From positions 2,560,001 through 2,624,000 of the forward strand of contig OY970340.1 in NCBI GenBank assembly GCA_963717465.1: a stretch of DNA of 64,000 nucleotides. The letters are read 5' to 3'. The notes below the pieces were generated by a model. It had not been told where the DNA came from. It worked only from the letters and a program-made list of their open reading frames with translations, and did not search any database. Each line of letters begins with the position of its first letter. Position 1 is the first letter of the stretch. The position numbers were made by a program, and so were the translations under genes. Shown here one piece after another: positions 1-64,000 of this stretch. This DNA comes from Candidatus Bathyarchaeota archaeon (GTDB lineage: Archaea; Thermoproteota; Bathyarchaeia; Bathyarchaeales; Bathycorpusculaceae).

Positions 1-2052
1 TTACTTTTCCATCTTGGTTTAAATCGGCTTGGTAGTATACTGTTAAGTTGGAGAAATTTTGGAGTCCGTTGTATGTTGCTGTGACTGCCCAGTTTCCCAT
101 GTTATCGGAGGTGTAATTGCCACTTGTCCATGAGCCACCAGCTCCAGAAGTTATGCTCCACAAGCACGATGCAGTGGCATCCCAAGAATTGCCATAACTA
201 TCGATTGCAGTGGTTGTATAAATTTGGCCGCAACCGGCATTTATTGAGGCGGTATCTGGGCTGATGGTGATGCTTTGAGCTGTTGCATGGTTAACGCTTA
301 AAGAGGTTGTGGATAGTAAATTGTTTAAAATGCCTGTGATTGTCCAGTTCCTGCTTTAGCTGCAGTATATGTGTTGCCTGTCCAGTTGCCGCCAGCCTGA
401 GGGTCAATATTCCAAGCTGTTGAGGTGGTTACATCCCACGAATTACCATAAGGGTCGTAGGCAGTGGCGTTGAAAAGTTGGCTTTGACCGGCAGTAATTG
501 ATGAGTTTTGAGGAGATATAGCTATGTTAGAGGCTGATGCATGCATAACGTTAAGCTGTGCAGTGCCTGAGGTGTTGCCTAATGAAGCGGTGATAGCCCA
601 AACCCCGGCCATGGCCGAAGTATACACGTTTCCTGACCAAGATCCGCCAGCACCAGCACTTGTACTCCAAGAAGTTGAATTAGTCACATCCCATGTGTTC
701 CCGTAAATGTCTGAGGCAGTTGCTGTAAAAGATATTGAAGAACCAGCAGATATTGAAGTATTGTGTGAAGAAATTGTGACGCTGTAAACGTTAGCATAGC
801 TTACGGTTAAAGTGGTCGTTCCAATTATACCCGAATAATTACCAGTTACTGTCCAAATGCCAGCTTTCACACATGAGTAAACATTCCCGCTCCATGCACC
901 GCCAGCTGCTGATGTTATACTCCATGATGTTGAACCTGTGACATCCCAAGTATTCCCATAGAAGTCGGAAGCGGTAGCAGTAAACGTTACCTGAGAGCCT
1001 GCTGCAAAGGTTGGATTAGTTGGGGTAATGGTTAGGTAAGATGGGGTGGAATGTGTTACGGTTAAGGAAGCAGTATCAGAATACCCTAGATAAGTTCCTG
1101 TTACGATCCAAGTTCCCACTTTGGCTGAGGTGTAAACATTATTTGACCAAGAACCGCCAGCATTTGCATCTATTTGCCAGTTTGTCAAATTAGTAACATC
1201 CCAGATATTACCAAAAGAATCTTGAGCAGTTGCTGTGAAAGTTACCGAGTTCCCAGCTGATACAGATGGGGTTTTTGGACTTAATGTTATGCTGATAGCT
1301 GTTGACGGATTAACCGTTAAAGACGCTTGGGCAACAAACGTTCCCTCATACGTTCCCTCGTATATCGCTGTGTAAACTGCTGTAACTGTAAAGGTTCCAG
1401 CCTTTGCGGATGTGAAAGTTGAGCCGGACCAAGTGCCTCCTGAACCGTAACTAACAAACCATTGAGTTGAACTGGAAACATCCCATGAGTTGCCAAAGCT
1501 GTCATCCGCTGTAGCGGTGTACGTTTGCTTAGAGCCAGCAGTGATAGTCGCAGTTTTTGGAGAGATTTGAAGTTGAACAGGTGTGGATGGAGTAACAGTT
1601 ATTTGACTGGATGTCGCTGACATAGATCCATCGGTAACTGTGATATTTTGGGAGCCAGCTGTAACCAGATTGAAACCTGAAAACGTATGCACACCGTTGT
1701 CGCCTGAACTACCAGTTGTGAAGGTATAGGTGCTCGTGGAGACATAGGGTAAGGTTGCTTTTGGATCACTTGATGTGAAATAAACTTTACCTGTGTAGTT
1801 AGTCCAGACCTGCCCGCTAGCATAATAAACCGTAACGGTTATGTCACTGAAACTTTGGCCAGCAGTAACAGAAGTTGGGCAACCGGTTATTGTAAAGTGA
1901 TAAGTTGCAGTAGCTGCCATGACAGTAGCGCCTTGAGGCGCAATTAAAGATTCACCTACGTAAATGGTTGACAACAATATTAAGAATAATAGTACAATAA
2001 CTCGTATAACATTCCTCATGGCAAGCCCTCGCTTTGCTAAGCTTCTTCTCAC
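1..2052 (-). CDS. Secreted Ig-like repeat surface protein with C-terminal dockerin start (frameshifted near 348; runs off left edge)
   Basis: Signal peptide, N-terminal Ig-like domain and five ~85-aa repeats (I(S/T)PxxxxIxAGxxxxFTATAxDxYGNxWDVT...W...GGxWSGxxYTxxKxGxWxVT). Adding one base near 348 continues into a sixth repeat and ...NLTVYYQADLNQDGKV at position 1. Confidence 0.8.
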
Positions 2053-2069
2053 ATTCTCTCTCTTTTCAT

Positions 2070-2100
2070 GAAAGCGGTGACTTGGGTATTTACCGCTTTC
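2070..2100. promoter_or_regulatory. 9-bp inverted repeat in the leader of the Ig-repeat gene
   Basis: GAAAGCGGT-N13-ACCGCTTTC, 18-48 nt upstream of the GTG at 2052; function unknown. Confidence 0.3.
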
Positions 2101-2192
2101 CTACTTAGTATAAGGGGAGTCTAGTATGAGATTATGAGAAAAATAGTCACCACATAGAAATATAAAAAAATAAATAGACTATATTTGCCGAT

Positions 2193-2780
2193 TTAGCTAT
2201 ATTTCGATTGGGCAAATGCGACATATGCATGTACGTATATTTGAAGGTCTGTGAAGTCGATTTTTCCGTCGTTGTTCAGGTCGCAAGCTTGGGTGGCTGG
2301 AGTGAGCGCATGTATTTGGTTGTAGTTTATGTAGGCCTTAACAAAGTAAACTGTGTCTTGGAAGTTTACATTTCCGTCATGGTTAAAGTCCAAGTTGTAT
2401 AACGTTAAGCTGATTGTAGAACTGCTGGCTCCATTGTTTGTGTCACCGTTATAGTTGGCTGTTATTGTTACGTTGCCTGTTTGGGTATCATTGTAAGTGA
2501 CAGATGATTGCCCGGCAGTTACTTGTGTTGTTGTACTGTTGAATTCGCCTGTGGTACTATTTGTCGCCCATGTTATGGTGCCAGTAGGGTTTGTTCCGGT
2601 TATGGTGGCGGTTAAGGTAATTGTCGAATTGGCGTTAAGGTATAAGGGATTGCAGTAACACGAAATTTGGGTGCTACTTGCTGCTTGTTCAGTCGCTGCG
2701 GCGAAATGGTTTAATGAAATTACAGGGATACTTAAAAAAAGAAGCAAGAATATTGCCGTTGTAATTATTTTGTTTTTCAT
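2193..2780 (-). CDS. Secreted Ig-like domain protein with C-terminal dockerin-like module
   Basis: Signal peptide; Thr-rich Ig-like domain (VTITANYNGDTNN); duplicated EF-hand loops DFNHDGNVNFQD and DLNNDGKIDFTD, each followed by an amphipathic helix. Confidence 0.85.
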   Translation of the reverse strand: MKNKIITTAIFLLLFLSIPVISLNHFAAATEQAASSTQISCYCNPLYLNANSTITLTATITGTNPTGTITWATNSTTGEFNSTTTQVTAGQSSVTYNDTQTGNVTITANYNGDTNNGASSSTISLTLYNLDFNHDGNVNFQDTVYFVKAYINYNQIHALTPATQACDLNNDGKIDFTDLQIYVHAYVAFAQSKYS

Positions 2781-2944
2781 TTTATTTTTTCTCCGATGTA
2801 TGTCAAGAGTGTTGAATCAATATTTGATATTTGTCGCTATAGAAAAATGGTATCAAGTAGTTTCGCTTAAACGCTATTTAGATAATAGGTCTAAAAAGCT
2901 TAAAACTAAATAGCTTATATGACTGATTTTAAGACTATGATTCA

Positions 2945-4489
2945 TTAGGGATTGATTAGAAAATTTGCTGCTGACTCAGGCGATAATGGAGCGGAAGAGT
3001 TTGTGAGCAAACAAACATACGCCGTTGCTTCTCCTGGGAATGCCCATAACGGGATAGTGACGGCGGCATCTATAATGGTGAGGTTTCCGCCCAGTTGAGT
3101 TATCGGTATAGTTGAAGAGGCGATAGGTACACTTGCGTTGTCAAATATTGTGATACACAACCCGGTGAACGGCGCAATCATATCATCGTTGTTTATAGTA
3201 AGTTGTATGGACATTGTTTCGCCTACGTTAACACTAGTAGGGATGGTAATATTTTCGACTTCGCTAAGATAAGTAAAAGTGAAGCTTTCGGTATCGCTTA
3301 CGGGTGCTATTTGACCTAGAACTGTAGCTGATGCTGTTATGGACCAATTTCCAAACAAGTTTTCCGTTGGGTTAGGGTCAGGAAGTCTAAAGTTGGTATA
3401 TGCTATGCCTGTTCCATTTGTAACGTTGCTTACAGTAGATATAAGCGAGCCGTTCGGGCATTGTATACTAAAATCCACGAGGGCACCTGGCACGGAAACA
3501 TTCTGGTCAGTAGCCAACCCATAAATTTGAACAAGTTGCAAAGGTCCATACGTATCGGCATCAGTGAAAACTTGGAGATTGAATGATTGAACCACGTTTA
3601 TTATTGCACTCGCACTATCCGCGGTATCATTGGCGGTGATTATCAGTATTATACGAAAGGTGCCTTCAACCGAAGCGTTAAATGTTGTAATTTCGCCGGT
3701 TAAAGATGTAAATGTTGTTCCGTTGAGGTACTCGACACCCCATAAGTAGTCGGTTATGTTGAGGGTTTGATTATTTTCATATCCTGGCTGTGACGAGTTT
3801 GCATTTAATGTTACGGTTGAACCTATCAAGAAAATTGATCCGTCAGCTGGAGAGAACCTGGCTACTGGATTCTGGATTGATGAATTTTGCGAAGGAGACG
3901 ACGAAACAAAAATTGCGTTTGCGTAGGCAAATCCTGTGGATGTTCCAGTTGGATAGATATTTCCGATTGTCGGAGATACCAAATAGAACAATTGACCTGA
4001 GGGACTAATATCGAAAGTAATGTTGCTTTGACCACTGCCGATGACCTGGAAAATAATTTGCCCTAAGACCACGTCGTTATCTGGTTCAATAGTGGCAGAT
4101 GCATTAGCTGTATCCAAGATTGTTTGAGCAAAGTCATATTCTGAACTATTAACTGCAACATCAGTAGATACAAGGTGACTGCCCCAACATGAACCATCTG
4201 CAGTGGAAACAATATCAAGAACTGCAGGATTGTAAATTACGCCGTATGTTGCACCATCGATACCGCCTGAAACAAAACTCGCATTATCCAACCTCACATC
4301 AACAGTAAACTGCGAGCCAATCGCAGCCTGAGGTATATAGGATGTTACAGATGACCCAGCATCACCAGTTGGCACAATACTAAGCACAGGCGTTGTACCA
4401 CTCTCGTCAGCTTTGATTTGATAAGCAAAGAATATAGAGAAGCCTATGATCAGTAGCATGCCTAAGCAAATAACACATTTCCGTTTCAT
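2945..4489 (-). CDS. Secreted cohesin + PKD-like + shared C-terminal beta-sandwich module protein
   Basis: Signal peptide; cohesin pattern GSQFTVDVRL...YNPAVLDIVS...VLGQIIFQVIGSGQSNITF; PKD-like PVARF...VTLNANSS...ITDYLW; C-terminal IPLWAFPGEATAYV motif; no TM anchor. Confidence 0.8.
   Translation of the reverse strand: MKRKCVICLGMLLIIGFSIFFAYQIKADESGTTPVLSIVPTGDAGSSVTSYIPQAAIGSQFTVDVRLDNASFVSGGIDGATYGVIYNPAVLDIVSTADGSCWGSHLVSTDVAVNSSEYDFAQTILDTANASATIEPDNDVVLGQIIFQVIGSGQSNITFDISPSGQLFYLVSPTIGNIYPTGTSTGFAYANAIFVSSSPSQNSSIQNPVARFSPADGSIFLIGSTVTLNANSSQPGYENNQTLNITDYLWGVEYLNGTTFTSLTGEITTFNASVEGTFRIILIITANDTADSASAIINVVQSFNLQVFTDADTYGPLQLVQIYGLATDQNVSVPGALVDFSIQCPNGSLISTVSNVTNGTGIAYTNFRLPDPNPTENLFGNWSITASATVLGQIAPVSDTESFTFTYLSEVENITIPTSVNVGETMSIQLTINNDDMIAPFTGLCITIFDNASVPIASSTIPITQLGGNLTIIDAAVTIPLWAFPGEATAYVCLLTNSSAPLSPESAANFLINP
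3920..4411. repeat. Cohesin-coding DNA repeat, copy A
   Basis: Nearly identical to 5422-5913 (offset 1502), with long exact runs. Confidence 0.9.
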
Positions 4490-4653
4490 TTAGGGAACCC
4501 CCTCTGACGTTCTTTTTATTAAATTGGTTACCGATGCGTGGAGTGCGTGGCTTGCTGTTTTTGAGTGTAAGAAATTGATAAGCCTAACATCCCAAGTAAA
4601 AGTGTTGCCTAGGAATTCTTTTTTAGACATGTTTTGTCTTCCGTTTTGATATT

Positions 4654-5994
4654 TTAAGCTGTAATTTGGAAGTTTGCTGTTTGTTGTGGGCAAACAGGAA
4701 CGCCTCCAGTAAGGGGATTTTGTGTTAGGACGTTAACGTATATTGTTGCTGTTCCTGTAAAAGCCCATGTTGGAATGGATATCTGGGTTGTAAATGTATT
4801 TCCTGTTATGCAGTTGGAGTTTATCAGGACGGTGCTTATGGGGACGCTTGCATTGTCATATACGGTAATAGAGACAATCGACCAAGTTGAGTTTTCGAGG
4901 TTTGGTAGAGTTATACTGACAGACATTGTAGACCCTCTGGCAATGGTCGCTGGTAAGGTGATGCCGATTTGAGTGGTTACAACTGTATTATACGTGAAAT
5001 AGACTGTATCGCTTGCGACGACTTGAGCAACTTGCACTGAGGCAAGAACTGACCATATTCCAAAATTGTTAGTGCCGTTATCAGGTGTTCTATACGATTG
5101 ATATGCGATTCCTGATGAGTTTGTTAATGATGATGTGATGGATATAATTGTTCCATTCGGATCACAAACCGTGAATACAACCTGCTCGGGATTTGTTACG
5201 GGTTTACCGTTCTCTGTTACAAGAGCATACAATTGTATTAATTCACCTGGAACGAAGCCGGGGCTTGTCGCGTTGGGTCCTATTCCGCCTTTATTGGTAA
5301 ATACATCAATGGCGACAGATGGACTTGGCGAAGGAGACGGACTCGGAGAAGGAGAAGGGCTTGCAGATGGACTTGGCGAAGGAGACGGACTCGGAGAAGG
5401 AGAAGCGTTGTAAATTGCGTTTGCATAGATAAACCCTGAAGGTGCCCCAGTTGGATAGATGTTTCCAGTTGTCGGAGATGACAAATAGAACAATTGACCT
5501 GAGGGACTAATATCGAAAGTAATGTTGCTTTGACCACTGCCGATGACCTGGAAAATAATTTGCCCTAAGACCACGTCGTTATCTGGTTCAATAGTGGCAG
5601 ATGCATTAGCTGTATTCAGGATCGATTGAGCAAAGTCATATTCTGAACTATTAACTGCAACATCAGTAGATACAAGGTGACTGCCCCAACATGAACCGTC
5701 AGCAGTGGAAACAATATCAAGAACTGCAGGATTGTAAATTACGCCGTATGTTGCACCATCGATACCGCCTGAAACAAAACTCGCATTATCCAACCTCACA
5801 TCAACAGTAAACTGCGAGCCAATCGCAGCCTGAGGTATATAGGATGTTACAGATGACCCAGCATCACCAGTTGGCACAATACTAAGCACAGGCGTCGTGC
5901 CACTTTCGTCAGCCGCAATCAGATGAATAAAAGAGAACACAGAAAAAATTATAACTACTATTACAGCTAAAGCAAAGATGATTTTCCGTTTCAT
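4654..5994 (-). CDS. Secreted cohesin + Ser/Pro linker + shared C-terminal module protein
   Basis: Signal peptide; cohesin almost identical to that of 2945-4489; (SP)n linker; IDVFTNKGGIGPN...IPTWAFTGTATIYVN...GGVPVCPQ. Confidence 0.8.
   Translation of the reverse strand: MKRKIIFALAVIVVIIFSVFSFIHLIAADESGTTPVLSIVPTGDAGSSVTSYIPQAAIGSQFTVDVRLDNASFVSGGIDGATYGVIYNPAVLDIVSTADGSCWGSHLVSTDVAVNSSEYDFAQSILNTANASATIEPDNDVVLGQIIFQVIGSGQSNITFDISPSGQLFYLSSPTTGNIYPTGAPSGFIYANAIYNASPSPSPSPSPSPSASPSPSPSPSPSPSPSVAIDVFTNKGGIGPNATSPGFVPGELIQLYALVTENGKPVTNPEQVVFTVCDPNGTIISITSSLTNSSGIAYQSYRTPDNGTNNFGIWSVLASVQVAQVVASDTVYFTYNTVVTTQIGITLPATIARGSTMSVSITLPNLENSTWSIVSITVYDNASVPISTVLINSNCITGNTFTTQISIPTWAFTGTATIYVNVLTQNPLTGGVPVCPQQTANFQITA
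5316..5405. repeat. Tandem duplication encoding Ser/Pro linker
   Basis: 42-nt unit cagatggacttggcgaaggagacggactcggagaaggagaag at 5316-5357 and 5364-5405 (period 48). Confidence 0.9.
5422..5980. repeat. Cohesin/signal-peptide DNA repeat, copy B
   Basis: 5422-5913 matches copy A; 5764-5980 matches 6761-6977 (offset 997). Confidence 0.9.
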
Positions 5995-6257
5995 TCAAGA
6001 GTCTCCTGTTTGACAAAGGAGGCTTTGCCGAAGGTGAATTTTACCAGACATAACCAATTTATGGTATCTATTGGCAGATTGAAGCCTCTCCCTTTGGTTG
6101 GAGAGTAATTGGCTGTTAACTATTTTACCTTAGCCAAATAGAATATGTAGACAATATAGTTTAATTTTAAACTCGTTTTCATGTTGTTTCGTGGAGTAGC
6201 TAGTAAGCTATTTTTTGATAGGCAATAGTTTGAGTTTTAGGTTGTTTATTGATTTAG
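5995..6257 (-). repeat. Duplicated, diverged upstream region (paralogous to 6992-7233)
   Basis: Collinear shared blocks aagagtctcct, cagacataa, tattttaccttagcca-atagaatatgta, aatatagttta and gtttgagttttaggttg-ttattgattt. Confidence 0.8.
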
Positions 6258-6274
6258 CCCATCTTAAATTGAGT

Positions 6275-6991
6275 TTATTTTCTGCGATTTTTTTTACTTT
6301 TTTTGTTTTTAGTTAATACCAGTAAGATGGCTACGGCGATAATTATTGCTGGTATGGCAAAGAGGGCTATGGATTCTAAGAGGTTTGAAGATGATGCTCC
6401 TTTGGCATAAATTGCGCCTGCAGTGATTAATCCTTGAGCTGTACCTATGTCTTGACCTGATGGAGTAGCGATATAGAGCAAGTTGTTTCCGCTAAGATCA
6501 AAGAATATGTTGCTTTGACCAGTGCCAACAACTTGGAAAGTGATCTGGCCTAAGACTACCGCGTTATATGGCTCAATAGTGGCCGAAGCATTGGTTGTAT
6601 TCACGATTATTTGGTTGAAGCTAAAGCATGAATCATTATTTTGTGGGAAGACGTCAGCGAAAATGGCGCTGTCATTGCCGCCCCAGCATGCCCCATCTGA
6701 ACTGGAGACAAATTTTAGAACTGAAGGGTTCCAGGTAACAGCGTAAGTTGCGCCGCTGACACCGCCTGAAACAAAACTCGCATTATCCAATCTAATATCA
6801 ACAGTAAACTGCGAGCCAATCGCAGCCTGAGGTATATAGGATGTTACAGATGACCCAGCATCACCAGTTGGCACAATACTAAGCACAGGCGTCGTGCCAC
6901 TTTCGTCAGCCGCAATCAGATGAATAAAAGAGAACACAGAAAAAATTATAACCACTATTACAGCTAAAGCAAAGATGCTCTTGTGTCTCAT
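6275..6991 (-). CDS. Membrane-anchored single-cohesin protein
   Basis: Signal peptide, one cohesin (FTVDIRL...WNPSVLKFVS...LGQITFQVVGTGQSNI), C-terminal TM helix and basic tail KNKKSKKNRRK. Confidence 0.85.
   Translation of the reverse strand: MRHKSIFALAVIVVIIFSVFSFIHLIAADESGTTPVLSIVPTGDAGSSVTSYIPQAAIGSQFTVDIRLDNASFVSGGVSGATYAVTWNPSVLKFVSSSDGACWGGNDSAIFADVFPQNNDSCFSFNQIIVNTTNASATIEPYNAVVLGQITFQVVGTGQSNIFFDLSGNNLLYIATPSGQDIGTAQGLITAGAIYAKGASSSNLLESIALFAIPAIIIAVAILLVLTKNKKSKKNRRK
6761..6977. repeat. Signal peptide/cohesin N-terminal DNA repeat, copy C
   Basis: Near-identical to 5764-5980. Confidence 0.9.
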
Positions 6992-7238
6992 CTAAGAGTC
7001 TCCTTTTTAACTAAAAGGTCAAAGGCGAATTTCATCAGACATAATCTAGCGACAGAATTTTTTGGCATATTCAGTCCTCTCCCCTTTGGGAAAAGATGGA
7101 TCGTTAAATTATTTTACCTTAGCCATATAGAATATGTAAAAAATATAGTTTATTTTGGCTGTATTTTTGCTTGTGATTAGCAAGTTATTGTTTGATAGGC
7201 TATGGTTTGAGTTTTAGGTTGCTTATTGATTTGGCGAT

Positions 7239-8396
7239 TTAAAAAAAGTTAATTTTTGGGGTTTTTCTTTTTTTATTTAACATTATCGCTATGGCTATGA
7301 CAATAATTATTGCTGCTGCGATTGGCAAAATTATGAATTCTATGAGGTTTGAAGAGTTGCCTTTTGTTGTGTCGGGTGTGTCAGTTGGCGATGCTGTTGT
7401 TGTTGGTGATGGCGTTGGTGTTGGCGTAGATAGTTGATTTGTTCTGCCGACTACAAGTGAAGTCCCATTCAAGGCTGCTGCTGGAATATTTCCTGTAACT
7501 GTATCTGGCGAAGTAAACATAGTAGCGACTAATACCCAGTTGATCCCATTCCAGTACTCAATCTGGCTGAGGCTGTTGAATGCTTGGTTTGTTATGCTGA
7601 CTTTTGCGTTGACATTTGAGCTCAAGGCTCCGCTGCTGGAGGTAACAGTTACATCGTAAAAGACTGCGTCGTTAAGGGATACGGGGTTTGTACCCGATGG
7701 CTGAGTGCTTTCATAGTTGGTTGAGGTAACAGTGACTTGCGCGCCATTGGGAAGTGTAGATAAGGAACCGGTGATTGTAACGCTGACACCTGTTGTTGCC
7801 GATTCGTCTACAATTGCCGAATTATTGCTGACCGGTATTGTTTCAGTAGTGGTGGTTGCTACTGTTATGGTTGCGTTGACTGCCGTGCTTGGCATGGCTT
7901 GTGTGTCGATGGTGTTGTAAATGTTTGTTTGACCGAACGTTATTTGTGATGTTCCTATTTGGAGTACGGTGAATGTTAGTGTTAACAGAACGCCGCTGCC
8001 ACTTACGCCTGCTTCTGCGTATGTTCCGTTAGGCAGTTCGTATTGTGCATCTGCTACTTCTGAAATGTATCCTTGGTAAATAGTTTGGTAGGAGGGGACT
8101 GGAGCAGAGACGAATATAGTTTTTCCTGCTTGTTGGAGGAACGGACCTTCAGTAACACTTGTCAGGTTGAGCATTGATGGATTGAATGTTATATTTTCTA
8201 GGTCCCATGACCAAAGGTCTTGAACGTTGTTTATTGTAATGTTAGCTTGTATGCTGTTCCCTATGTTTGCGTTGATATTTTGTGTGTTGGAGTCAACTGT
8301 TATTGTGGGTGTTGTGGTTGCTTGGGTAATGTTGATTGTGTAAGCGCTTGTTAGTATGAGTACAACTAAAAACAAGGCTACTATAAATTTTTTCAT
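7239..8396 (-). CDS. Membrane-anchored cohesin protein (second cohesin class) with extra beta domain and Thr/Pro linker
   Basis: IQANITINNVQDLWSW...FNPSMLNLTSVTEGPFL...GSGVLLTLTFTVLQIGTSQITF; PT-rich linker; C-terminal TM and basic tail. Confidence 0.85.
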   Translation of the reverse strand: MKKFIVALFLVVLILTSAYTINITQATTTPTITVDSNTQNINANIGNSIQANITINNVQDLWSWDLENITFNPSMLNLTSVTEGPFLQQAGKTIFVSAPVPSYQTIYQGYISEVADAQYELPNGTYAEAGVSGSGVLLTLTFTVLQIGTSQITFGQTNIYNTIDTQAMPSTAVNATITVATTTTETIPVSNNSAIVDESATTGVSVTITGSLSTLPNGAQVTVTSTNYESTQPSGTNPVSLNDAVFYDVTVTSSSGALSSNVNAKVSITNQAFNSLSQIEYWNGINWVLVATMFTSPDTVTGNIPAAALNGTSLVVGRTNQLSTPTPTPSPTTTASPTDTPDTTKGNSSNLIEFIILPIAAAIIIVIAIAIMLNKKRKTPKINFF

Positions 8397-8438
8397 GCGT
8401 TATTCCTCTCCCTTTGTTTTCTATTGTTTGGGTGCGGT

Positions 8439-8487
8439 TATTCAGGGTATCGAAAATAGTGTATTGAGTTCTGTGTTATCTATATAG
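8439..8487 (-). promoter_or_regulatory. Conserved upstream element shared with 10951-11001
   Basis: tattcagggtatcgaaaatagtgtattgag vs tatttagcgtatccgaaatattatattgag (24/30 identical), both flanked by CTATATAG at similar distance from the start codons. Confidence 0.55.
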
Positions 8488-8528
8488 AAAGAGAAAACCT
8501 TTGGTTTGGAGGGTTTGGATTAGGGTGG

Positions 8529-9824
8529 TTATTTTTTTCTTAGCCAGAAAGTTGATCCGCCTACCGCTAGGATGGTAACGATTATTATTATTCCTAGGTC
8601 CAGTGGTGCCAGATCAATGTTGGATGTCGAATCTGAACTGTATCCAGTTGATGAAGAGGGAACGTAAATGTTGTAGGTTGTGGTATCTGTGAGGTTTTCA
8701 GGATCAACGACTGTTAAGGTTACGTTGTAGTGACCGCCTGTGGAGAATGTATATGTTCCGTTTATGCCGCTGAAGGACTTCTGGGCATATTCAGACCCAA
8801 GGCTATCAAGATTTGTAATAGTCCATAGGTATTGTGTTATGGTTATGTTGTTTGTTTCACTACTTTGTGAGCCGTCTAAGGTCACTGTTTGGTTTAATTG
8901 GATAGTTTCTCCCTGAGTTATTCCTGTGATGACGGCGTTGGGTGTGGAGGTGTTTTGAACTATTATAGTTATGTTAGCGGTGCTGATGCCGTTTGAATCG
9001 GTGACGGTTAATGTAACGTTGTATATGCCTATCGTGTTGAAGGTCCAGGTTACCGTTTTGTTATTGCCTATCATTGTTTGTGATGTCCCATTGTTAAATG
9101 TCCATGTGTAATTGGCGTTGGGGTCTGCTGAAAATGATTGTGTGCCGTTTAATGTGACTGGGGTTCCGGCGGTTACTGTTTGTGAGGGTCCGGCGTTTGC
9201 TGTTGGCTTTCCGCAGTTGCATGAGACTACTGCATTTGTAAAAGTAAATCCTGTTGGATTGCTGTCAGAAAGGGGGTATATGTTTGTTGGCAGATAACTG
9301 GTCGGGGATGATAAATAGAACAGGATGTTTCCGCTATTGTCGAAAGCTATGTTGCTTTGTCCACCGCCAATAACTTGGAAGGTGATTTGTCCTAAGACTA
9401 CCGCGTTGTCTGGTTCAATTGTGGCTAATGGATTGGCTGTATCCATGATTGATTGGGCGAAATCGAATTCTGAATTATTAAGTGCAACATCGGTAAATGC
9501 ACTTTTGCTCCCCCAGCATGCACCATCTGCGGTGGAAACCATTTCAAGAATTGCAGGATTCCAGGTGATTCCGTAAGTTGCGCCACTGATGCCTGCTGTG
9601 ATGCTTTGGGCATTGTCAAGTCGGATGTCTACTGTGAACTGGGAGCCAATAGTATTTTCTTGAAAGTTGTTGTTGTTTGTTGTTCCTGAAAGAACGATGC
9701 TTAATGTTGGTGTTTGCTGTGTTTGGGCTTTTGTTATATTTGTTGTAGAGATTAGAATTAAGGTTAGGGTTAAGAGTGTTAGTAGTAGGATGATTGGGGT
9801 TTCTTTCTTTTTGTTTTTTTTCAT
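8529..9824 (-). CDS. Membrane-anchored cohesin + two PKD domain protein
   Basis: Cohesin related to copies A-C; PKD motifs PTANAGPSQTV...YTWTF...GIYNVTLTVTD and VTLDGSQS...GHYNVTLTVVD; C-terminal TM and RKK. Confidence 0.85.
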   Translation of the reverse strand: MKKNKKKETPIILLLTLLTLTLILISTTNITKAQTQQTPTLSIVLSGTTNNNNFQENTIGSQFTVDIRLDNAQSITAGISGATYGITWNPAILEMVSTADGACWGSKSAFTDVALNNSEFDFAQSIMDTANPLATIEPDNAVVLGQITFQVIGGGQSNIAFDNSGNILFYLSSPTSYLPTNIYPLSDSNPTGFTFTNAVVSCNCGKPTANAGPSQTVTAGTPVTLNGTQSFSADPNANYTWTFNNGTSQTMIGNNKTVTWTFNTIGIYNVTLTVTDSNGISTANITIIVQNTSTPNAVITGITQGETIQLNQTVTLDGSQSSETNNITITQYLWTITNLDSLGSEYAQKSFSGINGTYTFSTGGHYNVTLTVVDPENLTDTTTYNIYVPSSSTGYSSDSTSNIDLAPLDLGIIIIVTILAVGGSTFWLRKK

Positions 9825-9831
9825 TTTGTTT

Positions 9832-10911
9832 TTATGAGCTCCAATATTGTAGGTAGTATTTTACGAAGAGCTGTAGGTCTGCAAAGTTTATTTTTCCATC
9901 GTTGTTGAAATCGATTGCCGCAGTGTAGGCTCCGTTTTGGTAATAATTGATGTAATCACGCACGAAAATTTGCAGATCTGCAAAGTTTACGATTCCGTCG
10001 CCGTTGAGGTCGCCAAATTGGGCAACTTGGAAGGTTGTGGTTTGCGACCCTTGGGTTCCTACGTAGGTTCCTGATGAGTAAGCTGCATATGGATAGTTTG
10101 CTGTTGAGTAAACGGTGTAGTTTCCTAGGACGCAGTTACCTTGGTTGGGAAGTCTGAAGGTAAAGTTGTAGTAATGGTCAACTCCGTTTAGGCTGTAGGT
10201 AGTTGGGGCAGTGCCTGGGAATGGTGTGCCGCCTGTTATCGTGAATTGGAAGGTTTTTTCCATGGCCAATGGGACTCCGCCGTTGCTTGGCCAGTCTGAG
10301 TATACGTTTACGTAAGCGTATACTGTTCCGTAATGCGCCCAGGAATCGATGAGGAAGTTTGTTTGAATGAATGAGGATGAATATGCGCCTACGTTTAGTG
10401 TGGCGTAAGATAGCGCGATTGGTACCCCGTTGCTGTCGAACATGTTTACCGTTACGAGCATTGGTTGGATTGTGCCTTCGTTGTTTATTACTTGGACGTA
10501 GTATGATGGGGTTTCTTGGTTGGAAGCTGTTGGCATTGGTATGCTTGTGATTTGGTTACCTCCAGCATTGCATAAGTAGGATGCGTTTATGTCTGCTGGT
10601 ATGTTGTATGGTATGACGTTACCTGTGCTGATAGTTCTTACTACAAGGGTGTTTCCGTTAGGGTCTTGAATTTGTACTCCTGCTAAACCGTCGTTTGGAT
10701 AAAAGTTGGTGCCTGCGTTGTAGTTCATGCTTCCGATGAATGTTACGATAGAGTATCTATCGTACAGACTGCTGTCATTGTAAGCCGTTATAGTGCTTGC
10801 TGTGCTAGCCGTTAAAGTTAAAGTTAAAGTAGGGGTTTGTGCTCTTACCAACGTTACTGCCATAGGGGCTATTATTAAGCATAATAAAATGGAAATAAGT
10901 TCTTTTCTCAT
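9832..10911 (-). CDS. Secreted protein with shared beta-sandwich module and C-terminal dockerin-like module
   Basis: Signal peptide; IDSWAHYGTVYAYVNV...PSNGGVP motif; GDLNGDGIVNFADLQIFV...IDFNNDGKINFADLQLFV. Confidence 0.85.
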   Translation of the reverse strand: MRKELISILLCLIIAPMAVTLVRAQTPTLTLTLTASTASTITAYNDSSLYDRYSIVTFIGSMNYNAGTNFYPNDGLAGVQIQDPNGNTLVVRTISTGNVIPYNIPADINASYLCNAGGNQITSIPMPTASNQETPSYYVQVINNEGTIQPMLVTVNMFDSNGVPIALSYATLNVGAYSSSFIQTNFLIDSWAHYGTVYAYVNVYSDWPSNGGVPLAMEKTFQFTITGGTPFPGTAPTTYSLNGVDHYYNFTFRLPNQGNCVLGNYTVYSTANYPYAAYSSGTYVGTQGSQTTTFQVAQFGDLNGDGIVNFADLQIFVRDYINYYQNGAYTAAIDFNNDGKINFADLQLFVKYYLQYWSS

Positions 10912-11268
10912 TTTGTCAACTCCCTTCTAAGTAGGGTTTCTTGACTGGACTATTTAGCGTATCCGAAATATTATATTGAGACCTAAATTGACTCTATATA
11001 GAGAGCCATTGCTAAATGAAAAAAGGGGCAAGGAGTAATTCAGTTGTTTCATCTGGAATTCACGCTAATTTTTTTATTTGTTTAAGTTCGGCAAATAATT
11101 CTAAAGTTGATAAGTAACTTGCCGAAATTGATTATGTAATAATTTGTTGCTATTAGTCACGTGGATTTGCTTGCTTGTTTTTTCCGTTTGAGTGATTGTA
11201 GAGAAGTAGTATGATTGACTTTTGGTTTATTAAGCAATGATAAGAAGTTGTATTTTGCTCATTTATTT

Positions 11269-11284
11269 AAAAAAAAAAGAAAAA
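11269..11284 (-). terminator. Oligo-T tract downstream of the two-cohesin gene
   Basis: A-run on + strand (T-run on coding strand) ~22 nt past the stop, typical of archaeal terminators. Confidence 0.4.
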
Positions 11285-11305
11285 GGGTTGGTTGTTTTGT
11301 TTTGT

Positions 11306-13546
11306 TTAGCTTGGTGTGTAACCGATTGTGAAGGTTCCATCGGATTCTGGGCAGTATGGTAAAGCTCCGTTAGCTGAGTTTGCTGGATTAGCGTTGAATA
11401 TGTTCACGTGAACTGTTGCAGTTCCACCGAATGCATAGATTGGGATTGGCAGAGTGATTGATCCAGAAGATACTGTGCTGCTTGCGATTCCGCTAACGCC
11501 TGCGACTGTTGAGCTTTCTTCACCTGAGTAGACTGGTACGCCGTTAGCATCTGTGACTGTGTAGGTTATGTAGTAGAGTTGGGTGCTTTGGGAGATTGTT
11601 GTGATTGGAATGCTTAAGGTTGCATGGTCTCTACCTCTGGCAACTAATGAACTAACTGATACTTGACCTAAGGTAAGAGTGTAGCCGTATTGGAAGTTGA
11701 ACGAACTGCTTACAATGACCTGAGCGACATCGACGGTTGCGGTAACTTCGTAGGTTCCGAATGACATTACTCCACTGCCGTCGTTTGGTAGACGGTATTG
11801 TACAACTGCGATACCAGAGCCATTTGTATATTCAACGAATGTAGCGATAACGTCAGTTGAATTGTAGATGGTGAATGTTACTAGTTTGTCTGTTACTTCT
11901 CCGCCGTTGAATTCAACGAATGCTGCGAGATTCATTATTTGCTGTGGTGCATAAGAATCAACTGTTGTAGTGCTGTTGAAAATTCCCTGGCCTGTTGGAG
12001 ATTTGTATGGAAACGCTGTTGTGGTTGCATTGTTAACTATGTAGAGGTTTATTTGTGCGCCGGCAGAGGTTGGTGAGATTATGCCTGGTGCGATTGTTAG
12101 TGTGGCTGTGTTGGTGTTCACGTAGCTTGAATCAGTTGTTGTTGCGGTTGAAACTGTCAAGGATACAACTATGTTTCCGTTAACCACTGAGGGTGCATTG
12201 AATGAAATGCTACTTCCTGTTCCTGTTGCGATTGTTGTTCCACCGTTTGTTACTGTCCATGAGTATCCGGTGATTGGTACAGTGGGGTTAACTGGGTTCG
12301 CTAATGGGTCATATCCTGGGACTGAGGATAGTGCATTCATCGTGAATGGTTGACCTGCTATGTATGTGGAGCTTCCTTCATTGGTGATGACTGCTGTTGG
12401 GGCTTGTGCTGCTGGTGCTGTGCTTCCGATGTACATGAAGTTGTTTAATGCATTAACGGGTTCACTAATCTCATTGTTGTTGACTAGGGTTGGGATGCCT
12501 GGTGACAGAGTGATTGCACTATTGGCGTAGTTGATTACTTCGAAGGTTAAGGTGCACATTACGCCTGCTGTGTTTGTGGCTGTTGTGTTAGAGAGGTATA
12601 TGTCGCTAATTCCTTGTTGTACTGTACCTGCAATGTTGTCAATGAAGCCGGGTACGAATAAGGTTGAGCTGCCGTTATAGAGGCCTGGTGCAGCGTTCAT
12701 GTAGGATCCTTCAGTTATGGTTTCGAGCTGAAGGACTGCTGGATTCCAGCTGACGCCGATGTTCCATGCCCAAACTGGTTCGTTTAATTCATTGTTCATG
12801 TATAAGTCAACGCTGAAAGTGTTGTTTATCGGATTTGTTCCACTTGGGAATTGGTATGATGCTTGGTTTGTTGTGCCGCCCGTGCCGCTGAGGACTGCGC
12901 TAATTGTGGTTATCTGTAGGTTGTAGATCGCGTTTGCATAGGCAAATCCTGAAGATGTCCCGGTTGGATAAAGGTTTGTGGATGTTGCTGTTGTTGTGGT
13001 TCCAGTGGTTGCCACTAAGTAGAACGGATTGTTACCGGTAGTATCGAAAGTAATGTTGCTTTGACCGCTGGCAATGACTTGGAATGTGATTTGGCCTAAG
13101 ACTACAGCGTTACCTGGTGAAATTGTGGCAGATGCATTAGATGTATTCGCGATTGTTTGAGCAAAGTCATATTCATTACTTCCAGTTGCAACGTCTGCAG
13201 ATACTAGTTTGCTAGTCCAGCATGAGCCGTCGTTACTAGACACAAATTGAAGGACTGCTGGATTGTAAATTATTCCGTATGTTGCTCCACTGATGCCGCC
13301 TGAAATATAGCTTGCATTATCGAGTCTGATGTCAACGGTAAACTGCGAGCCGATTGCTGATTGTGGTATGTACGATGTTACCGATGACCCAGCAGCGCCA
13401 GTTGGCACAATGCTGAGTACTGGTATTGTGCCGCTTTCGTTTTGAGCTTTGACTGCGGGCACAATAGCCATTAGCATTGACATGACCATAAAAAGGGCCA
13501 AGACCAAAGCTAATATGGATTTGGTTTTAAACATTTTTAGTTTCAT
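11306..13546 (-). CDS. Scaffoldin-like secreted protein: two cohesins + PKD-like + shared C-terminal module
   Basis: Cohesin 1 resembles copies A-C; cohesin 2 (FSVDLYM...VWAWNIGVSWNPAVLQLETITEGSYM...GVMCTLTFEV) resembles that of 7239-8396; ends IPIYAFGGTATVHVN...GALPYCPE. Confidence 0.85.
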   Translation of the reverse strand: MKLKMFKTKSILALVLALFMVMSMLMAIVPAVKAQNESGTIPVLSIVPTGAAGSSVTSYIPQSAIGSQFTVDIRLDNASYISGGISGATYGIIYNPAVLQFVSSNDGSCWTSKLVSADVATGSNEYDFAQTIANTSNASATISPGNAVVLGQITFQVIASGQSNITFDTTGNNPFYLVATTGTTTTATSTNLYPTGTSSGFAYANAIYNLQITTISAVLSGTGGTTNQASYQFPSGTNPINNTFSVDLYMNNELNEPVWAWNIGVSWNPAVLQLETITEGSYMNAAPGLYNGSSTLFVPGFIDNIAGTVQQGISDIYLSNTTATNTAGVMCTLTFEVINYANSAITLSPGIPTLVNNNEISEPVNALNNFMYIGSTAPAAQAPTAVITNEGSSTYIAGQPFTMNALSSVPGYDPLANPVNPTVPITGYSWTVTNGGTTIATGTGSSISFNAPSVVNGNIVVSLTVSTATTTDSSYVNTNTATLTIAPGIISPTSAGAQINLYIVNNATTTAFPYKSPTGQGIFNSTTTVDSYAPQQIMNLAAFVEFNGGEVTDKLVTFTIYNSTDVIATFVEYTNGSGIAVVQYRLPNDGSGVMSFGTYEVTATVDVAQVIVSSSFNFQYGYTLTLGQVSVSSLVARGRDHATLSIPITTISQSTQLYYITYTVTDANGVPVYSGEESSTVAGVSGIASSTVSSGSITLPIPIYAFGGTATVHVNIFNANPANSANGALPYCPESDGTFTIGYTPS

Positions 13547-13589
13547 TGTTTATTTCTCTCTCCTTTCATGATTTGAAAAAAGTAGGGGA

Positions 13590-15161
13590 TTATTGTCCCA
13601 CTACCAAGGGGTTTACGTAGAGTGGGTTGTAGACTATGTAGTAATTCACGTAGGTTTTCACGAATCCTTGTAGGTCTGCAAAGTTTACTTTGCCGTCAGC
13701 GTTAAAGTCACAGTATGGGTTGTATGCTCCTTTAGTGTAGTATGCGATATAGTTGGCTACGAAGTATTGAAGGTCAGCAAAGTTCACTTTACCGTCAGGA
13801 ATAGCCTGAGTCTGAGTTGACAGAAGACCCTGAGATGGACCATAGGTGTTCAAGTTGGAGTCAATCGGTAGTTGACCTGCCATGTCACAGCGATCCAGCG
13901 GGATATAGCCTTGATCAGCAACAAAGTTGCTTGCACCTGAACCAACTGCAGTTGCCGTAGGATTTGCACCTCCAGTTGTCGTGTTATCAGCCATCATGTA
14001 AGCTATCCAAACACCGGTCACTAAGCTTTGAGGATTGCTTGTAACTGGTACATTTGGAAGGTCTTCCCATAGCCATCTCCATGCAAAGTACGGATCAGTT
14101 GCAGCGTAGCCTTTAATGCCTGAGTAAGCCCAGATAACGTTTGCTTGACTGCATACAGTGTAAGGACTCCAAACGGGTGCTACTGTCCATTGACCAACTG
14201 TGCCAGACGGCCCGTAATAGTGTATCATAGTGCTTCCAGAGCTTCCGTCGCTACCACTTCCGGTTGGCTGTTGAGTGTTGAAGGCAATGTTTGCTGGAAT
14301 AACTTGACCATAGGTTTGTAAGTAGCCTAAGGATAAGAAGCCTACAGAGCCTGAAGTAGTGTCAACTGCTTGCCATTCTTGATAGTTTGTCTGTTCATAA
14401 GTGTAAGTTGCCATGTTTTCTGAACCATCAGCAGTTCCACTTGTCTTGTGAACAAAGGTAAAGCCGTTTGGTGAGGCAAAGTATGTGTTGAAGCAGTCCA
14501 TAGTTCCACTGGTTGGGTCTCTAACTATGCGGGTGATTGGCTCAGTTAATTCAGCTGATGTCAAGCCTGCGGTTGAGATGCTTTGGTTAGTCAAGAAGTC
14601 ACCCCATGTATTGAAGTAACCTGGAGCAACGTTGCCCTGACCGCCTATGGTTGTATTACTCTGGACATTGTTTGCGAATGGTGTAGTGTCTGAGAAGAGC
14701 AAAGCAATTTGGTAAGTAGTGAAATTCGTTGGGAGCCAAGACATGTCTGGACTAAAAATCGGAACAACACTGTCAACACCGACAGCATAGATTTGCAAGT
14801 TGATCAGAGCAGAATTTTTCCACTCGGCAGAACTGCTTGCTGGAGGCTTTGACATTTCGCCAATATCTGCTGTTCCAGCGGCTAGTGCCGGCATGGCAGT
14901 TCCACTACCCTGCTGGGCTATGTTTATTGTACTAATGGCATAACCACCAGTAACAGATGAGCTCAAACTGGCCCAATAACTGCCAAAGCTGTTTGATTCT
15001 TCAACTGCAATTGGTCCAACTGTGCTTGAACCAACTATCGTCAGCGTATTTGCTTGGTATAAATTGCCACTTGTTGATGCGTTAGCCATTGCGCTTGCTA
15101 CAGAAAATGCTAAGATTGCTACCACTAATGTAGATAAAATTATTTTTTGGTTTAAATTCAA
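13590..15161 (-). CDS. pstS: Phosphate ABC transporter substrate-binding protein fused to a C-terminal dockerin-like module
   Basis: PstS motifs LTIVGSSTVGP, QGSGTA, ADIGEMSKP, VGVDSVV, RDPTSGT, VGFLSLGY; C-terminal DGKVNFADLQ twice. Likely start is TTG 15161 after an AGGAG SD (ORF track extends to 15212). Divergent from pstC. Confidence 0.85.
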   Translation of the reverse strand: MNLNQKIILSTLVVAILAFSVASAMANASTSGNLYQANTLTIVGSSTVGPIAVEESNSFGSYWASLSSSVTGGYAISTINIAQQGSGTAMPALAAGTADIGEMSKPPASSSAEWKNSALINLQIYAVGVDSVVPIFSPDMSWLPTNFTTYQIALLFSDTTPFANNVQSNTTIGGQGNVAPGYFNTWGDFLTNQSISTAGLTSAELTEPITRIVRDPTSGTMDCFNTYFASPNGFTFVHKTSGTADGSENMATYTYEQTNYQEWQAVDTTSGSVGFLSLGYLQTYGQVIPANIAFNTQQPTGSGSDGSSGSTMIHYYGPSGTVGQWTVAPVWSPYTVCSQANVIWAYSGIKGYAATDPYFAWRWLWEDLPNVPVTSNPQSLVTGVWIAYMMADNTTTGGANPTATAVGSGASNFVADQGYIPLDRCDMAGQLPIDSNLNTYGPSQGLLSTQTQAIPDGKVNFADLQYFVANYIAYYTKGAYNPYCDFNADGKVNFADLQGFVKTYVNYYIVYNPLYVNPLVVGQ

Positions 15162-15269
15162 TTTTAAACTTCTCCTTTCTCTCTTTAAACAATTGAACGA
15201 TTGCTCGTTCAAGCATCAATTAAAGGCAAAAAGAATATCTTTCTTGCCGACGTAGTTTATATTTAACAA

Positions 15270-15329
15270 TTTAGACTATAGTCTAAAAAAGTAACAACTA
15301 GAAAACAAGTAATCCCTAATTAGACTATA
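15270..15329. promoter_or_regulatory. Perfect 18-bp palindrome plus repeated half-site in the pstS/pstC divergent promoter
   Basis: TTTAGACTATAGTCTAAA at 15270-15287; TTAGACTATA repeated at 15320-15329. Confidence 0.6.
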
Positions 15330-15408
15330 AATAATAAATAGATAAACAATATCTGTCCATTTTCAGTCTTTTCAACTATATGAGGAGACTAGGGAAGCAG
15401 AATTATTA

Positions 15409-16284
15409 ATGGACTATAAAAGATTAAGAGAAAATCTAATCAGACACGGCTTATTTATCTGCGCTGTTTCTTCAATCGTAATAGTGTTCACCATCGTAGC
15501 CCTCATTTTGAATTACGGATACCCAGATTTTTCCCAATGGTTTGCCACCGGGTTCTATGCGTCAAGCTGGAATTCATACATTTGGCCCTTCATATGGGGT
15601 TCATTATACGTCTCCTTAGGAGGGACAGCCTTGGGCCTTGTAATAGGTATACCTTGCGCAATTTACATGGCGGAATTTGCAAATATACGCGTAAGAAACA
15701 TTTTGAAGCCATCTTTGGAGGTTTTAAACGGCTTCCCTTCAATCATAATAGGAATCATAGGCCTTACTCTTCTAGTAGACCAACCAGAGCTACCTCACCA
15801 ACTTCAAGGTCAAGGAACCATCCTTTTCGCATGGATAATTCTGGGAATAATGGCAATACCATTAATCGCCAGCCTCGCAGAGGATGCTATAAGATCTGTT
15901 CCTTATGAACTAAAAGAAGCCTCCCTTGGATTAGGCGCCACACGCTGGCAAACAGTAACAAACGTTTTGGTGCCTGACGCAATGTCCGGCATTTTAACGG
16001 CAACTTTGTTAGCATTTGGCAGTGGAATAGGCGAAACCATTGCCGTCTATTACGTTGTCGGACAACAAACAGGTAGCGCTCCAGCCTTTCTTTTTAATCC
16101 AATAACACGAAGCAACACGCTCACCGTTTTAATGTATATGAGCAAAGGAGACCAGGGGTTAGTGCCAGGAAACCCGGGAACAAATCTAGTTTTTGCAATA
16201 GCCATTATAGTATTAATCATAACAGCCGCAATAAACATTATCATAAGAAGGTTATCTTCCCGTAATAAAAAATCAGGCGGATAA
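15409..16284 (+). CDS. pstC: Phosphate ABC transporter permease PstC
   Basis: AIYMAEFA, LKPSLEVLNGFPSIIIG and EAA loop EDAIRSVPYELKEASLGLGATRWQT. Confidence 0.9.
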   Translation: MDYKRLRENLIRHGLFICAVSSIVIVFTIVALILNYGYPDFSQWFATGFYASSWNSYIWPFIWGSLYVSLGGTALGLVIGIPCAIYMAEFANIRVRNILKPSLEVLNGFPSIIIGIIGLTLLVDQPELPHQLQGQGTILFAWIILGIMAIPLIASLAEDAIRSVPYELKEASLGLGATRWQTVTNVLVPDAMSGILTATLLAFGSGIGETIAVYYVVGQQTGSAPAFLFNPITRSNTLTVLMYMSKGDQGLVPGNPGTNLVFAIAIIVLIITAAINIIIRRLSSRNKKSGG

Positions 16285-16311
16285 ACTCCAAAAAAGCAGG
16301 AGGCAGAAAAA

Positions 16312-17673
16312 TTGAAACTACAACTTAGAAAAACGATAACAAGTACAATCAAATACTTCAAAAAAAAGGAAAGAGCAAGCTTGCTATCGGGGAGCCTTCT
16401 ATTTATTTCGGGCGTTATCGCTATAGTCCCAGGAATACTCCACCTTTACAGCAATGTCCTAACTCAACCCATAAGCCTAATACAATTTGACACATCGGTT
16501 ACCGAAACAGCAATCTCATTGCTCTTAATACTTCCAAGTCTAGTTCTTTTTTGCATAGCATACATGCTTTGGGAAAATCATTCCTTAGGCTGGAAACTAT
16601 CTACAGGAACCGCTGTGCTGACTGCAGTATTAGCCTTTGCCGGGTATGTGCCTCTTGAATTTGCACTATCAATATCAGCCCTAAGTGCTATTGCAGCAAT
16701 AATTGAATTTCGAAATAAGAATAAAATGAAAGATTCACCGATTGTAATTGAAAAGTTGGCAATGTTCGGACTTAAACTTTCTGGGCTCTTCTGCATGGTT
16801 CTCTTAGTAGGGATAATTTTTTATATAGTCATCCGAGGTTCACCTGTTTTATCCGTCGAGTTCGTAACTGGCAGCAATTGGGTTTGGAGCAATGGCTTTG
16901 AATTCGTGGCAGGTACGACAAGTTTAGGAGGAGGAATAAGAGACTCTATAATTGGCACATTTCTGTTTGTTGCTGTAAGCGAAGTCATAGCTATTCCACT
17001 GGGCGTTGGAGCAGCCATTTACCTATCTGAGTACTCCAAACAAAATAGGATCGTTAATGTTATTCGTTTTTTCATTGAGATACTTGCAGGGGTGCCCTCC
17101 ATAATTATTGGATTGGTTGGGGTCGTCATCTTCGCAACGGAATTAAAATGGGCTTATACTTTGCTTGGAGGCGGAATAGCATTAGCAATGATGATTTTGC
17201 CATTTAACATTCGAGTTACGGAAGAAGCCTTGAAGTCAGTCCCGTCATCTTTCAGAGAAGCCTCTTTTGCCCTTGGAGCGACACAATGGCAAACCGTAAG
17301 AAGGGCAGTGCTTTTCGCAGCGTTACCAGGAATAATAACGGGTATTTTGCTAGGAGTAGGAGGAGTCATGGGAGAAACAATGATTTTAGTGCTTATCGGC
17401 TCTGAAACAAGTGCAAACTTCGTAGGCGCAGCAACTTCGATATCGTATTTGGCAAACATCGAAAGATTTTTCTTATCGCCATGTCCAGCCCTAACCATAT
17501 TTATAAACAACGTCTATAACGTAAGCACCAATACTCGACTTACCAACCAAACATTTCAGTTGGGGTCCTTGGCTTTTGCTGGCGCAACCGTCCTAATCGC
17601 GTTATATCTAGCCATCTGCATTATTGCAATGGTAGCAAGAAACTACTTAAACAAGAAAATAAAAGGGCAATAA
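16312..17673 (+). CDS. pstA: Phosphate ABC transporter permease PstA with N-terminal membrane extension
   Basis: PLGVGAAIYLSEY, LAGVPSIIIG, TEEALKSVPSSFREASFALGATQWQT; about four extra N-terminal hydrophobic segments. Confidence 0.9.
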   Translation: MKLQLRKTITSTIKYFKKKERASLLSGSLLFISGVIAIVPGILHLYSNVLTQPISLIQFDTSVTETAISLLLILPSLVLFCIAYMLWENHSLGWKLSTGTAVLTAVLAFAGYVPLEFALSISALSAIAAIIEFRNKNKMKDSPIVIEKLAMFGLKLSGLFCMVLLVGIIFYIVIRGSPVLSVEFVTGSNWVWSNGFEFVAGTTSLGGGIRDSIIGTFLFVAVSEVIAIPLGVGAAIYLSEYSKQNRIVNVIRFFIEILAGVPSIIIGLVGVVIFATELKWAYTLLGGGIALAMMILPFNIRVTEEALKSVPSSFREASFALGATQWQTVRRAVLFAALPGIITGILLGVGGVMGETMILVLIGSETSANFVGAATSISYLANIERFFLSPCPALTIFINNVYNVSTNTRLTNQTFQLGSLAFAGATVLIALYLAICIIAMVARNYLNKKIKGQ

Positions 17674-17693
17674 AGAAAGAGAAAGACGAAAAA

Positions 17694-19070
17694 ATGAAAA
17701 AACTGTCAACAAACAAAAAAATTCTCAACATCCTATTAATTCTACTTCTCAGCCCATTCTTAACTCAAATAGTCCAAACAACTCACGCCCAAACCATAAA
17801 CCAAAACAATTGGGCAATAACTTTACAAGCCCAAAAAGCTGGACAAAACTCACCCAGCAACGTATTTGCCCCTTTTGACCAAATTCAACTGACCACAAAT
17901 GTGACATACAACAATGCCCCGCAACCAGACGTTTTAGTAACCTTCCAAGTCCAAGGTCCCTTTGGCTCGATTGATTTAATTAATATTACAAGAATCCAAA
18001 TGACAGACTCAAACGGCCAAGCAGGATTCTCATTCCGTTTACCAGACGAAAGCGAAAACCAATCCTTACTTGCAGGCACCTGGCAAGCCTCTGCTACAAT
18101 ACAAACAACCAACAATACATTGCAGCAAACCACAACGTTTACCACTCAATGGCCCATGCAAATAACATCAATGAACATTGCGACGGCACAGGGCCAAACA
18201 GTCTTTGCTCCAGGCAGTCCAGTCACAGTCCAACTGGCAATTAACAACACAGGGCAAGCCCAACCCGTAAACATAACACTCACTATGCAAGATGCAACAG
18301 GAAACATACTAGACCAAACCGAACTTCAAAATACTCAAATCGAAGACCAAACCAGTCTAACCCAAGTTCAAGGCACCATACAAATTCCAGACAACATAAC
18401 TTCAGGCGAAATAGCAGTTAACGCAGCGATATACTACGGAAACTATCAAAACACAGACATACCAATAGCTGCAAGCCAAACCGCCTACTTTGCAATCGGT
18501 GGCAGCGTAACCACACCAACTACAACTTCAACTCAAAACGCCATAAGCCTTTTCTCATGGCTTCTCATTTTCACAGGACTCGCCACATTCACGGCACTAA
18601 CACTTTTTCTTAGAAGAAAACATCTACCTAAAATAGGCGCAAAAACACCGTCTCCCATGCCGAGCTCAATCATAATAACTCCGTCAATAGGAGCAACCTT
18701 AGAGCAACCTTTGCAAACAACACCCGAAGGAGCCAAAACTAGTGAACCAGCATCGATACTAAGTCCGCTCCAGCAAGCTCTAAGATCCCAAGTACAGACT
18801 CAATTAAACCAAATCTCAGAAAGCGCAAACAGAATCCAAGCCTTGAAAGAAGAACTTGATTTAGAGAAAGAGAATTTATCCAAAGACTTGAGCCTACTCA
18901 GAAAAACAGTTGAAGAACAGCAAAAAATAGTAAAGAGCTACTTCGACGAAGTAACCTCAGAAATTGAAAAAATGGAAGACATCTTAAAAGATAAAGAAGA
19001 AAAAACAAAGAACAAAAATAAGACTAATTCAAACGGAAAAAGAAGTGAAACAAACAGCAATAATAAATGA
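17694..19070 (+). CDS. Single-pass membrane protein: extracellular shared module, TM helix, cytoplasmic coiled coil
   Basis: Signal peptide; GQNSPSNVFAPFDQIQL...TDSNGQAGFSFRLP...GTWQASA resembles the C-terminal module of the cohesin proteins; TM at ~aa 285-306; Glu/Lys/Gln-rich heptad tail. Confidence 0.75.
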   Translation: MKKLSTNKKILNILLILLLSPFLTQIVQTTHAQTINQNNWAITLQAQKAGQNSPSNVFAPFDQIQLTTNVTYNNAPQPDVLVTFQVQGPFGSIDLINITRIQMTDSNGQAGFSFRLPDESENQSLLAGTWQASATIQTTNNTLQQTTTFTTQWPMQITSMNIATAQGQTVFAPGSPVTVQLAINNTGQAQPVNITLTMQDATGNILDQTELQNTQIEDQTSLTQVQGTIQIPDNITSGEIAVNAAIYYGNYQNTDIPIAASQTAYFAIGGSVTTPTTTSTQNAISLFSWLLIFTGLATFTALTLFLRRKHLPKIGAKTPSPMPSSIIITPSIGATLEQPLQTTPEGAKTSEPASILSPLQQALRSQVQTQLNQISESANRIQALKEELDLEKENLSKDLSLLRKTVEEQQKIVKSYFDEVTSEIEKMEDILKDKEEKTKNKNKTNSNGKRSETNSNNK

Positions 19071-19250
19071 ATTCCCTTATAAAACTGATTTTGCAGTCAA
19101 CGCAATTAATTCAGATGCATTTTCGGCCAATAAGGGATAGCAACAAACAAGGAATATTGAATTCTTCTATATAGATTATGTGAAATATTATGGAAAAGAT
19201 AATCAGCAGACGCCAAAAACATCATTTGAACATTCAAGGGAGGGGAGAAG

Positions 19251-19829
19251 GTGAAAGAAACCCACGAAGGAAAATCCCACAAGAAATTACTTGCAATAAT
19301 TTTAGCGCTTGCAATTGTTACAATCACAATTATAAGCCTAATCGTTGTAATCCTCGCTGAACCAAAGTTAGCAACAGACGTACAATATCTATCTCCAACA
19401 AGTTATCCAGTGGGATCAACTGTAAGTACTGTGCTGGTTGTTTATGACCCGGGAGCGGACAATTCAGGAAAAAGCGTAGCGAGCCAAATAGCAAGTAACC
19501 TTCAGGCTCAAGGATACTATGTTGACTTGGCAGGCATCGACAGCTCAGTGGCAAAAGGCAACCTCGCCCAATTTACAGTCATAGTAGTTGGAGGCCCATT
19601 AGATAACAACGGGATGGCATCAAGTAAAGTCCAATCATACCTAAGAACCTTGGCTCCAGCAAATGGAACGAAAGTAGGCGTTTTTGGAGTTGGCAATTAC
19701 ATAGTGTTTAACAACAAGATAGCACCATTACCAGGCGGCAGCACTTTAGCAATTAAAGAAATACACGAGATAGATTTAAGCCAAGATACTACCCAAAGCG
19801 CTGAATTTATTACTCAACTGCTCAGCTAA
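19251..19829 (+). CDS. Membrane-anchored flavodoxin-like fold protein
   Basis: N-terminal TM; VLVVYDPG...GKSVASQIASNLQAQGYYVDL...VIVVGGP pattern. Confidence 0.6.
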   Translation: MKETHEGKSHKKLLAIILALAIVTITIISLIVVILAEPKLATDVQYLSPTSYPVGSTVSTVLVVYDPGADNSGKSVASQIASNLQAQGYYVDLAGIDSSVAKGNLAQFTVIVVGGPLDNNGMASSKVQSYLRTLAPANGTKVGVFGVGNYIVFNNKIAPLPGGSTLAIKEIHEIDLSQDTTQSAEFITQLLS

Positions 19830-20049
19830 TAAGTGCAAAAAATATTTTAACACCGAAAAGTTACCCATAGGGTTACAGGCGATAACAGGTTTGGCATCAA
19901 GGCATTGATACCTCCAAGTTCCTATCTGAAGAGTAAGAACCTTCATCTAAAACGTGTTCTACCATATCGCAATAGTATATATAACTTAACGTAAACTATA
20001 TAGAGAACATATTTATCAACGGCGAACCTTCGAGATAAACCAAAACTAA

Positions 20050-21105
20050 ATGGTATTTATATTGCAGCCCTCAAAAGTAAGCGAAGAATTAAGGAAGATT
20101 CAATTCACCGGCGGGTCAACATACATCATTTCATTACCAAAAAGATGGATAGAACAGAATCAACTGCAGCGAGGAAGCATGATCCGCCTAAGAGAAGAAG
20201 ACGGCGGCACCTTATCAATCGAACCTAACAGTGCAAGAATTCAAGATGAACAAAATGAAGCTTTTATCAAAATATCAGCTAAAGATTCCTCAGATCTAAT
20301 CATTCGAAAAATAATTTCCGCCTATCTAGTGGGCTTTAGCATAATTCATTTAAAAGCTGAAAGTCAAAAGCAAATTTCGTCAAAACAAAGATATGAAATT
20401 AAGAATTTTTCAAGACGCATGCTAGTTGGAACAGAAATTGTAACTGATACAGCTCAAGAGCTTACTATGCAAGTGCTCCTAAGTTATCCAGAACTCTCCG
20501 TTCAAAGCGCCTTGAATCGAATGAGTATAATAACAGCATCCATGCACAGAGATGCCATGACTGCGCTTAAATGTCTTGATTATCAGCAAGCCAAAGAAGT
20601 AATAATAACCGATAATGAAGTTGACCGATTCAGTCTCTACGTTGTAAGACAGCTTAAGACCGCAATTCAAAACCCAAGAATCATAAAAGAAATAGGTTTA
20701 CAAAACGCAAGAGACTGCTTAGGATACCGTTTAGTAGTTAAATCAGTTGAAAGAGCAGCAGACCACGCATCAAACATTGCAGAAAACATTCTAGCTTTGC
20801 AAAAGCCTCCAGAAAAAGACCTAGCTGAAAAACTTGAAAAAATGAGTACCATTGCAATTTCAATGTTTGAAACGGCCATAGAAGCACTATTCAGACAGGA
20901 TTACAACCTCGCAGAAAGCATCATTGAAAAAATCAAAGACGTTGAAAACATAGAACGTGACGCAGTTATTTTATCACATAAAATAGAAAGTGAACAATTA
21001 GTCTATCTTAGGCTGGCAATCGAAAGCATCCGCAGAACAGCCGAATATGCAAGCGACATCGCCGAATTTGTCCTAAACCTAACAATTAAATCAATTCTAA
21101 ATTAA
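20050..21105 (+). CDS. phoU: Archaeal phosphate uptake regulator (AbrB-type DNA-binding domain + PhoU repeats)
   Basis: RKIQFTGGSTYIISLPKRW; DNEVDR, ERAADHASNIA and RRTAEYASDIAE motifs. Confidence 0.92.
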   Translation: MVFILQPSKVSEELRKIQFTGGSTYIISLPKRWIEQNQLQRGSMIRLREEDGGTLSIEPNSARIQDEQNEAFIKISAKDSSDLIIRKIISAYLVGFSIIHLKAESQKQISSKQRYEIKNFSRRMLVGTEIVTDTAQELTMQVLLSYPELSVQSALNRMSIITASMHRDAMTALKCLDYQQAKEVIITDNEVDRFSLYVVRQLKTAIQNPRIIKEIGLQNARDCLGYRLVVKSVERAADHASNIAENILALQKPPEKDLAEKLEKMSTIAISMFETAIEALFRQDYNLAESIIEKIKDVENIERDAVILSHKIESEQLVYLRLAIESIRRTAEYASDIAEFVLNLTIKSILN

Positions 21106-21662
21106 CTCACACAAGATAGAAATAAAAAAAACAGATTCTAATAATTGGCAGCCTACATTCACAAGAAACAAGAGAAAATCAAGTTCTCCATTTGAAGATT
21201 TTCATTCAAGGCGCTCCTCTTCCTTAAGAATTTTGTGCCTCAAATTCATCACTAAGCAAGCGATAGTTTGGACAACATTTTAGCCCTTATAAGCCTTTGT
21301 TGTCGCTGCATTGATACAGCACATTTTTAATAATCAAAAGCAAGCAAAGGATTTGCAATAAACCTTAAGGGTGTTAAAAATGATAAAGAACATTGAAAAA
21401 ACATCCGACAACCACAAGAATCAATCTTTCACATCCATGGTTTACATGCCGCGGGTTCATGACGTGCGTTCCCCATGCCAATGGCTTGAAAACTGCCACT
21501 CGGGAAAATGCCTTGCGTTAACTAAAATTAACGGCAACTTTTACTGCGCGCGACCAGGCCAAATCCACACATAGAAACTTTCTCAAATGAAATAGTAAGA
21601 ATTAAATTTCGAAAACAATAAACTGTTGAAACAAGTCTTCTCAACTGCTGGGATTTAGGGAT

Positions 21663-22148
21663 ATGAAACAAAGGGAATCATGCGAAAACACTGATTATAC
21701 AGACGGCTTTAAGATTTCTCGAGAAAAGGATGGCTCTTTTGTAGCTGTTAAAGGTAAATATAGACTCAAGGCAAAATCTGCCAAAGAAATCAAAGAGTTA
21801 ATACAGAACTTCCATGAACCGTCTGCTGACAAAACAATAAAACATACAGCTAAGGCAGGAAGCTCTCATGATGAATGCGTGAGAACTATTGCTGAAGATC
21901 TTAAAAAAGACAATTGGCTGGTTAGGGCGAACACTGAAGGCTATGAAAAACCCGTAGAAATCGGCGACCGCATCCCCGATATAGTGGCACATAAAGGTTG
22001 CCAAAAAAGGATCTGCCAAATAGTATCCAAAAAAGACTTTGAAGGAGACATAGCAAATTACCGAGACTTTAGAAACTACTGCAAAGACTACGACTTTCAA
22101 TTATACATTGTTGACAAGAATGGCAAACCAAAAAACGTTGAGTTCTAA
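21663..22148 (+). CDS. Hypothetical protein, possible restriction-endonuclease-like C-terminal fold
   Basis: Charged 161-aa ORF with HDECVRTIA...RIPDIVAHKG motif. Confidence 0.55.
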   Translation: MKQRESCENTDYTDGFKISREKDGSFVAVKGKYRLKAKSAKEIKELIQNFHEPSADKTIKHTAKAGSSHDECVRTIAEDLKKDNWLVRANTEGYEKPVEIGDRIPDIVAHKGCQKRICQIVSKKDFEGDIANYRDFRNYCKDYDFQLYIVDKNGKPKNVEF

Positions 22149-22273
22149 TTTCAAAAACTGCATCGGCATGCGGCACTTGACCGCAGGCAAATGTCACTAT
22201 CGCTTTGTCCGTAGCTAGCACAAAACGTGCTCTTGCCATATGAAAGAAAACAAAAAAAAGGAGAAGTGTACGT

Positions 22274-23500
22274 TTACTTTGGAGCTGGCGGCGAACTACT
22301 TTTCCGTCTCAACATCACCAGCGCCAGCAAAACAACCACTACTACAACAACTACAACCGCAATCGCCCAGTATGGAAATGAACTAGAAGAACTCGCATTC
22401 GAGCCGCTAGGACTTGAAGAAGCGGTTGGGCTCGCAGTCGGAGTCGGCGTTGTACTGCCAGATGCCGTTGCAATTGAAGAATCAGAGAACACCATCAGTT
22501 CGCTGTCAGTGGATCCGAATGTTTCACCCTTGCCAGAATCATAAACCGCCTGATAACCGTAGATGCTGGCTGGAAGATTTGCAATCACCTGGTATGTGCT
22601 GTCCGATATTACTTGACCGCCGATGAATATCCATCCTTTACCCGAATCATACGCTGCATTTGAGAAACCTCCTGTTACGCCAGTTATGTTTGCTACCACA
22701 TTATAGTTGCTGTCATCTATGGCTGAAACGACGTAGCCGCTGTTATAAGTGAGTGCGAATATTTCGTTTTTGACTGGATCATAAGCTAAAGCATATGCGG
22801 TCATGTTTATGGTTTTAACCACCGTGTCGTTATTATCCGATATAACTGCTATACCGCCTGGCAAACCCTCAACGCCGCTATATGCAACAAAGATTTCGCC
22901 CGTGCCATTATCATAAACCAAACTTCCAAGACCTCCTCCCACGCCTATACTTGTAAAGACGATGTTGCTGCTATCGTTTATGACGTAGACACTCGAAGTG
23001 TAACCGTAAGTATCGGTTACGAATATCTCGCCTTTACCAGAATCGTAAGCCATCTGCCCAGGTTGGCTCGGAAAGAGGTCTGCTGAGTCTCCTGGTGAAG
23101 AATATGTTATGCTATCGACGATGCTGTTGTTGCTGTCCGAGATAACCGTGATCAGTGGATTAGTGTATTCTGATGGTGAAGCGCTCCCTGAAGAGGCAAA
23201 TATTTCGCCTTTGCCCGAATCATACACTAAGCCATTATTATAACTGTTTGTAACTCCTATGGTTATGTTTGCAGGAGCCTTGTTTGTGGTGTCATTAATA
23301 ACTGAGACAAAGCCATCGCCGTATATATCACCATATTGCGCGAAAATTTCGCCTGTATTGTTATCATAAGCCAAGTTGCCTGTGAGTGCTATCGTACGAG
23401 TTGGCGTAAGCGTTGAAGTCGCACTTGCAAAATTTACTGATGACAAAGCAAAAACTGCAATGAATAATATACCTAATATTTCCCAAATTTTATACTTCAT
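22274..23500 (-). CDS. Membrane-anchored YncE/YVTN-like beta-propeller surface protein
   Basis: Signal peptide; about seven repeats of (A/V)YDSGKGEIF...VxVIxDxxNxVV; S/T/P linker; C-terminal TM and RRK. Confidence 0.85.
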   Translation of the reverse strand: MKYKIWEILGILFIAVFALSSVNFASATSTLTPTRTIALTGNLAYDNNTGEIFAQYGDIYGDGFVSVINDTTNKAPANITIGVTNSYNNGLVYDSGKGEIFASSGSASPSEYTNPLITVISDSNNSIVDSITYSSPGDSADLFPSQPGQMAYDSGKGEIFVTDTYGYTSSVYVINDSSNIVFTSIGVGGGLGSLVYDNGTGEIFVAYSGVEGLPGGIAVISDNNDTVVKTINMTAYALAYDPVKNEIFALTYNSGYVVSAIDDSNYNVVANITGVTGGFSNAAYDSGKGWIFIGGQVISDSTYQVIANLPASIYGYQAVYDSGKGETFGSTDSELMVFSDSSIATASGSTTPTPTASPTASSSPSGSNASSSSSFPYWAIAVVVVVVVVVLLALVMLRRKSSSPPAPK

Positions 23501-23679
23501 GAGCTATCCTTCCCTTGCCTTTTGAAGCGAACATTATTAATTTAAGGCTTACGCTTGAATGTATATGACGGACCAAAAATAAATTTTAGATGCCTCACAA
23601 AATGCCTAGCAAAAATATTGCAAAATTTACTCTCAAACTTGCTAGCTCAAGAACCTAAAAAAACAAAAAAACGAGGTTT

Positions 23680-24147
23680 TTAGCTGTTGCCATTAATTAT
23701 GATGTTTACGCTAAAGGTTGTGACACCGCTGATAGTAGATAATATGCTAAGGGTTAGCGTCGCGTTCGTTACTTGATTAGCGGCTAATGTTGCTCCTTCG
23801 CGGTTCCAAGATAAAGTAAGTGGTCCATTAGCAGTTGTCGGATTCCAGTTAGTGCTTGTTAGATTCAAAGTGAGTTGAGTATTACCAACATTTTTGATAT
23901 AAATAATTTCGGTTACGGAATTCCCTGCGGTAACGTTGCCCCAATTTATCGATGACAAAGACTGAGTGCACGCGCTGTCAGAGTAAACTCTCAAAGTCCC
24001 AGTTGCTAGAACTCCGCTTGACGGAATATTTGCCGATGAAACTGGCGCCCCTGAAGAAAGAACAGCCAACACCATACCAATTGTCACTGCAGTAACAGCA
24101 ATTAACACAATCCATTTTTTTAAGTTCAAGTCTTCCTTCTCCTGCAT
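23680..24147 (-). CDS. Secreted/anchored hypothetical beta-sandwich protein
   Basis: N-terminal hydrophobic helix; VYSDSACT...INWG...YIKNVGN beta-rich domain. Confidence 0.7.
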   Translation of the reverse strand: MQEKEDLNLKKWIVLIAVTAVTIGMVLAVLSSGAPVSSANIPSSGVLATGTLRVYSDSACTQSLSSINWGNVTAGNSVTEIIYIKNVGNTQLTLNLTSTNWNPTTANGPLTLSWNREGATLAANQVTNATLTLSILSTISGVTTFSVNIIINGNS

Positions 24148-25005
24148 ACATCTTTATGAAATCAGTCAATAAACATTAGTGTACAAATAAAAAACGGATA
24201 AACACAAAAACAATAAAGCGCTTAGAAGCTTGGGGAACAATACTTAAGGAAGGCAAAACTGGCGATAAACTCACTGGCTTAACAAGTTCAAATTTTAACC
24301 CTCCTTGCGTCAACATAATGGTTTAATTTGCATTATCTGTAGCTTAATGATCGGTAACGCATGTAGAGTAAATAACGCCCAGGCAGAATCTAAACAATTA
24401 CCTAATTAATTGGTTATTTCAAGTTTTGATTTGAATACTTATTCAATATCTATAACAATTTTAGACAAAACGATATTTTTTAAGCAAGACTCACAATTAC
24501 TTATTTAGGAAGAAAGATCAATGTCAAAAGAAGAGTTTTGGATTCCACTGTCGCATGGAACAATTTCACGGTTTCAGAATTAGAGGAGATTATTGGCCTT
24601 GCATGGCCTTAGAACAGCTAGGCATCGCCAAGACGAGAACATGATTGCATCTATTAAACGAGATATAAGTCTAAGAGAAAAGAAATTTAAGAAAAATGAT
24701 GAAGGCTTGAGGTCAATATCTAGAACTCAACCATTTGAAGAAAGCCTGTTAGTTGCAAATGTTTAATCGTTTAAAGCATTACTAGCCACCTACTAACTCA
24801 TTGAACCCCAAAATAAATCAATCTAGAGTAAACAATGCATGCAGAAACAGAGCATAGAGCAAGCAGTTACATTAATAATTGCAAAAATATTCTAAAAAAT
24901 CACTTTTCAAAAAATCTTGTGACTGCAAGTTTGTTGCCACATAAGAATAAATTACTTGCATTTCTAAAATAAAATAGAAGTTGCCAAATAGATGGAGGTG
25001 ATTTT

Positions 25006-25275
25006 TTGGATCAGGAAAAAGAATGCGGTCATGGTCCATGGGAAGGCCACGGCATGATGCCTTGGCAAAAGCCTGAGATGGGCATGGGCATGATGGGTAT
25101 GAAGATGGGCATGTTGCTGTCGGGTATGCGTTGCCCAGTTTGTGGTGAAATGTTGCTTAAGCCGACAAAGGAAGAATTGATTGCAATGATGGAGCGCAGA
25201 AAGAAAAGGCTTGGGGCAGTAATCAGCCACCTAGACAAGGAAATTGAGAAATTGAAAGCATCTCCAGAAATGTAG
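25006..25275 (+). CDS. Small Met/Gly-rich protein with CPVCG motif and C-terminal coiled coil
   Basis: GGAGGTG SD before TTG; CPVCG; KEELIAMMERRKKRL...EIEKLK. Confidence 0.65.
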   Translation: MDQEKECGHGPWEGHGMMPWQKPEMGMGMMGMKMGMLLSGMRCPVCGEMLLKPTKEELIAMMERRKKRLGAVISHLDKEIEKLKASPEM

Positions 25276-25399
25276 CGAAAAATCCTTAACTTATATTCTT
25301 CGTGTCCTTTCACCTAGTTTTTACATTTTTTAGCAATATAGCATTCTTCTAAATTATCCTGCAATAAGATAACAAATGAGGATAGGTCTAACTATTTTC

Positions 25400-25903
25400 T
25401 CAATTGAATTTTATTAAAGAAGAAGAGGGTTGAGCCGTTCGTGTGTTGCTATCTTTCCTATCGATCCCGCTTAATCCTATGTAAAGTAATGAAATAATAG
25501 GCACAATGAAGCCGAAGGCTGCACTTGACTGAAGTGTATATCCCCAAATGTCAAAGCCTATTGTTGAAGCGCTGGTTATTATAATTGCCCAGAAACCCCA
25601 CGATTGATTGCTCAAAAGACCAAAAGCTGCAACGAGTCCAAATACACCCAGTGTAGAAAACATCACGAACAAGAATACTGAGGTTTCATAGGTTACTTGA
25701 TTATTTAAAAACTTTAAAAACTGGCCCATTCCACTAGGCATTCCGGCTACAGAAAAAAACAGTCTTCCTATAGACTGAAAGACCCATAGGAGTGCGATAA
25801 AAACAGCACCTTTCCTATGCATTGCAGAATTTCTGCTGCGATTTGCGGAGGAAAGGCTTTCGTGCAGATTTATCATATCACAGTTCACCTCCAAGCTCAT
25901 CAT
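25400..25903 (-). CDS. Hypothetical 4-TM membrane protein
   Basis: Four hydrophobic segments; true start may be downstream (MHRKG). Confidence 0.65.
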   Translation of the reverse strand: MMSLEVNCDMINLHESLSSANRSRNSAMHRKGAVFIALLWVFQSIGRLFFSVAGMPSGMGQFLKFLNNQVTYETSVFLFVMFSTLGVFGLVAAFGLLSNQSWGFWAIIITSASTIGFDIWGYTLQSSAAFGFIVPIISLLYIGLSGIDRKDSNTRTAQPSSSLIKFN

Positions 25904-27383
25904 TCACAAAATCTAAAATTGGCACGACTGCTTCTTTTCTATTCCAATCCACTGTTTTGTGCAAAAATGCAAGTTGTTTTTTAGATTTTTCGTCTTTATT
26001 TAACCAAACATCGAATCTGAGCTTTCTAATGGGACCAAAGTTCATTAGGAATTTATCTTTGAAGTCTAACTTGCTGTAGTCGTAAGCGCCAGGCAGGGGG
26101 AAATACTTAATCTTACGTCTAATTTCAGATGGAAGACTTAAATCGATTGCCGTTTGTTGTTTTGGGTAAATCTCAGACTCGCCTGTTGAGGCAAAAACAA
26201 CGACGTTCTTCTTGCTCATCAAGCTCCAATTGTGCTTTATGAATTCGATTCCTTTGATTTTTCCCCTATGAACAAACGACCCAAATATTACCGTTGCGCA
26301 ACTGTCAAGAGTGGAAGAGTTAAAGTTTGAAACATTAAACATTCTTGCGCCCAATTCTTCTTAAATCCATTTAGCATAGCGCTTGGTCGTTCCGTACTTA
26401 GATCTGTAGACGACGATTATGTCCCTTCTTTTTGATTTTCCAACGGTATCAGTTTCTTTTTCATCATTGGTTTTTGCCCGCCATAAATGAGTTCTACTTG
26501 GCAATTTTGTCCTAATCAGATAGAAGAGACCGGCGTATGCAAGTATCGCTAGCACTGGAAAAATTACTATTCCTGTTGTTCCAGATCCTATAGTTACCGT
26601 TGGATCGCGATTAATTACTTCGATGACTGCACTTGCGTTGACTGCAGTGGCAAGCGTGATGAAGAAGCCGAAGAAAAGCAACAGCAAGGGATAAGCCTTT
26701 TTTGGCTTAGACAGCAAGAGCAAGAGTGACAGAAAGCCAACAGGAATTGTAATTCCAAGATCCATGAATTTTACCATCCACCAGGAGGTCGGTGTTGCCA
26801 GGTAATCGCCTGTCAATGTATTGCCAGTTGAAATAACTTGAGCAACTTGGGAGACCCACATAAATGCAAACATTAGCAGGAAAACTGACATAATCCCAAC
26901 GTATATTCGAAGTACTTTAGGATTGAAGATAGGAGCATCTTTACTTGTAAATCTAGTTAGTGTACCTATGAGTAATATTAAGCCGCCCACCGTCAAAAGA
27001 AGGAACAAGCCACAGAATGCTTCAGAATTCCCAACATATGCAGGATTTCCCCATTCCTGTCCTATACCATATTCCAGTCCAGAGTACATCAGCATAATTG
27101 GCGACAAAATCAAGAAGTACTTAGAACCATCTTTTTTTAGAAAGTCGAGGATTTCACCCGTAATTAAAATTGGCACAAGAACGATTAAGTTCGTAATGTC
27201 GAAAGCTTCTGTTTGCCAAATTCCGGATAATGATGTTCTATAATGAATAACATTGAGCATTGCTGGTCCTAAAAGCGCTATCAATACAAGAGTTACAGCA
27301 CAAACAAACGCGGTAATACCTACTACTTGACGTGGAATCAAATCATCGTTCTCAGCTGTCAATGACTTACTTCCTCCTTTCAA
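25878..27383 (-). pseudogene. Multi-pass membrane protein fused to a HemG-like flavodoxin domain, interrupted by an in-frame TAA at 26361-26363
   Basis: IIVVYRSKYGTTKRYAKWI*EELGA continues in the same frame into VIFGSFVHRG...LPGAYDYSKL; about eight TM helices upstream. Confidence 0.7.
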
Positions 27384-27609
27384 TTAGTTTTTTTATCTCA
27401 TTTTCAGTGATGCAAACTCTTAGAATCCCCTTGTCGCCAATAACCTCTAGAACAATGCCTTCGGCAAGTCTCGCGCTTTGAAAATGTCCAATTGTGCCTT
27501 CAACCAGCACATTTTCTTGGGAGGCATTCGTCATGCTGACGCTTTTGAGGTTAACTTTTGATTTAAGTTGGATTGAGAACGAACATTCTTTAGTTAAACT
27601 ATTTTTCAT
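27367..27609 (-). CDS. Small hypothetical protein
   Basis: 80-aa ATG ORF overlapping the start of the next gene (VLVEGTIG...VLEVIGDKGILRV). Confidence 0.7.
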   Translation of the reverse strand: MKNSLTKECSFSIQLKSKVNLKSVSMTNASQENVLVEGTIGHFQSARLAEGIVLEVIGDKGILRVCITENEIKKLIERRK

Positions 27610-27689
27610 AGCATTTTCCTCAAGTAAAGCTAAGGGTTAAGAAAAAGTGATTAGGTTTATTCGACAAGCATGTTTAATATTACACATTA

Positions 27690-28469
27690 ATGTGTAAGTT
27701 GAGGAGAAGATTGAAGTTGGGAAATGCTCAAGGGTTACAGAATTTGTTTTTTGATTTGGCAAGTGAAAGCCGGCTTGGAATTCTTTACGAGCTGAAAGGG
27801 CAGCATATGAAAATGAATGATTTGGCTCGGAAGATGGATTTGACGGCCACTGAAGCTTCAAGGCAACTGCAACGCTTAAGCGAGGCACGGCTGGTTGAGA
27901 AGCAGCCTGAAGGCACCTACGCCCTTACTGAGTACTGCAAGCTTATATTGCAGTTATCTCCTGCTCTCGAATTTGTTTTTAACCACAAAGAGTATTTTCT
28001 TACTAGAGACATTTGGCGGCTTCCTCATGAATTCCTCAATCGGATTGGCGAATTATCGGCAACCACTTTAGAAACTAATGTTGCTGATGCAATCAACCAC
28101 GGGCAGCAGATGGTAAAAAACGCAGAGGAATATGTGTGGACGCTACGTGACAAATCCTTTGATTCCATGGGTCCATTGATGCTTGATAGGTATACCGGCG
28201 GCGTAAAGTCATTCAAATTCATGTTCGCAGAAGGTTTACGTTCACGTTACAAGCCATCTCAAGGACGACCTGAAATTGAAGAGAGAATACTACCAAAAAT
28301 TCCCGCAATAATAGTTTGCACAGAAAAAGAAGCGGCAGTGTGCCTGCTTACTTCCGATGGACGAGCAGACTACTCAGGTTTCTTCGGCAAAGACTCTATG
28401 TCCAAGAAATGGGTGCATGAGCTCTTCCTCCACTTTTGGAAAATCGGAAAACGGGTTTTCTCAACCTGA
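27690..28469 (+). CDS. ArsR-like winged-helix transcriptional regulator (archaeal type with C-terminal domain)
   Basis: LASESRLGIL...LARKMDLTATEASRQLQRLSEARLVEK...GTYALTEY; start may be slightly downstream. Confidence 0.8.
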   Translation: MCKLRRRLKLGNAQGLQNLFFDLASESRLGILYELKGQHMKMNDLARKMDLTATEASRQLQRLSEARLVEKQPEGTYALTEYCKLILQLSPALEFVFNHKEYFLTRDIWRLPHEFLNRIGELSATTLETNVADAINHGQQMVKNAEEYVWTLRDKSFDSMGPLMLDRYTGGVKSFKFMFAEGLRSRYKPSQGRPEIEERILPKIPAIIVCTEKEAAVCLLTSDGRADYSGFFGKDSMSKKWVHELFLHFWKIGKRVFST

Positions 28470-28556
28470 CTAAACAAAAAATAGTATTCCCTAGCACTAA
28501 ATCTATTAGTGAAATTCTTAATCGTTTGAAAATTTAGGCAAATTAGAGCACTGCTT

Positions 28557-29039
28557 CTAGTCCCGGTTTAATTCTTTTAGTAGGGCTTTAGCGTTGGGTG
28601 AAAGCTCAGGCTTATTTTTTCCGCCTATTAACAAGAACAATGAGCCTATAGTGATTAATGCTAGCCCGAAAAATGCCACACTTATCGCTGGTAAAACTTC
28701 GAAGGTGAGCCCGAAAGTGAAAAAAATCATCGCAACGCCCATGATAACCATTATCCAGTTGTTCATGGAAGCTGTTGAGTACAGGGCGAATTCTTTTTTT
28801 CCTGTATCAGTCACAAGGAAATAACCGTGCTTCTCCTCTATCATGCCGGCGCTGATTAAGTAGTTCCAATCATAGTGAAAATGTCCATCAGACTTGTAGC
28901 CAATTGCAGAGCTGATGCTTGACTTGACGCCTGGTTCAGCTTTGATTCTGCTGCTTGGCGCTGAATAGATGAAATAGAGCAGTTTAGTTCTTGGCGACTG
29001 AATATCCGCACTTATTCCACGAGACTTTGCCAACTGCAT
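28557..29039 (-). CDS. Winged-helix-like protein with two C-terminal TM helices
   Basis: YLISAGMIEEKHGYFLVTDTGKK wing motif followed by two hydrophobic helices. Confidence 0.65.
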   Translation of the reverse strand: MQLAKSRGISADIQSPRTKLLYFIYSAPSSRIKAEPGVKSSISSAIGYKSDGHFHYDWNYLISAGMIEEKHGYFLVTDTGKKEFALYSTASMNNWIMVIMGVAMIFFTFGLTFEVLPAISVAFFGLALITIGSLFLLIGGKNKPELSPNAKALLKELNRD

Positions 29040-29121
29040 CCACTACCTAAAGCTAAGCAGCAAAGATGGAAATAAATAACGCTCCTGTTTTTGCATGCTT
29101 CTATCAAGATGAATTATTTCT

Positions 29122-29154
29122 TTATGACTCTAACTCTTAGAGTTATGACTCTAA
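29122..29154. promoter_or_regulatory. Direct/inverted repeat cluster, candidate operator
   Basis: TTATGACTCTAA at 29122 and 29143, with TAACTCT-T-AGAGTTA palindrome at 29131-29145. Confidence 0.6.
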
Positions 29155-29247
29155 ACATTAGTGCACGTTTGGAGCTGATTTCTAAATGTTAGGGCTATAT
29201 CCTCCATGCTACAAGTATACTTCCCAAAAATAGGAGAAGCAAAAAAA

Positions 29248-29943
29248 ATGAACGTAAATTTCGAATACAGCAAAACTCTGGCTGGTGAAGCGTCAATATT
29301 ACTCTTGCTCAGCATCATTCCTTACGTTGGCTGGATATTAGGCATAATCGGCATAGTTTTACTCCTAAACGCCATGAAAGAACTCTCAAACTACTACCAA
29401 GACCAAGAAATCTACCAAAACTCCCTAACAGGCGTCAAACATTACATTATCGCCTTGATTGCAAGTGGAGCAGCTATTGCATCAATAGTTGTTGGCATCG
29501 GGACTGCTACAGGCTTTACGTTTAAAGGTAGTTTTTTAACAACAGTAAATTTCGGAGTTGGTGTAGCAGCTTTTCTAATAGGAATCATCATTGCTGTTGT
29601 ATTCTACGTACTCGGAGCGTCTTATCTTAGAAGAACCTTCAATACGCTCGCTCAGAAATCAGAAGAACCATCATTTGCCACGGCGGGAACTTTACTTTGG
29701 TGGGGAGCTGTACTTACCATAATCCTAGTCGGCCTAATACTGATATTAATCGCTTGGATATTTGCAATAATAGGCTTCTTCAGAATGAAATCTCAACAAC
29801 ACCAACAATATCAACAATACAATCCACAACAGAATAGTTACACTCAACCTCCAACACAACCAGAGCAAGCAAAACCAATAGAAAATAAGTCAACAGAAAA
29901 GAAGCACTTGCCTCCAAATAATATTATGGAGATAGTTTTATGA
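29248..29943 (+). CDS. DUF996-like membrane protein
   Basis: SKTLAGEASILLLL...IVLLLNAMKELSNYY...F(A)TAGTLLWWGAVLTIILVG; Gln/Pro tail; ATG at 29248 preferred over 29206. Confidence 0.75.
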   Translation: MNVNFEYSKTLAGEASILLLLSIIPYVGWILGIIGIVLLLNAMKELSNYYQDQEIYQNSLTGVKHYIIALIASGAAIASIVVGIGTATGFTFKGSFLTTVNFGVGVAAFLIGIIIAVVFYVLGASYLRRTFNTLAQKSEEPSFATAGTLLWWGAVLTIILVGLILILIAWIFAIIGFFRMKSQQHQQYQQYNPQQNSYTQPPTQPEQAKPIENKSTEKKHLPPNNIMEIVL

Positions 29944-30500
29944 CCGAACAAAATGAGGCTGAAAGTGGCAATTACTGGAAGAGGTTCATAAGGAAACATT
30001 GGGCTATCTTTATAGTCTTTGTAGTGGCAGCCATTTTGGCTATTGTGGGCGGATTGGTTGTCTTTTTATGGTTCGTAGGTAATGCTCAATCAACTGGATT
30101 AGTTCCCTCAGTCCTCAGTTTGTGGACGATGAACAATGTTGTGCTTTTTATCCTGAATGCCATCTTTTGGGAACTTATCCTGATTGGAATACCCATAGCT
30201 ATAGGTGCATTGATAGGCTGGCTATGGTGGAAAAGACTACCATGGGAAGAGAAGAAAGGCGACAAATCCAGAAGTCGCTCAAGAGATTCAAGCGGAGGAT
30301 TTTCACTGCTACTGTTCATCGCATTCGCCATTAAAGTATACGTTGACGGAAACTGGAATACAGCCATATCAACGTTTACAGTCAACTACGTCGTAAACTC
30401 AGTAATTATGATACTAGTCTGGATAGCTGCAATATTCGCAATACCTGCAATAGTTGGACTCGTCTGGTGGATATATCACGACGAGAACAAAAAATCTTAA
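29940..30500 (+). CDS. Trp-rich hypothetical membrane protein
   Basis: Four hydrophobic segments; ATGA overlap with the upstream gene. Confidence 0.75.
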   Translation: MTEQNEAESGNYWKRFIRKHWAIFIVFVVAAILAIVGGLVVFLWFVGNAQSTGLVPSVLSLWTMNNVVLFILNAIFWELILIGIPIAIGALIGWLWWKRLPWEEKKGDKSRSRSRDSSGGFSLLLFIAFAIKVYVDGNWNTAISTFTVNYVVNSVIMILVWIAAIFAIPAIVGLVWWIYHDENKKS

Positions 30501-30561
30501 CCTTTTTCAATTAGGTAAAAAAAACCCTGCTGAATTAAAAAAAGAAAACTTGAAAAAAAGG

Positions 30562-31744
30562 TTATAGTTCTTCTTGTGGCAAACCAATCTTGCGTAGGTA
30601 ATCCTTGGCGTATTTTGGGTTGTATGCAAGCAGTTCTTTGCTTCTAAGCAGTCTTCGCTCAAGTCTATCCAAAGCTACCCTAAAAGTTGTTTCTATTCCC
30701 CAACCTTCGCCAGTGCTGAAAAATGAACCTTTTACTGTTCGAAACTGCAGCCTACAATGTATAAGTGGTGTTCCTCGAAGGCTCGTTGTGCCATGAGTTT
30801 TCATGTAAACAAACAATGTTCCCTGCGAAAAAGCATCCTGATACTTTCGACTGAAAGAATCAAATTCATCCATCATAAAACTCTGTTGATCAGGCGTGAT
30901 CTGAAGCCCTTTTAACCCAAACTGCACAGAAATCTTTTTGCGCTCAATTTCAAGCTGAGAAATCAACTCCAAAAAATCCAGCTTAGTCACGATTCCGACT
31001 AACTTATCGTTTAAGACGACAGCTAAACAGGAAATGTTGTGGTCATGCATCTTCTTCTCAGCTTCCTTTAAGCTTGTTTCGGGTTGAACAGTAATTACAG
31101 GACTAGTCATTATTCCCTTAGCAGGAATAGTTAACGTCTGAACCTTCTCCCCCACTACGTCACCAAGCGTTTGACGCGTTTGCGGTTGCAAAATATCTTC
31201 AAGAATATCCTGAATGCTCACAATACCCACAAGCTTTCCATTTTCCATAACTGGCACATGCGAGATTCCATACTCACGCAGCAAACTGAGCACTGCTCCA
31301 ACAGAACGATTCGCCTCAATCGTTTGCGGTGCACGAGTCATAATTTTTGAAATCTCAGTTTTTCCCCACTCCTGAGTAACCGCAGCATGAATAACATTCT
31401 CATCCGTGACAAAACCGACAACTTTCTCCTTTTCGACTATATGGAAGCTGCCTGATTCCACTTTCAATCATAAGCTTAGCTAATTTACTAATCGAATAAT
31501 CTAAGGTTACCCGTGGTGCAGCCTGCATTAGATTCTTCACTTTGCTTGTTGCAGGGTCAAGTCTTGACCTAATAATATATCGTCTTGTGATCACGCCTGT
31601 GTATCGACCCTTTTCATCAGTCACGGCCAAAACAGGAGGGATATCATTCTTGAACGGTTCAAGACAGCGCGATAACGTCTCATTTTCGTGCACCATACTA
31701 AATTGCTTTGTGTAAATGCTTTTTGCAAGAACTTGAGCCAACAT
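30562..31744 (-). CDS. Multi-CBS-domain protein (frameshift near 31440)
   Basis: CBS motifs (GIRQLP|IVEKEKVVGFVT; GISHVPVMENGKLVGIVS; ISCLAVVLNDKLVGIVTKLD); the two ORFs join on removing one base. Confidence 0.85.
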
Positions 31745-31979
31745 TTTGTTACCTCAGAAGTCTAATGGTTAAAAGCACAACTAACTGGTTTAATTGAGGA
31801 AATTTTTGTTAGTTTAAAGCATAACTTGTCAGGGGTTGAGAAATTAGTTGGTAAAACGAATTGGAAAGGGTATGATAAAACATGCATAGAGTTTTTAACC
31901 TCACAAAAAAAGGGAACTGAACATACATATAAGTGTTTTTTGAAAAAGATTTTAGAGTTTAACTAACATGACTGTATGC

Positions 31980-32186
31980 CTAAGAAGAGAGCTTTGTTAC
32001 TGTTGGTTTTTTCTCATAAAAGTATCTAAAATATAGGTAAAAGAACGCACCCATAAATAATGACATGAACACTCCTTGAAACAGATTATAAAGCAAGCCA
32101 CAATTATCATATAAGTTAGAAATTAAACCAAAGCTTATGAAAAAGGATATCATCAAAATAATAGTTCCTATGTAAGCAGTCCTCAA
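31980..32186 (-). CDS. Small 2-TM hypothetical protein
   Basis: Two hydrophobic helices; AT-rich context. Confidence 0.4.
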   Translation of the reverse strand: MRTAYIGTIILMISFFISFGLISNLYDNCGLLYNLFQGVFMSLFMGAFFYLYFRYFYEKKPTVTKLSS

Positions 32187-32372
32187 GCTTATAACCTATT
32201 TACTTGTATTCATTTTCCCTCTTAAAGTTTAGCTATCGAGAAATCATGATAAAAGATTTGATAAACAAAAACTATAAATGTGCATAGTATGAAAATATTA
32301 CAATTGGAAGAAAAGTAACGCTAACAGTTACTAAGTAACTTTTTCCATTATTTTATGGACAATGCTTTCGTT

Positions 32373-32558
32373 CTAATCCTTATTTCTTTGTATAGTTAAC
32401 AAAATGTAAATACCCCACGTAACACCAAAGATTATCACAAAAGGCAAAGCAGCAGCTGATAACTCACCATTATTGATATAAATACCATCATAATAAGCCA
32501 GTAAAGATATCGCAAACACCACCGCCAATGTGATATGTGCTCTAAAGTTGATACTCAT
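32373..32558 (-). CDS. Small 2-TM hypothetical protein
   Basis: ATG start, two hydrophobic helices. Confidence 0.45.
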   Translation of the reverse strand: MSINFRAHITLAVVFAISLLAYYDGIYINNGELSAAALPFVIIFGVTWGIYILLTIQRNKD

Positions 32559-32741
32559 AAATTAGAAATGCAGTGATTTAGATATAAAAATTTTTTCTAA
32601 AGCGACTATGGGTTATATGGACTTTGATGGGCTTATGTTACTTTTCATAGTAACAACAGGATATTTAGTATTTAGCTAATTTTTCGTAAAGATAAATCGA
32701 AGAAATAGAGGATTTTATTAAAAGAGTATAGCTTCAATTTA

Positions 32742-32858
32742 TTAGGTAGCACCATGAATACCCGTCGTTAAGTTGTCTAACCTATGCATCCTTTTTATGT
32801 GGTCTTCCAATTCATCCTCGCTATTGAAAGAGTTATTACAAAGCTTGCATTTTGGCAA
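32742..32858 (-). CDS. 38-aa C2H2 zinc-finger microprotein (not in ORF track)
   Basis: MPKCKLCNNSFNSEDELEDHIKRMHRLDNLTTGIHGAT; GGGGGTGA SD just upstream of TTG. Confidence 0.75.
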   Translation of the reverse strand: MPKCKLCNNSFNSEDELEDHIKRMHRLDNLTTGIHGAT

Positions 32859-33108
32859 ATTATTTCACCCCCAATAACAAATTATTCTTAACATAGCGCA
32901 AGTTATTTAGTTTGTAACCTTATGAAAACTTGTGGTTGTGTCCAGACTATCACATTATACAAAAAGAGACAGAGAGATTAAACAAGTAGAAGACATAAAT
33001 CAGTAATTACCGATTTCTCAAAGTTTTCATAGATAAATCTTAAATCTGCATAGCGTAGAAACAGTCAAACACTATAAATAAGGTAAATGAACTGTAAATA
33101 GAGTAAAC

Positions 33109-33249
33109 GTGAAAAACTTGAATAGCGTTTTATGTGTAAAGTGCCCACATTGTGGTAGCACCCACCTTGAAGAAGATGAAGATATCATTAAGTGTCTTGA
33201 TTGTGGCATGGGCAAGTATAAGAAAGGCAGGCATAAGAATTATTCTTAA
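33109..33249 (+). CDS. 46-aa zinc-ribbon microprotein (not in ORF track)
   Basis: MKNLNSVLCVKCPHCGSTHLEEDEDIIKCLDCGMGKYKKGRHKNYS (CPHCG...CLDCG). Confidence 0.65.
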   Translation: MKNLNSVLCVKCPHCGSTHLEEDEDIIKCLDCGMGKYKKGRHKNYS

Positions 33250-33452
33250 AAAATAATTAAATAATCCTTGTTCTCTTCATATGAGAACCCTCTATTCTTT
33301 AAAAATATTTCAATCTGTTTAGTGTCATGATTACCTTTAATCTCCAATTGAAATCTATCGGTTGTTCTCTTTTTTATAAGAACTAAAGAGGGGACGATTA
33401 AATTTTCTTCACTTAATTCTTTGAATAGAGCTACAGCTTCTCGCCTATCCAA
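33246..33452 (-). CDS. Small hypothetical protein
   Basis: 68-aa ORF with GGGGT SD before TTG. Confidence 0.6.
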   Translation of the reverse strand: MDRREAVALFKELSEENLIVPSLVLIKKRTTDRFQLEIKGNHDTKQIEIFLKNRGFSYEENKDYLIIF

Positions 33453-33884
33453 TAGATTTACCCCTTAGTCCACTGGCAAACATATCAGACAAATAACATT
33501 TTTCATGCATTCAATTAATTTTCTAAATGCAGTTAACAGTTAGGGCTATTGCCGAGTGCATTCAAGGGTTAAGGTAGTGCTGTTTATCATTAAACTATTG
33601 GCTAAAAACTCCTATTAATTAGCCAGTTAAGCACAATTTAAACATTAAAAAGAAAAAATAAATGTTACAAACTAAACATTAGCGAAACGTTGCAAAGTGG
33701 ACATATGGTAAACGTTTTCTGCTGCTTAGATAGCGCGCAGATAAGTGCAGGTCAAATAATATACAATCATATCAAGTATATATTGTAAATAATACATATA
33801 TAGTAGCTGTTAAGTACAGAAAAATTGAATTATTATTACTAGACGATTTATATAGATGTTTTATCTGTTTTTTGCACCCTTCTA

Positions 33885-34367
33885 ATGGAAGGGCTTGGAT
33901 GGAGAAGGGGATCGGAAGCAATCAAACAGCAAAGCTCACATACGAAACGTTTCTATCCGCTCCTGTCAGGGAGGGAAACTACAGCAAAGGCTCCAGACCA
34001 AAAAGAAATGGTTGACCAGCTTAAAATCGAATGGAAACGACTATGGATTGAGCGGATGGACGATAAAGTCAGAGCAGAAGGTATTGCCACTCAAGATTAT
34101 TTGTCACTTTTTGTTGACAGAGGAACTGTAATTCACGCAACAAAAGACTACAAAGCATTAAATTTTAGAGAAATTTTAGAGCAACATCAAATTCTTGAAA
34201 TCGAGAGATTTATTCAACCAAGTCCAGAAGTCGGCGGATGGAAAAAATTTGTGAAAACAAAGGTAACACAAAATCCTCCAAATAAAAAGAGAGCGCAAAC
34301 TTATTGTGAAGAGAAGAAAGAAAAACAACAGTCAAAAAAAGGCGGCAGAGGCTGGCTTCACAAGTAA
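33885..34367 (+). CDS. Hypothetical protein
   Basis: 160-aa charged ORF; start uncertain. Confidence 0.65.
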   Translation: MEGLGWRRGSEAIKQQSSHTKRFYPLLSGRETTAKAPDQKEMVDQLKIEWKRLWIERMDDKVRAEGIATQDYLSLFVDRGTVIHATKDYKALNFREILEQHQILEIERFIQPSPEVGGWKKFVKTKVTQNPPNKKRAQTYCEEKKEKQQSKKGGRGWLHK

Positions 34368-34528
34368 GTCATTCTGAGAATCAATTAAACCGGCTTCAAT
34401 ATTGCCTGGAATAGTCAGGCAAAGTCGATTTGAGAAGTTTAATAAGTTAATACTTGAAACATTTGACATAATCTTTGTTTTTTGCGGTTGTAAACAAGAA
34501 AGTTTATTGTTAAAGAGTTGACATAATT

Positions 34529-35293
34529 GTGAAAAAAAGAGAAGTTGATGAACTCCCATCGACACAGGTTGTCATAGCAGCTTTGAACGAGGAAGAAGGA
34601 ATTGGGAAAACTATAGCTGAACTCTGCGCTTACCTGAAAAAACCAAGTATTTTGGTGGTTGATGGCAGAAGCTCTGATAGAACAGTTGAGATAGCTAAGG
34701 ATATGGGGGCTGATATCGCTTTTCAAAATGGGCTAGGCAAAGGAGATGCGTTAGCAAAAGCATTTGAACATTCAAAATTAACAATGGACTACATAGTCAT
34801 AATCGATGCTGATTATACTTATCCCGCACAATACATTCCGCAGATGGTTAGAATACTTGAGGAAAACCCTAATGTTGGCATGGTTCTTGGCAATCGCTTC
34901 AATGGGCATTTGGATCATAAGGCTTTGCCTGGCGTACTCTATTTCGGAAATAGACTTGTGTCACTGACACATAACCTGCTTAATGACACATACTTGGATG
35001 ATCCCCTGAGTGGGCTGCGCGTTGTGCGTGCTGAAATCTTGAAACATTGGGACGTAAAATCTAAGGGTTTCGACATTGAAGTTGAGTTGAATCATCATGT
35101 CGAACAAAAAGGTTTGGGCATCATCGAAATCCCCATTCACTATAGGCAACGTTTAGGGGAAAAGAAGCTAAAAACTAAGCATGGCGCAGCCATTTTAAAG
35201 CGAATGGTGATTGAACACCTAATCACTTCGGGTTTTCGTCTTCGATCTTTAAATGAGAAATTAAGAACCTTGAATGAAAGACTAAGTCATTGA
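34529..35293 (+). CDS. GT2 glycosyltransferase, dolichol-phosphate sugar synthase-like
   Basis: VIAALNEEEGI, VVDGRSSDRT, GKGDAL, IDADYTY, SGLR, GFDIEVE. Confidence 0.9.
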   Translation: MKKREVDELPSTQVVIAALNEEEGIGKTIAELCAYLKKPSILVVDGRSSDRTVEIAKDMGADIAFQNGLGKGDALAKAFEHSKLTMDYIVIIDADYTYPAQYIPQMVRILEENPNVGMVLGNRFNGHLDHKALPGVLYFGNRLVSLTHNLLNDTYLDDPLSGLRVVRAEILKHWDVKSKGFDIEVELNHHVEQKGLGIIEIPIHYRQRLGEKKLKTKHGAAILKRMVIEHLITSGFRLRSLNEKLRTLNERLSH

Positions 35294-35373
35294 ACTTGTC
35301 GCTTGTTTTCCGAATGAGAAATGTTACCTTCAACTTTCCATAGAACGAAAATTTTTCTTCAGTATTAGCACGG

Positions 35374-36438
35374 ATGAGCATGAACGAAATTATTGATAAG
35401 CGTCCTTTCTTGAATGAACGACGAATACTCGTCACTGGCGGAGCTGGCTTCATTGGCTCCCATTTAGTAGATGAACTCCTTTCAAGAGGACACTCCGTAA
35501 TGGTGCTTGATAATTTATCAAGCGGTTTTCGCGATAATCTCAGGTGCCATCCATCGCTGAAGTTTGTCCGAGGAAATATATCTAATTTGAATCTTGTTGA
35601 CAGGTTAGTAAAAAATTCAGATATGGTTTTTCATTTGGCTGAGTATATTCCGACAACCAAGGTTTTTGGCAGTGGTCATGTTGTAAAGTTCTCGGTTGAT
35701 GCGCCCCTTCAGGATTTTGATACGAGTGCTCGCGGCACTCTAGTGGTTCTTAATAGTGCAAGGAAATACAATAAAAAATTCGTTTTTACGTCCACTGCAG
35801 CAGTTTATGGAGAATCTAATCTTTTATTGAAAGAGAACACACAGCCTATGCCTGTCTCGCCATATGGTCTGTCAAAGCTTTGCGCTGAAGAATACGTTAG
35901 GTTGTATTCACGCCTTCACAACTTACCAGCATCAATTGTGAGATTTTTTAATGTTTACGGACCAAGACAGCTCAAGTATGTAATGTACGATTTAATGTTA
36001 AGAATCAAGCAAAACCCCGCGCACATAGAAATTCTCGGCACTGGCGAAGAAATGAGAGACTTTGTTTACGTTTCAGACGCCGTTAAAGCCTTGCTATTAA
36101 TAGCTCAAGATGAATTTGCAAACGGCGAAATATACAACGTTGCATCTGGCCATCAAACCCGAATATGCGAGCTAGTTGACGCCTTGCTAAAAACTTGTGA
36201 CACAAATCCAAAAATTATTTTTAAAGGATCAAGCTGGAAAGGTGACGTCAAACACCTCGTCGCGGACATCTCCAAGATCTCTGCAATAGGCTATAGACCT
36301 TCGCTCACTTTGGAGCAAGGATTAAACAAATTTGTTAACTGGTTTAAGGCAACAGAACTTAACCAGGCTAAACAACCAAAAATGGGCTGGAACAGGAATC
36401 GTCTATATCTGACCTTAGAAAAGCCTAATCAAACGTAG
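35374..36438 (+). CDS. NAD-dependent sugar-nucleotide epimerase/dehydratase
   Basis: LVTGGAGFIGSHL, STAAVYG, SPYGLSK (YxxxK), RFFNVYGPRQ. Confidence 0.92.
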   Translation: MSMNEIIDKRPFLNERRILVTGGAGFIGSHLVDELLSRGHSVMVLDNLSSGFRDNLRCHPSLKFVRGNISNLNLVDRLVKNSDMVFHLAEYIPTTKVFGSGHVVKFSVDAPLQDFDTSARGTLVVLNSARKYNKKFVFTSTAAVYGESNLLLKENTQPMPVSPYGLSKLCAEEYVRLYSRLHNLPASIVRFFNVYGPRQLKYVMYDLMLRIKQNPAHIEILGTGEEMRDFVYVSDAVKALLLIAQDEFANGEIYNVASGHQTRICELVDALLKTCDTNPKIIFKGSSWKGDVKHLVADISKISAIGYRPSLTLEQGLNKFVNWFKATELNQAKQPKMGWNRNRLYLTLEKPNQT

Positions 36439-36470
36439 ATTGATTTTTGCGAACCGAAGGTTTTTTTCAA

Positions 36471-37697
36471 ATGAAGATTGGAATAATAGCGCCAGAGTTT
36501 TTGCCAAATTGGGGTGGAGTTGGCACTTACTGCGTTGAACTATCTAAGCATTTGGCGGAAAACCCACAATTTGAAGTTCATGTTATTACTCTTCTTAGAA
36601 GCATAAAAGCTCTTAACGGCTCAAATATTTCCTATTCTAAGGACGACATTCTAGGTTACTTTAAAAACAAAATCAATCTGCACGTAATTTCAAATGCATC
36701 AGAGACTTTCTTGTATAATTGCTCGTTTCAGTACCAACTTTTCCATAAACTTCCTGGAATTGTTAAGGAAAATGGCATTCAATTATTGCACAGTCAACAC
36801 GCTCACATGTCTGACATATACAGCAAACTAAGAATGACAATTCCAAAAGTAACAACTATACACAGCACAATAAAAAATCAAGTCGAAGGCATAAAAGACA
36901 CAAACCAGAAATGGTCCGAAATGGATAGATCCGAGAAATGCGAACTAGCCATGTACCCAATGCTCAGGTTAGCGGAAAGATTCTATTTAGCCAAAAATGA
37001 GCGAGAAACCAACATTTTTGTTTCACAATGGACGAAAAACCATGTTAAAGCAAATTATAACTTTGCTCAAATTGAAGGACCCGTCATTTATAATGGCGTT
37101 GACGCAGATCAATTTAGTCCCTGCAAAATCGCAGATTCCCAAATTCTGAACAACATTTCAGAGCCGATAGTTCTCTATGCATCGAGACTTACAGTAGCTC
37201 GGGGAGCTCACGTCTTGGCACATGCCATTCCTGAAATATTAAAAGCAAATAAAGAAGTTCACTTTGTTTTTGCTGGATCAGGATTCACTAAACCATTGCA
37301 TGATGTACTAGATGCGAATAGTGTGCCAAAGGAAAAATATACAGTTTTGGGCTACGTGGATTATAAGGACCTGCCATCGCTCTACGCTAGGGCATACACT
37401 TATGTCATGCCTACTTCATGGGAAAATCTTCCTTTTAAGCTCCTAGAAGCGATGAGTTGTGCCAAGCCAGTAGTAACTACTGCAATGGGGGGAATACCGG
37501 AAGTCGTCCAAAATGGTTATAACGGGTTATTCATCCTTAGAAAGCCTGAAGATGTTGCAGCAAAAATAATTCAACTTCTGGAGGATAGAAAACTCGCTAA
37601 TAAACTGGGAAGTAATGCTCGAAAAACTATCCTGGAAAAATTTACTTGGGACATAACTTCGAAAAGAACACAGCAAGTTTACAAAGAGTTAGCTTAA
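36471..37697 (+). CDS. GT4 glycosyltransferase
   Basis: WGGVGTY, IYNGVD, ENLPFKLLEAMSCAKPVV, GGIPEVV. Confidence 0.9.
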   Translation: MKIGIIAPEFLPNWGGVGTYCVELSKHLAENPQFEVHVITLLRSIKALNGSNISYSKDDILGYFKNKINLHVISNASETFLYNCSFQYQLFHKLPGIVKENGIQLLHSQHAHMSDIYSKLRMTIPKVTTIHSTIKNQVEGIKDTNQKWSEMDRSEKCELAMYPMLRLAERFYLAKNERETNIFVSQWTKNHVKANYNFAQIEGPVIYNGVDADQFSPCKIADSQILNNISEPIVLYASRLTVARGAHVLAHAIPEILKANKEVHFVFAGSGFTKPLHDVLDANSVPKEKYTVLGYVDYKDLPSLYARAYTYVMPTSWENLPFKLLEAMSCAKPVVTTAMGGIPEVVQNGYNGLFILRKPEDVAAKIIQLLEDRKLANKLGSNARKTILEKFTWDITSKRTQQVYKELA

Positions 37698-37729
37698 CCG
37701 TTGAAATTAATATTCTAAGGCGCTATACA

Positions 37730-38854
37730 ATGCGAATGCTTTTTGTGTCTTCTGAAAAGTCTTCAGACACGACTGCCTATAATCATAGAATATTCAATCT
37801 CGAAAAGCACTGTAGAGAAGAAGGAGCCAAAACGGAACACATTTACTTAGGCGACATGTTTTTCCATTCCCCAGTCTTTATTCAGGTTCTTAATACTCCA
37901 TTTATTCTAAAAAAACTAGCAAACTTTGACGTTATACATGCAGGAGGAAACGGGGCAGCCTATTTCTTTGCTATTGCCAAACCATTCATAGGAAGAAAAA
38001 CTATTGTAGTTTATGATGTGCATAGCGACGCAATCACCGAGAGTCACTTAATGATGAAAAACCGATTCGACTTAGCTGGATTTTTTGCAAAATTTCAGAT
38101 GACATTCATGGAAATCATTGCAACGCAACGCATTAATTATTTTGCAGCTTCCTCCCATGAAATAAAAAAAAGACTGATCAAAAGAGCCAATCAAATTGAG
38201 TCTGATAACATTGAGGTAATCATAAACGGAGTAGACTTACGAGAATTCAAGCCTCAAGAAAATAGTTCATCCATTAATTCGCACTTTTTTACTGTAACTT
38301 ACGCAGGATCATTTGGGCCAATAGAAGCAGTCGATAACTTGATTCGCGCAGCAGAAATACTGAAAGATGAAAACATCTGCTTTAAGTTAATTGGTTTTAG
38401 AAAAACAGATCAACGCATGAAAAACGAAATTAAGACTAAACTAGGCAATAGAGCATTGCTGATTGATTGGCTGCCTAGAAATGACCTTATAGCTGAACTT
38501 CAAAAATCGGATGTTTTAGTAATTCCAGCTGATGCAAGCAATTATCTTCAATCTCAAAATAGATCTGCAGTGTACGTAACGAAATTCGCTGAATTTTTAG
38601 CCACTGGAAAACCTGTCATAATAACAAGAATTGACTTGCCTTCGATGATAATTGAAAACTTTGATTGCGGTTTTGTTTGTGAACCAACAGCTGATTCTAT
38701 TGCAGAAACCATACGCAAGGCAAAAAATTGTCCTGCAGATTTACTCAGCATGAAAGGCAGAAACGGTAGGCAATTTGCCGAAAGAGAACTTGACCAAAAA
38801 TTAATTTGCAAAAAATACTTGGAGTTTCTGAATGCAATTTCAAAAAAGGATTAA
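37730..38854 (+). CDS. GT4 glycosyltransferase
   Basis: IINGVD, YAGSFG, TKFAEFLATGKPVI; ATG 37730 preferred. Confidence 0.85.
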   Translation: MRMLFVSSEKSSDTTAYNHRIFNLEKHCREEGAKTEHIYLGDMFFHSPVFIQVLNTPFILKKLANFDVIHAGGNGAAYFFAIAKPFIGRKTIVVYDVHSDAITESHLMMKNRFDLAGFFAKFQMTFMEIIATQRINYFAASSHEIKKRLIKRANQIESDNIEVIINGVDLREFKPQENSSSINSHFFTVTYAGSFGPIEAVDNLIRAAEILKDENICFKLIGFRKTDQRMKNEIKTKLGNRALLIDWLPRNDLIAELQKSDVLVIPADASNYLQSQNRSAVYVTKFAEFLATGKPVIITRIDLPSMIIENFDCGFVCEPTADSIAETIRKAKNCPADLLSMKGRNGRQFAERELDQKLICKKYLEFLNAISKKD

Positions 38855-38930
38855 AAACTGATTTTTTGTTCGATCAGTCTTGAATTTCAGCAGCTTCTTT
38901 TAGAAGGCGACTCAACTGAACAAGAGCATA

Positions 38931-41066
38931 TTGATCGTACCCGCGATTACTTTATTGCTAATAACTTCAATTATACTCAACAACCCTATTTTCAGGAACA
39001 TTATAGTTTTCGTATATTTGTCATTTGTCCCTGGTTTCGTTATTCTTAAAATATTTAAACTTGAAACACTTAGCCTCCTTAGCACTATTCTGATGTCAAT
39101 TGGCTTAAGCTTAGTTGCTTCTATGCTTGTCGGGTTAGCTATTAACGAGCTTTATCTTGCTTTAGGGCTTTCGCAGCCGTTATCAATAGTCCCTGTTACA
39201 GCAGGTATATCGATTTTCACTTTAATAATGTTCCTTGTAGCTTACCGAAAAGACTTTTCAATAAATTTCGCAAACATCAATGATACCTTAACGATAGGTA
39301 GATATTGGCCATTAATTATTGCCTTAGCTATTCTCCCAATCCTTAGTGTTTTGGGTGCTGTTTTTGCGAATGTTTCAATAATGATTATTGTAAGTCTTGC
39401 AATAGCTTTTTTGGCCATAGCGAGTGCTGCATCTAGGAAGTTTATCCCAACCAAGTTTTACCCATTGGTTATTTTTTCCATTTCGCTGTCTATTTTATTA
39501 TTAAACGTGCTGATCTCAAGGTATATAATCGGCGACGATGCTAGCTTAGAATTTTATGTTTTTAAGATTACTCAAATCAGGGGTTTTTGGGGTTCTATCG
39601 ATGCGACAACGAATGATACGCCTGTGCTTTTCTATAACTCTATGCTGTCCGTCACTGTGTTGCCAGACGTATACTCTATCCTTATGAATGTTAAAGATGA
39701 ATTACTTTTCAAGATTTTGTACCCATTTATCTTTTCTTTAGTTCCACTAGTTTTATACAAAGTGTATAAGAATGAGATTGGAAACCAAATTGCATTGTTG
39801 TCAACATTTTTCTTTGTTTTCACAGTAAATGCCTTTTTTGGGGAGCTAATAAGCGTTAACAGACAAATTGTTGGAGAATTTTTCCTCGTCCTTTCAATAC
39901 TCGTCTGGTTAGAAAAAAACTTGCCTATTAGAGAAAAGAGAATTCTTCTAGTAATTTTTGGTATAGCAATTGCTTTTTCGCATTATTCAATAGCCATAAT
40001 ATACTTAGTTTTTGTATCTGCAATAATAATCATATCTAGTTTCAGGCCAAAGCTCGATAATGTTTTTAATGCACCAACAGTTTTGTCTATTTTTGTCTTT
40101 ACAATCCTATGGTTCACATTTAGCACCGAGTCTATTATAGATCGGATCATAAGTACAATCCAAACAACATTTAGCCAATTAAATGGGTTTAAATATAATA
40201 TCGGCGCGGGAAGTGTCGGCGCTGTCACTACTATTCCACAAGTTTTCACTATAGCAAGCTGGGTGAATTTATCATTATCAGTCTTAGTAAACGTACTATT
40301 AGCAGAAGGAATACTTTCAATTATAATTCTTCACAAAACAATAAAAATATCAAATAAATTCAAATCGCTGATAATATTTGCCACAATAATTCTTACTATC
40401 GCTTTGCTTTTCCCAACTTTTGCCGAAACTTTGAATTTCACGCGTTTTTACGCAATTTCTTTGTTGTTTTTATCTCCTTGTCTAGTCATCGGTGCATTGT
40501 CTTTAGGGAAATTATTTAAAGCACTAGGAAAGAAGCTAAAATCCAGTCATCTTGCAGCATTTTCAAAGATAGGCGAAAAAGCTATCGTACTAGTTGCTAT
40601 TCTCTTGAGTGCTTACTTTTTATCTCAGTCAGGTTTCACAAATTATGTTACAGGTGGCGCTATTCATTCTCAAACATTCGACTACTATAGAATATTAAAT
40701 TCCGACGATCCCCAGGTTAGCTATCAATTTTATGGTGCAGTAATTCAAGAACAAGATGCCTGTAGCGCAAATTGGATAGGGAAATATACGAATGATTCTT
40801 TGACTGTTTACTCTTCACTAGATAATCACGCTTTGATTACTCATGCGTTGATTCCAAATAAACTTATCATTCCTTTGACTGACGAAACAAACCCAGAGGC
40901 AGGCAGCTCGGTATACTTTGACAGCTTGAATTTAGTTAAAGGAGTTTTTCCCTCATCAAATGGATTGTTAAATACTTCCCAAATCGAAACGTCTCAATTA
41001 AACAGCAGTGACTTAGTATATTCAAACGGCAACAGTGAAGTGTGGGCACCAGTAGGATCCGGCTAA
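38931..41066 (+). CDS. DUF2206-like multi-pass membrane protein (possible GT-C fold)
   Basis: Many TM helices; FVYLSFVPG, GDDASLEFY, YNSMLSVTVLP, FSHYSIA; lies in the glycosylation cluster. Confidence 0.75.
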   Translation: MIVPAITLLLITSIILNNPIFRNIIVFVYLSFVPGFVILKIFKLETLSLLSTILMSIGLSLVASMLVGLAINELYLALGLSQPLSIVPVTAGISIFTLIMFLVAYRKDFSINFANINDTLTIGRYWPLIIALAILPILSVLGAVFANVSIMIIVSLAIAFLAIASAASRKFIPTKFYPLVIFSISLSILLLNVLISRYIIGDDASLEFYVFKITQIRGFWGSIDATTNDTPVLFYNSMLSVTVLPDVYSILMNVKDELLFKILYPFIFSLVPLVLYKVYKNEIGNQIALLSTFFFVFTVNAFFGELISVNRQIVGEFFLVLSILVWLEKNLPIREKRILLVIFGIAIAFSHYSIAIIYLVFVSAIIIISSFRPKLDNVFNAPTVLSIFVFTILWFTFSTESIIDRIISTIQTTFSQLNGFKYNIGAGSVGAVTTIPQVFTIASWVNLSLSVLVNVLLAEGILSIIILHKTIKISNKFKSLIIFATIILTIALLFPTFAETLNFTRFYAISLLFLSPCLVIGALSLGKLFKALGKKLKSSHLAAFSKIGEKAIVLVAILLSAYFLSQSGFTNYVTGGAIHSQTFDYYRILNSDDPQVSYQFYGAVIQEQDACSANWIGKYTNDSLTVYSSLDNHALITHALIPNKLIIPLTDETNPEAGSSVYFDSLNLVKGVFPSSNGLLNTSQIETSQLNSSDLVYSNGNSEVWAPVGSG

Positions 41067-41132
41067 TTCTAATCACTTTAAATTTTCATTAAGAGCTTTA
41101 GGAGCAATCACTGAAAACAGGTTGAAAAATGC

Positions 41133-42027
41133 ATGATCCCGAAAGTAACTATTGGATTATGTGTAAAGAACGGCGAGAAAGTAGTCAATACAGCATTTGA
41201 AAGTATTTCAATTCAAAATTATCAACATCAATCAATGAAAGTTGTGATCGTCGATGACGGAAGCGCTGACAGAACGTTATCATTAGCTTTAGATTTCTCT
41301 AAAAAAACGGATATACAGACTTTCGTAACTACCAACAAAAATCCTGGTCTTGGCAACGCTAGACAAATCGTTGTTGAAAACACAGAGGGCGACTACATTT
41401 TGTGGATCGATGATGACCTGGTGCTAACACAAGATTACCTTAAAAGTCAAGTAACATTTATGGAAAACGACGCAAAAGTAGCTGTTGCTAAAGGCCGCGA
41501 AAGAGTGACTCTTGAGTTAGCTGAAATTGACATGTTCAATTTCGTAAATTTGATGCCTCCCAAGAAGCCATTAAAACAAATTGGCATGGGTGGCAGCATC
41601 TGTTCGTCTTAAGCCTCTGAAAGAAATTAATGGTTTTGACGTTAGGATAAAAGGAGCAGGGGAAGATATTGATATTTCAAGAAGAATTAGCGCTTCTGGC
41701 TGGACTTTAGAGATTAATCCATTGGTGCAATTTCATCAAAGGGGTAGACCGGGAACTTTCATGGCTTTATGGAAAAGAAATTTTGGTTATGGATATGGGA
41801 ATCACTATCTTTTCCATAAATTCAAAGATTTAAAAATTATTATGGGATACTTTCTTCCTTACGCTTTAGTGGGTAGCATAAAAATGTCAAATAAAATTTA
41901 CCAAATTACAAAATGTAAAAAAGTGTTCGTCTTCTCGTTAATGCTTCAGTTTAGCAAAATCGCTGAAGCTATCGGTTTCGCCTCTGCCCACATAAATCAT
42001 TACGGTCATTTAATAGACTCTTATTAA
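41133..42027 (+). CDS. GT2 glycosyltransferase (frameshift near 41604)
   Basis: VVIVDDGSADRT, GLGNARQ, WIDDD in the first ORF; INGFD...GEDIDI in the second; joins on removing one base. Confidence 0.85.
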
Positions 42028-42100
42028 TGTCATCGTTAAGTTTTTGAAGTGTCTTTTCTAATTCGCTTTCTAAATTTATTTTGTTTGCAAGGTCAAAAAA

Positions 42101-43183
42101 ATGATTAAAGTCTTGCTATTTGTTAATTGGCCGGTTTACACTGTCAAAAGGTTTGAAGATACTCTTAGAAATCCTGATCAAGTTATTTTTGGTGAGCGCT
42201 ATTGGTTTTCTAAATATTGGCCAAATAATGTCAAGGTAAATGTGTTAGGCATACAACAGGGAATTCTCTTCGACATAATTGAGAGAGTCACACGGATTCA
42301 CCTTCAACCTTTAGAAACCTTGGCTCAAATAAAGAATCATGATCTTATCTTAACTTATGATTCTACAAGTGCTTTTCAATTGGCTTTGCTTAGGTCAAAG
42401 TTTGGATTCTGCAAGTCGATTCCTAATATAATGATTGATGTTGGAATGCCTAGAGCTGTTGAGCAGATTTATGAAAATGTTCCTCCTAAGCTATTGTGTG
42501 CATTATTAAAGCAAACTTTTAATCCGAAAAGTGTTTCCCACATTATTTTTCATTCATCATGCCAGCGATCATTTTATAGAGATATCCTTGGTTTTTCAGA
42601 AAATATGTTATCATACGTTCCTTTCGGTGTTGAAACAGAATACTTCAAACCAAAATTGGATGAAACTGAGGATTACATATTTGCCTCAGGGGAGTTTCGT
42701 GATTTTGAAACTCTTCTAAGATTATACGAAAAAAAACATTATTGTTTACCTGAATTGAGAATCCGCAGCGCACTTTCTCCTCCAAAGCTTCTTCCACCAA
42801 AAGTTAAGTGGCTACCAAGAGCTCCAATCTCAACCTTTAAGAATGAAGCTCTAAGATCAAGATTTGTAATAGTGCCTTTGCACTTAACAATCAGATCAAC
42901 TGGTGTTATGTCTTGCCTTCAATCAATGGCTTTGGGAAAAACCGTTCTTACCTCCAGGGTTCCTCCGATAGAGGGATATGTAATAAACGGAAAAACTGCT
43001 CTTTACTATGAACCCTATAATCAAACGGACCTGTTCAATAAAATAACTTTTCTCTTAGAACAGGACAAACTAGTTAGAGAGATAGGAATGAATGCGAGAC
43101 TATCCGTCGAAAAAGATTTCACCGTAAAGAATTTCGGAACAAGACTCTGGAATTGCATTGCAAACGTGCTAGAAAACAATTAA
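42101..43183 (+). CDS. GT4 glycosyltransferase
   Basis: VPFGVETEYF, FVIVPL...GVMSCLQSMALGKTVL. Confidence 0.85.
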   Translation: MIKVLLFVNWPVYTVKRFEDTLRNPDQVIFGERYWFSKYWPNNVKVNVLGIQQGILFDIIERVTRIHLQPLETLAQIKNHDLILTYDSTSAFQLALLRSKFGFCKSIPNIMIDVGMPRAVEQIYENVPPKLLCALLKQTFNPKSVSHIIFHSSCQRSFYRDILGFSENMLSYVPFGVETEYFKPKLDETEDYIFASGEFRDFETLLRLYEKKHYCLPELRIRSALSPPKLLPPKVKWLPRAPISTFKNEALRSRFVIVPLHLTIRSTGVMSCLQSMALGKTVLTSRVPPIEGYVINGKTALYYEPYNQTDLFNKITFLLEQDKLVREIGMNARLSVEKDFTVKNFGTRLWNCIANVLENN

Positions 43184-43281
43184 GTACGATTAAACTAAAC
43201 GACTTCAATTATCAATTTACACGCAATTTGATAAACCAAATTGTTTTTAGCAGCTCTAACGGGTTGCCAGGAGAACCCTAA

Positions 43282-44457
43282 ATGAAGGTTTGTTTTGTGA
43301 CGAGTATTTATCCTCCAAATCATTATGGTGGACCTGGAGAAGTCGTATCAAATCTTCAAAAATATTTTCTAAGTAATGGGATAGACTCATACGTTCTTAC
43401 CTGCGGGAGTGAAGATGGAAATTATCCCAAAACCTTTCGCAGCCTTGGTGGAAAACGCTTATTTCCCATAACAAGTCTACCTAAGTATCTTGGAAAAATT
43501 CGAAAGTTTAATTTTGATATTATCAGTCTCCATGGGGAAAGTGGAATGGGTATAGCCCCATTCCTTTTTCTAAATAAAAATTCCAAAGTAGTAACGACGC
43601 TACACACTGAATACTTAGCTGAAAGCCAAGCGACGAAAAATCAAGCCGTTAAGGGATTGGCAACTACTGCACTCAGCACTGAAGAGTTGCTAGTTAAGTA
43701 TTTTTTTACCCCATTAAAACTGATTGGTACGTACTTAGACATTTCTGTATCTGACAGAATCATTGCTGTTTCCAATCAAACTAAAAAGAACTATTTGCGC
43801 CAACACAACATGCATGGAAACAAGATTACTGTTATTCCCAATGGCGTTAATTGCGAAAAATTCAACCCTAATATTCCTGGAGACACAGTGAGAGAAAAAT
43901 ACAACATTGGCAACTCCTTTCTCGTCCTTCTCGTAGGTGGAGAATTAATTTTGAAAGGGATACCATTTGCACTTTCTGCAATTAATGAAGTTAAAAAAGT
44001 TATTCCTTCGGCAAAATTAATGATTGTCGGAATGAACTCCAAAAACAAAGCACGTATCGCTAGTACCATTAAAACCTTGAATAATCAGAAGGACGTTATT
44101 TTGGTAAATCGTATTCCAAATGAGCAGATGGCTTTATTTTATGCGGCTTCGGACATTGTGATTCTCCCCTCATTTTTCGAAAACTTTCCAGTTTCATTGT
44201 TGGAAGCAATGGCGTGTGCAAAGCCAATCGTCGCCTCTCAGGTTGGAGGAATACCCGAACTCGTCAAGAATTACGAAAATGGAATGTTAGTTGAGAGTGG
44301 TGATTTAAGCGAATGGACTAAAGCGATCATCTACCTCTTTCAAAATCCTTCCGAACGCAGGAGAATGGGTGAAAAGGGTAGAAAGACGGTTGAGGACAAA
44401 TATGACTGGAAAATAATAGGCAGCGCATACCTGAAAGAGTTCGAAAATTTAATTTAG
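43282..44457 (+). CDS. GT4 glycosyltransferase
   Basis: YPPNHYGG, VIPNGVN, ENFPVSLLEAMACAKPIVASQVGGIPE. Confidence 0.9.
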   Translation: MKVCFVTSIYPPNHYGGPGEVVSNLQKYFLSNGIDSYVLTCGSEDGNYPKTFRSLGGKRLFPITSLPKYLGKIRKFNFDIISLHGESGMGIAPFLFLNKNSKVVTTLHTEYLAESQATKNQAVKGLATTALSTEELLVKYFFTPLKLIGTYLDISVSDRIIAVSNQTKKNYLRQHNMHGNKITVIPNGVNCEKFNPNIPGDTVREKYNIGNSFLVLLVGGELILKGIPFALSAINEVKKVIPSAKLMIVGMNSKNKARIASTIKTLNNQKDVILVNRIPNEQMALFYAASDIVILPSFFENFPVSLLEAMACAKPIVASQVGGIPELVKNYENGMLVESGDLSEWTKAIIYLFQNPSERRRMGEKGRKTVEDKYDWKIIGSAYLKEFENLI

Positions 44458-44565
44458 ATACGTTAATGATTTTGTCGCAATACAGTTTTACGTTCGTGTG
44501 TTAGATATCTTATCACCAAAGTGCTGATTAAAAAGTTAGTTTTTAGCAGGGTGGGAGAACCAGTT

Positions 44566-46035
44566 TTAGTTATTTAAAACGTTATTATTGGGATTGTTAG
44601 CATCATAAATGTTGTAATCAACGAGATTCGAAAAAGTATTTCCTGTATATACGTTACCTATTGAAGAAGCCCATGAGGGTAGCATTATGCCAACTAGTTG
44701 GGTTCTGCAAGAGCCTGATCTATCATCGCTTACAAAGTTCGCCGTAATACTGTTGTAATCTCCACAAATAAGTATGCCTGATTGCTCGTTAATATCTCCA
44801 ACATTTACCAATCCGTTATCAATAACGTAGTTTTCTATAACGTTATTATTGGTGCTGCCTGCTGCGATTTCTATTCCCCAACAATCACTTTGTGAAATGT
44901 GGTTTCCATTAATAATGTTGAAACTTCCGTTATCATCCAAGCAAATGCCAGCTGTGTTATAAGAAGCATTGGAACGAATTACTTTGGAAATCGTATTATT
45001 ATTCAAAGCATTAAATGATGAACCTACTTCTATTCCGTCGAAGCGGCTGTTTGTGATGTAATTGTTCAAAAGGTTGTTATTGTTGTAAGGTTCTGGAATA
45101 CCACTTGTGTTAATCACTATTCCGTCATTAGTGCTATTGATTTGGTTGTTGCATATTAGTGCTCCATAGCCATATGAAGCGCCATCACCCTCAACTGCAA
45201 TTCCGTATTCTGCGTTGCCGCCAATCCCCGTAGTTCCATTCAAGTCGTGGATATAGTTGGCTGCAATCGTTGAGTTGGCTTCATAAGTGCTTATTCCCAC
45301 ATCGCTGCAGCCGTAAATGTTATCGTTTATTGCATAATCACTTGAATATCCACTTAGTTGCACGCCATTTGCGCCGCAATTATAAATTGTGCTGTATATA
45401 ACGCCACTTCTTGTTGAGTTTACGGTGGTTGCGATTGCCCATGTACTTATTGTTACTCCGAAAACACGAACATCATAAACAGTGGCATTTTGCACCAAAT
45501 CGTTTGAGCCGGCAATCCAAATGCCTGATGGCGAACCGTCTAAAGAGGGGTTATTTGCTGCATTTCCATCAAGCGTAACACCGCTTATTACATCGTTATT
45601 GCTATTACTTAATTCTAAAACGCTTGCATTAAGGCCATTTGCGGCCAGAAGTTTTGTACCACTTTCAAAGTTTAAGAATACATTGTCAACATTTTGTATG
45701 ATCCAAGTTGATTGCACCAAATAGATTCCGCTTGTAACATCAATGCTGTAGCCAGCTGAGCAATTTCCTATGACATTACTAAACACTTGATAAGAAGACT
45801 CGCTTTGGAACAATACTTGCCCCGTTGTTCCGTTTACCATTTGGTAGTTTGAGCCAGAAACATTTATGACATAGTTGAAAGACTGCGGGATTGTTTGCTG
45901 CACGACCCTAAAGGATGAGATTGGAATATTTGATTCTGCTGTCGCATACGAAGGGCTTAATAGTAGAGTCACTATGCATAAGGCGCCTACCATTAAGCAA
46001 ATTTTAGTATTCAATCGGCTAAATCCTCTTGGCAA
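44566..46035 (-). CDS. Secreted right-handed parallel beta-helix (pectin-lyase-like) protein
   Basis: Signal peptide; repeated Asn-ladder units (GIxI...NNxIxNNxI). Confidence 0.8.
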   Translation of the reverse strand: MPRGFSRLNTKICLMVGALCIVTLLLSPSYATAESNIPISSFRVVQQTIPQSFNYVINVSGSNYQMVNGTTGQVLFQSESSYQVFSNVIGNCSAGYSIDVTSGIYLVQSTWIIQNVDNVFLNFESGTKLLAANGLNASVLELSNSNNDVISGVTLDGNAANNPSLDGSPSGIWIAGSNDLVQNATVYDVRVFGVTISTWAIATTVNSTRSGVIYSTIYNCGANGVQLSGYSSDYAINDNIYGCSDVGISTYEANSTIAANYIHDLNGTTGIGGNAEYGIAVEGDGASYGYGALICNNQINSTNDGIVINTSGIPEPYNNNNLLNNYITNSRFDGIEVGSSFNALNNNTISKVIRSNASYNTAGICLDDNGSFNIINGNHISQSDCWGIEIAAGSTNNNVIENYVIDNGLVNVGDINEQSGILICGDYNSITANFVSDDRSGSCRTQLVGIMLPSWASSIGNVYTGNTFSNLVDYNIYDANNPNNNVLNN

Positions 46036-46242
46036 TCGGTGTCGTATGCAACATTTCAGGTTATCTTTTTTATTGCTATTAATACTTACTACTTAAGACT
46101 TCCCATGCCCGTGTCCAACACAAATACATTAACAAACAACATAGCCAAATTACCCAAAATCAAACCATAGCAAATTATTCGCCAGGGAGCAACTGTCTGG
46201 TTTTTCTAAAGAGGAAATGCGGCGCTTCGGGAGCAAAATCAA

Positions 46243-46857
46243 ATGGACCTTCAAAAGTATAAAGTTGTACTCGTAACCATCATTCTCATAGTTGCATTGT
46301 TTGTTTCTTCTTCTGCGTTGGAGATGATTTTAGCATATCCCTCAGCGCAATCAGCTTCATTCACTGAACTTTGGCTTTTAGGTCCAGAGCACAAAGCAGA
46401 AAATTACCCTTACGATATTACATTGAATGAGAACTATTCAGTGTACTTAGGCATCGCTGACCAATTGGGATATTACGCTTACTATCAAGTTGAAGTTAAA
46501 TTCTGCAACCTAACTCAGCAAGCCCCAAATACTCTTAATGATTCTTCAAGCAGTCAACCGTCACTCTACAACATGAGCCTTTGCGTTCCAAACGATCAAA
46601 GCTTAGAAATACCAATAACATTCTCCTTCAACTACACTTACGACCCATTCAGCGCACAAATCAATTTTAACCAATTAACATTTAATGGTTTGCCCCTGGA
46701 CCTTGAAGGATACTCAACAACATGGAATTCACAAAGAAGCGCTTTCTATGGCATTTTATTCTTTGAACTATGGATATACAACAGCACCACAGGCACCTTC
46801 CAGTATAACGACCGCTACGTCAGCATACAACTTAACATGACGGAGACGGAGGAATAG
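46243..46857 (+). CDS. DUF1616-like membrane-anchored protein
   Basis: N-terminal TM, FTELWLLGP...AENYP motif. Confidence 0.75.
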   Translation: MDLQKYKVVLVTIILIVALFVSSSALEMILAYPSAQSASFTELWLLGPEHKAENYPYDITLNENYSVYLGIADQLGYYAYYQVEVKFCNLTQQAPNTLNDSSSSQPSLYNMSLCVPNDQSLEIPITFSFNYTYDPFSAQINFNQLTFNGLPLDLEGYSTTWNSQRSAFYGILFFELWIYNSTTGTFQYNDRYVSIQLNMTETEE

Positions 46858-47040
46858 CAATAACAAAATAGAAACTTCCTTACCGTGTTGAATGCTTTTT
46901 TTGATTTTCAACGTTTTATATTTTTAAAAATTGCTCGATCATTCTTGAAAAATAACTTTGAGTTTAAACTTTGTTTAATCCACTGTTTTTAAGAAGTTAG
47001 TAACTTTCTCGCGTATTTCATTGTCTTGGCAGACCATGTT

Positions 47041-47334
47041 TTACTCGTGGATTTTTGTTTTAACACTAAAATCGGCCTCAAAGTTCCTTGGGCTAATCTG
47101 CCGCGTTTTGGCATCCGTCAGCTCAAATTTGCCGCTTAAAGCTTTAAACTGTTTCTTAAAACCGTCCACATAGTCCAATACGCCGCATCCATAACAGAAA
47201 CCGCCAGTAAACGAAATTGTTAGCGTTGATTTCGAGATAAAAACGAGCTTAGCAGTGACTTGAGGGCTTTTTAGCCTATTAAATAGTAGGATTGCTTTGC
47301 GAACAATGCTCTCTAGCTCTGTATCTGATTGCAT
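47041..47334 (-). CDS. Hypothetical protein with CxxC
   Basis: FTGGFCYGCGVLDY; follows pyrK. Confidence 0.7.
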   Translation of the reverse strand: MQSDTELESIVRKAILLFNRLKSPQVTAKLVFISKSTLTISFTGGFCYGCGVLDYVDGFKKQFKALSGKFELTDAKTRQISPRNFEADFSVKTKIHE

Positions 47335-47352
47335 GATTGCTTGATCACAAGA

Positions 47353-48180
47353 CTATACGGGGATTCTGCTGCCGTCAAAGCTGAGTTTGGACATGCCTAA
47401 TTCATCTTTGATTTCATTCAGTTGGGCAGAGGTGAAAATTGGGCCATCCCTGCAAACGCGGTATTTTCCAATCATGCAGCTTCCGCATAGACCGATTCCA
47501 CAGCGCATTAACCGTTCTAAGCTTGCTTCCATCGGCAATTTAAGATGCCGTGTGGCGTCAAAAATTTTTTTTATCATTGTTTCTGGACCGCAAGTGTATA
47601 TCATGTCAAATTTTTCTTGCCGCAATAATTCGGTGACAGGTTCGGTTACTAAGCATTGCAATCCATAGGTTCCGTCTTCTGTGGCGGTTACAAGGCTTTT
47701 TGTAGAGCACACTCCGTTAAGCTCATCTAGAAATAAGAGTTCATCTTTGGTTTTGGCACCAACAGCAAAGTGTAAACGTTCAGTTTTCTGTGAAAGTTGT
47801 TTTGCGAGAAATAAAAGTGGTGCAGTACCTGTTCCTCCACCAATAAGAAGGACTCGACCTCGACTCTGAGTGAAACTGTTTCCAAAGGGTCCACGTATGC
47901 CCACTGTTTCGCCAGCTTGCATGTTGTGAAGATGTCTTGTTGCATCGCCTACAGCCTTGACTGATACAGAAATCAACCTATCATGGGCATCTAGAACGCT
48001 TAATGGAATTTCATCTACGCCTGGAATCCAGAGCATGATAAATTGTCCAGGTTTAGCTCTGGCACAGAGCTTGTCAGGCATAACAAACGTTTTTACTGTT
48101 GGACTTTCTGTTTCTATTCGAACTATTTGAGTCATTCTTAAAGTATTATTTGCGGTGAGATAAGTTGACATTAACATCAC
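47353..48180 (-). CDS. pyrK: Dihydroorotate dehydrogenase electron transfer subunit
   Basis: PGQFIMLW, RGPFGN, GGGTGTAP, CGP, MRCGIGLCGSC...VCRDGP. Confidence 0.92.
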   Translation of the reverse strand: MMLMSTYLTANNTLRMTQIVRIETESPTVKTFVMPDKLCARAKPGQFIMLWIPGVDEIPLSVLDAHDRLISVSVKAVGDATRHLHNMQAGETVGIRGPFGNSFTQSRGRVLLIGGGTGTAPLLFLAKQLSQKTERLHFAVGAKTKDELLFLDELNGVCSTKSLVTATEDGTYGLQCLVTEPVTELLRQEKFDMIYTCGPETMIKKIFDATRHLKLPMEASLERLMRCGIGLCGSCMIGKYRVCRDGPIFTSAQLNEIKDELGMSKLSFDGSRIPV

Positions 48181-48447
48181 TCTTTATGATACTGCATCCT
48201 TTCTTTAGGCATTCGCAAGGATAAAAAAAATTACGTTAACGTCGTAATATGCCTTTGCTTTAAGATGTTTTAATGCATGAAAGAAGTTATTTTGGGTTGA
48301 TTTCATTCTAGTCTTATTTGCGTACGATATAAAATTTTAGTTTACTTTTAAAAAGTTATAAAGTTGACTATATACAAAAGTTATAAAGAAGTTAAATACA
48401 TATTTACTATACACATTAATATTTAGTTTGTGAAAGGAGGTTGAAGA

Positions 48448-49215
48448 ATGGGAAAATTAGATAATAAAGTGTGCATTATAACTGGTGCTGGTTCTGGGAT
48501 TGGAAAGGAAATTGCGATGCTGTTTGCTGCTGAAGGCTGTAAGGTTGTCGGCACTGATATTTTTCAGGACAGGCTTGATGAGCTTAAAGCTGAAATTAAA
48601 GCGAAAGGTGGAGAAATAACAACGCTCATTTCAAATGTAGCAAAAGAAGAAGACGTAGAAAACATGATAAAAGTCGCAACAACCACTTATGGAACATTAG
48701 ATATCTTAGTAAACAATGCTGGCATCATGGATTATTTTGGCGCAGTTCATGAAGTTGATAATGCGATGTTGGAAAGACTAATGAAAATTAATTTTGAGGG
48801 CCCCTTCAAAGCAATGCGCAGTGCTATTAAAAATGTTTTTCTTCCGAAAGGCTCTGGCGTCATAGTTAATCTTGCTTCAAAGGCTGGTATTAGCGGAGGT
48901 ACAGGTGGTGCAGCATATACTGCAAGCAAATGGGCAATAGTCGGGTTAACAAAAAATACAGGATTTTTATACCGCAACTCAGGCATACGATGTAACGCAA
49001 TCGCTCCAGGCGCTGTTCAAACGAATATTGATTCAAGTATAGATCACAGTAGAGAGGGCATGTTTGTTGAAGACATCAATTATGGAGTAGCAATGAGCCC
49101 AGGAATGGCCCAACCTGACCAAATAGCAAAAGTTGCATTGTTCTTAGCGAGCGACGATTCTGCGTTCATGAATGGTCAAATTCTTCCAGTAGATGGCGGC
49201 TGGAGTGCTTATTAA
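48448..49215 (+). CDS. Short-chain dehydrogenase/reductase
   Basis: TGAGSGIG, LVNNAG, YTASK, NAIAPG, VDGG. Confidence 0.92.
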   Translation: MGKLDNKVCIITGAGSGIGKEIAMLFAAEGCKVVGTDIFQDRLDELKAEIKAKGGEITTLISNVAKEEDVENMIKVATTTYGTLDILVNNAGIMDYFGAVHEVDNAMLERLMKINFEGPFKAMRSAIKNVFLPKGSGVIVNLASKAGISGGTGGAAYTASKWAIVGLTKNTGFLYRNSGIRCNAIAPGAVQTNIDSSIDHSREGMFVEDINYGVAMSPGMAQPDQIAKVALFLASDDSAFMNGQILPVDGGWSAY

Positions 49216-49379
49216 GGCACATAAATAGAATCATATTTTTCTTTTTTTCTATTTTATAGAACTTTGCAAGCCTAATTACTTATTGATTCAGAGCTTTTAA
49301 AGGTAAAACAACAAATGGAAGCATATGTGTAATGTCTTTATTTTGTTGGATCGACAGCCGGCACCCTAGAACTAGGGTT

Positions 49380-50315
49380 TTACCCGTTCTTGTGTGCTAA
49401 GCCGATAGCTTCTTCGATGTTTTTTAAATGCTTCTTTCTTAAATAAGCATCTATTCCTTTGTTTATTTCTTGGAAAACCTGCATGCCTTCAAAGGCTATT
49501 GCAGTGCCAATTTGAACTGCGCAGGCTCCGGCTAATAGAAACTCGATTGCGTCTTGCCAATTTGATATTCCACCGCAGCCTATTATTGGCGTGTTTAATT
49601 TTTCATGTATTTCATATACGCATCTTAGCGCTATTGGTTTTATGGCTGGACCTGACAGCCCACCTTTAATGTTACTTAATATTGGATGAGTTGTTTCGGC
49701 ATCAATAGCCATTGCTTTTACAGTGTTAACCGCGGTTATTGCGTCTGCTCCAGCTTTAACTGCGACTTCAGCGATTTCAACGATGTCAGAAACGTTGGGT
49801 GAAAGCTTTACAATTATTGGCTTTTGGACTGACGACCTGACTTTTTCAACTACTTCTTTTAGAATTTTCGGGTTTGCACCTATTTCTGAACCAGTCTGCT
49901 TCACATGCGGACATGAAACGTTTAGTTCAATAGCGTCTGCACCTGCTTCAACTGTTTTTTGAGCAACCGTGGCATATTCTTCCGCAGTATAACCGAAGAC
50001 ACTCACTATTAGGGGCGCATGCACAAGAGTTTTAATGTATTTTATTTCACCTGCAAACTCAGCTATGCCGGGGTTTGGCAAGCCCATAGCGTTGATTAAT
50101 CCATTTTCAGTTTGAACCACAGTTGGATTAGCGTAGCCAATTCTTGGCTCCAGTCCGACTGATTTGGAGACCACTGCTCCTGCACCGCTTTTTACGATTT
50201 GCAACATAGATTCTGCGGTGTAACCGAGTATTCCGGAAGCTAGAATAGTCGGATTTTTAAGCTCTAATGAACATATTTTTGTGCTTAAAGGATTGTTTTG
50301 CAATTTTTCACTCAT
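49380..50315 (-). CDS. pyrD: Dihydroorotate dehydrogenase (class 1B) catalytic subunit
   Basis: NPTILASG, INAMGLPNPG, ELNVSCPH, KLSPN, GGLSGPAIKP. Confidence 0.95.
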   Translation of the reverse strand: MSEKLQNNPLSTKICSLELKNPTILASGILGYTAESMLQIVKSGAGAVVSKSVGLEPRIGYANPTVVQTENGLINAMGLPNPGIAEFAGEIKYIKTLVHAPLIVSVFGYTAEEYATVAQKTVEAGADAIELNVSCPHVKQTGSEIGANPKILKEVVEKVRSSVQKPIIVKLSPNVSDIVEIAEVAVKAGADAITAVNTVKAMAIDAETTHPILSNIKGGLSGPAIKPIALRCVYEIHEKLNTPIIGCGGISNWQDAIEFLLAGACAVQIGTAIAFEGMQVFQEINKGIDAYLRKKHLKNIEEAIGLAHKNG

Positions 50316-50420
50316 TCACAATTAATTCAAGTATATTTAAAGAAATAAATGTTCGTTAGCTAAGAAAATGATTTTTCCTTAGCGGAAAATGATAAGCTTG
50401 CTCGTGATTTCTGGGGGAAG

Positions 50421-50636
50421 CTATTTTTTCTTTTTGAACTGGTCCGCTTCTAATTCTTCGCCGCTTAGGAGAAATTTCAACGATTTGACTTCATCCCGTA
50501 GCATGGTGATTTCGCTTTCCAAAGCTTTTGCTTTTGCTTCCGCCATTCTTTTTAATTCTTCAATTTCAACAAGAAGATTTTTTCTTTCAGCTTCTAAAGC
50601 TTTTATACGTTCCACTGTAGTTTTAAAATTACTCAT
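50421..50636 (-). CDS. Small coiled-coil protein
   Basis: Heptad-rich 71-aa ORF with purine-rich SD. Confidence 0.7.
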   Translation of the reverse strand: MSNFKTTVERIKALEAERKNLLVEIEELKRMAEAKAKALESEITMLRDEVKSLKFLLSGEELEADQFKKKK

Positions 50637-50805
50637 TATTCCCCACTCGGCACTACACCTAATTGCTTGGTAAAACTTAAGACTTTTGGGTTTAGGGACT
50701 TGTTTAACCTCGGAAAAGAGTTATTATTTTAAAGAATACTACATTTTTATATGAGAATAAGCAGTTTTAATTAACTGTTTATGCTTACTTGTTGGATGAA
50801 CCTAA

Positions 50806-52113
50806 ATGAGGAAAACCATATTCAAGAAGCTTGAAGCCCAGGGGCTAATAGCAAATTATAATAGGTTAAGAAAAAATTTGCCACCTAAACTCCCTGAGCG
50901 AACATTCATTTGGGATGAAACATTCAAAGAAGGCATAAAATCACCCACGATTTACTTGACTTATTTTGAACAGGTTAAGCTTGCAAAGTTAATGGATGAA
51001 GTGGGTATTTCTATCATCAACGTTGGTTTTCCAGCCTTATCTGAAGAGGAAAAACGTAATGTTAAACGCATCGTAAATGAAAGTTTTTCCCACGCTAAAC
51101 TTACAGCTTCAGCAGACCCAACAAAGAACAGCATTGATGCATGTTTAGAATGCGGTATAAAGGAGATAACCATTGAATCGCCCGTTAATGGTTTAAATCT
51201 TCAATACCGGTTAAAAACTACTAAAGCGCAAATTCTAAAAAAAATTGAAGAAAGCATCGATTACGCTCGAAAACATGGTGCAGAAGTAAATTTCGTCTTA
51301 ATTGACGGCACGAGAACGCCGCTTGAAGACATTTTAGAAACGTTTCAGTTAGCAGTTAAAGCTGGAGCAACCAAACTGGTAATTGCTGATTCTGTTGGTT
51401 TTATAAGACCATTATCGATGCGTTACCTCATATCACACATCAGTGATGGGTTGCCTGATTCAATCCGAAAAAAGGTGCCGCTTTCAATTCACTGCCACAA
51501 TGATTTCGGTTTGGCAACGGCAAACACGCTAGCTGCCGTGGAGGAAGGCGTATCTTACTTACATACGTGCATCGCTGGGTTTTGGGGGACGCGCAGGAAT
51601 AGCACCGTTTGAAGAGGTTGTTACAGCAACAGAACTGCTCTATAATATTGACACAGGAATTGATCTTGGAAAAATAACTAGGCTAGCTCAAGCTGCCGAA
51701 AAAGGATTTGCCTTGCCCATTCAATTTCACAAGCCGATAATCGGCGAAAACATCTTCGCCCAAGAAGTAGAAAAAGAAGTTGACGAAATGTTAGAGCATC
51801 CATTGGTTTATGTGCCATATCCGCCTGAAATTGTTGGGACGAGAAACAAGTGTTTTTATCGGAAGAAACACTAGTCACGCTGTTAATTCAGCAACTTTTG
51901 GAAAAAGCAGGAATTAGAGCATCACCTCGGCAAATGGATGAGGTATTTAGGCGTATTAAAGGTCCTAGTGAAGGCTTAGATAAAGGCGAAGCCCAAATGA
52001 CCTATTACCAAGTGAAAAAGTTAATGAAAGATTTGCAGAAGGGGTATACGATGGATGAATTCTGGCGTTTAGTGGAGCAAGTAACAAGGCAAAAACCAAA
52101 GCTGCTTACCTAA
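50806..52113 (+). CDS. Isopropylmalate/homocitrate synthase-family (DRE-TIM) homologue, multiply frameshifted
   Basis: VGFPALS, ADSVG, HCHNDFGLATANTL; continues after shifts near 51585 and 51835-51880 via RAGIAPFEEVV...HKPIIGENIFA...YPPEIVG. Confidence 0.8.
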
Positions 52114-52141
52114 AACATCGCCAAAAGAATTATCCATGCAA

Positions 52142-53173
52142 TCATCTGAAGCAAGTCCAAGCTAACTTAAAGCCTAATTGCTGTTTTATTTTTTCTTTTT
52201 CTTTAAAGGACATAATTTTGGGATAATTGTAGAATGGCCCGCTTGGCTTTTCGTTATAGAAGGGGCGGTTACAATTGGGACATCCTGAAGTTAAGAAAGG
52301 AACTCCAGTTTCAACTATTTTTTCTAACTGCCCTTTTTTAAGCCCGAAACTCGTTATTTTTCCTGCTTCGTCGAAGCCAAAACTTTCGCAGCGTGATGAG
52401 CCTTTAACTATCAAGAATCTAGCTAATTGCACTCGTCGGTAAGCTTCAATTTTAGGCTGAGCACTATTTTCCAGCGCTGTGCCTTTTATGGGTGTAAAAG
52501 CAAACAAGGCAGGCAAAACATTCATATCAAAACATGCCTGAATAGCTGTAACAGCGTCTTTCTCAGTTTCACCCAAACCCACAATCAAATGTGTGCTTAC
52601 GTTTCCTTTTCCCAAGAGTTTAGTCGCCATTTCTAATTGTTTAAACTGGTTTTGCCAAGTGTAACAGCCTCCAGCATCTAAACCCTTAACTTTATTGAAT
52701 AAAACCTCTGATGATGCATCTAAAGCGATTCCAAGACGGTTTACGCCTGCTTGTACAAGGAGCTGAATGTTTTTCGCAGTTTGAGGTTGGCATGAAACTG
52801 AAACTTCAATTGAAGACTTATTCTTTAATTCTTTAACTATTGCTTCAAGATGTTGGAAAACATTAGGATAATTCAGTGCTTGAATACACACACGTTTTAT
52901 TTTGCCTTGTTCAAACGCAGTTTTAATCGCAATTATCACGTTTAATGTTGGAAACGTTGGCCATGAAACTCTTGAAAGCAGTTCTGCTTTGCTTTGGCTT
53001 TTTCTGGCTTGAGGGCAAAATCCACAGTTTGCAGTACACTTGCCAGCATTATAAGTCATCAAGTATGCTGCTGTAGGTTCAGCATCAAGTTTACCCTCTG
53101 CCAAGCCTATGACAATAGCTGTCCCCGTTGAAACCCGTATTTGCAAAGGCAAACTTGTTTCTTTTTCAAGCAA
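52142..53173 (-). CDS. lipS2: Radical SAM protein, LipS2-type lipoyl synthase component
   Basis: CTANCGFC radical SAM motif and C-terminal TSGCPNCNRP, matching the TxGCPxC(N/D)RP signature described for LipS2. Confidence 0.75.
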   Translation of the reverse strand: MLEKETSLPLQIRVSTGTAIVIGLAEGKLDAEPTAAYLMTYNAGKCTANCGFCPQARKSQSKAELLSRVSWPTFPTLNVIIAIKTAFEQGKIKRVCIQALNYPNVFQHLEAIVKELKNKSSIEVSVSCQPQTAKNIQLLVQAGVNRLGIALDASSEVLFNKVKGLDAGGCYTWQNQFKQLEMATKLLGKGNVSTHLIVGLGETEKDAVTAIQACFDMNVLPALFAFTPIKGTALENSAQPKIEAYRRVQLARFLIVKGSSRCESFGFDEAGKITSFGLKKGQLEKIVETGVPFLTSGCPNCNRPFYNEKPSGPFYNYPKIMSFKEKEKIKQQLGFKLAWTCFR

Positions 53174-53311
53174 TATGGTACACCGCTGGACTTATGAGAA
53201 GTGTACAAGTGGAATGTATATTAGTTTTAGGTTAAGAATGAGCGTTTTCCTATTGTTTTTGAATAAAAAAGATGATATGTGAGCACTTATAAGATAATTT
53301 TACCTACGTAA

Positions 53312-53707
53312 TTAGTATTCAACGTCTGGGAGAGCTTTTGCAAGGTCAGCCATGTGTCCTAAAGCTTTAACATTCTTCATCATCTTGGAGAACGGTCCTT
53401 CAATCTTGTATTTTCCGGTAACTGATGCCTTCTGAGCATTAATAGTACCTTGAATTACTCCAGCCCAAGTTATGTAGTCAGCCTTAAACTTGAAGTCAAC
53501 TGGCTCCTCAGCATTCCCCGGCTTAACAGAAACCTTACCATGATCCCACGTAGCAATCCAAGTCATCGGACCAGTATCTGTTGGTTTATCAGTGAAGATA
53601 TAAGCCCACTTCTCCGTCATATTCGCCTCATTCATAATCTTATCATCACTCATAGCCTTAGACCATAAATCATAATACGCTTGCGTAGCATACTTTACTT
53701 TCGCCAT
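53312..53707 (-). CDS. SCP2 sterol/lipid-binding domain protein
   Basis: DFKFKADYITWAGVIQGTINAQKASVTGKYKIEG; GAGGAGGTGA SD. Confidence 0.8.
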   Translation of the reverse strand: MAKVKYATQAYYDLWSKAMSDDKIMNEANMTEKWAYIFTDKPTDTGPMTWIATWDHGKVSVKPGNAEEPVDFKFKADYITWAGVIQGTINAQKASVTGKYKIEGPFSKMMKNVKALGHMADLAKALPDVEY

Positions 53708-53849
53708 CTTGTCACCTCCTCAACTATCCAACCAATGGTTGCCTATCGCTTATTCTAAAAAGCAAATATAAGGCTTACTTTAGTTAGCGCTTGCAGAAAA
53801 GCACTAACCAAGCTTTTTTACTGTATATTGGTTTAATCTGAATATTGTG

Positions 53850-54836
53850 TTAGTCTTCTTTTTCGGTTTTGTCTTCTTGTGTACGTCGAGCCCACTCAGT
53901 TCTTCTATCAGTCATTAAAAAGTAGCGTGCCTCTCCTTTGGCAGCCTTGGGAATATAAGCACGCGGTAAAGTCCCAACGCCTCGTATTAGGATCAATCGA
54001 GCGGCTTCTTTGGTTCTATTACATGCCATGAGTTCAACTTCTCCGTACGGGCACCACACTTTACATAAATCACCCAGAGGACATTGAACTCTAACGCTAC
54101 CATCTTTGCGGAGAAATAGAACAGCATCAACGTCGACGGCTGAAGGAGCGCACTCGCATATTACCATTCTTGCGCACTCAAGTTTGTTGCTTTCTTGAGG
54201 AGAAATAGAAAATGGAGGATACTCTTTATGAAATCTTGTGTAGCCAATCGTTCTTGCTTTTTCAGCAGCTTCCTCTTTGGAAGTTCCAGTTGCAACTACA
54301 TGCAATGACTCCCTGTCTCTGCAAACCCAAAAAGCATCAAAACCTCGATATTTCGAGAATACAGGATACAGGTAAGCTTCTTTGTCCTTCAAGACAGGTC
54401 TTTCTTGGGTTGCTGATAACTCTTTTCCGAAAATGACCGAAAGCTTTTCTGGAGAAACGGTTTCTTTTTCTGACAAAATCGCGCTAGTTGCGGAGCCACC
54501 TTCGCCTAACACTTTTTTTAAAGCGTGTGAAAAAGTAGGCAGGGACTTGTATTCTCCCTCCATTTGGAGAAAGCCTCTGTATATCCTATGTAACCCAACA
54601 CGTGATCCACGAATTTTCACGAAAATTGCGTAAGGATCAATTTTTCGCAGCTCTTTTACGGAGTTCTCAACATCGTTTCTTTTTCCTCTTATCACTATGC
54701 CACTACAGGTTTCTCTCACGTTAACTGGCAGAGGCATTGTGGCGCCGTGGAGATAGGCAGGAGTTACCCAAGAATCGGGAGAGATAACAATCTCCATCGA
54801 TATTACATCGTCTTTGTTATCATCATTTTTACTCAT
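53850..54836 (-). CDS. Methanogenesis marker 6-like domain with Cys-rich C-terminal extension
   Basis: IVISPDSWVTP...VRETCSGIVIRG...LRKIDPYAIFVKIRG...GFLQMEGE resembles Mmp6 as recalled; adjacent to Mmp5 and Mmp15 homologues. Confidence 0.7.
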   Translation of the reverse strand: MSKNDDNKDDVISMEIVISPDSWVTPAYLHGATMPLPVNVRETCSGIVIRGKRNDVENSVKELRKIDPYAIFVKIRGSRVGLHRIYRGFLQMEGEYKSLPTFSHALKKVLGEGGSATSAILSEKETVSPEKLSVIFGKELSATQERPVLKDKEAYLYPVFSKYRGFDAFWVCRDRESLHVVATGTSKEEAAEKARTIGYTRFHKEYPPFSISPQESNKLECARMVICECAPSAVDVDAVLFLRKDGSVRVQCPLGDLCKVWCPYGEVELMACNRTKEAARLILIRGVGTLPRAYIPKAAKGEARYFLMTDRRTEWARRTQEDKTEKED

Positions 54837-56076
54837 TGTTTTTTTCTCCTGAAGCTAATATTGCAGCGCCTACAGCACCAGCATACTGCGGAAATTTTGG
54901 AACCAAAACTTTCGCGTTTATAACGTTTTCAAATGCTGCAACTAAACCCTTGTTCAAAGAAGCCCCTCCAGTTACAATCACCGGTTCCCGCAAATCTATT
55001 TCCTGCAACTGTTGTTCGAAAAACTGTTCAGCAACACTTTGACAAGCTGCTGCTGCTACATCCTCTCTTCGTATGCCTGAAGCCAAAGCACCAGCGATAT
55101 CCTGCATTCCAAAAACAATGCAATAAGCATTCATAACAACACTCTTTGGATCGCCTTGTAATGCTAAATCACCCAGACTGTTAATATCAACGCCGATTCG
55201 GTTGGCAGCAACTTCCAAGAACCTGCCCGAGCCTCCTGCACATATGCTTCCGACCGTGAAACAATCAGGAACACCATTGTGAATAGACATGGCTTTGCTA
55301 TCTGTACCTCCTATGTCAATTATAGTAGCGTACCCATCCTGTTTATTAGCGAGAAAAGAGGCTCCTTTCGCACTTACTGTAATTTCTTCCAACGCAACAT
55401 TGGCATTAAACACTTTGCCCAAAATTTCCCGGCCATAACCAGTGACGCCCACTGCATCCAACTGGTTCATTTTCAGTGATGCTTTCTTAAGGGCTTCTTC
55501 AGCTGCTTTACGACCAGTTTCTAATATATCAGTTGTGGGAAGCCACGCTAAGCTGACTATTTGCCCGTCTTTCATAACTGCGGCCTTAGTCATGGTTGAA
55601 CCGGAGTCTACGCCTAAGGTAATGCCAACTTGTTTCTGCGTTGATAGGAGTTTTCTTTGATTAACTAAATTAGCGAGCGCTTCCATTCTGAGAAGCAAGT
55701 TTCGCTTCATGGTTCGCTCAGTGAATGAATAAACCATGACTGGGATATCGAGTTTGGATTGAAGGTACTTCCTAATTATATGCTTTACAAGGGCTCCTTC
55801 ACCGCAACGGAAACAGGTTAAAATCATTGCTGCATCAACCCAGAAACCGGCTGAATCAGGTCTTTTTTCAACAAGAGATAGAGCTTGGCCAAGCATAACT
55901 TTCAATGCATTGCTGGCGGGAACAAAACCTAACTGTTCTTCTGCACGTTTTATCTCTCCAGTAGTGGTTTCTGGAATGGAAATATCAGCATTAGCGGTTG
56001 CTGCTGCCTTATCAACTTCATTTTGGATGCCGCTCCATTCGGTGCCGCATGAAATCTGTGCAATTTTGATGGTCAC
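54829..56076 (-). CDS. Methanogenesis marker 15-like BcrAD/BadFG-family ATPase (activase)
   Basis: KIAQISCGTEWSGIQ, TCFRCGEGAL, YSFTERT, GVDSGSTMTKA, TGYGR, DIGGTDSK, ICAGGSGRFLE, YCIVFG. Confidence 0.88.
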   Translation of the reverse strand: MTIKIAQISCGTEWSGIQNEVDKAAATANADISIPETTTGEIKRAEEQLGFVPASNALKVMLGQALSLVEKRPDSAGFWVDAAMILTCFRCGEGALVKHIIRKYLQSKLDIPVMVYSFTERTMKRNLLLRMEALANLVNQRKLLSTQKQVGITLGVDSGSTMTKAAVMKDGQIVSLAWLPTTDILETGRKAAEEALKKASLKMNQLDAVGVTGYGREILGKVFNANVALEEITVSAKGASFLANKQDGYATIIDIGGTDSKAMSIHNGVPDCFTVGSICAGGSGRFLEVAANRIGVDINSLGDLALQGDPKSVVMNAYCIVFGMQDIAGALASGIRREDVAAAACQSVAEQFFEQQLQEIDLREPVIVTGGASLNKGLVAAFENVINAKVLVPKFPQYAGAVGAAILASGEKNNE

Positions 56077-56522
56077 TGCTTCAACTCCTTTTCAGGCTGT
56101 TTAAGGAAGTTAACTACTTTTTGAACAAAAACCACTGCTTCCTCTTCATTGCGTGGATAACTTAGCGAAAGAATCGGAATATCTCGCTGTCTAACCATGT
56201 ATTTCGCGAATTCATTTGCTCTAGCACAACCTGAACTGCCAAAGGCTATTTCAGAATTTTCCACAAGAATTGCAACATCAGCCTGCTGCACCAAGGGCGC
56301 CAGCACATTTATTCTTCCTCTGACCCCGGATGGGACATCAACCGAACAATATTTTAGAGCTTCTCGCGGCTCTTTGTAAGTTATGCCGTATGGTGGCGAA
56401 TCAAAAGTGGCAATTTTTGCACGTTTACTAATTTCTTCCATTATAGCTAAAGGCTCATGACCAAGCCTTTTCACCATATCATACAAAACCAGACTATTGT
56501 ACGGGAAAATGAAGACCTTCAA
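56073..56522 (-). CDS. Methanogenesis marker 5-like protein
   Basis: MKVFIFPYNSLVLYDMVKRLGHEPL, DSPP, LKY..VDVPSGVRGR, AFG.SGCARANE. Confidence 0.88.
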   Translation of the reverse strand: MKVFIFPYNSLVLYDMVKRLGHEPLAIMEEISKRAKIATFDSPPYGITYKEPREALKYCSVDVPSGVRGRINVLAPLVQQADVAILVENSEIAFGSSGCARANEFAKYMVRQRDIPILSLSYPRNEEEAVVFVQKVVNFLKQPEKELKQ

Positions 56523-56804
56523 ACACCTGACCTCTAGTTAACGTCTCAAAAGCTCATTAAAGATTATTTCGGTATTTTCATGTATTTCCTTATCGTAAAA
56601 GTTTCTAGATGATTTAGACAAAAATGGACCTGATAAGTTTTTACAGTGGATTCATTAAGGAAACTTAAATAACGATTGTTTACTTGCAAAAACTTGCATA
56701 TTACACTATTGTTTAGTTTTGACGGAAAGTTATAAATTGTTAAGATGCTATTAGGAGTAAATATATAGTATTTGAGCTATTGATGTAAAAAAGAGGATAG
56801 GAAA

Positions 56805-57552
56805 TTGAGCACTCACGCAGAAGATTTGAAGCTTCGGTTAATGACGATTGAACTTTTAAGAACTGCCAAGTATAAACGTAATATTACTTATCGAGAATTA
56901 GCTTCCAAAACAGGTTTACCAGTCACCGTTTTAAGCCGATACGCAAAAGGACACGTTTTACCCAACACCACACGCGCAAGACAACTTGGACGGATTCTTA
57001 CTAAACTAGTGGGTTTAGAAGCAGAGTTGCGGAGCAGAATAAAATTTGATGACACAGGATATTTCGATAACACTGAAATAGTGGGTGACTACAACATCCT
57101 TCAGCAAGCAGCAAATCATGCTCTTGCCAATTTTGCTGGAAAAAGAGTAACAAAAGTATTAACTGCCGCCGTAGATGGCATTCCGTTAGCCACCATGGTT
57201 GCTAACTCATTAGGAGTTAATCTTAATCGTCGCAAAAAGAAACAAGGAAGTAGGCGTTAAAGCCTTCCTTGAAGAAACATACATTCTAGGAAGAGATTCC
57301 GGAGTAACAGTGACACTTTACATTCCAAAAGAAGCAATAAAAAAACGTGACAGCGTTCTCGTAGTAGACGACATGATTAAAAGCGGAGAAACCCAGGAAG
57401 CACTAGTTAACCTCGTTAAAAAATCGAAGGCTGAGATTTCAGGCGTTTTCTCGCTCATCGCCGTCGGTGAGGAATGGAAGAAACGACTCAAATTCGGCGA
57501 CGACGCTCCAGTTGAAGTAGTCACTTACCTCAAATCACCAATCGACAACTAA
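56805..57552 (+). CDS. HTH + phosphoribosyltransferase-domain protein (PurR/Apt-like; frameshift near 57223)
   Basis: TYRELASKTGLPVTVLSRY HTH; LTAAVDGIPLA; VLVVDDMIKSGET PRPP motif in the second frame. Confidence 0.85.
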
Positions 57553-57599
57553 AATAAACAATTTTTAACGACCAATTTCGTTCATTTGAGGTTTAGCAA

Positions 57600-58599
57600 T
57601 TGAGAACTATAGAGTGGAAAAATGGAACAGTTATAACCATTGACCAAACAAAACTGCCCAATGAAACAGTAACTTTAAAAATCAAAACAGTTGAAGAAAT
57701 GGCTGAAGCAATAAAAACTCTGCGCATCCGTGGTGCTCCATTGCTGGGGGCAGCAGCTGCATTCGGTGTTGCGTTGGCGGCTTACAATTCAAAAACACAA
57801 AATAAAGAAGAATTGCTAGCTGAATTAGAGGACGCTGGTGCAGTAATTAAGCGCCAAAGACCAACAGCTGTAAACCTTTTTTGGGGTGTTGATCGCGTCT
57901 TTAAAAAAGCACACGAATTTTCAGGAAGCACGGATGAATTAAGAGCATTGGTTATTGCTGAAGCACAAAAGATTCTTGAGGAAGATGCAGAACAGAACCG
58001 TGCAATCGGTCGAAACGGTGCAGTACTTATTAAAGATGGTGATACAATTTTAACTCATTGCAATGCGGGCGAACTGGCAACTGTTGAATATGGCACTGCG
58101 TTGGGAGTTATTACGGGCTGCTTGGGAACAAGGCAAAAAAATCAAGGTTATTGCTGATGAAACTCGGCCGCTACTGCAAGGTGCAAGGCTAACAACTTAT
58201 GAGCTTAAACGTGCAGGTATACCTGTGACTTTGATTACTGATAACATGGCTGGCTTTATCATGCAAAAAGGGCTTGTTGACAAGGTTATTGTTGGCGCAG
58301 ACCGGATTGTTCAGGATGCTGTTATTAATAAAATTGGTACTTTTTCAGTTGCCGTGTTAGCGCATGAACATAAATTGCCTTTTTATGTTGCGGCGCCAAA
58401 ATCCACGTTTGACTTAGCCCATAAGGCTGCTGATGTTACAATAGAAGAGCGAAAACCTGAAGAAGTTACACACATTGGTAATCAAAGGATCGCTACAGAA
58501 GGCGTAGCAGTTTATAATCCTGCTTTTGATATAACACCGTTGAAATATGTCTCGGCAATTATCTGTGAAAGTCAGAGTCTATTACCAAAAAGATTTTAG
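57600..58599 (+). CDS. mtnA: Methylthioribose-1-phosphate isomerase / eIF2B-family (frameshift near 58112)
   Basis: [57 protein letters not shown]. Confidence 0.88.
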
Positions 58600-58668
58600 T
58601 AAATTCAAGAACAGAAAAGGAATTGCCCAAAAATCAAAGAAGCCAATAAAATCAAGTTGATTATTCAA

Positions 58669-59224
58669 ATGAGCAAAAACGAAAAGACTACACCTGTCGA
58701 ATTCAAGACCAGCGGCGTCCTCTTAGAAAAAGGAAGTAAAAATAAAAGAAAAAAGCAGCATTGATGCGCTCTCCAGCCGCGGATACGGAACTATGGAGAA
58801 CGATGTTTTTAAGCTAACGTTTTACGAAGCGTTATATCTTTTAGATAAGGGCATGCTTGAGGTTAAAGATAAGAAAGATAACGTTTTGGATTTTCAGAGT
58901 CTTCTCCATTGTTACGAGGCTGTTGATGAGAATGCTTGGGTTAACTACTTGGTTTACAGAGACCTTCGCAGTCGAGGTTACGTTGTCAGGGAAGGATTCG
59001 GCGCTGGAACGGATTTTCGGATTTACGAACGGGGAGCATACGGGAAAGAAACTGCTTCGTACTTGGTTTTAAGTTGTCAAGAGGGAAAACCCTTGGTGAT
59101 TGATGATTTAGCCAATGCCCTATCACAGTGTCAAAGCCAAAAAAAGGAATTAGTATTAGCTGTAATGAATCGTCGGGGCGAAATAGTGCATTATTCTGTT
59201 TCTGAATTAAAATTTGGCAAATAA
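58669..59224 (+). CDS. endA: tRNA-intron endonuclease catalytic subunit-like (frameshift near 58735)
   Basis: RGYG, LTFYEALYL, YLVYRDLRSRGYVVREGFGAGTDFRIYERG; upstream ATG 58669 is in another frame. Confidence 0.8.
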
Positions 59225-60082
59225 CTTTTCATCGACCTGTCGTAACAAACCATTGAGAACTAAAATTTTTAGCTTTTGCTTCTTTAAGTTTTTTGCGGCT
59301 GCGTCTATTTGTTGTCCAAGAATTCTTGCGTTGATATTGCCTATGCCTTTCTCACTCGCTTTGCACAAGTACTTAATGTTGCTTGGGTCATAACCCATAA
59401 CTCTGGACGCGACTGCATCTGTTGCAACGACATCGTCTCCCGCGACAATTAAGTCGTTCTTTATCGATTTTCCGCTGTCAACTTTTCCTTCCAAGCCAAA
59501 AAAACCGCTTATAACGGTTAGCTTAGGTTTAATAACAGTGTTGATGTCGACAGCCACATTTTCTATTCCTTTTGCATAATACTTTGTTTTAGCCTTATCC
59601 ATTATCAGTCCAAATAGGTTTTTCATGCCCAGAGTAGCCCTTGTTCCAGCGCTGATTATTGCTGATTCCGTCACTAATCGGGGAACAGTTACAGTTTTTA
59701 GTTTTTCCGGATTGGGAATTGTCAGTTTTACTTTCTTTTTAGCATCGCTTAAGTCAATGCACTCAACGCCGTTTCGGGTACACATTTCTTTTAATCTGGT
59801 TGCTTCGAAAAGCTCATTAGCGTTAGTCAGTGCTGACTCTGATTCCGCAACATAAATCTCTTTTATTTTCAAATCCTTTAACTTTAGAATAATTGCTTCG
59901 ATTACTAATGGATCTGCGGTTGCACTGCTGTCCATTAATTTGCTAACGATAAAGTTTATTTTAATAAGTACTTTATCAAAGCCCGCCAGAGCCTTTTTGT
60001 AATCGATTAAATCAAGGGCTTCAAAAACTGGTTTGTGCCCAAACTCTCCTTCAACAATTGCAACATTAGGCAAATTTTCCAT
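59207..60082 (-). CDS. DUF362-family protein (divergent)
   Basis: KVLIKINF, TLGMKNLFG, GDDVVATDAVASRMGYDP-like C-terminal motif. Confidence 0.75.
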   Translation of the reverse strand: MENLPNVAIVEGEFGHKPVFEALDLIDYKKALAGFDKVLIKINFIVSKLMDSSATADPLVIEAIILKLKDLKIKEIYVAESESALTNANELFEATRLKEMCTRNGVECIDLSDAKKKVKLTIPNPEKLKTVTVPRLVTESAIISAGTRATLGMKNLFGLIMDKAKTKYYAKGIENVAVDINTVIKPKLTVISGFFGLEGKVDSGKSIKNDLIVAGDDVVATDAVASRVMGYDPSNIKYLCKASEKGIGNINARILGQQIDAAAKNLKKQKLKILVLNGLLRQVDEKLFAKF

Positions 60083-60333
60083 AGGGGCTGGTATATTGAA
60101 GTTACTTATAAATTGTTTCTACGTTATTTCAAACGTTTATCGAAGCCATAAAATCAATTCAAAAAATCTGAATTATTTCATGGGTTGTCATGAGCAATCT
60201 CGCTGCTTTGAATTCGTAATAGAAATTCAAGTGTTAAAAAAAATAATCAAATTATTGATCCAGTATGAGAAAAGCAAGTTTTTTACCTCAGCAGTTACTC
60301 AATTAAAGTTCAAAAATAAGGAAATCGATAAAG

Positions 60334-61141
60334 TTGGCCAAGTCAAAGAATTATTCGTGGGATGCTAAAGATTACTCTAAGAATTCTGCCAACCAGTTAC
60401 AATGGGCAAAAGAGTTAATTCCTAAACTAAAATTGTCTGGGAAAGAAAAACTTGCTCGATATAGGTTGCGGCGATGGAAAAGTCACTGCTGAACTTGCTC
60501 AAAACCTTCCTAACGGCAGCGTAATCGGTATTGATAATTCGGAAGCGATGATAAATCTAGCTAAAACTTCTTTTGCCGAGAAATCGTACCCAAATCTTTC
60601 CTTTCAAAGAATGGATGCTAGGGAATTAAAATTTGTTGAACAATTTGATCGAGTTTTTTCTAATGCTGCTCTGCATTGGATTATTGATCATCGACCTGTT
60701 CTAAATGGAGTTTATAAAAGCCTGAAGATGTCAGGCAAACTTCTTTTTCAGATGGGTGGAAAAGGCAACGCTCAAGACATACTTGGCATTATAGATGAGC
60801 TAGTACTTGAAAAGGCATGGAAAGAATTCTTTGTAGATTTCTCATTCCCTTATGGATTTTACGAGCCACAGGAGTATGCAGCTTGGCTAAAGGAAGCTAA
60901 TTTGAAACCGGAAAGAGTGGAGCTTATCCCAAAGGAAATGAAGCTATCTGGCGTGCAGGGATTAGAAGGCTGGATTAGGACCACATGGTTGCCATATACT
61001 GAAAGGTTGCCAGTTAAACGTAGAGACGAATTCATTAAAGAAATTGTTGATCGATACCTTGCTAGGCATCCAATGAGTGATGAAGGCATCGTCAATTTGA
61101 AGATGATGCGGCTTGAAGTAGAAGCAGCCAAGACTTGTTGA
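60334..61141 (+). CDS. Class I SAM methyltransferase, trans-aconitate methyltransferase-like (frameshift in A-run ~60446-60450)
   Basis: WDAKDYSKNSANQLQWA upstream; LDIGCGDG, FDRVFSNAALHW. Confidence 0.85.
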
Positions 61142-61209
61142 GGATAGTTTAAAAGATAAATATGTGCCTTCTTAATTGCTAAGCGTTCAAAGGGCAAAGG
61201 AGAAAATGT

Positions 61210-62484
61210 ATGCCGACTTTCCAGACTGTTCGCGGAATGAGAGATATTCTGAATGAAGAAGCAGAAATATTCACAAGAGTAATAGCTAAGGCTAAAGAAA
61301 CAGCGGCACTATTTGGGTACAAAGAGGTTATTACACCGGTCGTTGAACCGCTTGAGCTTTTAAGCGCTAAGTCAGGAGAAGAAATTCGTCAGCGCATGTT
61401 TATTTTCAAGGATCTTGGGGATCGCACAGTAGCTTTAAGGCCAGAGTTTACTGCGTCAATTGCAAGGTTAGCCACCACAGCGCTTAGAACAGAACCTAAA
61501 CCCCTGCGTCTATTTTCATCGGGAAGCGTTTACCGTTATGATGAACCCCAACGGGGACGTTACAGGGAGTTTTGGCAATCAAACTTTGAATTAATGGGGT
61601 CCGAGAAGCCTGAAGCAGACGCAGAAATAGTCCTGTTAACCAATAATCTAATGAAAAGTTTAGGTTTACAGGGCTACGCTTTCAAGATCGGACATGTTGG
61701 CGTGTTGCGTGGCATTCTTAGTCAGGAAAACGTTGATGAAAAAACTCAAAATGCCATATTGCAGAGGATGGATAAGAAAGAGTACGAGGAAGCCTTTAAG
61801 CTAATTCAATCGGACAAGTGCCGCAACGTGCTTGAAGGTTTATTGCAGCTTAAAAGTAAAGATTGCTTTGAAACAGTCCAAAAAATCAAGTCACACGTTG
61901 AAGGGTATGAAAAGGCACTCAAAGCAGTTGAAAACCTGCATGAAATACTGAAGTTTATCGTAGAAAGCGGCTGTCCAGTTGAGACTGTTGAGCCAGCGTT
62001 TGCTAGAGGCTTAGAATATTATACTGGCATAATTTTTGAAGTGTACATTCCCCAGTTGGAAATAGCCTTAGGCGGCGGCGGACGATACGACAGACTTATT
62101 GAAGTATTCGGAGGTGAACCAACACCCGCTATAGGTGCAGCTCACGGCGTTGATCGAATTGTGCTTGCAATGCAAATGCAGAAAACCGCTTTAACAGGCA
62201 GGCAAAGCAAACGAGTTGCAGTGGTTCCAGTAAATGAAGCGGTTAAAGTTGAAGCACTAAAAATTTCCCAAACGCTTAGAAATGCTGGTGTTTGCGTTGA
62301 GTTTGAGGTTATGGGTCGCAAAATGGCTAAGGCATTGGAAGATGCAGATAAACGCAAAGTTGATTTTGCCATAATCGTTGGTGAAAGAGAATTAAAAGTC
62401 AACTCAGTAGTTCTTAGGAACTTAGCTACGCGTGAACAAACGATCGTTCCTTTGGAAAGAATTGTTGAGAAAATAAAAGAATAA
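61210..62484 (+). CDS. hisS: Histidine--tRNA ligase
   Basis: RGMRD, LRPEFTASIAR, YRYDEPQRGRYREFWQ, RGLEYYTG, GGGRYD. Confidence 0.97.
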   Translation: MPTFQTVRGMRDILNEEAEIFTRVIAKAKETAALFGYKEVITPVVEPLELLSAKSGEEIRQRMFIFKDLGDRTVALRPEFTASIARLATTALRTEPKPLRLFSSGSVYRYDEPQRGRYREFWQSNFELMGSEKPEADAEIVLLTNNLMKSLGLQGYAFKIGHVGVLRGILSQENVDEKTQNAILQRMDKKEYEEAFKLIQSDKCRNVLEGLLQLKSKDCFETVQKIKSHVEGYEKALKAVENLHEILKFIVESGCPVETVEPAFARGLEYYTGIIFEVYIPQLEIALGGGGRYDRLIEVFGGEPTPAIGAAHGVDRIVLAMQMQKTALTGRQSKRVAVVPVNEAVKVEALKISQTLRNAGVCVEFEVMGRKMAKALEDADKRKVDFAIIVGERELKVNSVVLRNLATREQTIVPLERIVEKIKE

Positions 62485-62514
62485 AAAGAAAAAAGTACCT
62501 AATTCAAGGCGGCT

Positions 62515-63880
62515 TTAGAGCCGTGCGATGTATCTTTTGACTTCCCACTCGGTTACTTGAGTTTTGTATAGGTCCCATTCTCTGCGTTTCTCAATTAAGA
62601 AGTTTTCGAATGCAGTTGGGCCTAAGGTTTCACGCATTAGATCGCTTGTTTCCAGTTCATCCAAAGCTTCTTTAAGCGACTCTGGCAGGGATATTATGCC
62701 TCGTTCTTTACGCTCCTCGTACGTCATGTGGTAAACGTTCAGTTCAACTGGGTCTCCAGGATCAGTCCTGTTTTTAATGCCGTCTAGTCCTGCTGCCAGC
62801 AGCACTGCAAACTGCAAGTAGGGGTTTCCTGCTCCGTCAGGGTTAGCGTATTTCGCATCGCGCTGCAGCTTTTCTTCCTCCAAAGTTAGGCACTCTAATG
62901 AGCGGCGACCTGTTCTTGTGCGCCCAAGCCAAGTAAACTGGTGCCTCGTAGCCGGGGACTAAACGTTTGTAGGAGTTTGGCCAAGAGTTCAAAATCGCCG
63001 TCATTTTGCGTCCATGAGCTAATTGTCCACCGATAAAGTTTCTTGCGAGGTCGGAGATGTAGCCGTCTTTTGCATTGTCAGAGAAGAAGAGGTTTTGGGT
63101 AACGTCTTTGTTCCATAGGCTTTGGTGTGTGTGCATTCCTGAACCGTTTATTCCTTGGAATGGTTTTGGCATGTGTGTTGCTAAGTAACCGTTGCGGGCT
63201 GCAACGACTTTTGTCACCATTTTCATGGTTATTGTGCGGTCAGCTGTGTCCAAGACTTCGCCGTATTTGAAGTCTATTTCGTTTTGTCCCAGCGCGACCT
63301 CGTGATGGCTAATTTCGATTTCAATTCCGAAAGGTTCTGCCATATCAGCGATTTCTCTACGTAGATCGTCGGTTAAGTCGCTCGGGTGGAAATCAAAGTA
63401 GCCAGCCATATCAATCGGCGTAGGTAAACCGCCGTTTTCGGCTTCTTTAACTATGAAGAATTCAAGTTCTGGTGCGCATACGTAAGTGAAGCCTGCTTTG
63501 TTGGCTTTTTCGACGGCTCTTTCAAGTATGTATCTTGGATCTCCTTCGAAACGTTTGTTTTGTGGAGTATATATGTCACATAGTAATCGGCAAGAAGATT
63601 TTTCTTTTGGCCTCCAAGGCAATACGGCGAATGTTGTCGGGTCTGGATAAAGAACCATATCCGATTCTTCGATTGGCCTGTAACCGGTTATGGATGAACC
63701 ATCAAAGGATTGCCCGTGTTCAAAGATGCCTTCGATGTTTTTTGAACTGACGGCCAAGTTTTTTAGCATCCCGTTAATGTCGGTAAATTGCAGTCTAACA
63801 AATTTCAAGTCTTGTTCCTGTATCTGTTGAACAACTTTTGTAACGTTCGCCTTCCAAGTTGAATCCTTGAAGTTTCTCAT
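62515..63880 (-). CDS. glnA: Glutamine synthetase type I (frameshift near 62845)
   Basis: FDGSSI, HHEVALGQNEIDF, MPKP..GINGSGMHTHQSL, SYKRLVPGYEAP, NRSPLIRVP, EIR|PDGAGNPYL. Confidence 0.95.
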
Positions 63881-64000
63881 GTATTATTCATCCTTTCTTT
63901 TTAGCGTTAAAGTTTTTGGTTTATTAAGTTTAAATAGCATACCTAACGATATATTAAGGTTTATTAGCGAAAGTTTCCCAAATATGTATATTCATAGAAG

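Follow-up and report, generated by a model that had tools for sequence, protein, structure and literature searches.

The locus described here raises the question of why an archaeon keeps cohesin and dockerin domains beside the genes of a phosphate transporter. The window, a 64,000-nucleotide stretch of a Candidatus Bathyarchaeota archaeon (OY970340.1, 2560001-2624000), belongs to a 3.05-Mb genome whose small-subunit rRNA was best fitted by the archaeal model of the Rfam clan (1474.8 bits). At positions 1-15212, ten co-oriented ORFs (A to J), and not the nine surface genes counted in the initial annotation, lie on the minus strand and encode seven cohesin domains across six proteins and four dockerins. 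They are listed below.

1-2052 (ORF 325-2052), minus strand: gene A; signal peptide, about seven Big/Ig-like repeats, C-terminal dockerin
2193-2780, minus strand: gene B; signal peptide, Big_3_5 (39.4 bits), dockerin at 2238-2390 (Dockerin_1, 32 bits in hmmscan)
2945-4489, minus strand: gene C; signal peptide, Coh1 (4022-4330), Ig-like region, C-terminal MG2/CARDB-like domains; unanchored
4654-5994, minus strand: gene D; signal peptide, Coh1 (5521-5832), Pro-Ser linker, MG2/CARDB-like domains; unanchored
6275-6991, minus strand: gene E; signal peptide, Coh1 (6515-6829), C-terminal TM helix, basic tail
7239-8396, minus strand: gene F; signal peptide, cohesin (7860-8279), Thr/Pro-rich stalk, C-terminal TM anchor
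8529-9824, minus strand: gene G; signal peptide, Coh1 (9456-9650), two PKD domains (PKD_4, 73.8 bits), C-terminal TM anchor
9832-10911, minus strand: gene H; signal peptide, tandem Ig/MG-like beta-sandwiches, dockerin at 9856-10014 (35.4 bits in hmmscan)
11306-13546, minus strand: gene I, scaffoldin-like; signal peptide, Coh1 (13028-13360), second cohesin (12503-12832), Ig-like region, MG2/CARDB-like domains
13590-15212, minus strand: gene J; PstS-type phosphate-binding protein, C-terminal dockerin at 13653-13796

The initial annotation had arrived at the same numbers of cohesins and dockerins, and these were recovered in searches with PF00963, PF00404, and a locus-derived HMM. It had also described E, F, and G as TM-anchored and C, D, and I as unanchored; a hydrophobic stretch with a basic tail indeed ends E, F, and G, which are type-I membrane proteins, but not C, D, or I.

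For the cohesins, the whole-genome six-frame search with PF00963 (curated cut-off, 24.1 bits) gave eight matches, seven of which fall in the locus: two in I and one each in C, D, E, F, and G. The cut-off was exceeded by four of the seven (I.1, 29.1 bits; F, 27.9; D, 25.4; C, 24.8) but not by the other three (E, 21.8 bits; G, 20.1; I.2, 19.9), which are 45-87% identical to the domains above it. Per-protein hmmscan was weaker, with C (21.7 bits), D (21.7 bits), and E (20.8 bits) all below the cut-off and no cohesin match in F, G, or I at E ≤ 0.01. An AF2 model was made for the Coh1 type only, using the domain of E (pLDDT, 81.9; pTM, 0.80), and its best Foldseek matches in the PDB were all cohesins (E about 1e-8; TMq, 0.6-0.74); the Archaeoglobus fulgidus cohesin 2xdh was among the matches (E = 1e-7). 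As modeled, the Coh1 domain of E has the flattened beta-sandwich (jelly-roll) fold of cohesins. In the cohesin tree, the five Coh1 domains of the window form one clade with the first cohesin encoded by the gene that follows PstS (n = 30; support, 0.997), and the F cohesin belongs to a "short anchor" clade.

The PF00404 profile (cut-off, 22.9 bits) matched the dockerins of H (39.3 bits), B (33.6 bits), and J (23.2 bits), all above the cut-off; in hmmscan, the J dockerin scored 18.9 bits, below it. Pfam reported no dockerin in gene A, for which the locus dockerin HMM gave 86.7 bits at genome positions 2559843-2560355. This dockerin starts at window positions 2-25, with the remainder just upstream of the window (14840-15163 of locus L012), and is reached only across a 1-nt frameshift near position 345. 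Together, the Pfam, AF2, and Foldseek results agree with the earlier assignment of these domains to the cohesin and dockerin families and folds. When the 3.05-Mb genome was searched in all six frames with locus-derived HMMs, all four dockerins and seven of eight cohesins sat in the locus; Pfam profiles placed 3/3 dockerins and 7/8 cohesins there.

In gene J, a dockerin is joined to a PstS-type protein. It matched PBP_like_2 at 30.9 bits (cut-off, 27), the profile of its family matched the solved phosphate-binding proteins 4pqj, 4omb, and 4jwo (E = 3.6e-7 to 3e-6), and several sources annotate its homologues as phosphate-transport binding proteins. Across the family, the R231-x3-S235-G236-T237 motif and D116 vary little or not at all, and their spacing is that of the phosphate ligands of Escherichia coli PstS. 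A dockerin was present in 76 of 77 PstS homologues (E ≤ 1e-3), no more than 20 residues from the C terminus in 74 of them and followed by cohesins in two. The probable start codon of J is the TTG at 15161, since GGAGA lies just upstream and homologue alignments begin at J residue 18. The same TTG is the end coordinate given in the initial annotation. The J protein bears an N-terminal hydrophobic segment; the genome's two canonical PstS paralogues lack a dockerin, and their N-terminal hydrophobic segment is long.

Upstream of J, the genes listed next are read from the opposite strand.

15213-15408, no strand: divergent control region; half-sites TAGTCTA/TAGACTA at 15272, 15279, and 15321, beside TATA-like boxes
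15409-16284, plus strand: pstC permease; BPD_transp_1, E = 1.8e-24; orthologues adjoin PstS-dockerin in relatives
16312-17673, plus strand: pstA permease; BPD_transp_1, E = 2e-22; 453 aa, about four extra N-terminal TM helices
17694-19070, plus strand: orf458; signal peptide, MG2/CARDB-like ectodomain, TM helix (residues 284-302), charged, coiled-coil-like cytoplasmic tail; kept after pstA in expanded clusters
19251-19829, plus strand: orf192; small protein with an N-terminal TM helix; kept after orf458 in relatives
20050-21105, plus strand: PhoU-family gene; PhoU, E = 6.1e-23 (two stretches), N-terminal AbrB/MazE-type DNA-binding domain; orthologues in relatives

Profile matches thus bear out the early description of a PstS-dockerin gene back to back with pstC-pstA, with phoU nearby. 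Nine of the ten surface genes, pstC, pstA, and phoU are intact. Three half-sites lie in a 57-bp stretch of the control region, the only cluster of at least three within 200 bp in the genome (3.05 Mb; 218 sites). Of 31 distinct intergenic regions from related loci, 21 contained one or more half-sites; the background rate was 0.036 per 200 bp. A control region with such a cluster of a conserved half-site, shared between two divergent operons, fits their co-regulation, and the PhoU-AbrB protein is a candidate regulator.

Whether this arrangement is kept elsewhere was examined in 43 related loci (2 named Bathyarchaeota MAGs, 1 genome of the same family, and 40 metagenome loci), with domains called by iterated HMMs seeded from the window and TM helices by a hydropathy rule. 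Downstream, 34 loci were informative because they either extended 400 bp or more past PstS-dockerin or contained a fusion; in 32 of them, PstS-dockerin was fused to a cohesin or followed on its own strand by a cohesin gene, mostly after 6-67 bp. Upstream, pstC was divergent in 32 of the 35 loci that offered 400 bp or more. The related loci are not independent, L036 and L049 having identical gene layouts and many sharing contig-name series. The link to pst that the initial annotation proposed is therefore conserved. Minimal clusters consist only of PstS-Doc, a Coh(-Coh)-Doc adaptor, and Coh-TM. Two dockerin classes were distinguished, an aromatic one ("YFV..YI.YY") on PstS, H, and Big proteins and a separate canonical one made up of the 13 adaptor dockerins; minimal clusters have no "Y-type" dockerin other than that of PstS.

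From this gene content and order, we consider it reasonably probable that cohesin-dockerin pairing tethers PstS at the cell surface, in a form expanded here with Ig/MG-like cargo. The dockerin of secreted PstS would plug into a Coh1-type cohesin, either that of the anchored E or G directly or that of the two-cohesin scaffoldin I, and one or several PstS molecules would be held near PstCA. The dockerin proteins H, B, and A, which are Ig/MG-like and non-enzymatic, would fill the cohesins of C, D, F, and I.2 and build a surface layer round the transporter, and the PhoU-AbrB protein would govern both divergent operons via the TAGTCTA-type sites. Binding would be Ca dependent, the cohesin-dockerin pairs just given are putative, and low phosphate may induce expression. 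The proteins C, D, and I have neither an anchor nor a dockerin, which counts against tethering. In addition, if the N-terminal segment of J is retained, the dockerin would be dispensable as an anchor. Further points against tethering are the sub-threshold scores of three cohesins and, in hmmscan, of the J dockerin, as well as the first calcium loop of that dockerin, the frameshifts in gene A and the locus pstB, and the patchy distribution of the cassette, all described below or above. Overall, the interpretation first offered for this locus is supported.

The same modules could instead serve a general surface-layer, adhesion, or biofilm-matrix assembly of Ig/MG-like proteins, with PstS a mere passenger and a purpose other than phosphate uptake. 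Non-enzymatic Ig/MG-like proteins make up three of the four dockerin proteins, and MG2/CARDB-like domains are common to C, D, I, and the ectodomain of orf458. The AF2 model of H (pLDDT, 80.9) consists of beta-sandwiches with two helices at the C terminus, and Foldseek returned only Ig/MG-type matches for it (adhesin repeats, RbmA, and alpha-2-macroglobulin MG domains). Class-wide, cohesins and dockerins each occur in 61 of 301 genomes, on many other proteins, so the archaeal cohesin-dockerin pair is not rare in itself. However, PstS is the sole cargo of the minimal clusters, every dockerin of the genome adjoins pst genes, and the order pstA-pstC/PstS-Doc-cohesin is kept at the frequencies given above. 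We therefore regard a general matrix function as unlikely.

It is also conceivable, and in our view decidedly improbable, that the cassette in this genome is a decaying remnant, possibly acquired, and that another operon does the work. The pstB of the locus, at the far end of the cluster and outside the window (genome 2558071-2558809), carries a 1-nt frameshift that splits it over two frames (290.6 and 85.6 bits; TIGR00972 cut-off, 343.2), and neither this frameshift nor that in gene A is within a homopolymer run. A complete canonical pst operon at about 3.02 Mb includes an intact pstB (genome 3019320-3020063; 381.6 bits, above the same cut-off). The distribution of the cassette is patchy: a J homologue (E ≤ 1e-20) was present in 2 of 301 sampled genomes of the class, and none was found at this threshold in 14 other genomes of the genus. 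Against decay stand the intact state of most of the locus and the five Coh1 copies, which are mutual closest relatives (support, 1.0) and point to recent expansion; the single-base indels, moreover, may be assembly errors.

The calcium loops bear on whether the PstS dockerin would bind a cohesin. A canonical dockerin has two copies of the loop D-x-N-x-D-G-x-x-x-x-x-D, with a helix after each. The A, B, and H dockerins conform to this pattern in both loops. In J and the whole PstS family, loop 1 reads Q-x-I-P-D-G, with two canonical Ca ligands missing and Q467 and P472 invariant, and loop 2 is canonical; in the most divergent PstS subgroup (P0070-P0077), both loops are degenerate. Such degeneracy would suit a tail that binds no cohesin and acts as a Ca-binding, stabilizing, or PstCA-contacting module, with the cohesins serving other dockerin proteins. 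This is very unlikely given that the J tail shares 66% identity with the dockerin of H across 53 residues and that a cohesin gene accompanies PstS in nearly all informative loci, including minimal clusters in which the PstS dockerin is the only one of its type.

A cellulosome-like polysaccharide-degrading complex, which the cohesins, dockerins, two-cohesin scaffoldin-like protein, and a weak CBM_4_9 match on orf458 (20.3 bits; cut-off, 25.9) might bring to mind, is extremely improbable, because the H model contains beta-sandwiches only, PstS and Ig-like proteins carry all four dockerins found in the genome, with none on a carbohydrate-active enzyme, and a profile scan of 18 proteins found no glycoside hydrolase, lyase, or esterase family and no strong CBM family, in line with the earlier remark that no glycoside hydrolase was recognizable.

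The tethering of PstS proposed here can be set beside known systems. Organisms without an outer membrane anchor their binding proteins by a lipid, an N- or C-terminal TM helix, or fusion to the permease. The need is the same, namely, to keep the binding protein beside the permease, but the link proposed here would be non-covalent and modular, with several binding proteins per scaffold. Cellulosomal scaffoldins, such as ScaA/ScaB of Acetivibrio cellulolyticus (3ghp, 3l8q, and 4u3s were among the PDB matches), likewise involve two dockerin classes and several cohesin clades. Their hierarchical layout is also shared: by analogy, the cohesin-dockerin adaptor and cell-anchored cohesin protein of the minimal relatives suggest a two-step hierarchy resembling cellulosomal adaptor and anchoring scaffoldins. 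In contrast, the present locus has a transport binding protein and Ig-like proteins as cargo instead of enzymes, uses a C-terminal TM helix as anchor instead of SLH domains or sortase, lacks CBMs, and encodes dockerin helices with an unusually high content of aromatic residues.

The cohesin and dockerin of A. fulgidus have no assigned biological role and are not known to lie in a transporter context. They are non-cellulosomal (Bayer 1999, Haimovitz 2008, and Peer 2009, as cited in PMC9012536; PDB 2xdh) and share with the present locus the cohesin fold and a non-cellulolytic archaeal host. In ANME archaea, dockerin-bearing ABC-transporter binding proteins and proteins with a dockerin and multiple cohesins have already been published (Chadwick et al.). 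As described in the relevant passages of that work, these systems are also archaeal and non-cellulolytic, with dockerins on substrate-binding proteins and scaffoldin-like multi-cohesin proteins. However, the ANME binding proteins in those passages are of the NikA/OppA and TroA types and not PstS, the passages describe no conserved operon with an adaptor and TM-anchored cohesins beside permease genes, and the lineage here is of the Bathyarchaeota type. Cellulosome-type plug-and-socket modules placed beside phosphate uptake would have a job outside cellulose breakdown.

The window lies on a single 3.05-Mb contig (bases 2560001-2624000). The archaeal SSU model was the best of its Rfam clan (1474.8 bits, full model length), and the genome is therefore archaeal. 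The initial annotation had described seven cohesins in six proteins, four dockerins, membrane anchors on three cohesin proteins (E, F, and G), and a dockerin-bearing PstS, and all of these were confirmed in a ten-gene locus with the following layout (positions without "genome" count within the window):

1-15212, minus strand: genes A to J, ten co-oriented ORFs for surface proteins, J being PstS with a C-terminal dockerin
Divergent from J, plus strand: pstC, pstA, orf458, orf192, and a PhoU gene with an AbrB/MazE-type domain
17694-19070, plus strand: orf458 (signal peptide; MG2/CARDB-like ectodomain; TM helix; charged tail on the cytoplasmic side)

All ten ORFs start with a hydrophobic signal-like segment. 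A C-terminal hydrophobic helix with a basic tail is present in E, F, and G and absent from C, D, and I. In D, a long Ser-Pro dipeptide linker (5250-5340, residues about 205 to 235) leads from the cohesin to an MG2-like domain. The pstA product is long, with approximately four additional N-terminal TM helices. The orf458 product is a type-I membrane protein with an ectodomain akin to the MG2/CARDB-like ends of C, D, and I and a highly charged tail of roughly 150 residues with a coiled-coil look. It is kept downstream of pstA in the expanded clusters and is a possible membrane partner for those cohesin proteins that lack an anchor. The initial statement that no glycoside hydrolase is recognizable also held, since Pfam searches found no carbohydrate-active enzyme family on the 18 proteins scanned; a cellulosome was rejected on this ground. 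For 21106-64000, the analysis consisted of an ORF list.

In per-protein hmmscan searches, Dockerin_1 matched B (32 bits), H (35.4 bits), and J (18.9 bits, below the cut-off of 22.9), and Cohesin matched C, D, and E slightly below its cut-off. The other Pfam matches were PKD domains on G, Big_3_5 on B, and PBP_like_2 on J. Six-frame profile searches of the whole genome were more sensitive. All three PF00404 matches lay in the locus and above the cut-off, and seven of eight PF00963 matches were located there (in six proteins; four above the cut-off and three below), with one elsewhere. Gene A accounts for the fourth dockerin, of which the window includes just the initial residues, the rest being immediately upstream. 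When HMMs built from the locus domains were run on the six frames, all four dockerins and seven of the eight cohesins again fell in the locus. The only cohesin outside it had the top Pfam cohesin score of the genome (48.8 bits):

Genome 1183394-1184116 (L013, the stretch around it, 5394-6119), plus strand: 241-amino-acid protein with a signal peptide, a cohesin, and a TM anchor

Its neighbor, of 315 amino acids, has a signal peptide and a TM helix, and its C-terminal part resembles a winged-helix regulator. In the vicinity is a 325-amino-acid secreted protein, a terminal stretch of which resembles half a dockerin loop.

The cohesin fold was checked with an AlphaFold2 model of the E domain (pLDDT, 81.9; pTM, 0.80; 35 aligned sequences). 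Every top Foldseek match was a solved cohesin (E about 1e-8; TMq, 0.6 to 0.74), in agreement with the initial annotation, and 2xdh, the noncellulosomal cohesin of Archaeoglobus fulgidus, was among them. In the model of H (pLDDT, 80.9), a series of beta-sandwiches precedes two helices, the shape expected of a dockerin. Its PDB matches were adhesin repeats, RbmA, and MG domains of alpha-2-macroglobulin/C3, at low TM-scores; for the whole model, Foldseek gave only generic multi-Ig matches (TMq, ≤0.29) and no enzyme fold. Against a protein atlas, the N-terminal part of H reached a best score of 0.86, with SlaA-like and CARDB matches as leads only. The dockerins of J and H are 66% identical, and the first calcium loop of J and of its whole family reads Q-x-I-P-D-G, versus the canonical D-x-N-x-D-G. 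Complex prediction for the E cohesin, the J dockerin, and two calcium ions scored 0.13 and 0.06 (mark, 0.32), values that are neutral on binding.

The cohesins of C, D, E, and G and the first cohesin of I (I.1) form one type, Coh1, with 45 to 87% identity across about 200 residues (C versus D, 87% over 195 residues). When 122 cohesin domains were placed in a tree, these five were mutual nearest relatives (support, 1.0) and monophyletic relative to all relatives; the F cohesin and the second cohesin of I were placed in other clades. This pattern points to a recent expansion or homogenization of Coh1 inside the source genome. In other genomes, the G-type anchor bears a cohesin of a different clade, and thus the cohesin of G seems to have been replaced in this genome. 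Across 2945-13546, the signal peptide and Coh1 (the first ~200 codons) are nearly identical in C, D, E, G, and I. Only 54 relatives of Coh1 were found at E ≤ 1e-3 among 1.84 billion representatives.

J passed the PBP_like_2 cut-off (30.9 bits; cut-off, 27). As a single sequence, it gave no match to solved structures; the family profile was required, and this matched the phosphate-binding proteins 4pqj, 4omb, and 4jwo (E, 3.6e-7 to 3e-6). Several sources name J homologues as the binding protein of a phosphate ABC system. D116 and R231-x3-S235-G236-T237 vary little or not at all across the family, and they are spaced like the phosphate ligands of Escherichia coli PstS. The genome also carries a second, canonical pst set with an intact pstB and two ordinary PstS paralogues (genome 3019320-3023104 and 72717-73559). 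Both paralogues lack a dockerin and start with a long hydrophobic segment, which fits a dockerin that replaces or supplements an anchor in J.

Conservation of the cassette was analyzed in 43 related loci, from two MAGs labeled Candidatus Bathyarchaeota, one same-family genome, and 40 metagenome contigs, which are nonindependent samples. A single-protein query had yielded 2 genome loci, and an alignment query on metagenomes yielded 40. ORFs of the relatives were annotated with the window proteins and iterated locus HMMs, themselves seeded from the window. At E ≤ 1e-3, 77 J homologues were found, 76 of them with a dockerin, which forms the very C terminus in 74 and continues into cohesins in two. 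PstS, dockerin, and two cohesins occur as one polypeptide in some relatives (L014, 10007-12520, and L052, 2512-5388; proteins P0064 and P0073). A cohesin gene was next on the PstS strand (mostly across gaps of 6 to 67 bp) or fused to PstS-dockerin in 32 of the 34 loci that either extend 400 bp or more past PstS or have a fusion. The two exceptions were L015 and L055. In L015, PstS is fragmented and is therefore followed first by an ORF for its own dockerin and then by a cohesin gene; in L055, the contig ends 567 bp further on. A divergent pstC was present in 32 of the 35 loci having at least 400 bp upstream. The linkage to pst is therefore kept, and the proposed surface assembly coupled to phosphate uptake is supported as far as sequence analysis extends.

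Two layouts recurred among these loci:

Minimal layout: PstS-dockerin, an adaptor with one or two cohesins and a dockerin, and a cohesin-TM anchor, with phoU and pstB past pstA (e.g., L018, L019, L029, L033, L040, and L043-L048)
Expanded layout: a Coh-Coh-MG scaffoldin, an Ig-dockerin protein, two cohesin-TM proteins, two Coh-MG proteins, and more dockerin proteins (e.g., L015, L022, L025, L028, L030, L032, L034, L036/L049, L037, L039, and L057)

The window corresponds to the expanded layout in every gene, including orf458 and orf192 after pstA. The adaptor dockerins (n = 13) form a separate, canonical-looking class, and an aromatic-rich helix pattern is common to the dockerins of PstS, H-like, and Big-like proteins. 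These two classes suggest two specificities in a putative hierarchy.

Cohesin and dockerin modules are common in the lineage, each being found in 61 of the 301 class genomes sampled (E ≤ 1e-4) and, within the same family, in 25 and 27 of 48 genomes, respectively. PstS-dockerin was much less frequent: at E ≤ 1e-20 it was found in just 2 of the 301, and the 14 other genomes of the genus had none. With an identical fragment set aside, the closest J homologue was 49% identical.

The pstS-pstC intergenic region contains three TAGTCTA/TAGACTA half-sites in 57 bp (at 15272, 15279, and 15321, within 15272-15327), adjoined by TATA-like boxes; one pair forms the 14-bp palindrome TAGACTATAGTCTA. The half-site occurs 218 times genome-wide, and this region is the only place in 3.05 Mb with at least three within 200 bp. 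Among 31 distinct intergenic regions of relatives, at least one half-site was found in 21 and at least two in 11 (background, 0.036 per 200 bp), and the distance to pstC was often about 80 nt. What is conserved is the 7-bp half-site inside ...TAGTCTAATTAG...; a 16-bp palindrome assembled from overlapping 10-mers was discarded, being found in none of the 31 regions and nowhere in the window. We take the half-site cluster as a candidate operator for both divergent operons, perhaps with the PhoU-AbrB protein as its ligand; part of the signal may be merely promoter.

Domain composition, anchors, and a conserved gene order are established, and tethering is the most likely mechanism. Secreted PstS would plug via its dockerin into a cohesin of the downstream genes and be held at the membrane near PstCA, its dockerin replacing or supplementing an anchor. 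Because the anchored proteins E and G share the Coh1 type with scaffoldin I, PstS could sit directly on these anchors, or multiple PstS copies could occupy I, C, and D. H, B, and A would fill other cohesins. A more elaborate version, which we consider possible but rather unlikely, is hierarchical, cellulosome-like nutrient capture, in which multicohesin scaffoldins would gather several PstS molecules and Ig-like spacers as a phosphate antenna above PstCA, with a dedicated PhoU-AbrB switch acting via the locus-specific operator.

Several observations count against tethering or leave it open. The PstS dockerin has a degenerate first loop, and C, D, and I have no visible attachment. In addition, both A and the locus pstB carry frameshifts, whereas the pst operon at 3.02 Mb is intact. 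In A, a single missing base near 345 parts the Big repeats from the dockerin; pstB (genome 2558071-2558809) is in two frames, with an extra base at about 2558277 (about 13264-13280 of L012, the locus stretch including upstream DNA). The frameshifts could be real decay or assembly error. Both are distal in the cluster, no more than about 2.5 kb apart, and neither is in a homopolymer run. Among sequencing runs, no RNA run was listed as containing the sequence, and two DNA runs labeled peat metagenome contained only 0.06 to 0.07 of the words.

To our knowledge, the role of cohesin-dockerin systems beyond cellulose degradation, above all in archaea, has been open since their first sighting in Archaeoglobus. 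The cassette is noncellulosomal with a dockerin-tagged binding protein, a kind already known. In ANME archaea, passages of Chadwick et al. (2022, PMC9012536) describe dockerins as common on NikA/OppA- and TroA-type ABC transporter binding proteins and certain proteins as having one dockerin and up to five cohesins; archaeal cohesin-dockerin pairs bind, according to Bayer 1999, Haimovitz 2008, and Peer 2009 as cited there. Our search found no literature on PstS-dockerin, Bathyarchaeia cohesins, or a PstS-dockerin cassette; the list of ANME dockerin and cohesin proteins in S4 Data of PMC9012536 might name a PstS. Here, the cassette offers a small, conserved case, with one phosphate-binding cargo, an adaptor, and a membrane anchor all beside the permease, and its function can be tested directly in the minimal form of three genes. 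Should the pairing be confirmed, the cassette would provide new, orthogonal pairs of cohesin and dockerin, the latter unusually rich in aromatic residues, and it would represent a third, modular and multivalent way for a cell without an outer membrane to hold a transport binding protein at its surface.

Follow-up and report, generated by a model that had tools for sequence, protein, structure and literature searches.

A second, divergent set of the methanogenesis marker genes mmp5, mmp15 and mmp6 away from the MCR cluster of an archaeal genome

The locus and the question it raises

Three overlapping genes on the minus strand of the window (i.e., the whole 64-kb stretch of DNA analysed here) encode homologues of the methanogenesis markers 5, 15 and 6, and none of mmp3, mmp7, mmp17, atwA or mcr is found beside them within these 64 kb. 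The first-pass annotation had rightly pointed to this absence of markers 3, 17 and 7 and of component A2, and had offered two explanations: either MCR/ACR is encoded elsewhere in the genome, or the trio is an autonomous reductive-activation module that serves another enzyme. Which of them applies to this locus?

The first gene, mmp5 (56073..56522, 149 aa), begins with a TTG codon preceded by GAGGT; it is followed by mmp15 (54829..56076, 415 aa, GTG start) and mmp6 (53850..54836, 328 aa, ATG start). The ORF list gives overlaps of 4 nt (mmp5/mmp15) and 8 nt (mmp15/mmp6), and all three frames are intact. The overlapping genes described earlier are real. By direct reading of the sequence, the 282 bp between mmp5 and a divergent APRT-like gene (56523..56804) are presumed to be the promoter region, and the 142-bp gap 3' of mmp6 (53708..53849, minus strand), with a T-run and a TTATAT box ahead of an SCP2 gene, is probably the end of the transcription unit. 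The GC and GC3 values of the trio agree with those of the genome; a recent transfer is unsupported by composition. A search of sequencing runs listed no RNA run and a single DNA run, matching a small share of words.

The three family assignments hold, at different levels. Mmp5 exceeds the NCBIfam cut-off for marker 5 (TIGR03271, 184.8 bits; cut-off 140.25) and scores 181.1 bits against the Pfam family DUF2112, while Mmp15 matches marker 15 over profile positions 1-403 of 404 (TIGR03286, 547 bits; cut-off 455.75) and BcrAD_BadFG (PF01869) over aa 154-408 (198.9 bits). Mmp6 passes the Pfam gathering score only (DUF2102, 56.4 bits; gathering score 25) and, with 54 bits over aa 33-134 of its 328, stays below the NCBIfam cut-off of 125.95 for marker 6 (TIGR03272). 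Judged by its profile matches, it is a divergent, extended relative of marker 6, homologous to this family and not an equivalog.

A second set in a genome that carries the MCR machinery

The same 3.05-Mb contig also carries mcrBDCGA, a full mmp8-mmp7-nifB-mmp17-mmp15-mmp5-mmp6-mmp3 cluster and atwA. The canonical MCR cluster lies about 940 kb from the trio, and the single mmp3, mmp17, mmp7 and atwA of the genome are at C1:1.67-1.68 Mb. These genes rule out a reading of the genome as one without MCR. MCR is indeed encoded elsewhere, as the first of the two explanations supposed, but the machinery found there includes an mmp5, an mmp6 and an mmp15 of its own. Because the genome already has these canonical genes in its MCR cluster, the trio is a second set. 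The first-pass annotation had considered that, if the usual MCR machinery were present, the trio would be merely expected; this does not follow, since the trio comes on top of the usual genes, is divergent and belongs to a subfamily of its own. The window proteins are 56% (Mmp15) and 50% (Mmp5) identical to the canonical copies of the same genome and fall into other clades (in the trees, the window Mmp15 is not sister to the canonical one), so the trio has not been copied recently from the canonical set. The assembly itself contains many broken reading frames, including mcrA, mcrB, mcrC and several housekeeping genes.

A rare family defined by four shared traits

The trio has relatives, with which it shares four traits: the gene order 5-15-6, a position remote from the mcr genes, the loss of the first Cys of the Mmp5 CxxC motif, and a C-terminal four-Cys module in Mmp6. 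On these traits we define, in the present analysis, a type-2 set, as opposed to the canonical one. All four are found in the window, in the loci L041 and L043, and in those of genomes G651, G645, G802 and G707. The family is rare and was seen in three lineages. Its gene order occurs in 3/81 Mmp15-holding loci (L034-L114), which bears out the earlier remark that a marker 6 coming last is unusual; in the remaining loci spanning these genes, mmp6 is upstream of mmp5 or on the opposite strand. When the neighbourhoods are compared across the three lineages, the trio genes alone are in common: in every case seen the set is away from mcr, and no neighbour is conserved. Orthologues of the window genes on other contigs are 86-90% (Mmp15) and 70-78% (Mmp6) identical, the co-location of P0011/P0003, P0012/P0002 and P0013/P0004 being judged solely from contigs of equal size. 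A scan of genome contigs and metagenome contigs for the loci of the type-2 Mmp6 relatives found none.

Phylogenies separate the two forms. In the Mmp15 trees, one branch splits 18 type-2 rows from 30 canonical rows (SH-aLRT 99 with an outgroup and 92.8 without), five of the 18 (P0014, P0039, P0042, P0043 and P0050) being classed from the tree itself, with, for P0042, the sole extra support of a contig equal in size to that of a type-2 Mmp6. The outgroup, the HgdC-like paralogue of the genome, has a branch length of about 9, and the root is unstable, falling among Euryarchaeota in one tree and among type-2 rows in another. In the Mmp5 tree, 6 type-2 rows stand apart from 14 canonical rows with a support of 92. 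We found no description of a second Mmp5/6/15 set in the literature, the supplements covered being Tables S5-S6 of PMC12700198.

Remodelled cysteines and domains

PMC9425974 gives a single CxxC motif as the hallmark of the marker 5 family. The window Mmp5 departs from it, with S96-x2-C99. Position 96 is a Cys in 57/61 Mmp5 sequences and a Ser in the window and L041-L043 only, while Cys99 is kept in all 61; the first Cys of the motif is missing in 6/6 type-2 and present in 14/14 canonical Mmp5. Nezhaarchaeales-like genomes encode type-2 Mmp5 and Mmp15 as one fused protein, in which the motif reads PxxC. The G651 fusion protein has 585 aa, and similar fusions are found in G645, G802 and G707. 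Its AlphaFold2 model (mean pLDDT 84, pTM 0.69) was compared to known structures with Foldseek, which returned matches to the ATPase domain alone and none for Mmp5 and the Mmp15 N-domain.

In Mmp15, an N-terminal domain (about aa 1-150), where Cys10, Cys88 and Cys91 are found, is followed by an ASKHA ATPase domain of the HgdC/BcrAD type (about aa 152-410), which contains Cys279 and Cys319. These two residues align with Cys127 and Cys166 of 1hux, which we take to be the ligands of its bridging [4Fe-4S] cluster. The protein scores 280.2 bits against TIGR00241 (NCBIfam cut-off 125.4) and matches 4eht and 1hux at E-values of 1e-34 and 1e-32, and the fused model superposes on 1hux with a TM of 0.93, MbdQ/MbdP and DCCP-R being matched as well. 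Profiles, structure matches and cysteine alignment all agree with the earlier label of an ATP-dependent Fe-S activase-type protein.

Mmp6 combines a DUF2102 N-domain (about aa 10-110), an inserted middle domain (about aa 141-215) known from the clade of the window only, a four-Cys module and a basic tail. The module (54042..54158, minus strand; C227-x24-C252-P-x5-C258-x3-C262-P-Y-G) is a putative metal or Fe-S site. Its four Cys are invariant in a 10-sequence alignment (A5); among 50 Mmp6 from the loci, the module is found in the window, L041 and L043 only, and the Mmp6 of G651 and G707 also carry it. The structure model of Mmp6 is poor (pLDDT 59.6); a wide fold search matched residues 4-82 only, to generic ferredoxin-like folds (Z <=8.1), and an Atlas search gave no usable match for aa 141-275. 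Neither the Mmp15 N-domain nor the Mmp6 C-terminus has a Pfam match at E-values up to 10. Since the fused Mmp5-Mmp15 proteins remain 60-69% identical although the synonymous sites of their genes are saturated (a dN/dS of the fused genes was discarded for this saturation), and the dN/dS of Mmp6 is 0.11-0.24 (a rough figure), the type-2 set is maintained by selection.

Proposed role and alternative explanations

We give about even credence to the proposal that the trio is a second, remodelled type-2 Mmp5-Mmp15-Mmp6 set, likely to form its own HgdC-type, ATP-driven Fe-S electron-injection complex apart from the canonical set and genetically uncoupled from the MCR island. The natural fusions of Mmp5 to Mmp15 and the gene overlaps hint, though only indirectly, at direct binding among the three proteins. 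Because, to our knowledge, no biochemical function has been established even for canonical Mmp5, Mmp6 and Mmp15, we infer every mechanistic step of this proposal. The ASKHA fold and both cysteines match those of HgdC-type activators, which is why an ATP-driven transfer of low-potential electrons is suggested: an Mmp15 dimer would hold a bridging [4Fe-4S] cluster and, by hydrolysing ATP, drive a low-potential electron onward. The adaptor or acceptor part may consist of Mmp5 and the Mmp15 N-domain, and the Cys module of Mmp6 might supply a metal site replacing or extending the site that is weakened in Mmp5. As target we would expect an enzyme or metallo-cofactor from methane-type metabolism that differs from what the canonical set acts on and is unlikely to be MCR alone. 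We find it doubtful that the set goes as far as being an autonomous ATP-driven Fe-S reductase, sister to the MCR-linked set and not a late copy of it, with its own non-MCR target and outliving the loss of methanogenesis.

How closely the set is coupled to MCR bears on these proposals. MCR-system genes are present in four of the five genomes seen with a type-2 set, i.e., mcrA in G000, G645 and G651, and mmp3, A2, CfbD and a fragment of the canonical mmp15 in G802 (72% complete). The fifth, G707 (a MAG of 240 contigs, 88% complete), has an intact type-2 set, and searches there for mcrA, mmp3, CfbD (marker 13), A2 and canonical mmp15 all ended without a match; G615, which bears MCR, likewise gave no CfbD match. 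In G651, A2, mmp and mcr genes form an 18-kb island, whose two flanking genes are about 390 bp apart on contig C140 of G707. The MCR island is thus missing from G707 between conserved flanks and appears to have been lost, but given the 240 contigs and the completeness of 88%, the MCR of G707 could be on unbinned DNA. Table S6 of PMC12700198 also has one MAG without mcrABGCD, m4, m8 and m9 but with DUF2102, DUF2112 and a YjiL-like protein.

The distribution pattern fits an MCR-dedicated role of the type-2 set equally well. It is possible, and we would argue it with some reserve, that the set serves MCR as an alternative, dedicated helper, which, in different conditions or using a different electron donor, would take on the job of canonical Mmp5/6/15 in MCR activation or maturation. 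Besides the four genomes in five, among 120 species representatives of the genus the set is found in one, the sole MCR-bearing genome (any Mmp15 is found in 2/401 genomes of the class sample), and the preprint 10.64898/2026.03.18.712670 assigns canonical Mmp5/6/15 to the 'MCR activation operon' and considers MMP15 a candidate transient ATPase of the activation complex. However, the type-2 set never adjoins mcr or mmp genes, and the altered cysteines in two subunits suggest a changed metal site, not simple redundancy; G707, moreover, retains the set with the MCR island gone. MCR does not in general require a second set either, since in family f46, all 32 genomes with a canonical Mmp15 have a single copy. 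An autonomous module serving another enzyme, the second of the initial explanations, is possible on these data.

Two further readings are much less probable. The SCP2-like protein (53707..53312) and the LipS2 radical SAM lipoyl synthase (53173..52142) are encoded directly downstream on the same strand and might form with the trio one lipoyl/thiol cofactor operon; we consider this very unlikely, as the genes are set apart by 142 and 138 bp, a TATA-like box precedes SCP2, and neither gene was found next to type-2 sets in the other two lineages. The SCP2 gene also has a 420-bp copy next to unrelated genes (C1:2309599-2310018), and genus relatives without the trio have LipS2 elsewhere. Even less probable is a functionless leftover of duplication or transfer, heading to decay. 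The broken frames of the assembly and the Mmp6 score below the NCBIfam cut-off would fit such a leftover, but against it stand three intact frames with translational-coupling overlaps, the retained ATPase and cluster motifs, the orthologues on other contigs, a derived cysteine pattern kept across three lineages and a composition in agreement with the genome.

Significance

A paralogous set could allow one to part the role of the trio from MCR through its rearranged cysteines, its natural fusion and its retention in a genome apparently without the MCR island, and it supplies concrete residues and constructs to test. Through the type-2 set, 'methanogenesis marker' tables can score the three families as present in non-methanogens, which affects inferences on methanogenesis remnants. 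Were the autonomous reading true, the marker trio would be a general archaeal reductive-activation machine, and its type-2 form a route to Mmp5/6/15 function.

Comparison with known systems

The closest known counterpart is the canonical set of Mmp5 (DUF2112), Mmp6 (DUF2102) and Mmp15 (YjiL-like), described for M. acetivorans (around MA_3998) in 10.64898/2026.03.18.712670; it has the same three families, with the three genes adjacent. Type-2 Mmp15 has the architecture of the canonical one (N-domain and HgdC-type ATPase) and keeps its CFRC, SCG and ATPase cysteines, and Mmp5 keeps Cys99. On the other hand, the genes run 5-15-6 where the canonical order is 6-5-15, and SxxC (PxxC when fused) stands in place of the canonical CxxC. 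Type-2 Mmp6 is without the canonical loop of the genome's own Mmp6 (ICRADRGGGPKPG) and gains the C-terminal four-Cys module; in the clade of the window, an additional domain of some 75 aa is present. According to 10.64898/2026.03.18.712670, Mmp5/6/15 are conserved in MCR/ACR archaea, and deletion attempts in M. acetivorans gave no clean mutants.

The activators HgdC (1hux) and HadI (4eht) and MbdQ/MbdP (9gai), ATPase subunits of class I benzoyl-CoA-type reductases, have in common with Mmp15 the ASKHA ATPase fold and both cysteine positions of the bridging cluster, whereas the first 150 aa or so of Mmp15 form an additional domain, in which three Cys are conserved. Compared to the 2-hydroxyacyl-CoA dehydratase and benzoyl-CoA-type reductase systems, Mmp5 and Mmp6 replace the core, and a CoA-ester substrate is not implied. 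Mmp5, Mmp6 and the Mmp15 N-domain have no detectable similarity to solved chains or other Pfam families. In the DCCP:DCCP-R system (7yyl), an HgdC-type ATPase feeds a separate Fe-S acceptor, and DCCP-R matches the Mmp15 ATPase by sequence and fold.

The MCR activation operon reads A2-mmp3-mmp6-mmp5-mmp15-mmp17-mmp7, whereas the trio adjoins no mmp3, mmp17, mmp7 or atwA. The text on the MCR activation complex (McrC, Mmp3, Mmp7, Mmp17 and A2 on MCR; 9H1L; PMC12176620) does not name Mmp5, Mmp6 or Mmp15 once. Canonical Mmp5/6/15 share their gene neighbourhood with the genes of this complex, while the type-2 set is linked to none of them; the common theme is a reductive activation that depends on ATP and proceeds through complex Fe-S clusters.

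The window trio and the canonical MCR cluster

The three window genes lie on the minus strand and overlap by 4 and 8 nt: Mmp5 (56522..56073, 149 aa), Mmp15 (56076..54829, 415 aa) and Mmp6 (54836..53850, 328 aa). Mmp5 matches the NCBIfam marker 5 model (184.8 bits, cut-off 140.25) and Pfam DUF2112 (181.1 bits); Mmp15 matches NCBIfam marker 15 (547 bits, cut-off 455.75), the NCBIfam acyl-CoA dehydratase activase domain (280 bits) and Pfam BcrAD_BadFG (198.9 bits). Mmp6 reaches 54 bits against NCBIfam marker 6 (cut-off 125.95), over aa 33-134 only, and 56.4 bits against Pfam DUF2102 (gathering score 25); its approximately 190 extra C-terminal residues match no NCBIfam or Pfam family. The ORFs and scores thus bear out the three overlapping homologues of the first-pass annotation, with the qualification that Mmp6 is divergent and falls below its NCBIfam cut-off. 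GC and GC3 of the trio match those of the genome.

The same annotation had placed the trio outside an mcr context, which can be read as a genome perhaps devoid of MCR. That reading is half wrong: the mcr genes and the full usual machinery lie on the same contig, but a distinct trio remains. On this single 3.05-Mb contig (C1), of which the window covers positions 2,560,001-2,624,000, whole-genome searches found mcrA at 1.663 Mb (with one frame break), one mmp3, one mmp17 and two full Mmp15 genes, namely the window copy (546.6 bits) and another at 1.674 Mb (654.5 bits). Annotation of C1:1,660,001-1,680,000 gave mcrB-D-C-G-A and, on the opposite strand, mmp8, mmp7, a NifB-like gene, mmp17, mmp15, mmp5, mmp6 and mmp3, with atwA divergent; the canonical Mmp6 has 159 aa and scores 150.7 bits. 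This cluster has the whole of the usual machinery, Mmp5, Mmp6 and Mmp15 included, and the window trio thus adds a second set, around 940 kb away. The trio is not a recent duplicate: the two sets share only 56% (Mmp15) and 50% (Mmp5) identity, and in Mmp15 trees P0044 (91% identity) is the partner of the canonical copy, whereas the window copy joins P0011-P0013 (86-90% identity).

In the locus covering the canonical cluster (L009), the stretch 46-5078 shows one frame break apiece in mcrB, mcrC and mcrA, as well as a short mcrD; the nine adjoining mmp/nifB/atwA genes are all intact. The breaks are not located at long homopolymers. Assembly error is the likely cause, since frame breaks also affect housekeeping genes of this genome, but 3-4 breaks in ~5 kb exceed the window's average. 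In the window, the APRT-like (56805-57552), mtnA (57600-58599), glnA (62515-63880) and isopropylmalate/homocitrate-synthase-like (50806-52113) genes each extend over two frames; APRT and mtnA occupy one frame each in four relatives. The NifB-like radical SAM gene between mmp17 and mmp7 (L009 12111-13091, minus strand), which reaches 317 bits with TIGR01290 against a cut-off of 343.65, fits with the L-cluster-like cofactors reported in the MCR activation complex.

A rare variant of the Mmp5/15/6 system

We compared 81 loci, i.e., 80 metagenome loci with Mmp15 relatives and that of genome G140. Most loci spanning the region show the order A2-mmp3-mmp6-mmp5-mmp15-mmp17-mmp7 or variants of it from TACK archaea (Thermoproteota-type lineages). 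Only three (L041-L043) present the order 5-15-6 with no other system gene within up to 10 kb, and the neighbours in L041 are housekeeping genes (rpsB, MEMO, mvk, ipk, idi). At 171-181 aa, the Mmp6 proteins of these loci have no middle domain like that of the window protein but share its C-terminal module. An alignment of 10 sequences shows no substitution at the module's C227, C252, C258 and C262 (window numbering); of the 50 Mmp6 sequences drawn from the loci, only those of the window, L041 and L043 carry this four-Cys module. Of 61 Mmp5 sequences, 57 keep the first Cys of the CxxC, and the four with Ser in its place are those of the window and L041-L043; all 61 keep the second. The window trio belongs to a distinct, rare variant, type-2, and we found no description of such a variant in the searchable literature.

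A third lineage appears in four Nezhaarchaeales-like genomes. In a phylum sample, 41 of 401 genomes carry Mmp15 (E up to 1e-100); G645, G651 and G802 have a second, lower-scoring match, and G707 the lower-scoring match only. These matches are 576-585-aa fusions of Mmp5 (PxxC) and Mmp15; next to each comes an Mmp6 of 170 aa that also carries the Cys module. The canonical Mmp15 of G651 has a Nezhaarchaeales-labelled protein as its sister. AlphaFold2 models the G651 fusion with confidence (pLDDT 84), and the C-terminal half of the model matches HgdC (1hux, TM 0.93), HadI, MbdQ/MbdP and DCCP-R. This natural fusion argues that Mmp5 and Mmp15 act together.

The window Mmp6 has few relatives: six proteins including itself among 5.8 billion clusters searched by word index, and five matches (E up to 0.001) to its C-terminal 188 residues when 1.84 billion representatives were searched exhaustively. 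One of these five, the tandem-repeat protein P0009, was taken as spurious. Scans of genome and metagenome contigs gave no locus holding relatives of the window Mmp6. Relatives of the short form make up 13 clusters, two of them with NCBI labels, from Thaumarchaeota or Nitrososphaerota MAGs. In the window's genus, this genome is the sole carrier of any Mmp6 match (1/120 species representatives) and of Mmp15 over the cut-off (1/61), so the whole MCR system is an oddity there; in a sample of the class, Mmp15 occurs in 2 of 401 genomes.

In quick-search trees, type-2 sequences stand apart. When the HgdC-like paralogue of the window genome serves as outgroup, a single clade (99) unites 30 canonical Mmp15 and leaves out all 18 type-2 sequences, 5 of them assigned from the tree alone; without outgroup, the 18 occupy one side of a branch (support 92.8). 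For Mmp5, 6 type-2 sequences separate from 14 canonical ones (support 92). The Mmp15 root is unstable, hence an ancient sister and a TACK-internal offshoot of the canonical set are not told apart.

Neighbourhood of the window trio

On the right flank, APRT-like, mtnA, endA, methyltransferase and hisS genes are syntenic in four relatives, which share nothing with the window to the left of APRT. Downstream of the trio, an SCP2-like gene (53311-53730) has a second copy ~250 kb away (C1:2309599-2310018), adjoining Etf-like and HdrC/B-like genes; 100% identity was reported over 420 bp, and base-by-base extension ended after 184 bases. The isopropylmalate/homocitrate-synthase family gene (50806-52113, plus strand) adjoins LipS2 and could be a candidate AksA-type gene of coenzyme B synthesis. 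Across the three type-2 lineages, only the trio is common to the neighbourhoods; the set thus behaves as a self-contained module, of which SCP2 and LipS2, both downstream of the window trio, are probably not part.

Type-2 sets and MCR

MCR and a type-2 set occur together in the window genome and in G645 and G651 (completeness 95-96%); the islands of the latter two hold mcrA, mmp3, A2, CfbD and canonical mmp15, ~1 Mb from the type-2 set or on a different contig. G802 (72%) has mmp3, A2, CfbD and a canonical mmp15 fragment, with no mcrA match, and in G707 (88%, 240 contigs) none of mcrA, mmp3, A2, CfbD and canonical mmp15 was matched. The type-2 genes of G707 are intact, keeping the SGC, CFRC, DSGS and CAGASG motifs and the Mmp6 module. 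Among 10 species representatives of this family, 3 have both sets, 2 the canonical only, 1 type-2 only and 4 neither. We give about even odds to a type-2 role that is not simply redundant MCR help, and somewhat lower odds to the alternative of a set dedicated to MCR.

On contig C140 of G707, an orthologue of G651 gene 310299-311606, at 88% aa identity, lies ~390 bp ahead of that of G651 gene 330002-330286; in G651 the same two genes flank the 18-kb A2/mmp/mcr island. The island is thus cleanly absent between conserved flanks in a genus relative (L122 6736-8667 versus G651:C1:310299-330286), which gives a defined boundary for methanogenesis gain or loss in that family.

Comparison with known systems

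In the methanogenic family of the cultivated Methanonezhaarchaeia, two species clusters without mcr keep a limited marker subset (PMC12700198, in the passages considered here, which do not comment on a second Mmp5/15/6 set). In Table S6 of that paper, one such MAG lacks mcrABGCD, m4, m8 and m9 and has DUF2102, DUF2112 and YjiL-like proteins, which the table equates with m5, m6 and m7 in Borrel's numbering. Markers persisting after Mcr loss are described, in that numbering, by Adam et al. 2022 (PMC9635834).

Mmp15 carries an HgdC-type ATPase domain, and the three conserved Cys of its N-domain are kept. In alignment with 1hux, Cys279 and Cys319 of Mmp15 fall on Cys127 and Cys166, which ligate the [4Fe-4S] cluster that bridges the subunits. 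The type-2 trio may form an ATP-driven electron-injection complex, in which an acceptor or adaptor metal site would have been rebuilt between Mmp5 and Mmp6. Type-2 Mmp5 keeps one Cys of two, and type-2 Mmp6 has gained four. A HycB match to Mmp6 is weak and non-significant (E 0.55) and counts as no evidence. The spacing of the gained Cys, C-x5-C-x3-CP plus a remote Cys, is reminiscent of [4Fe-4S] motifs.
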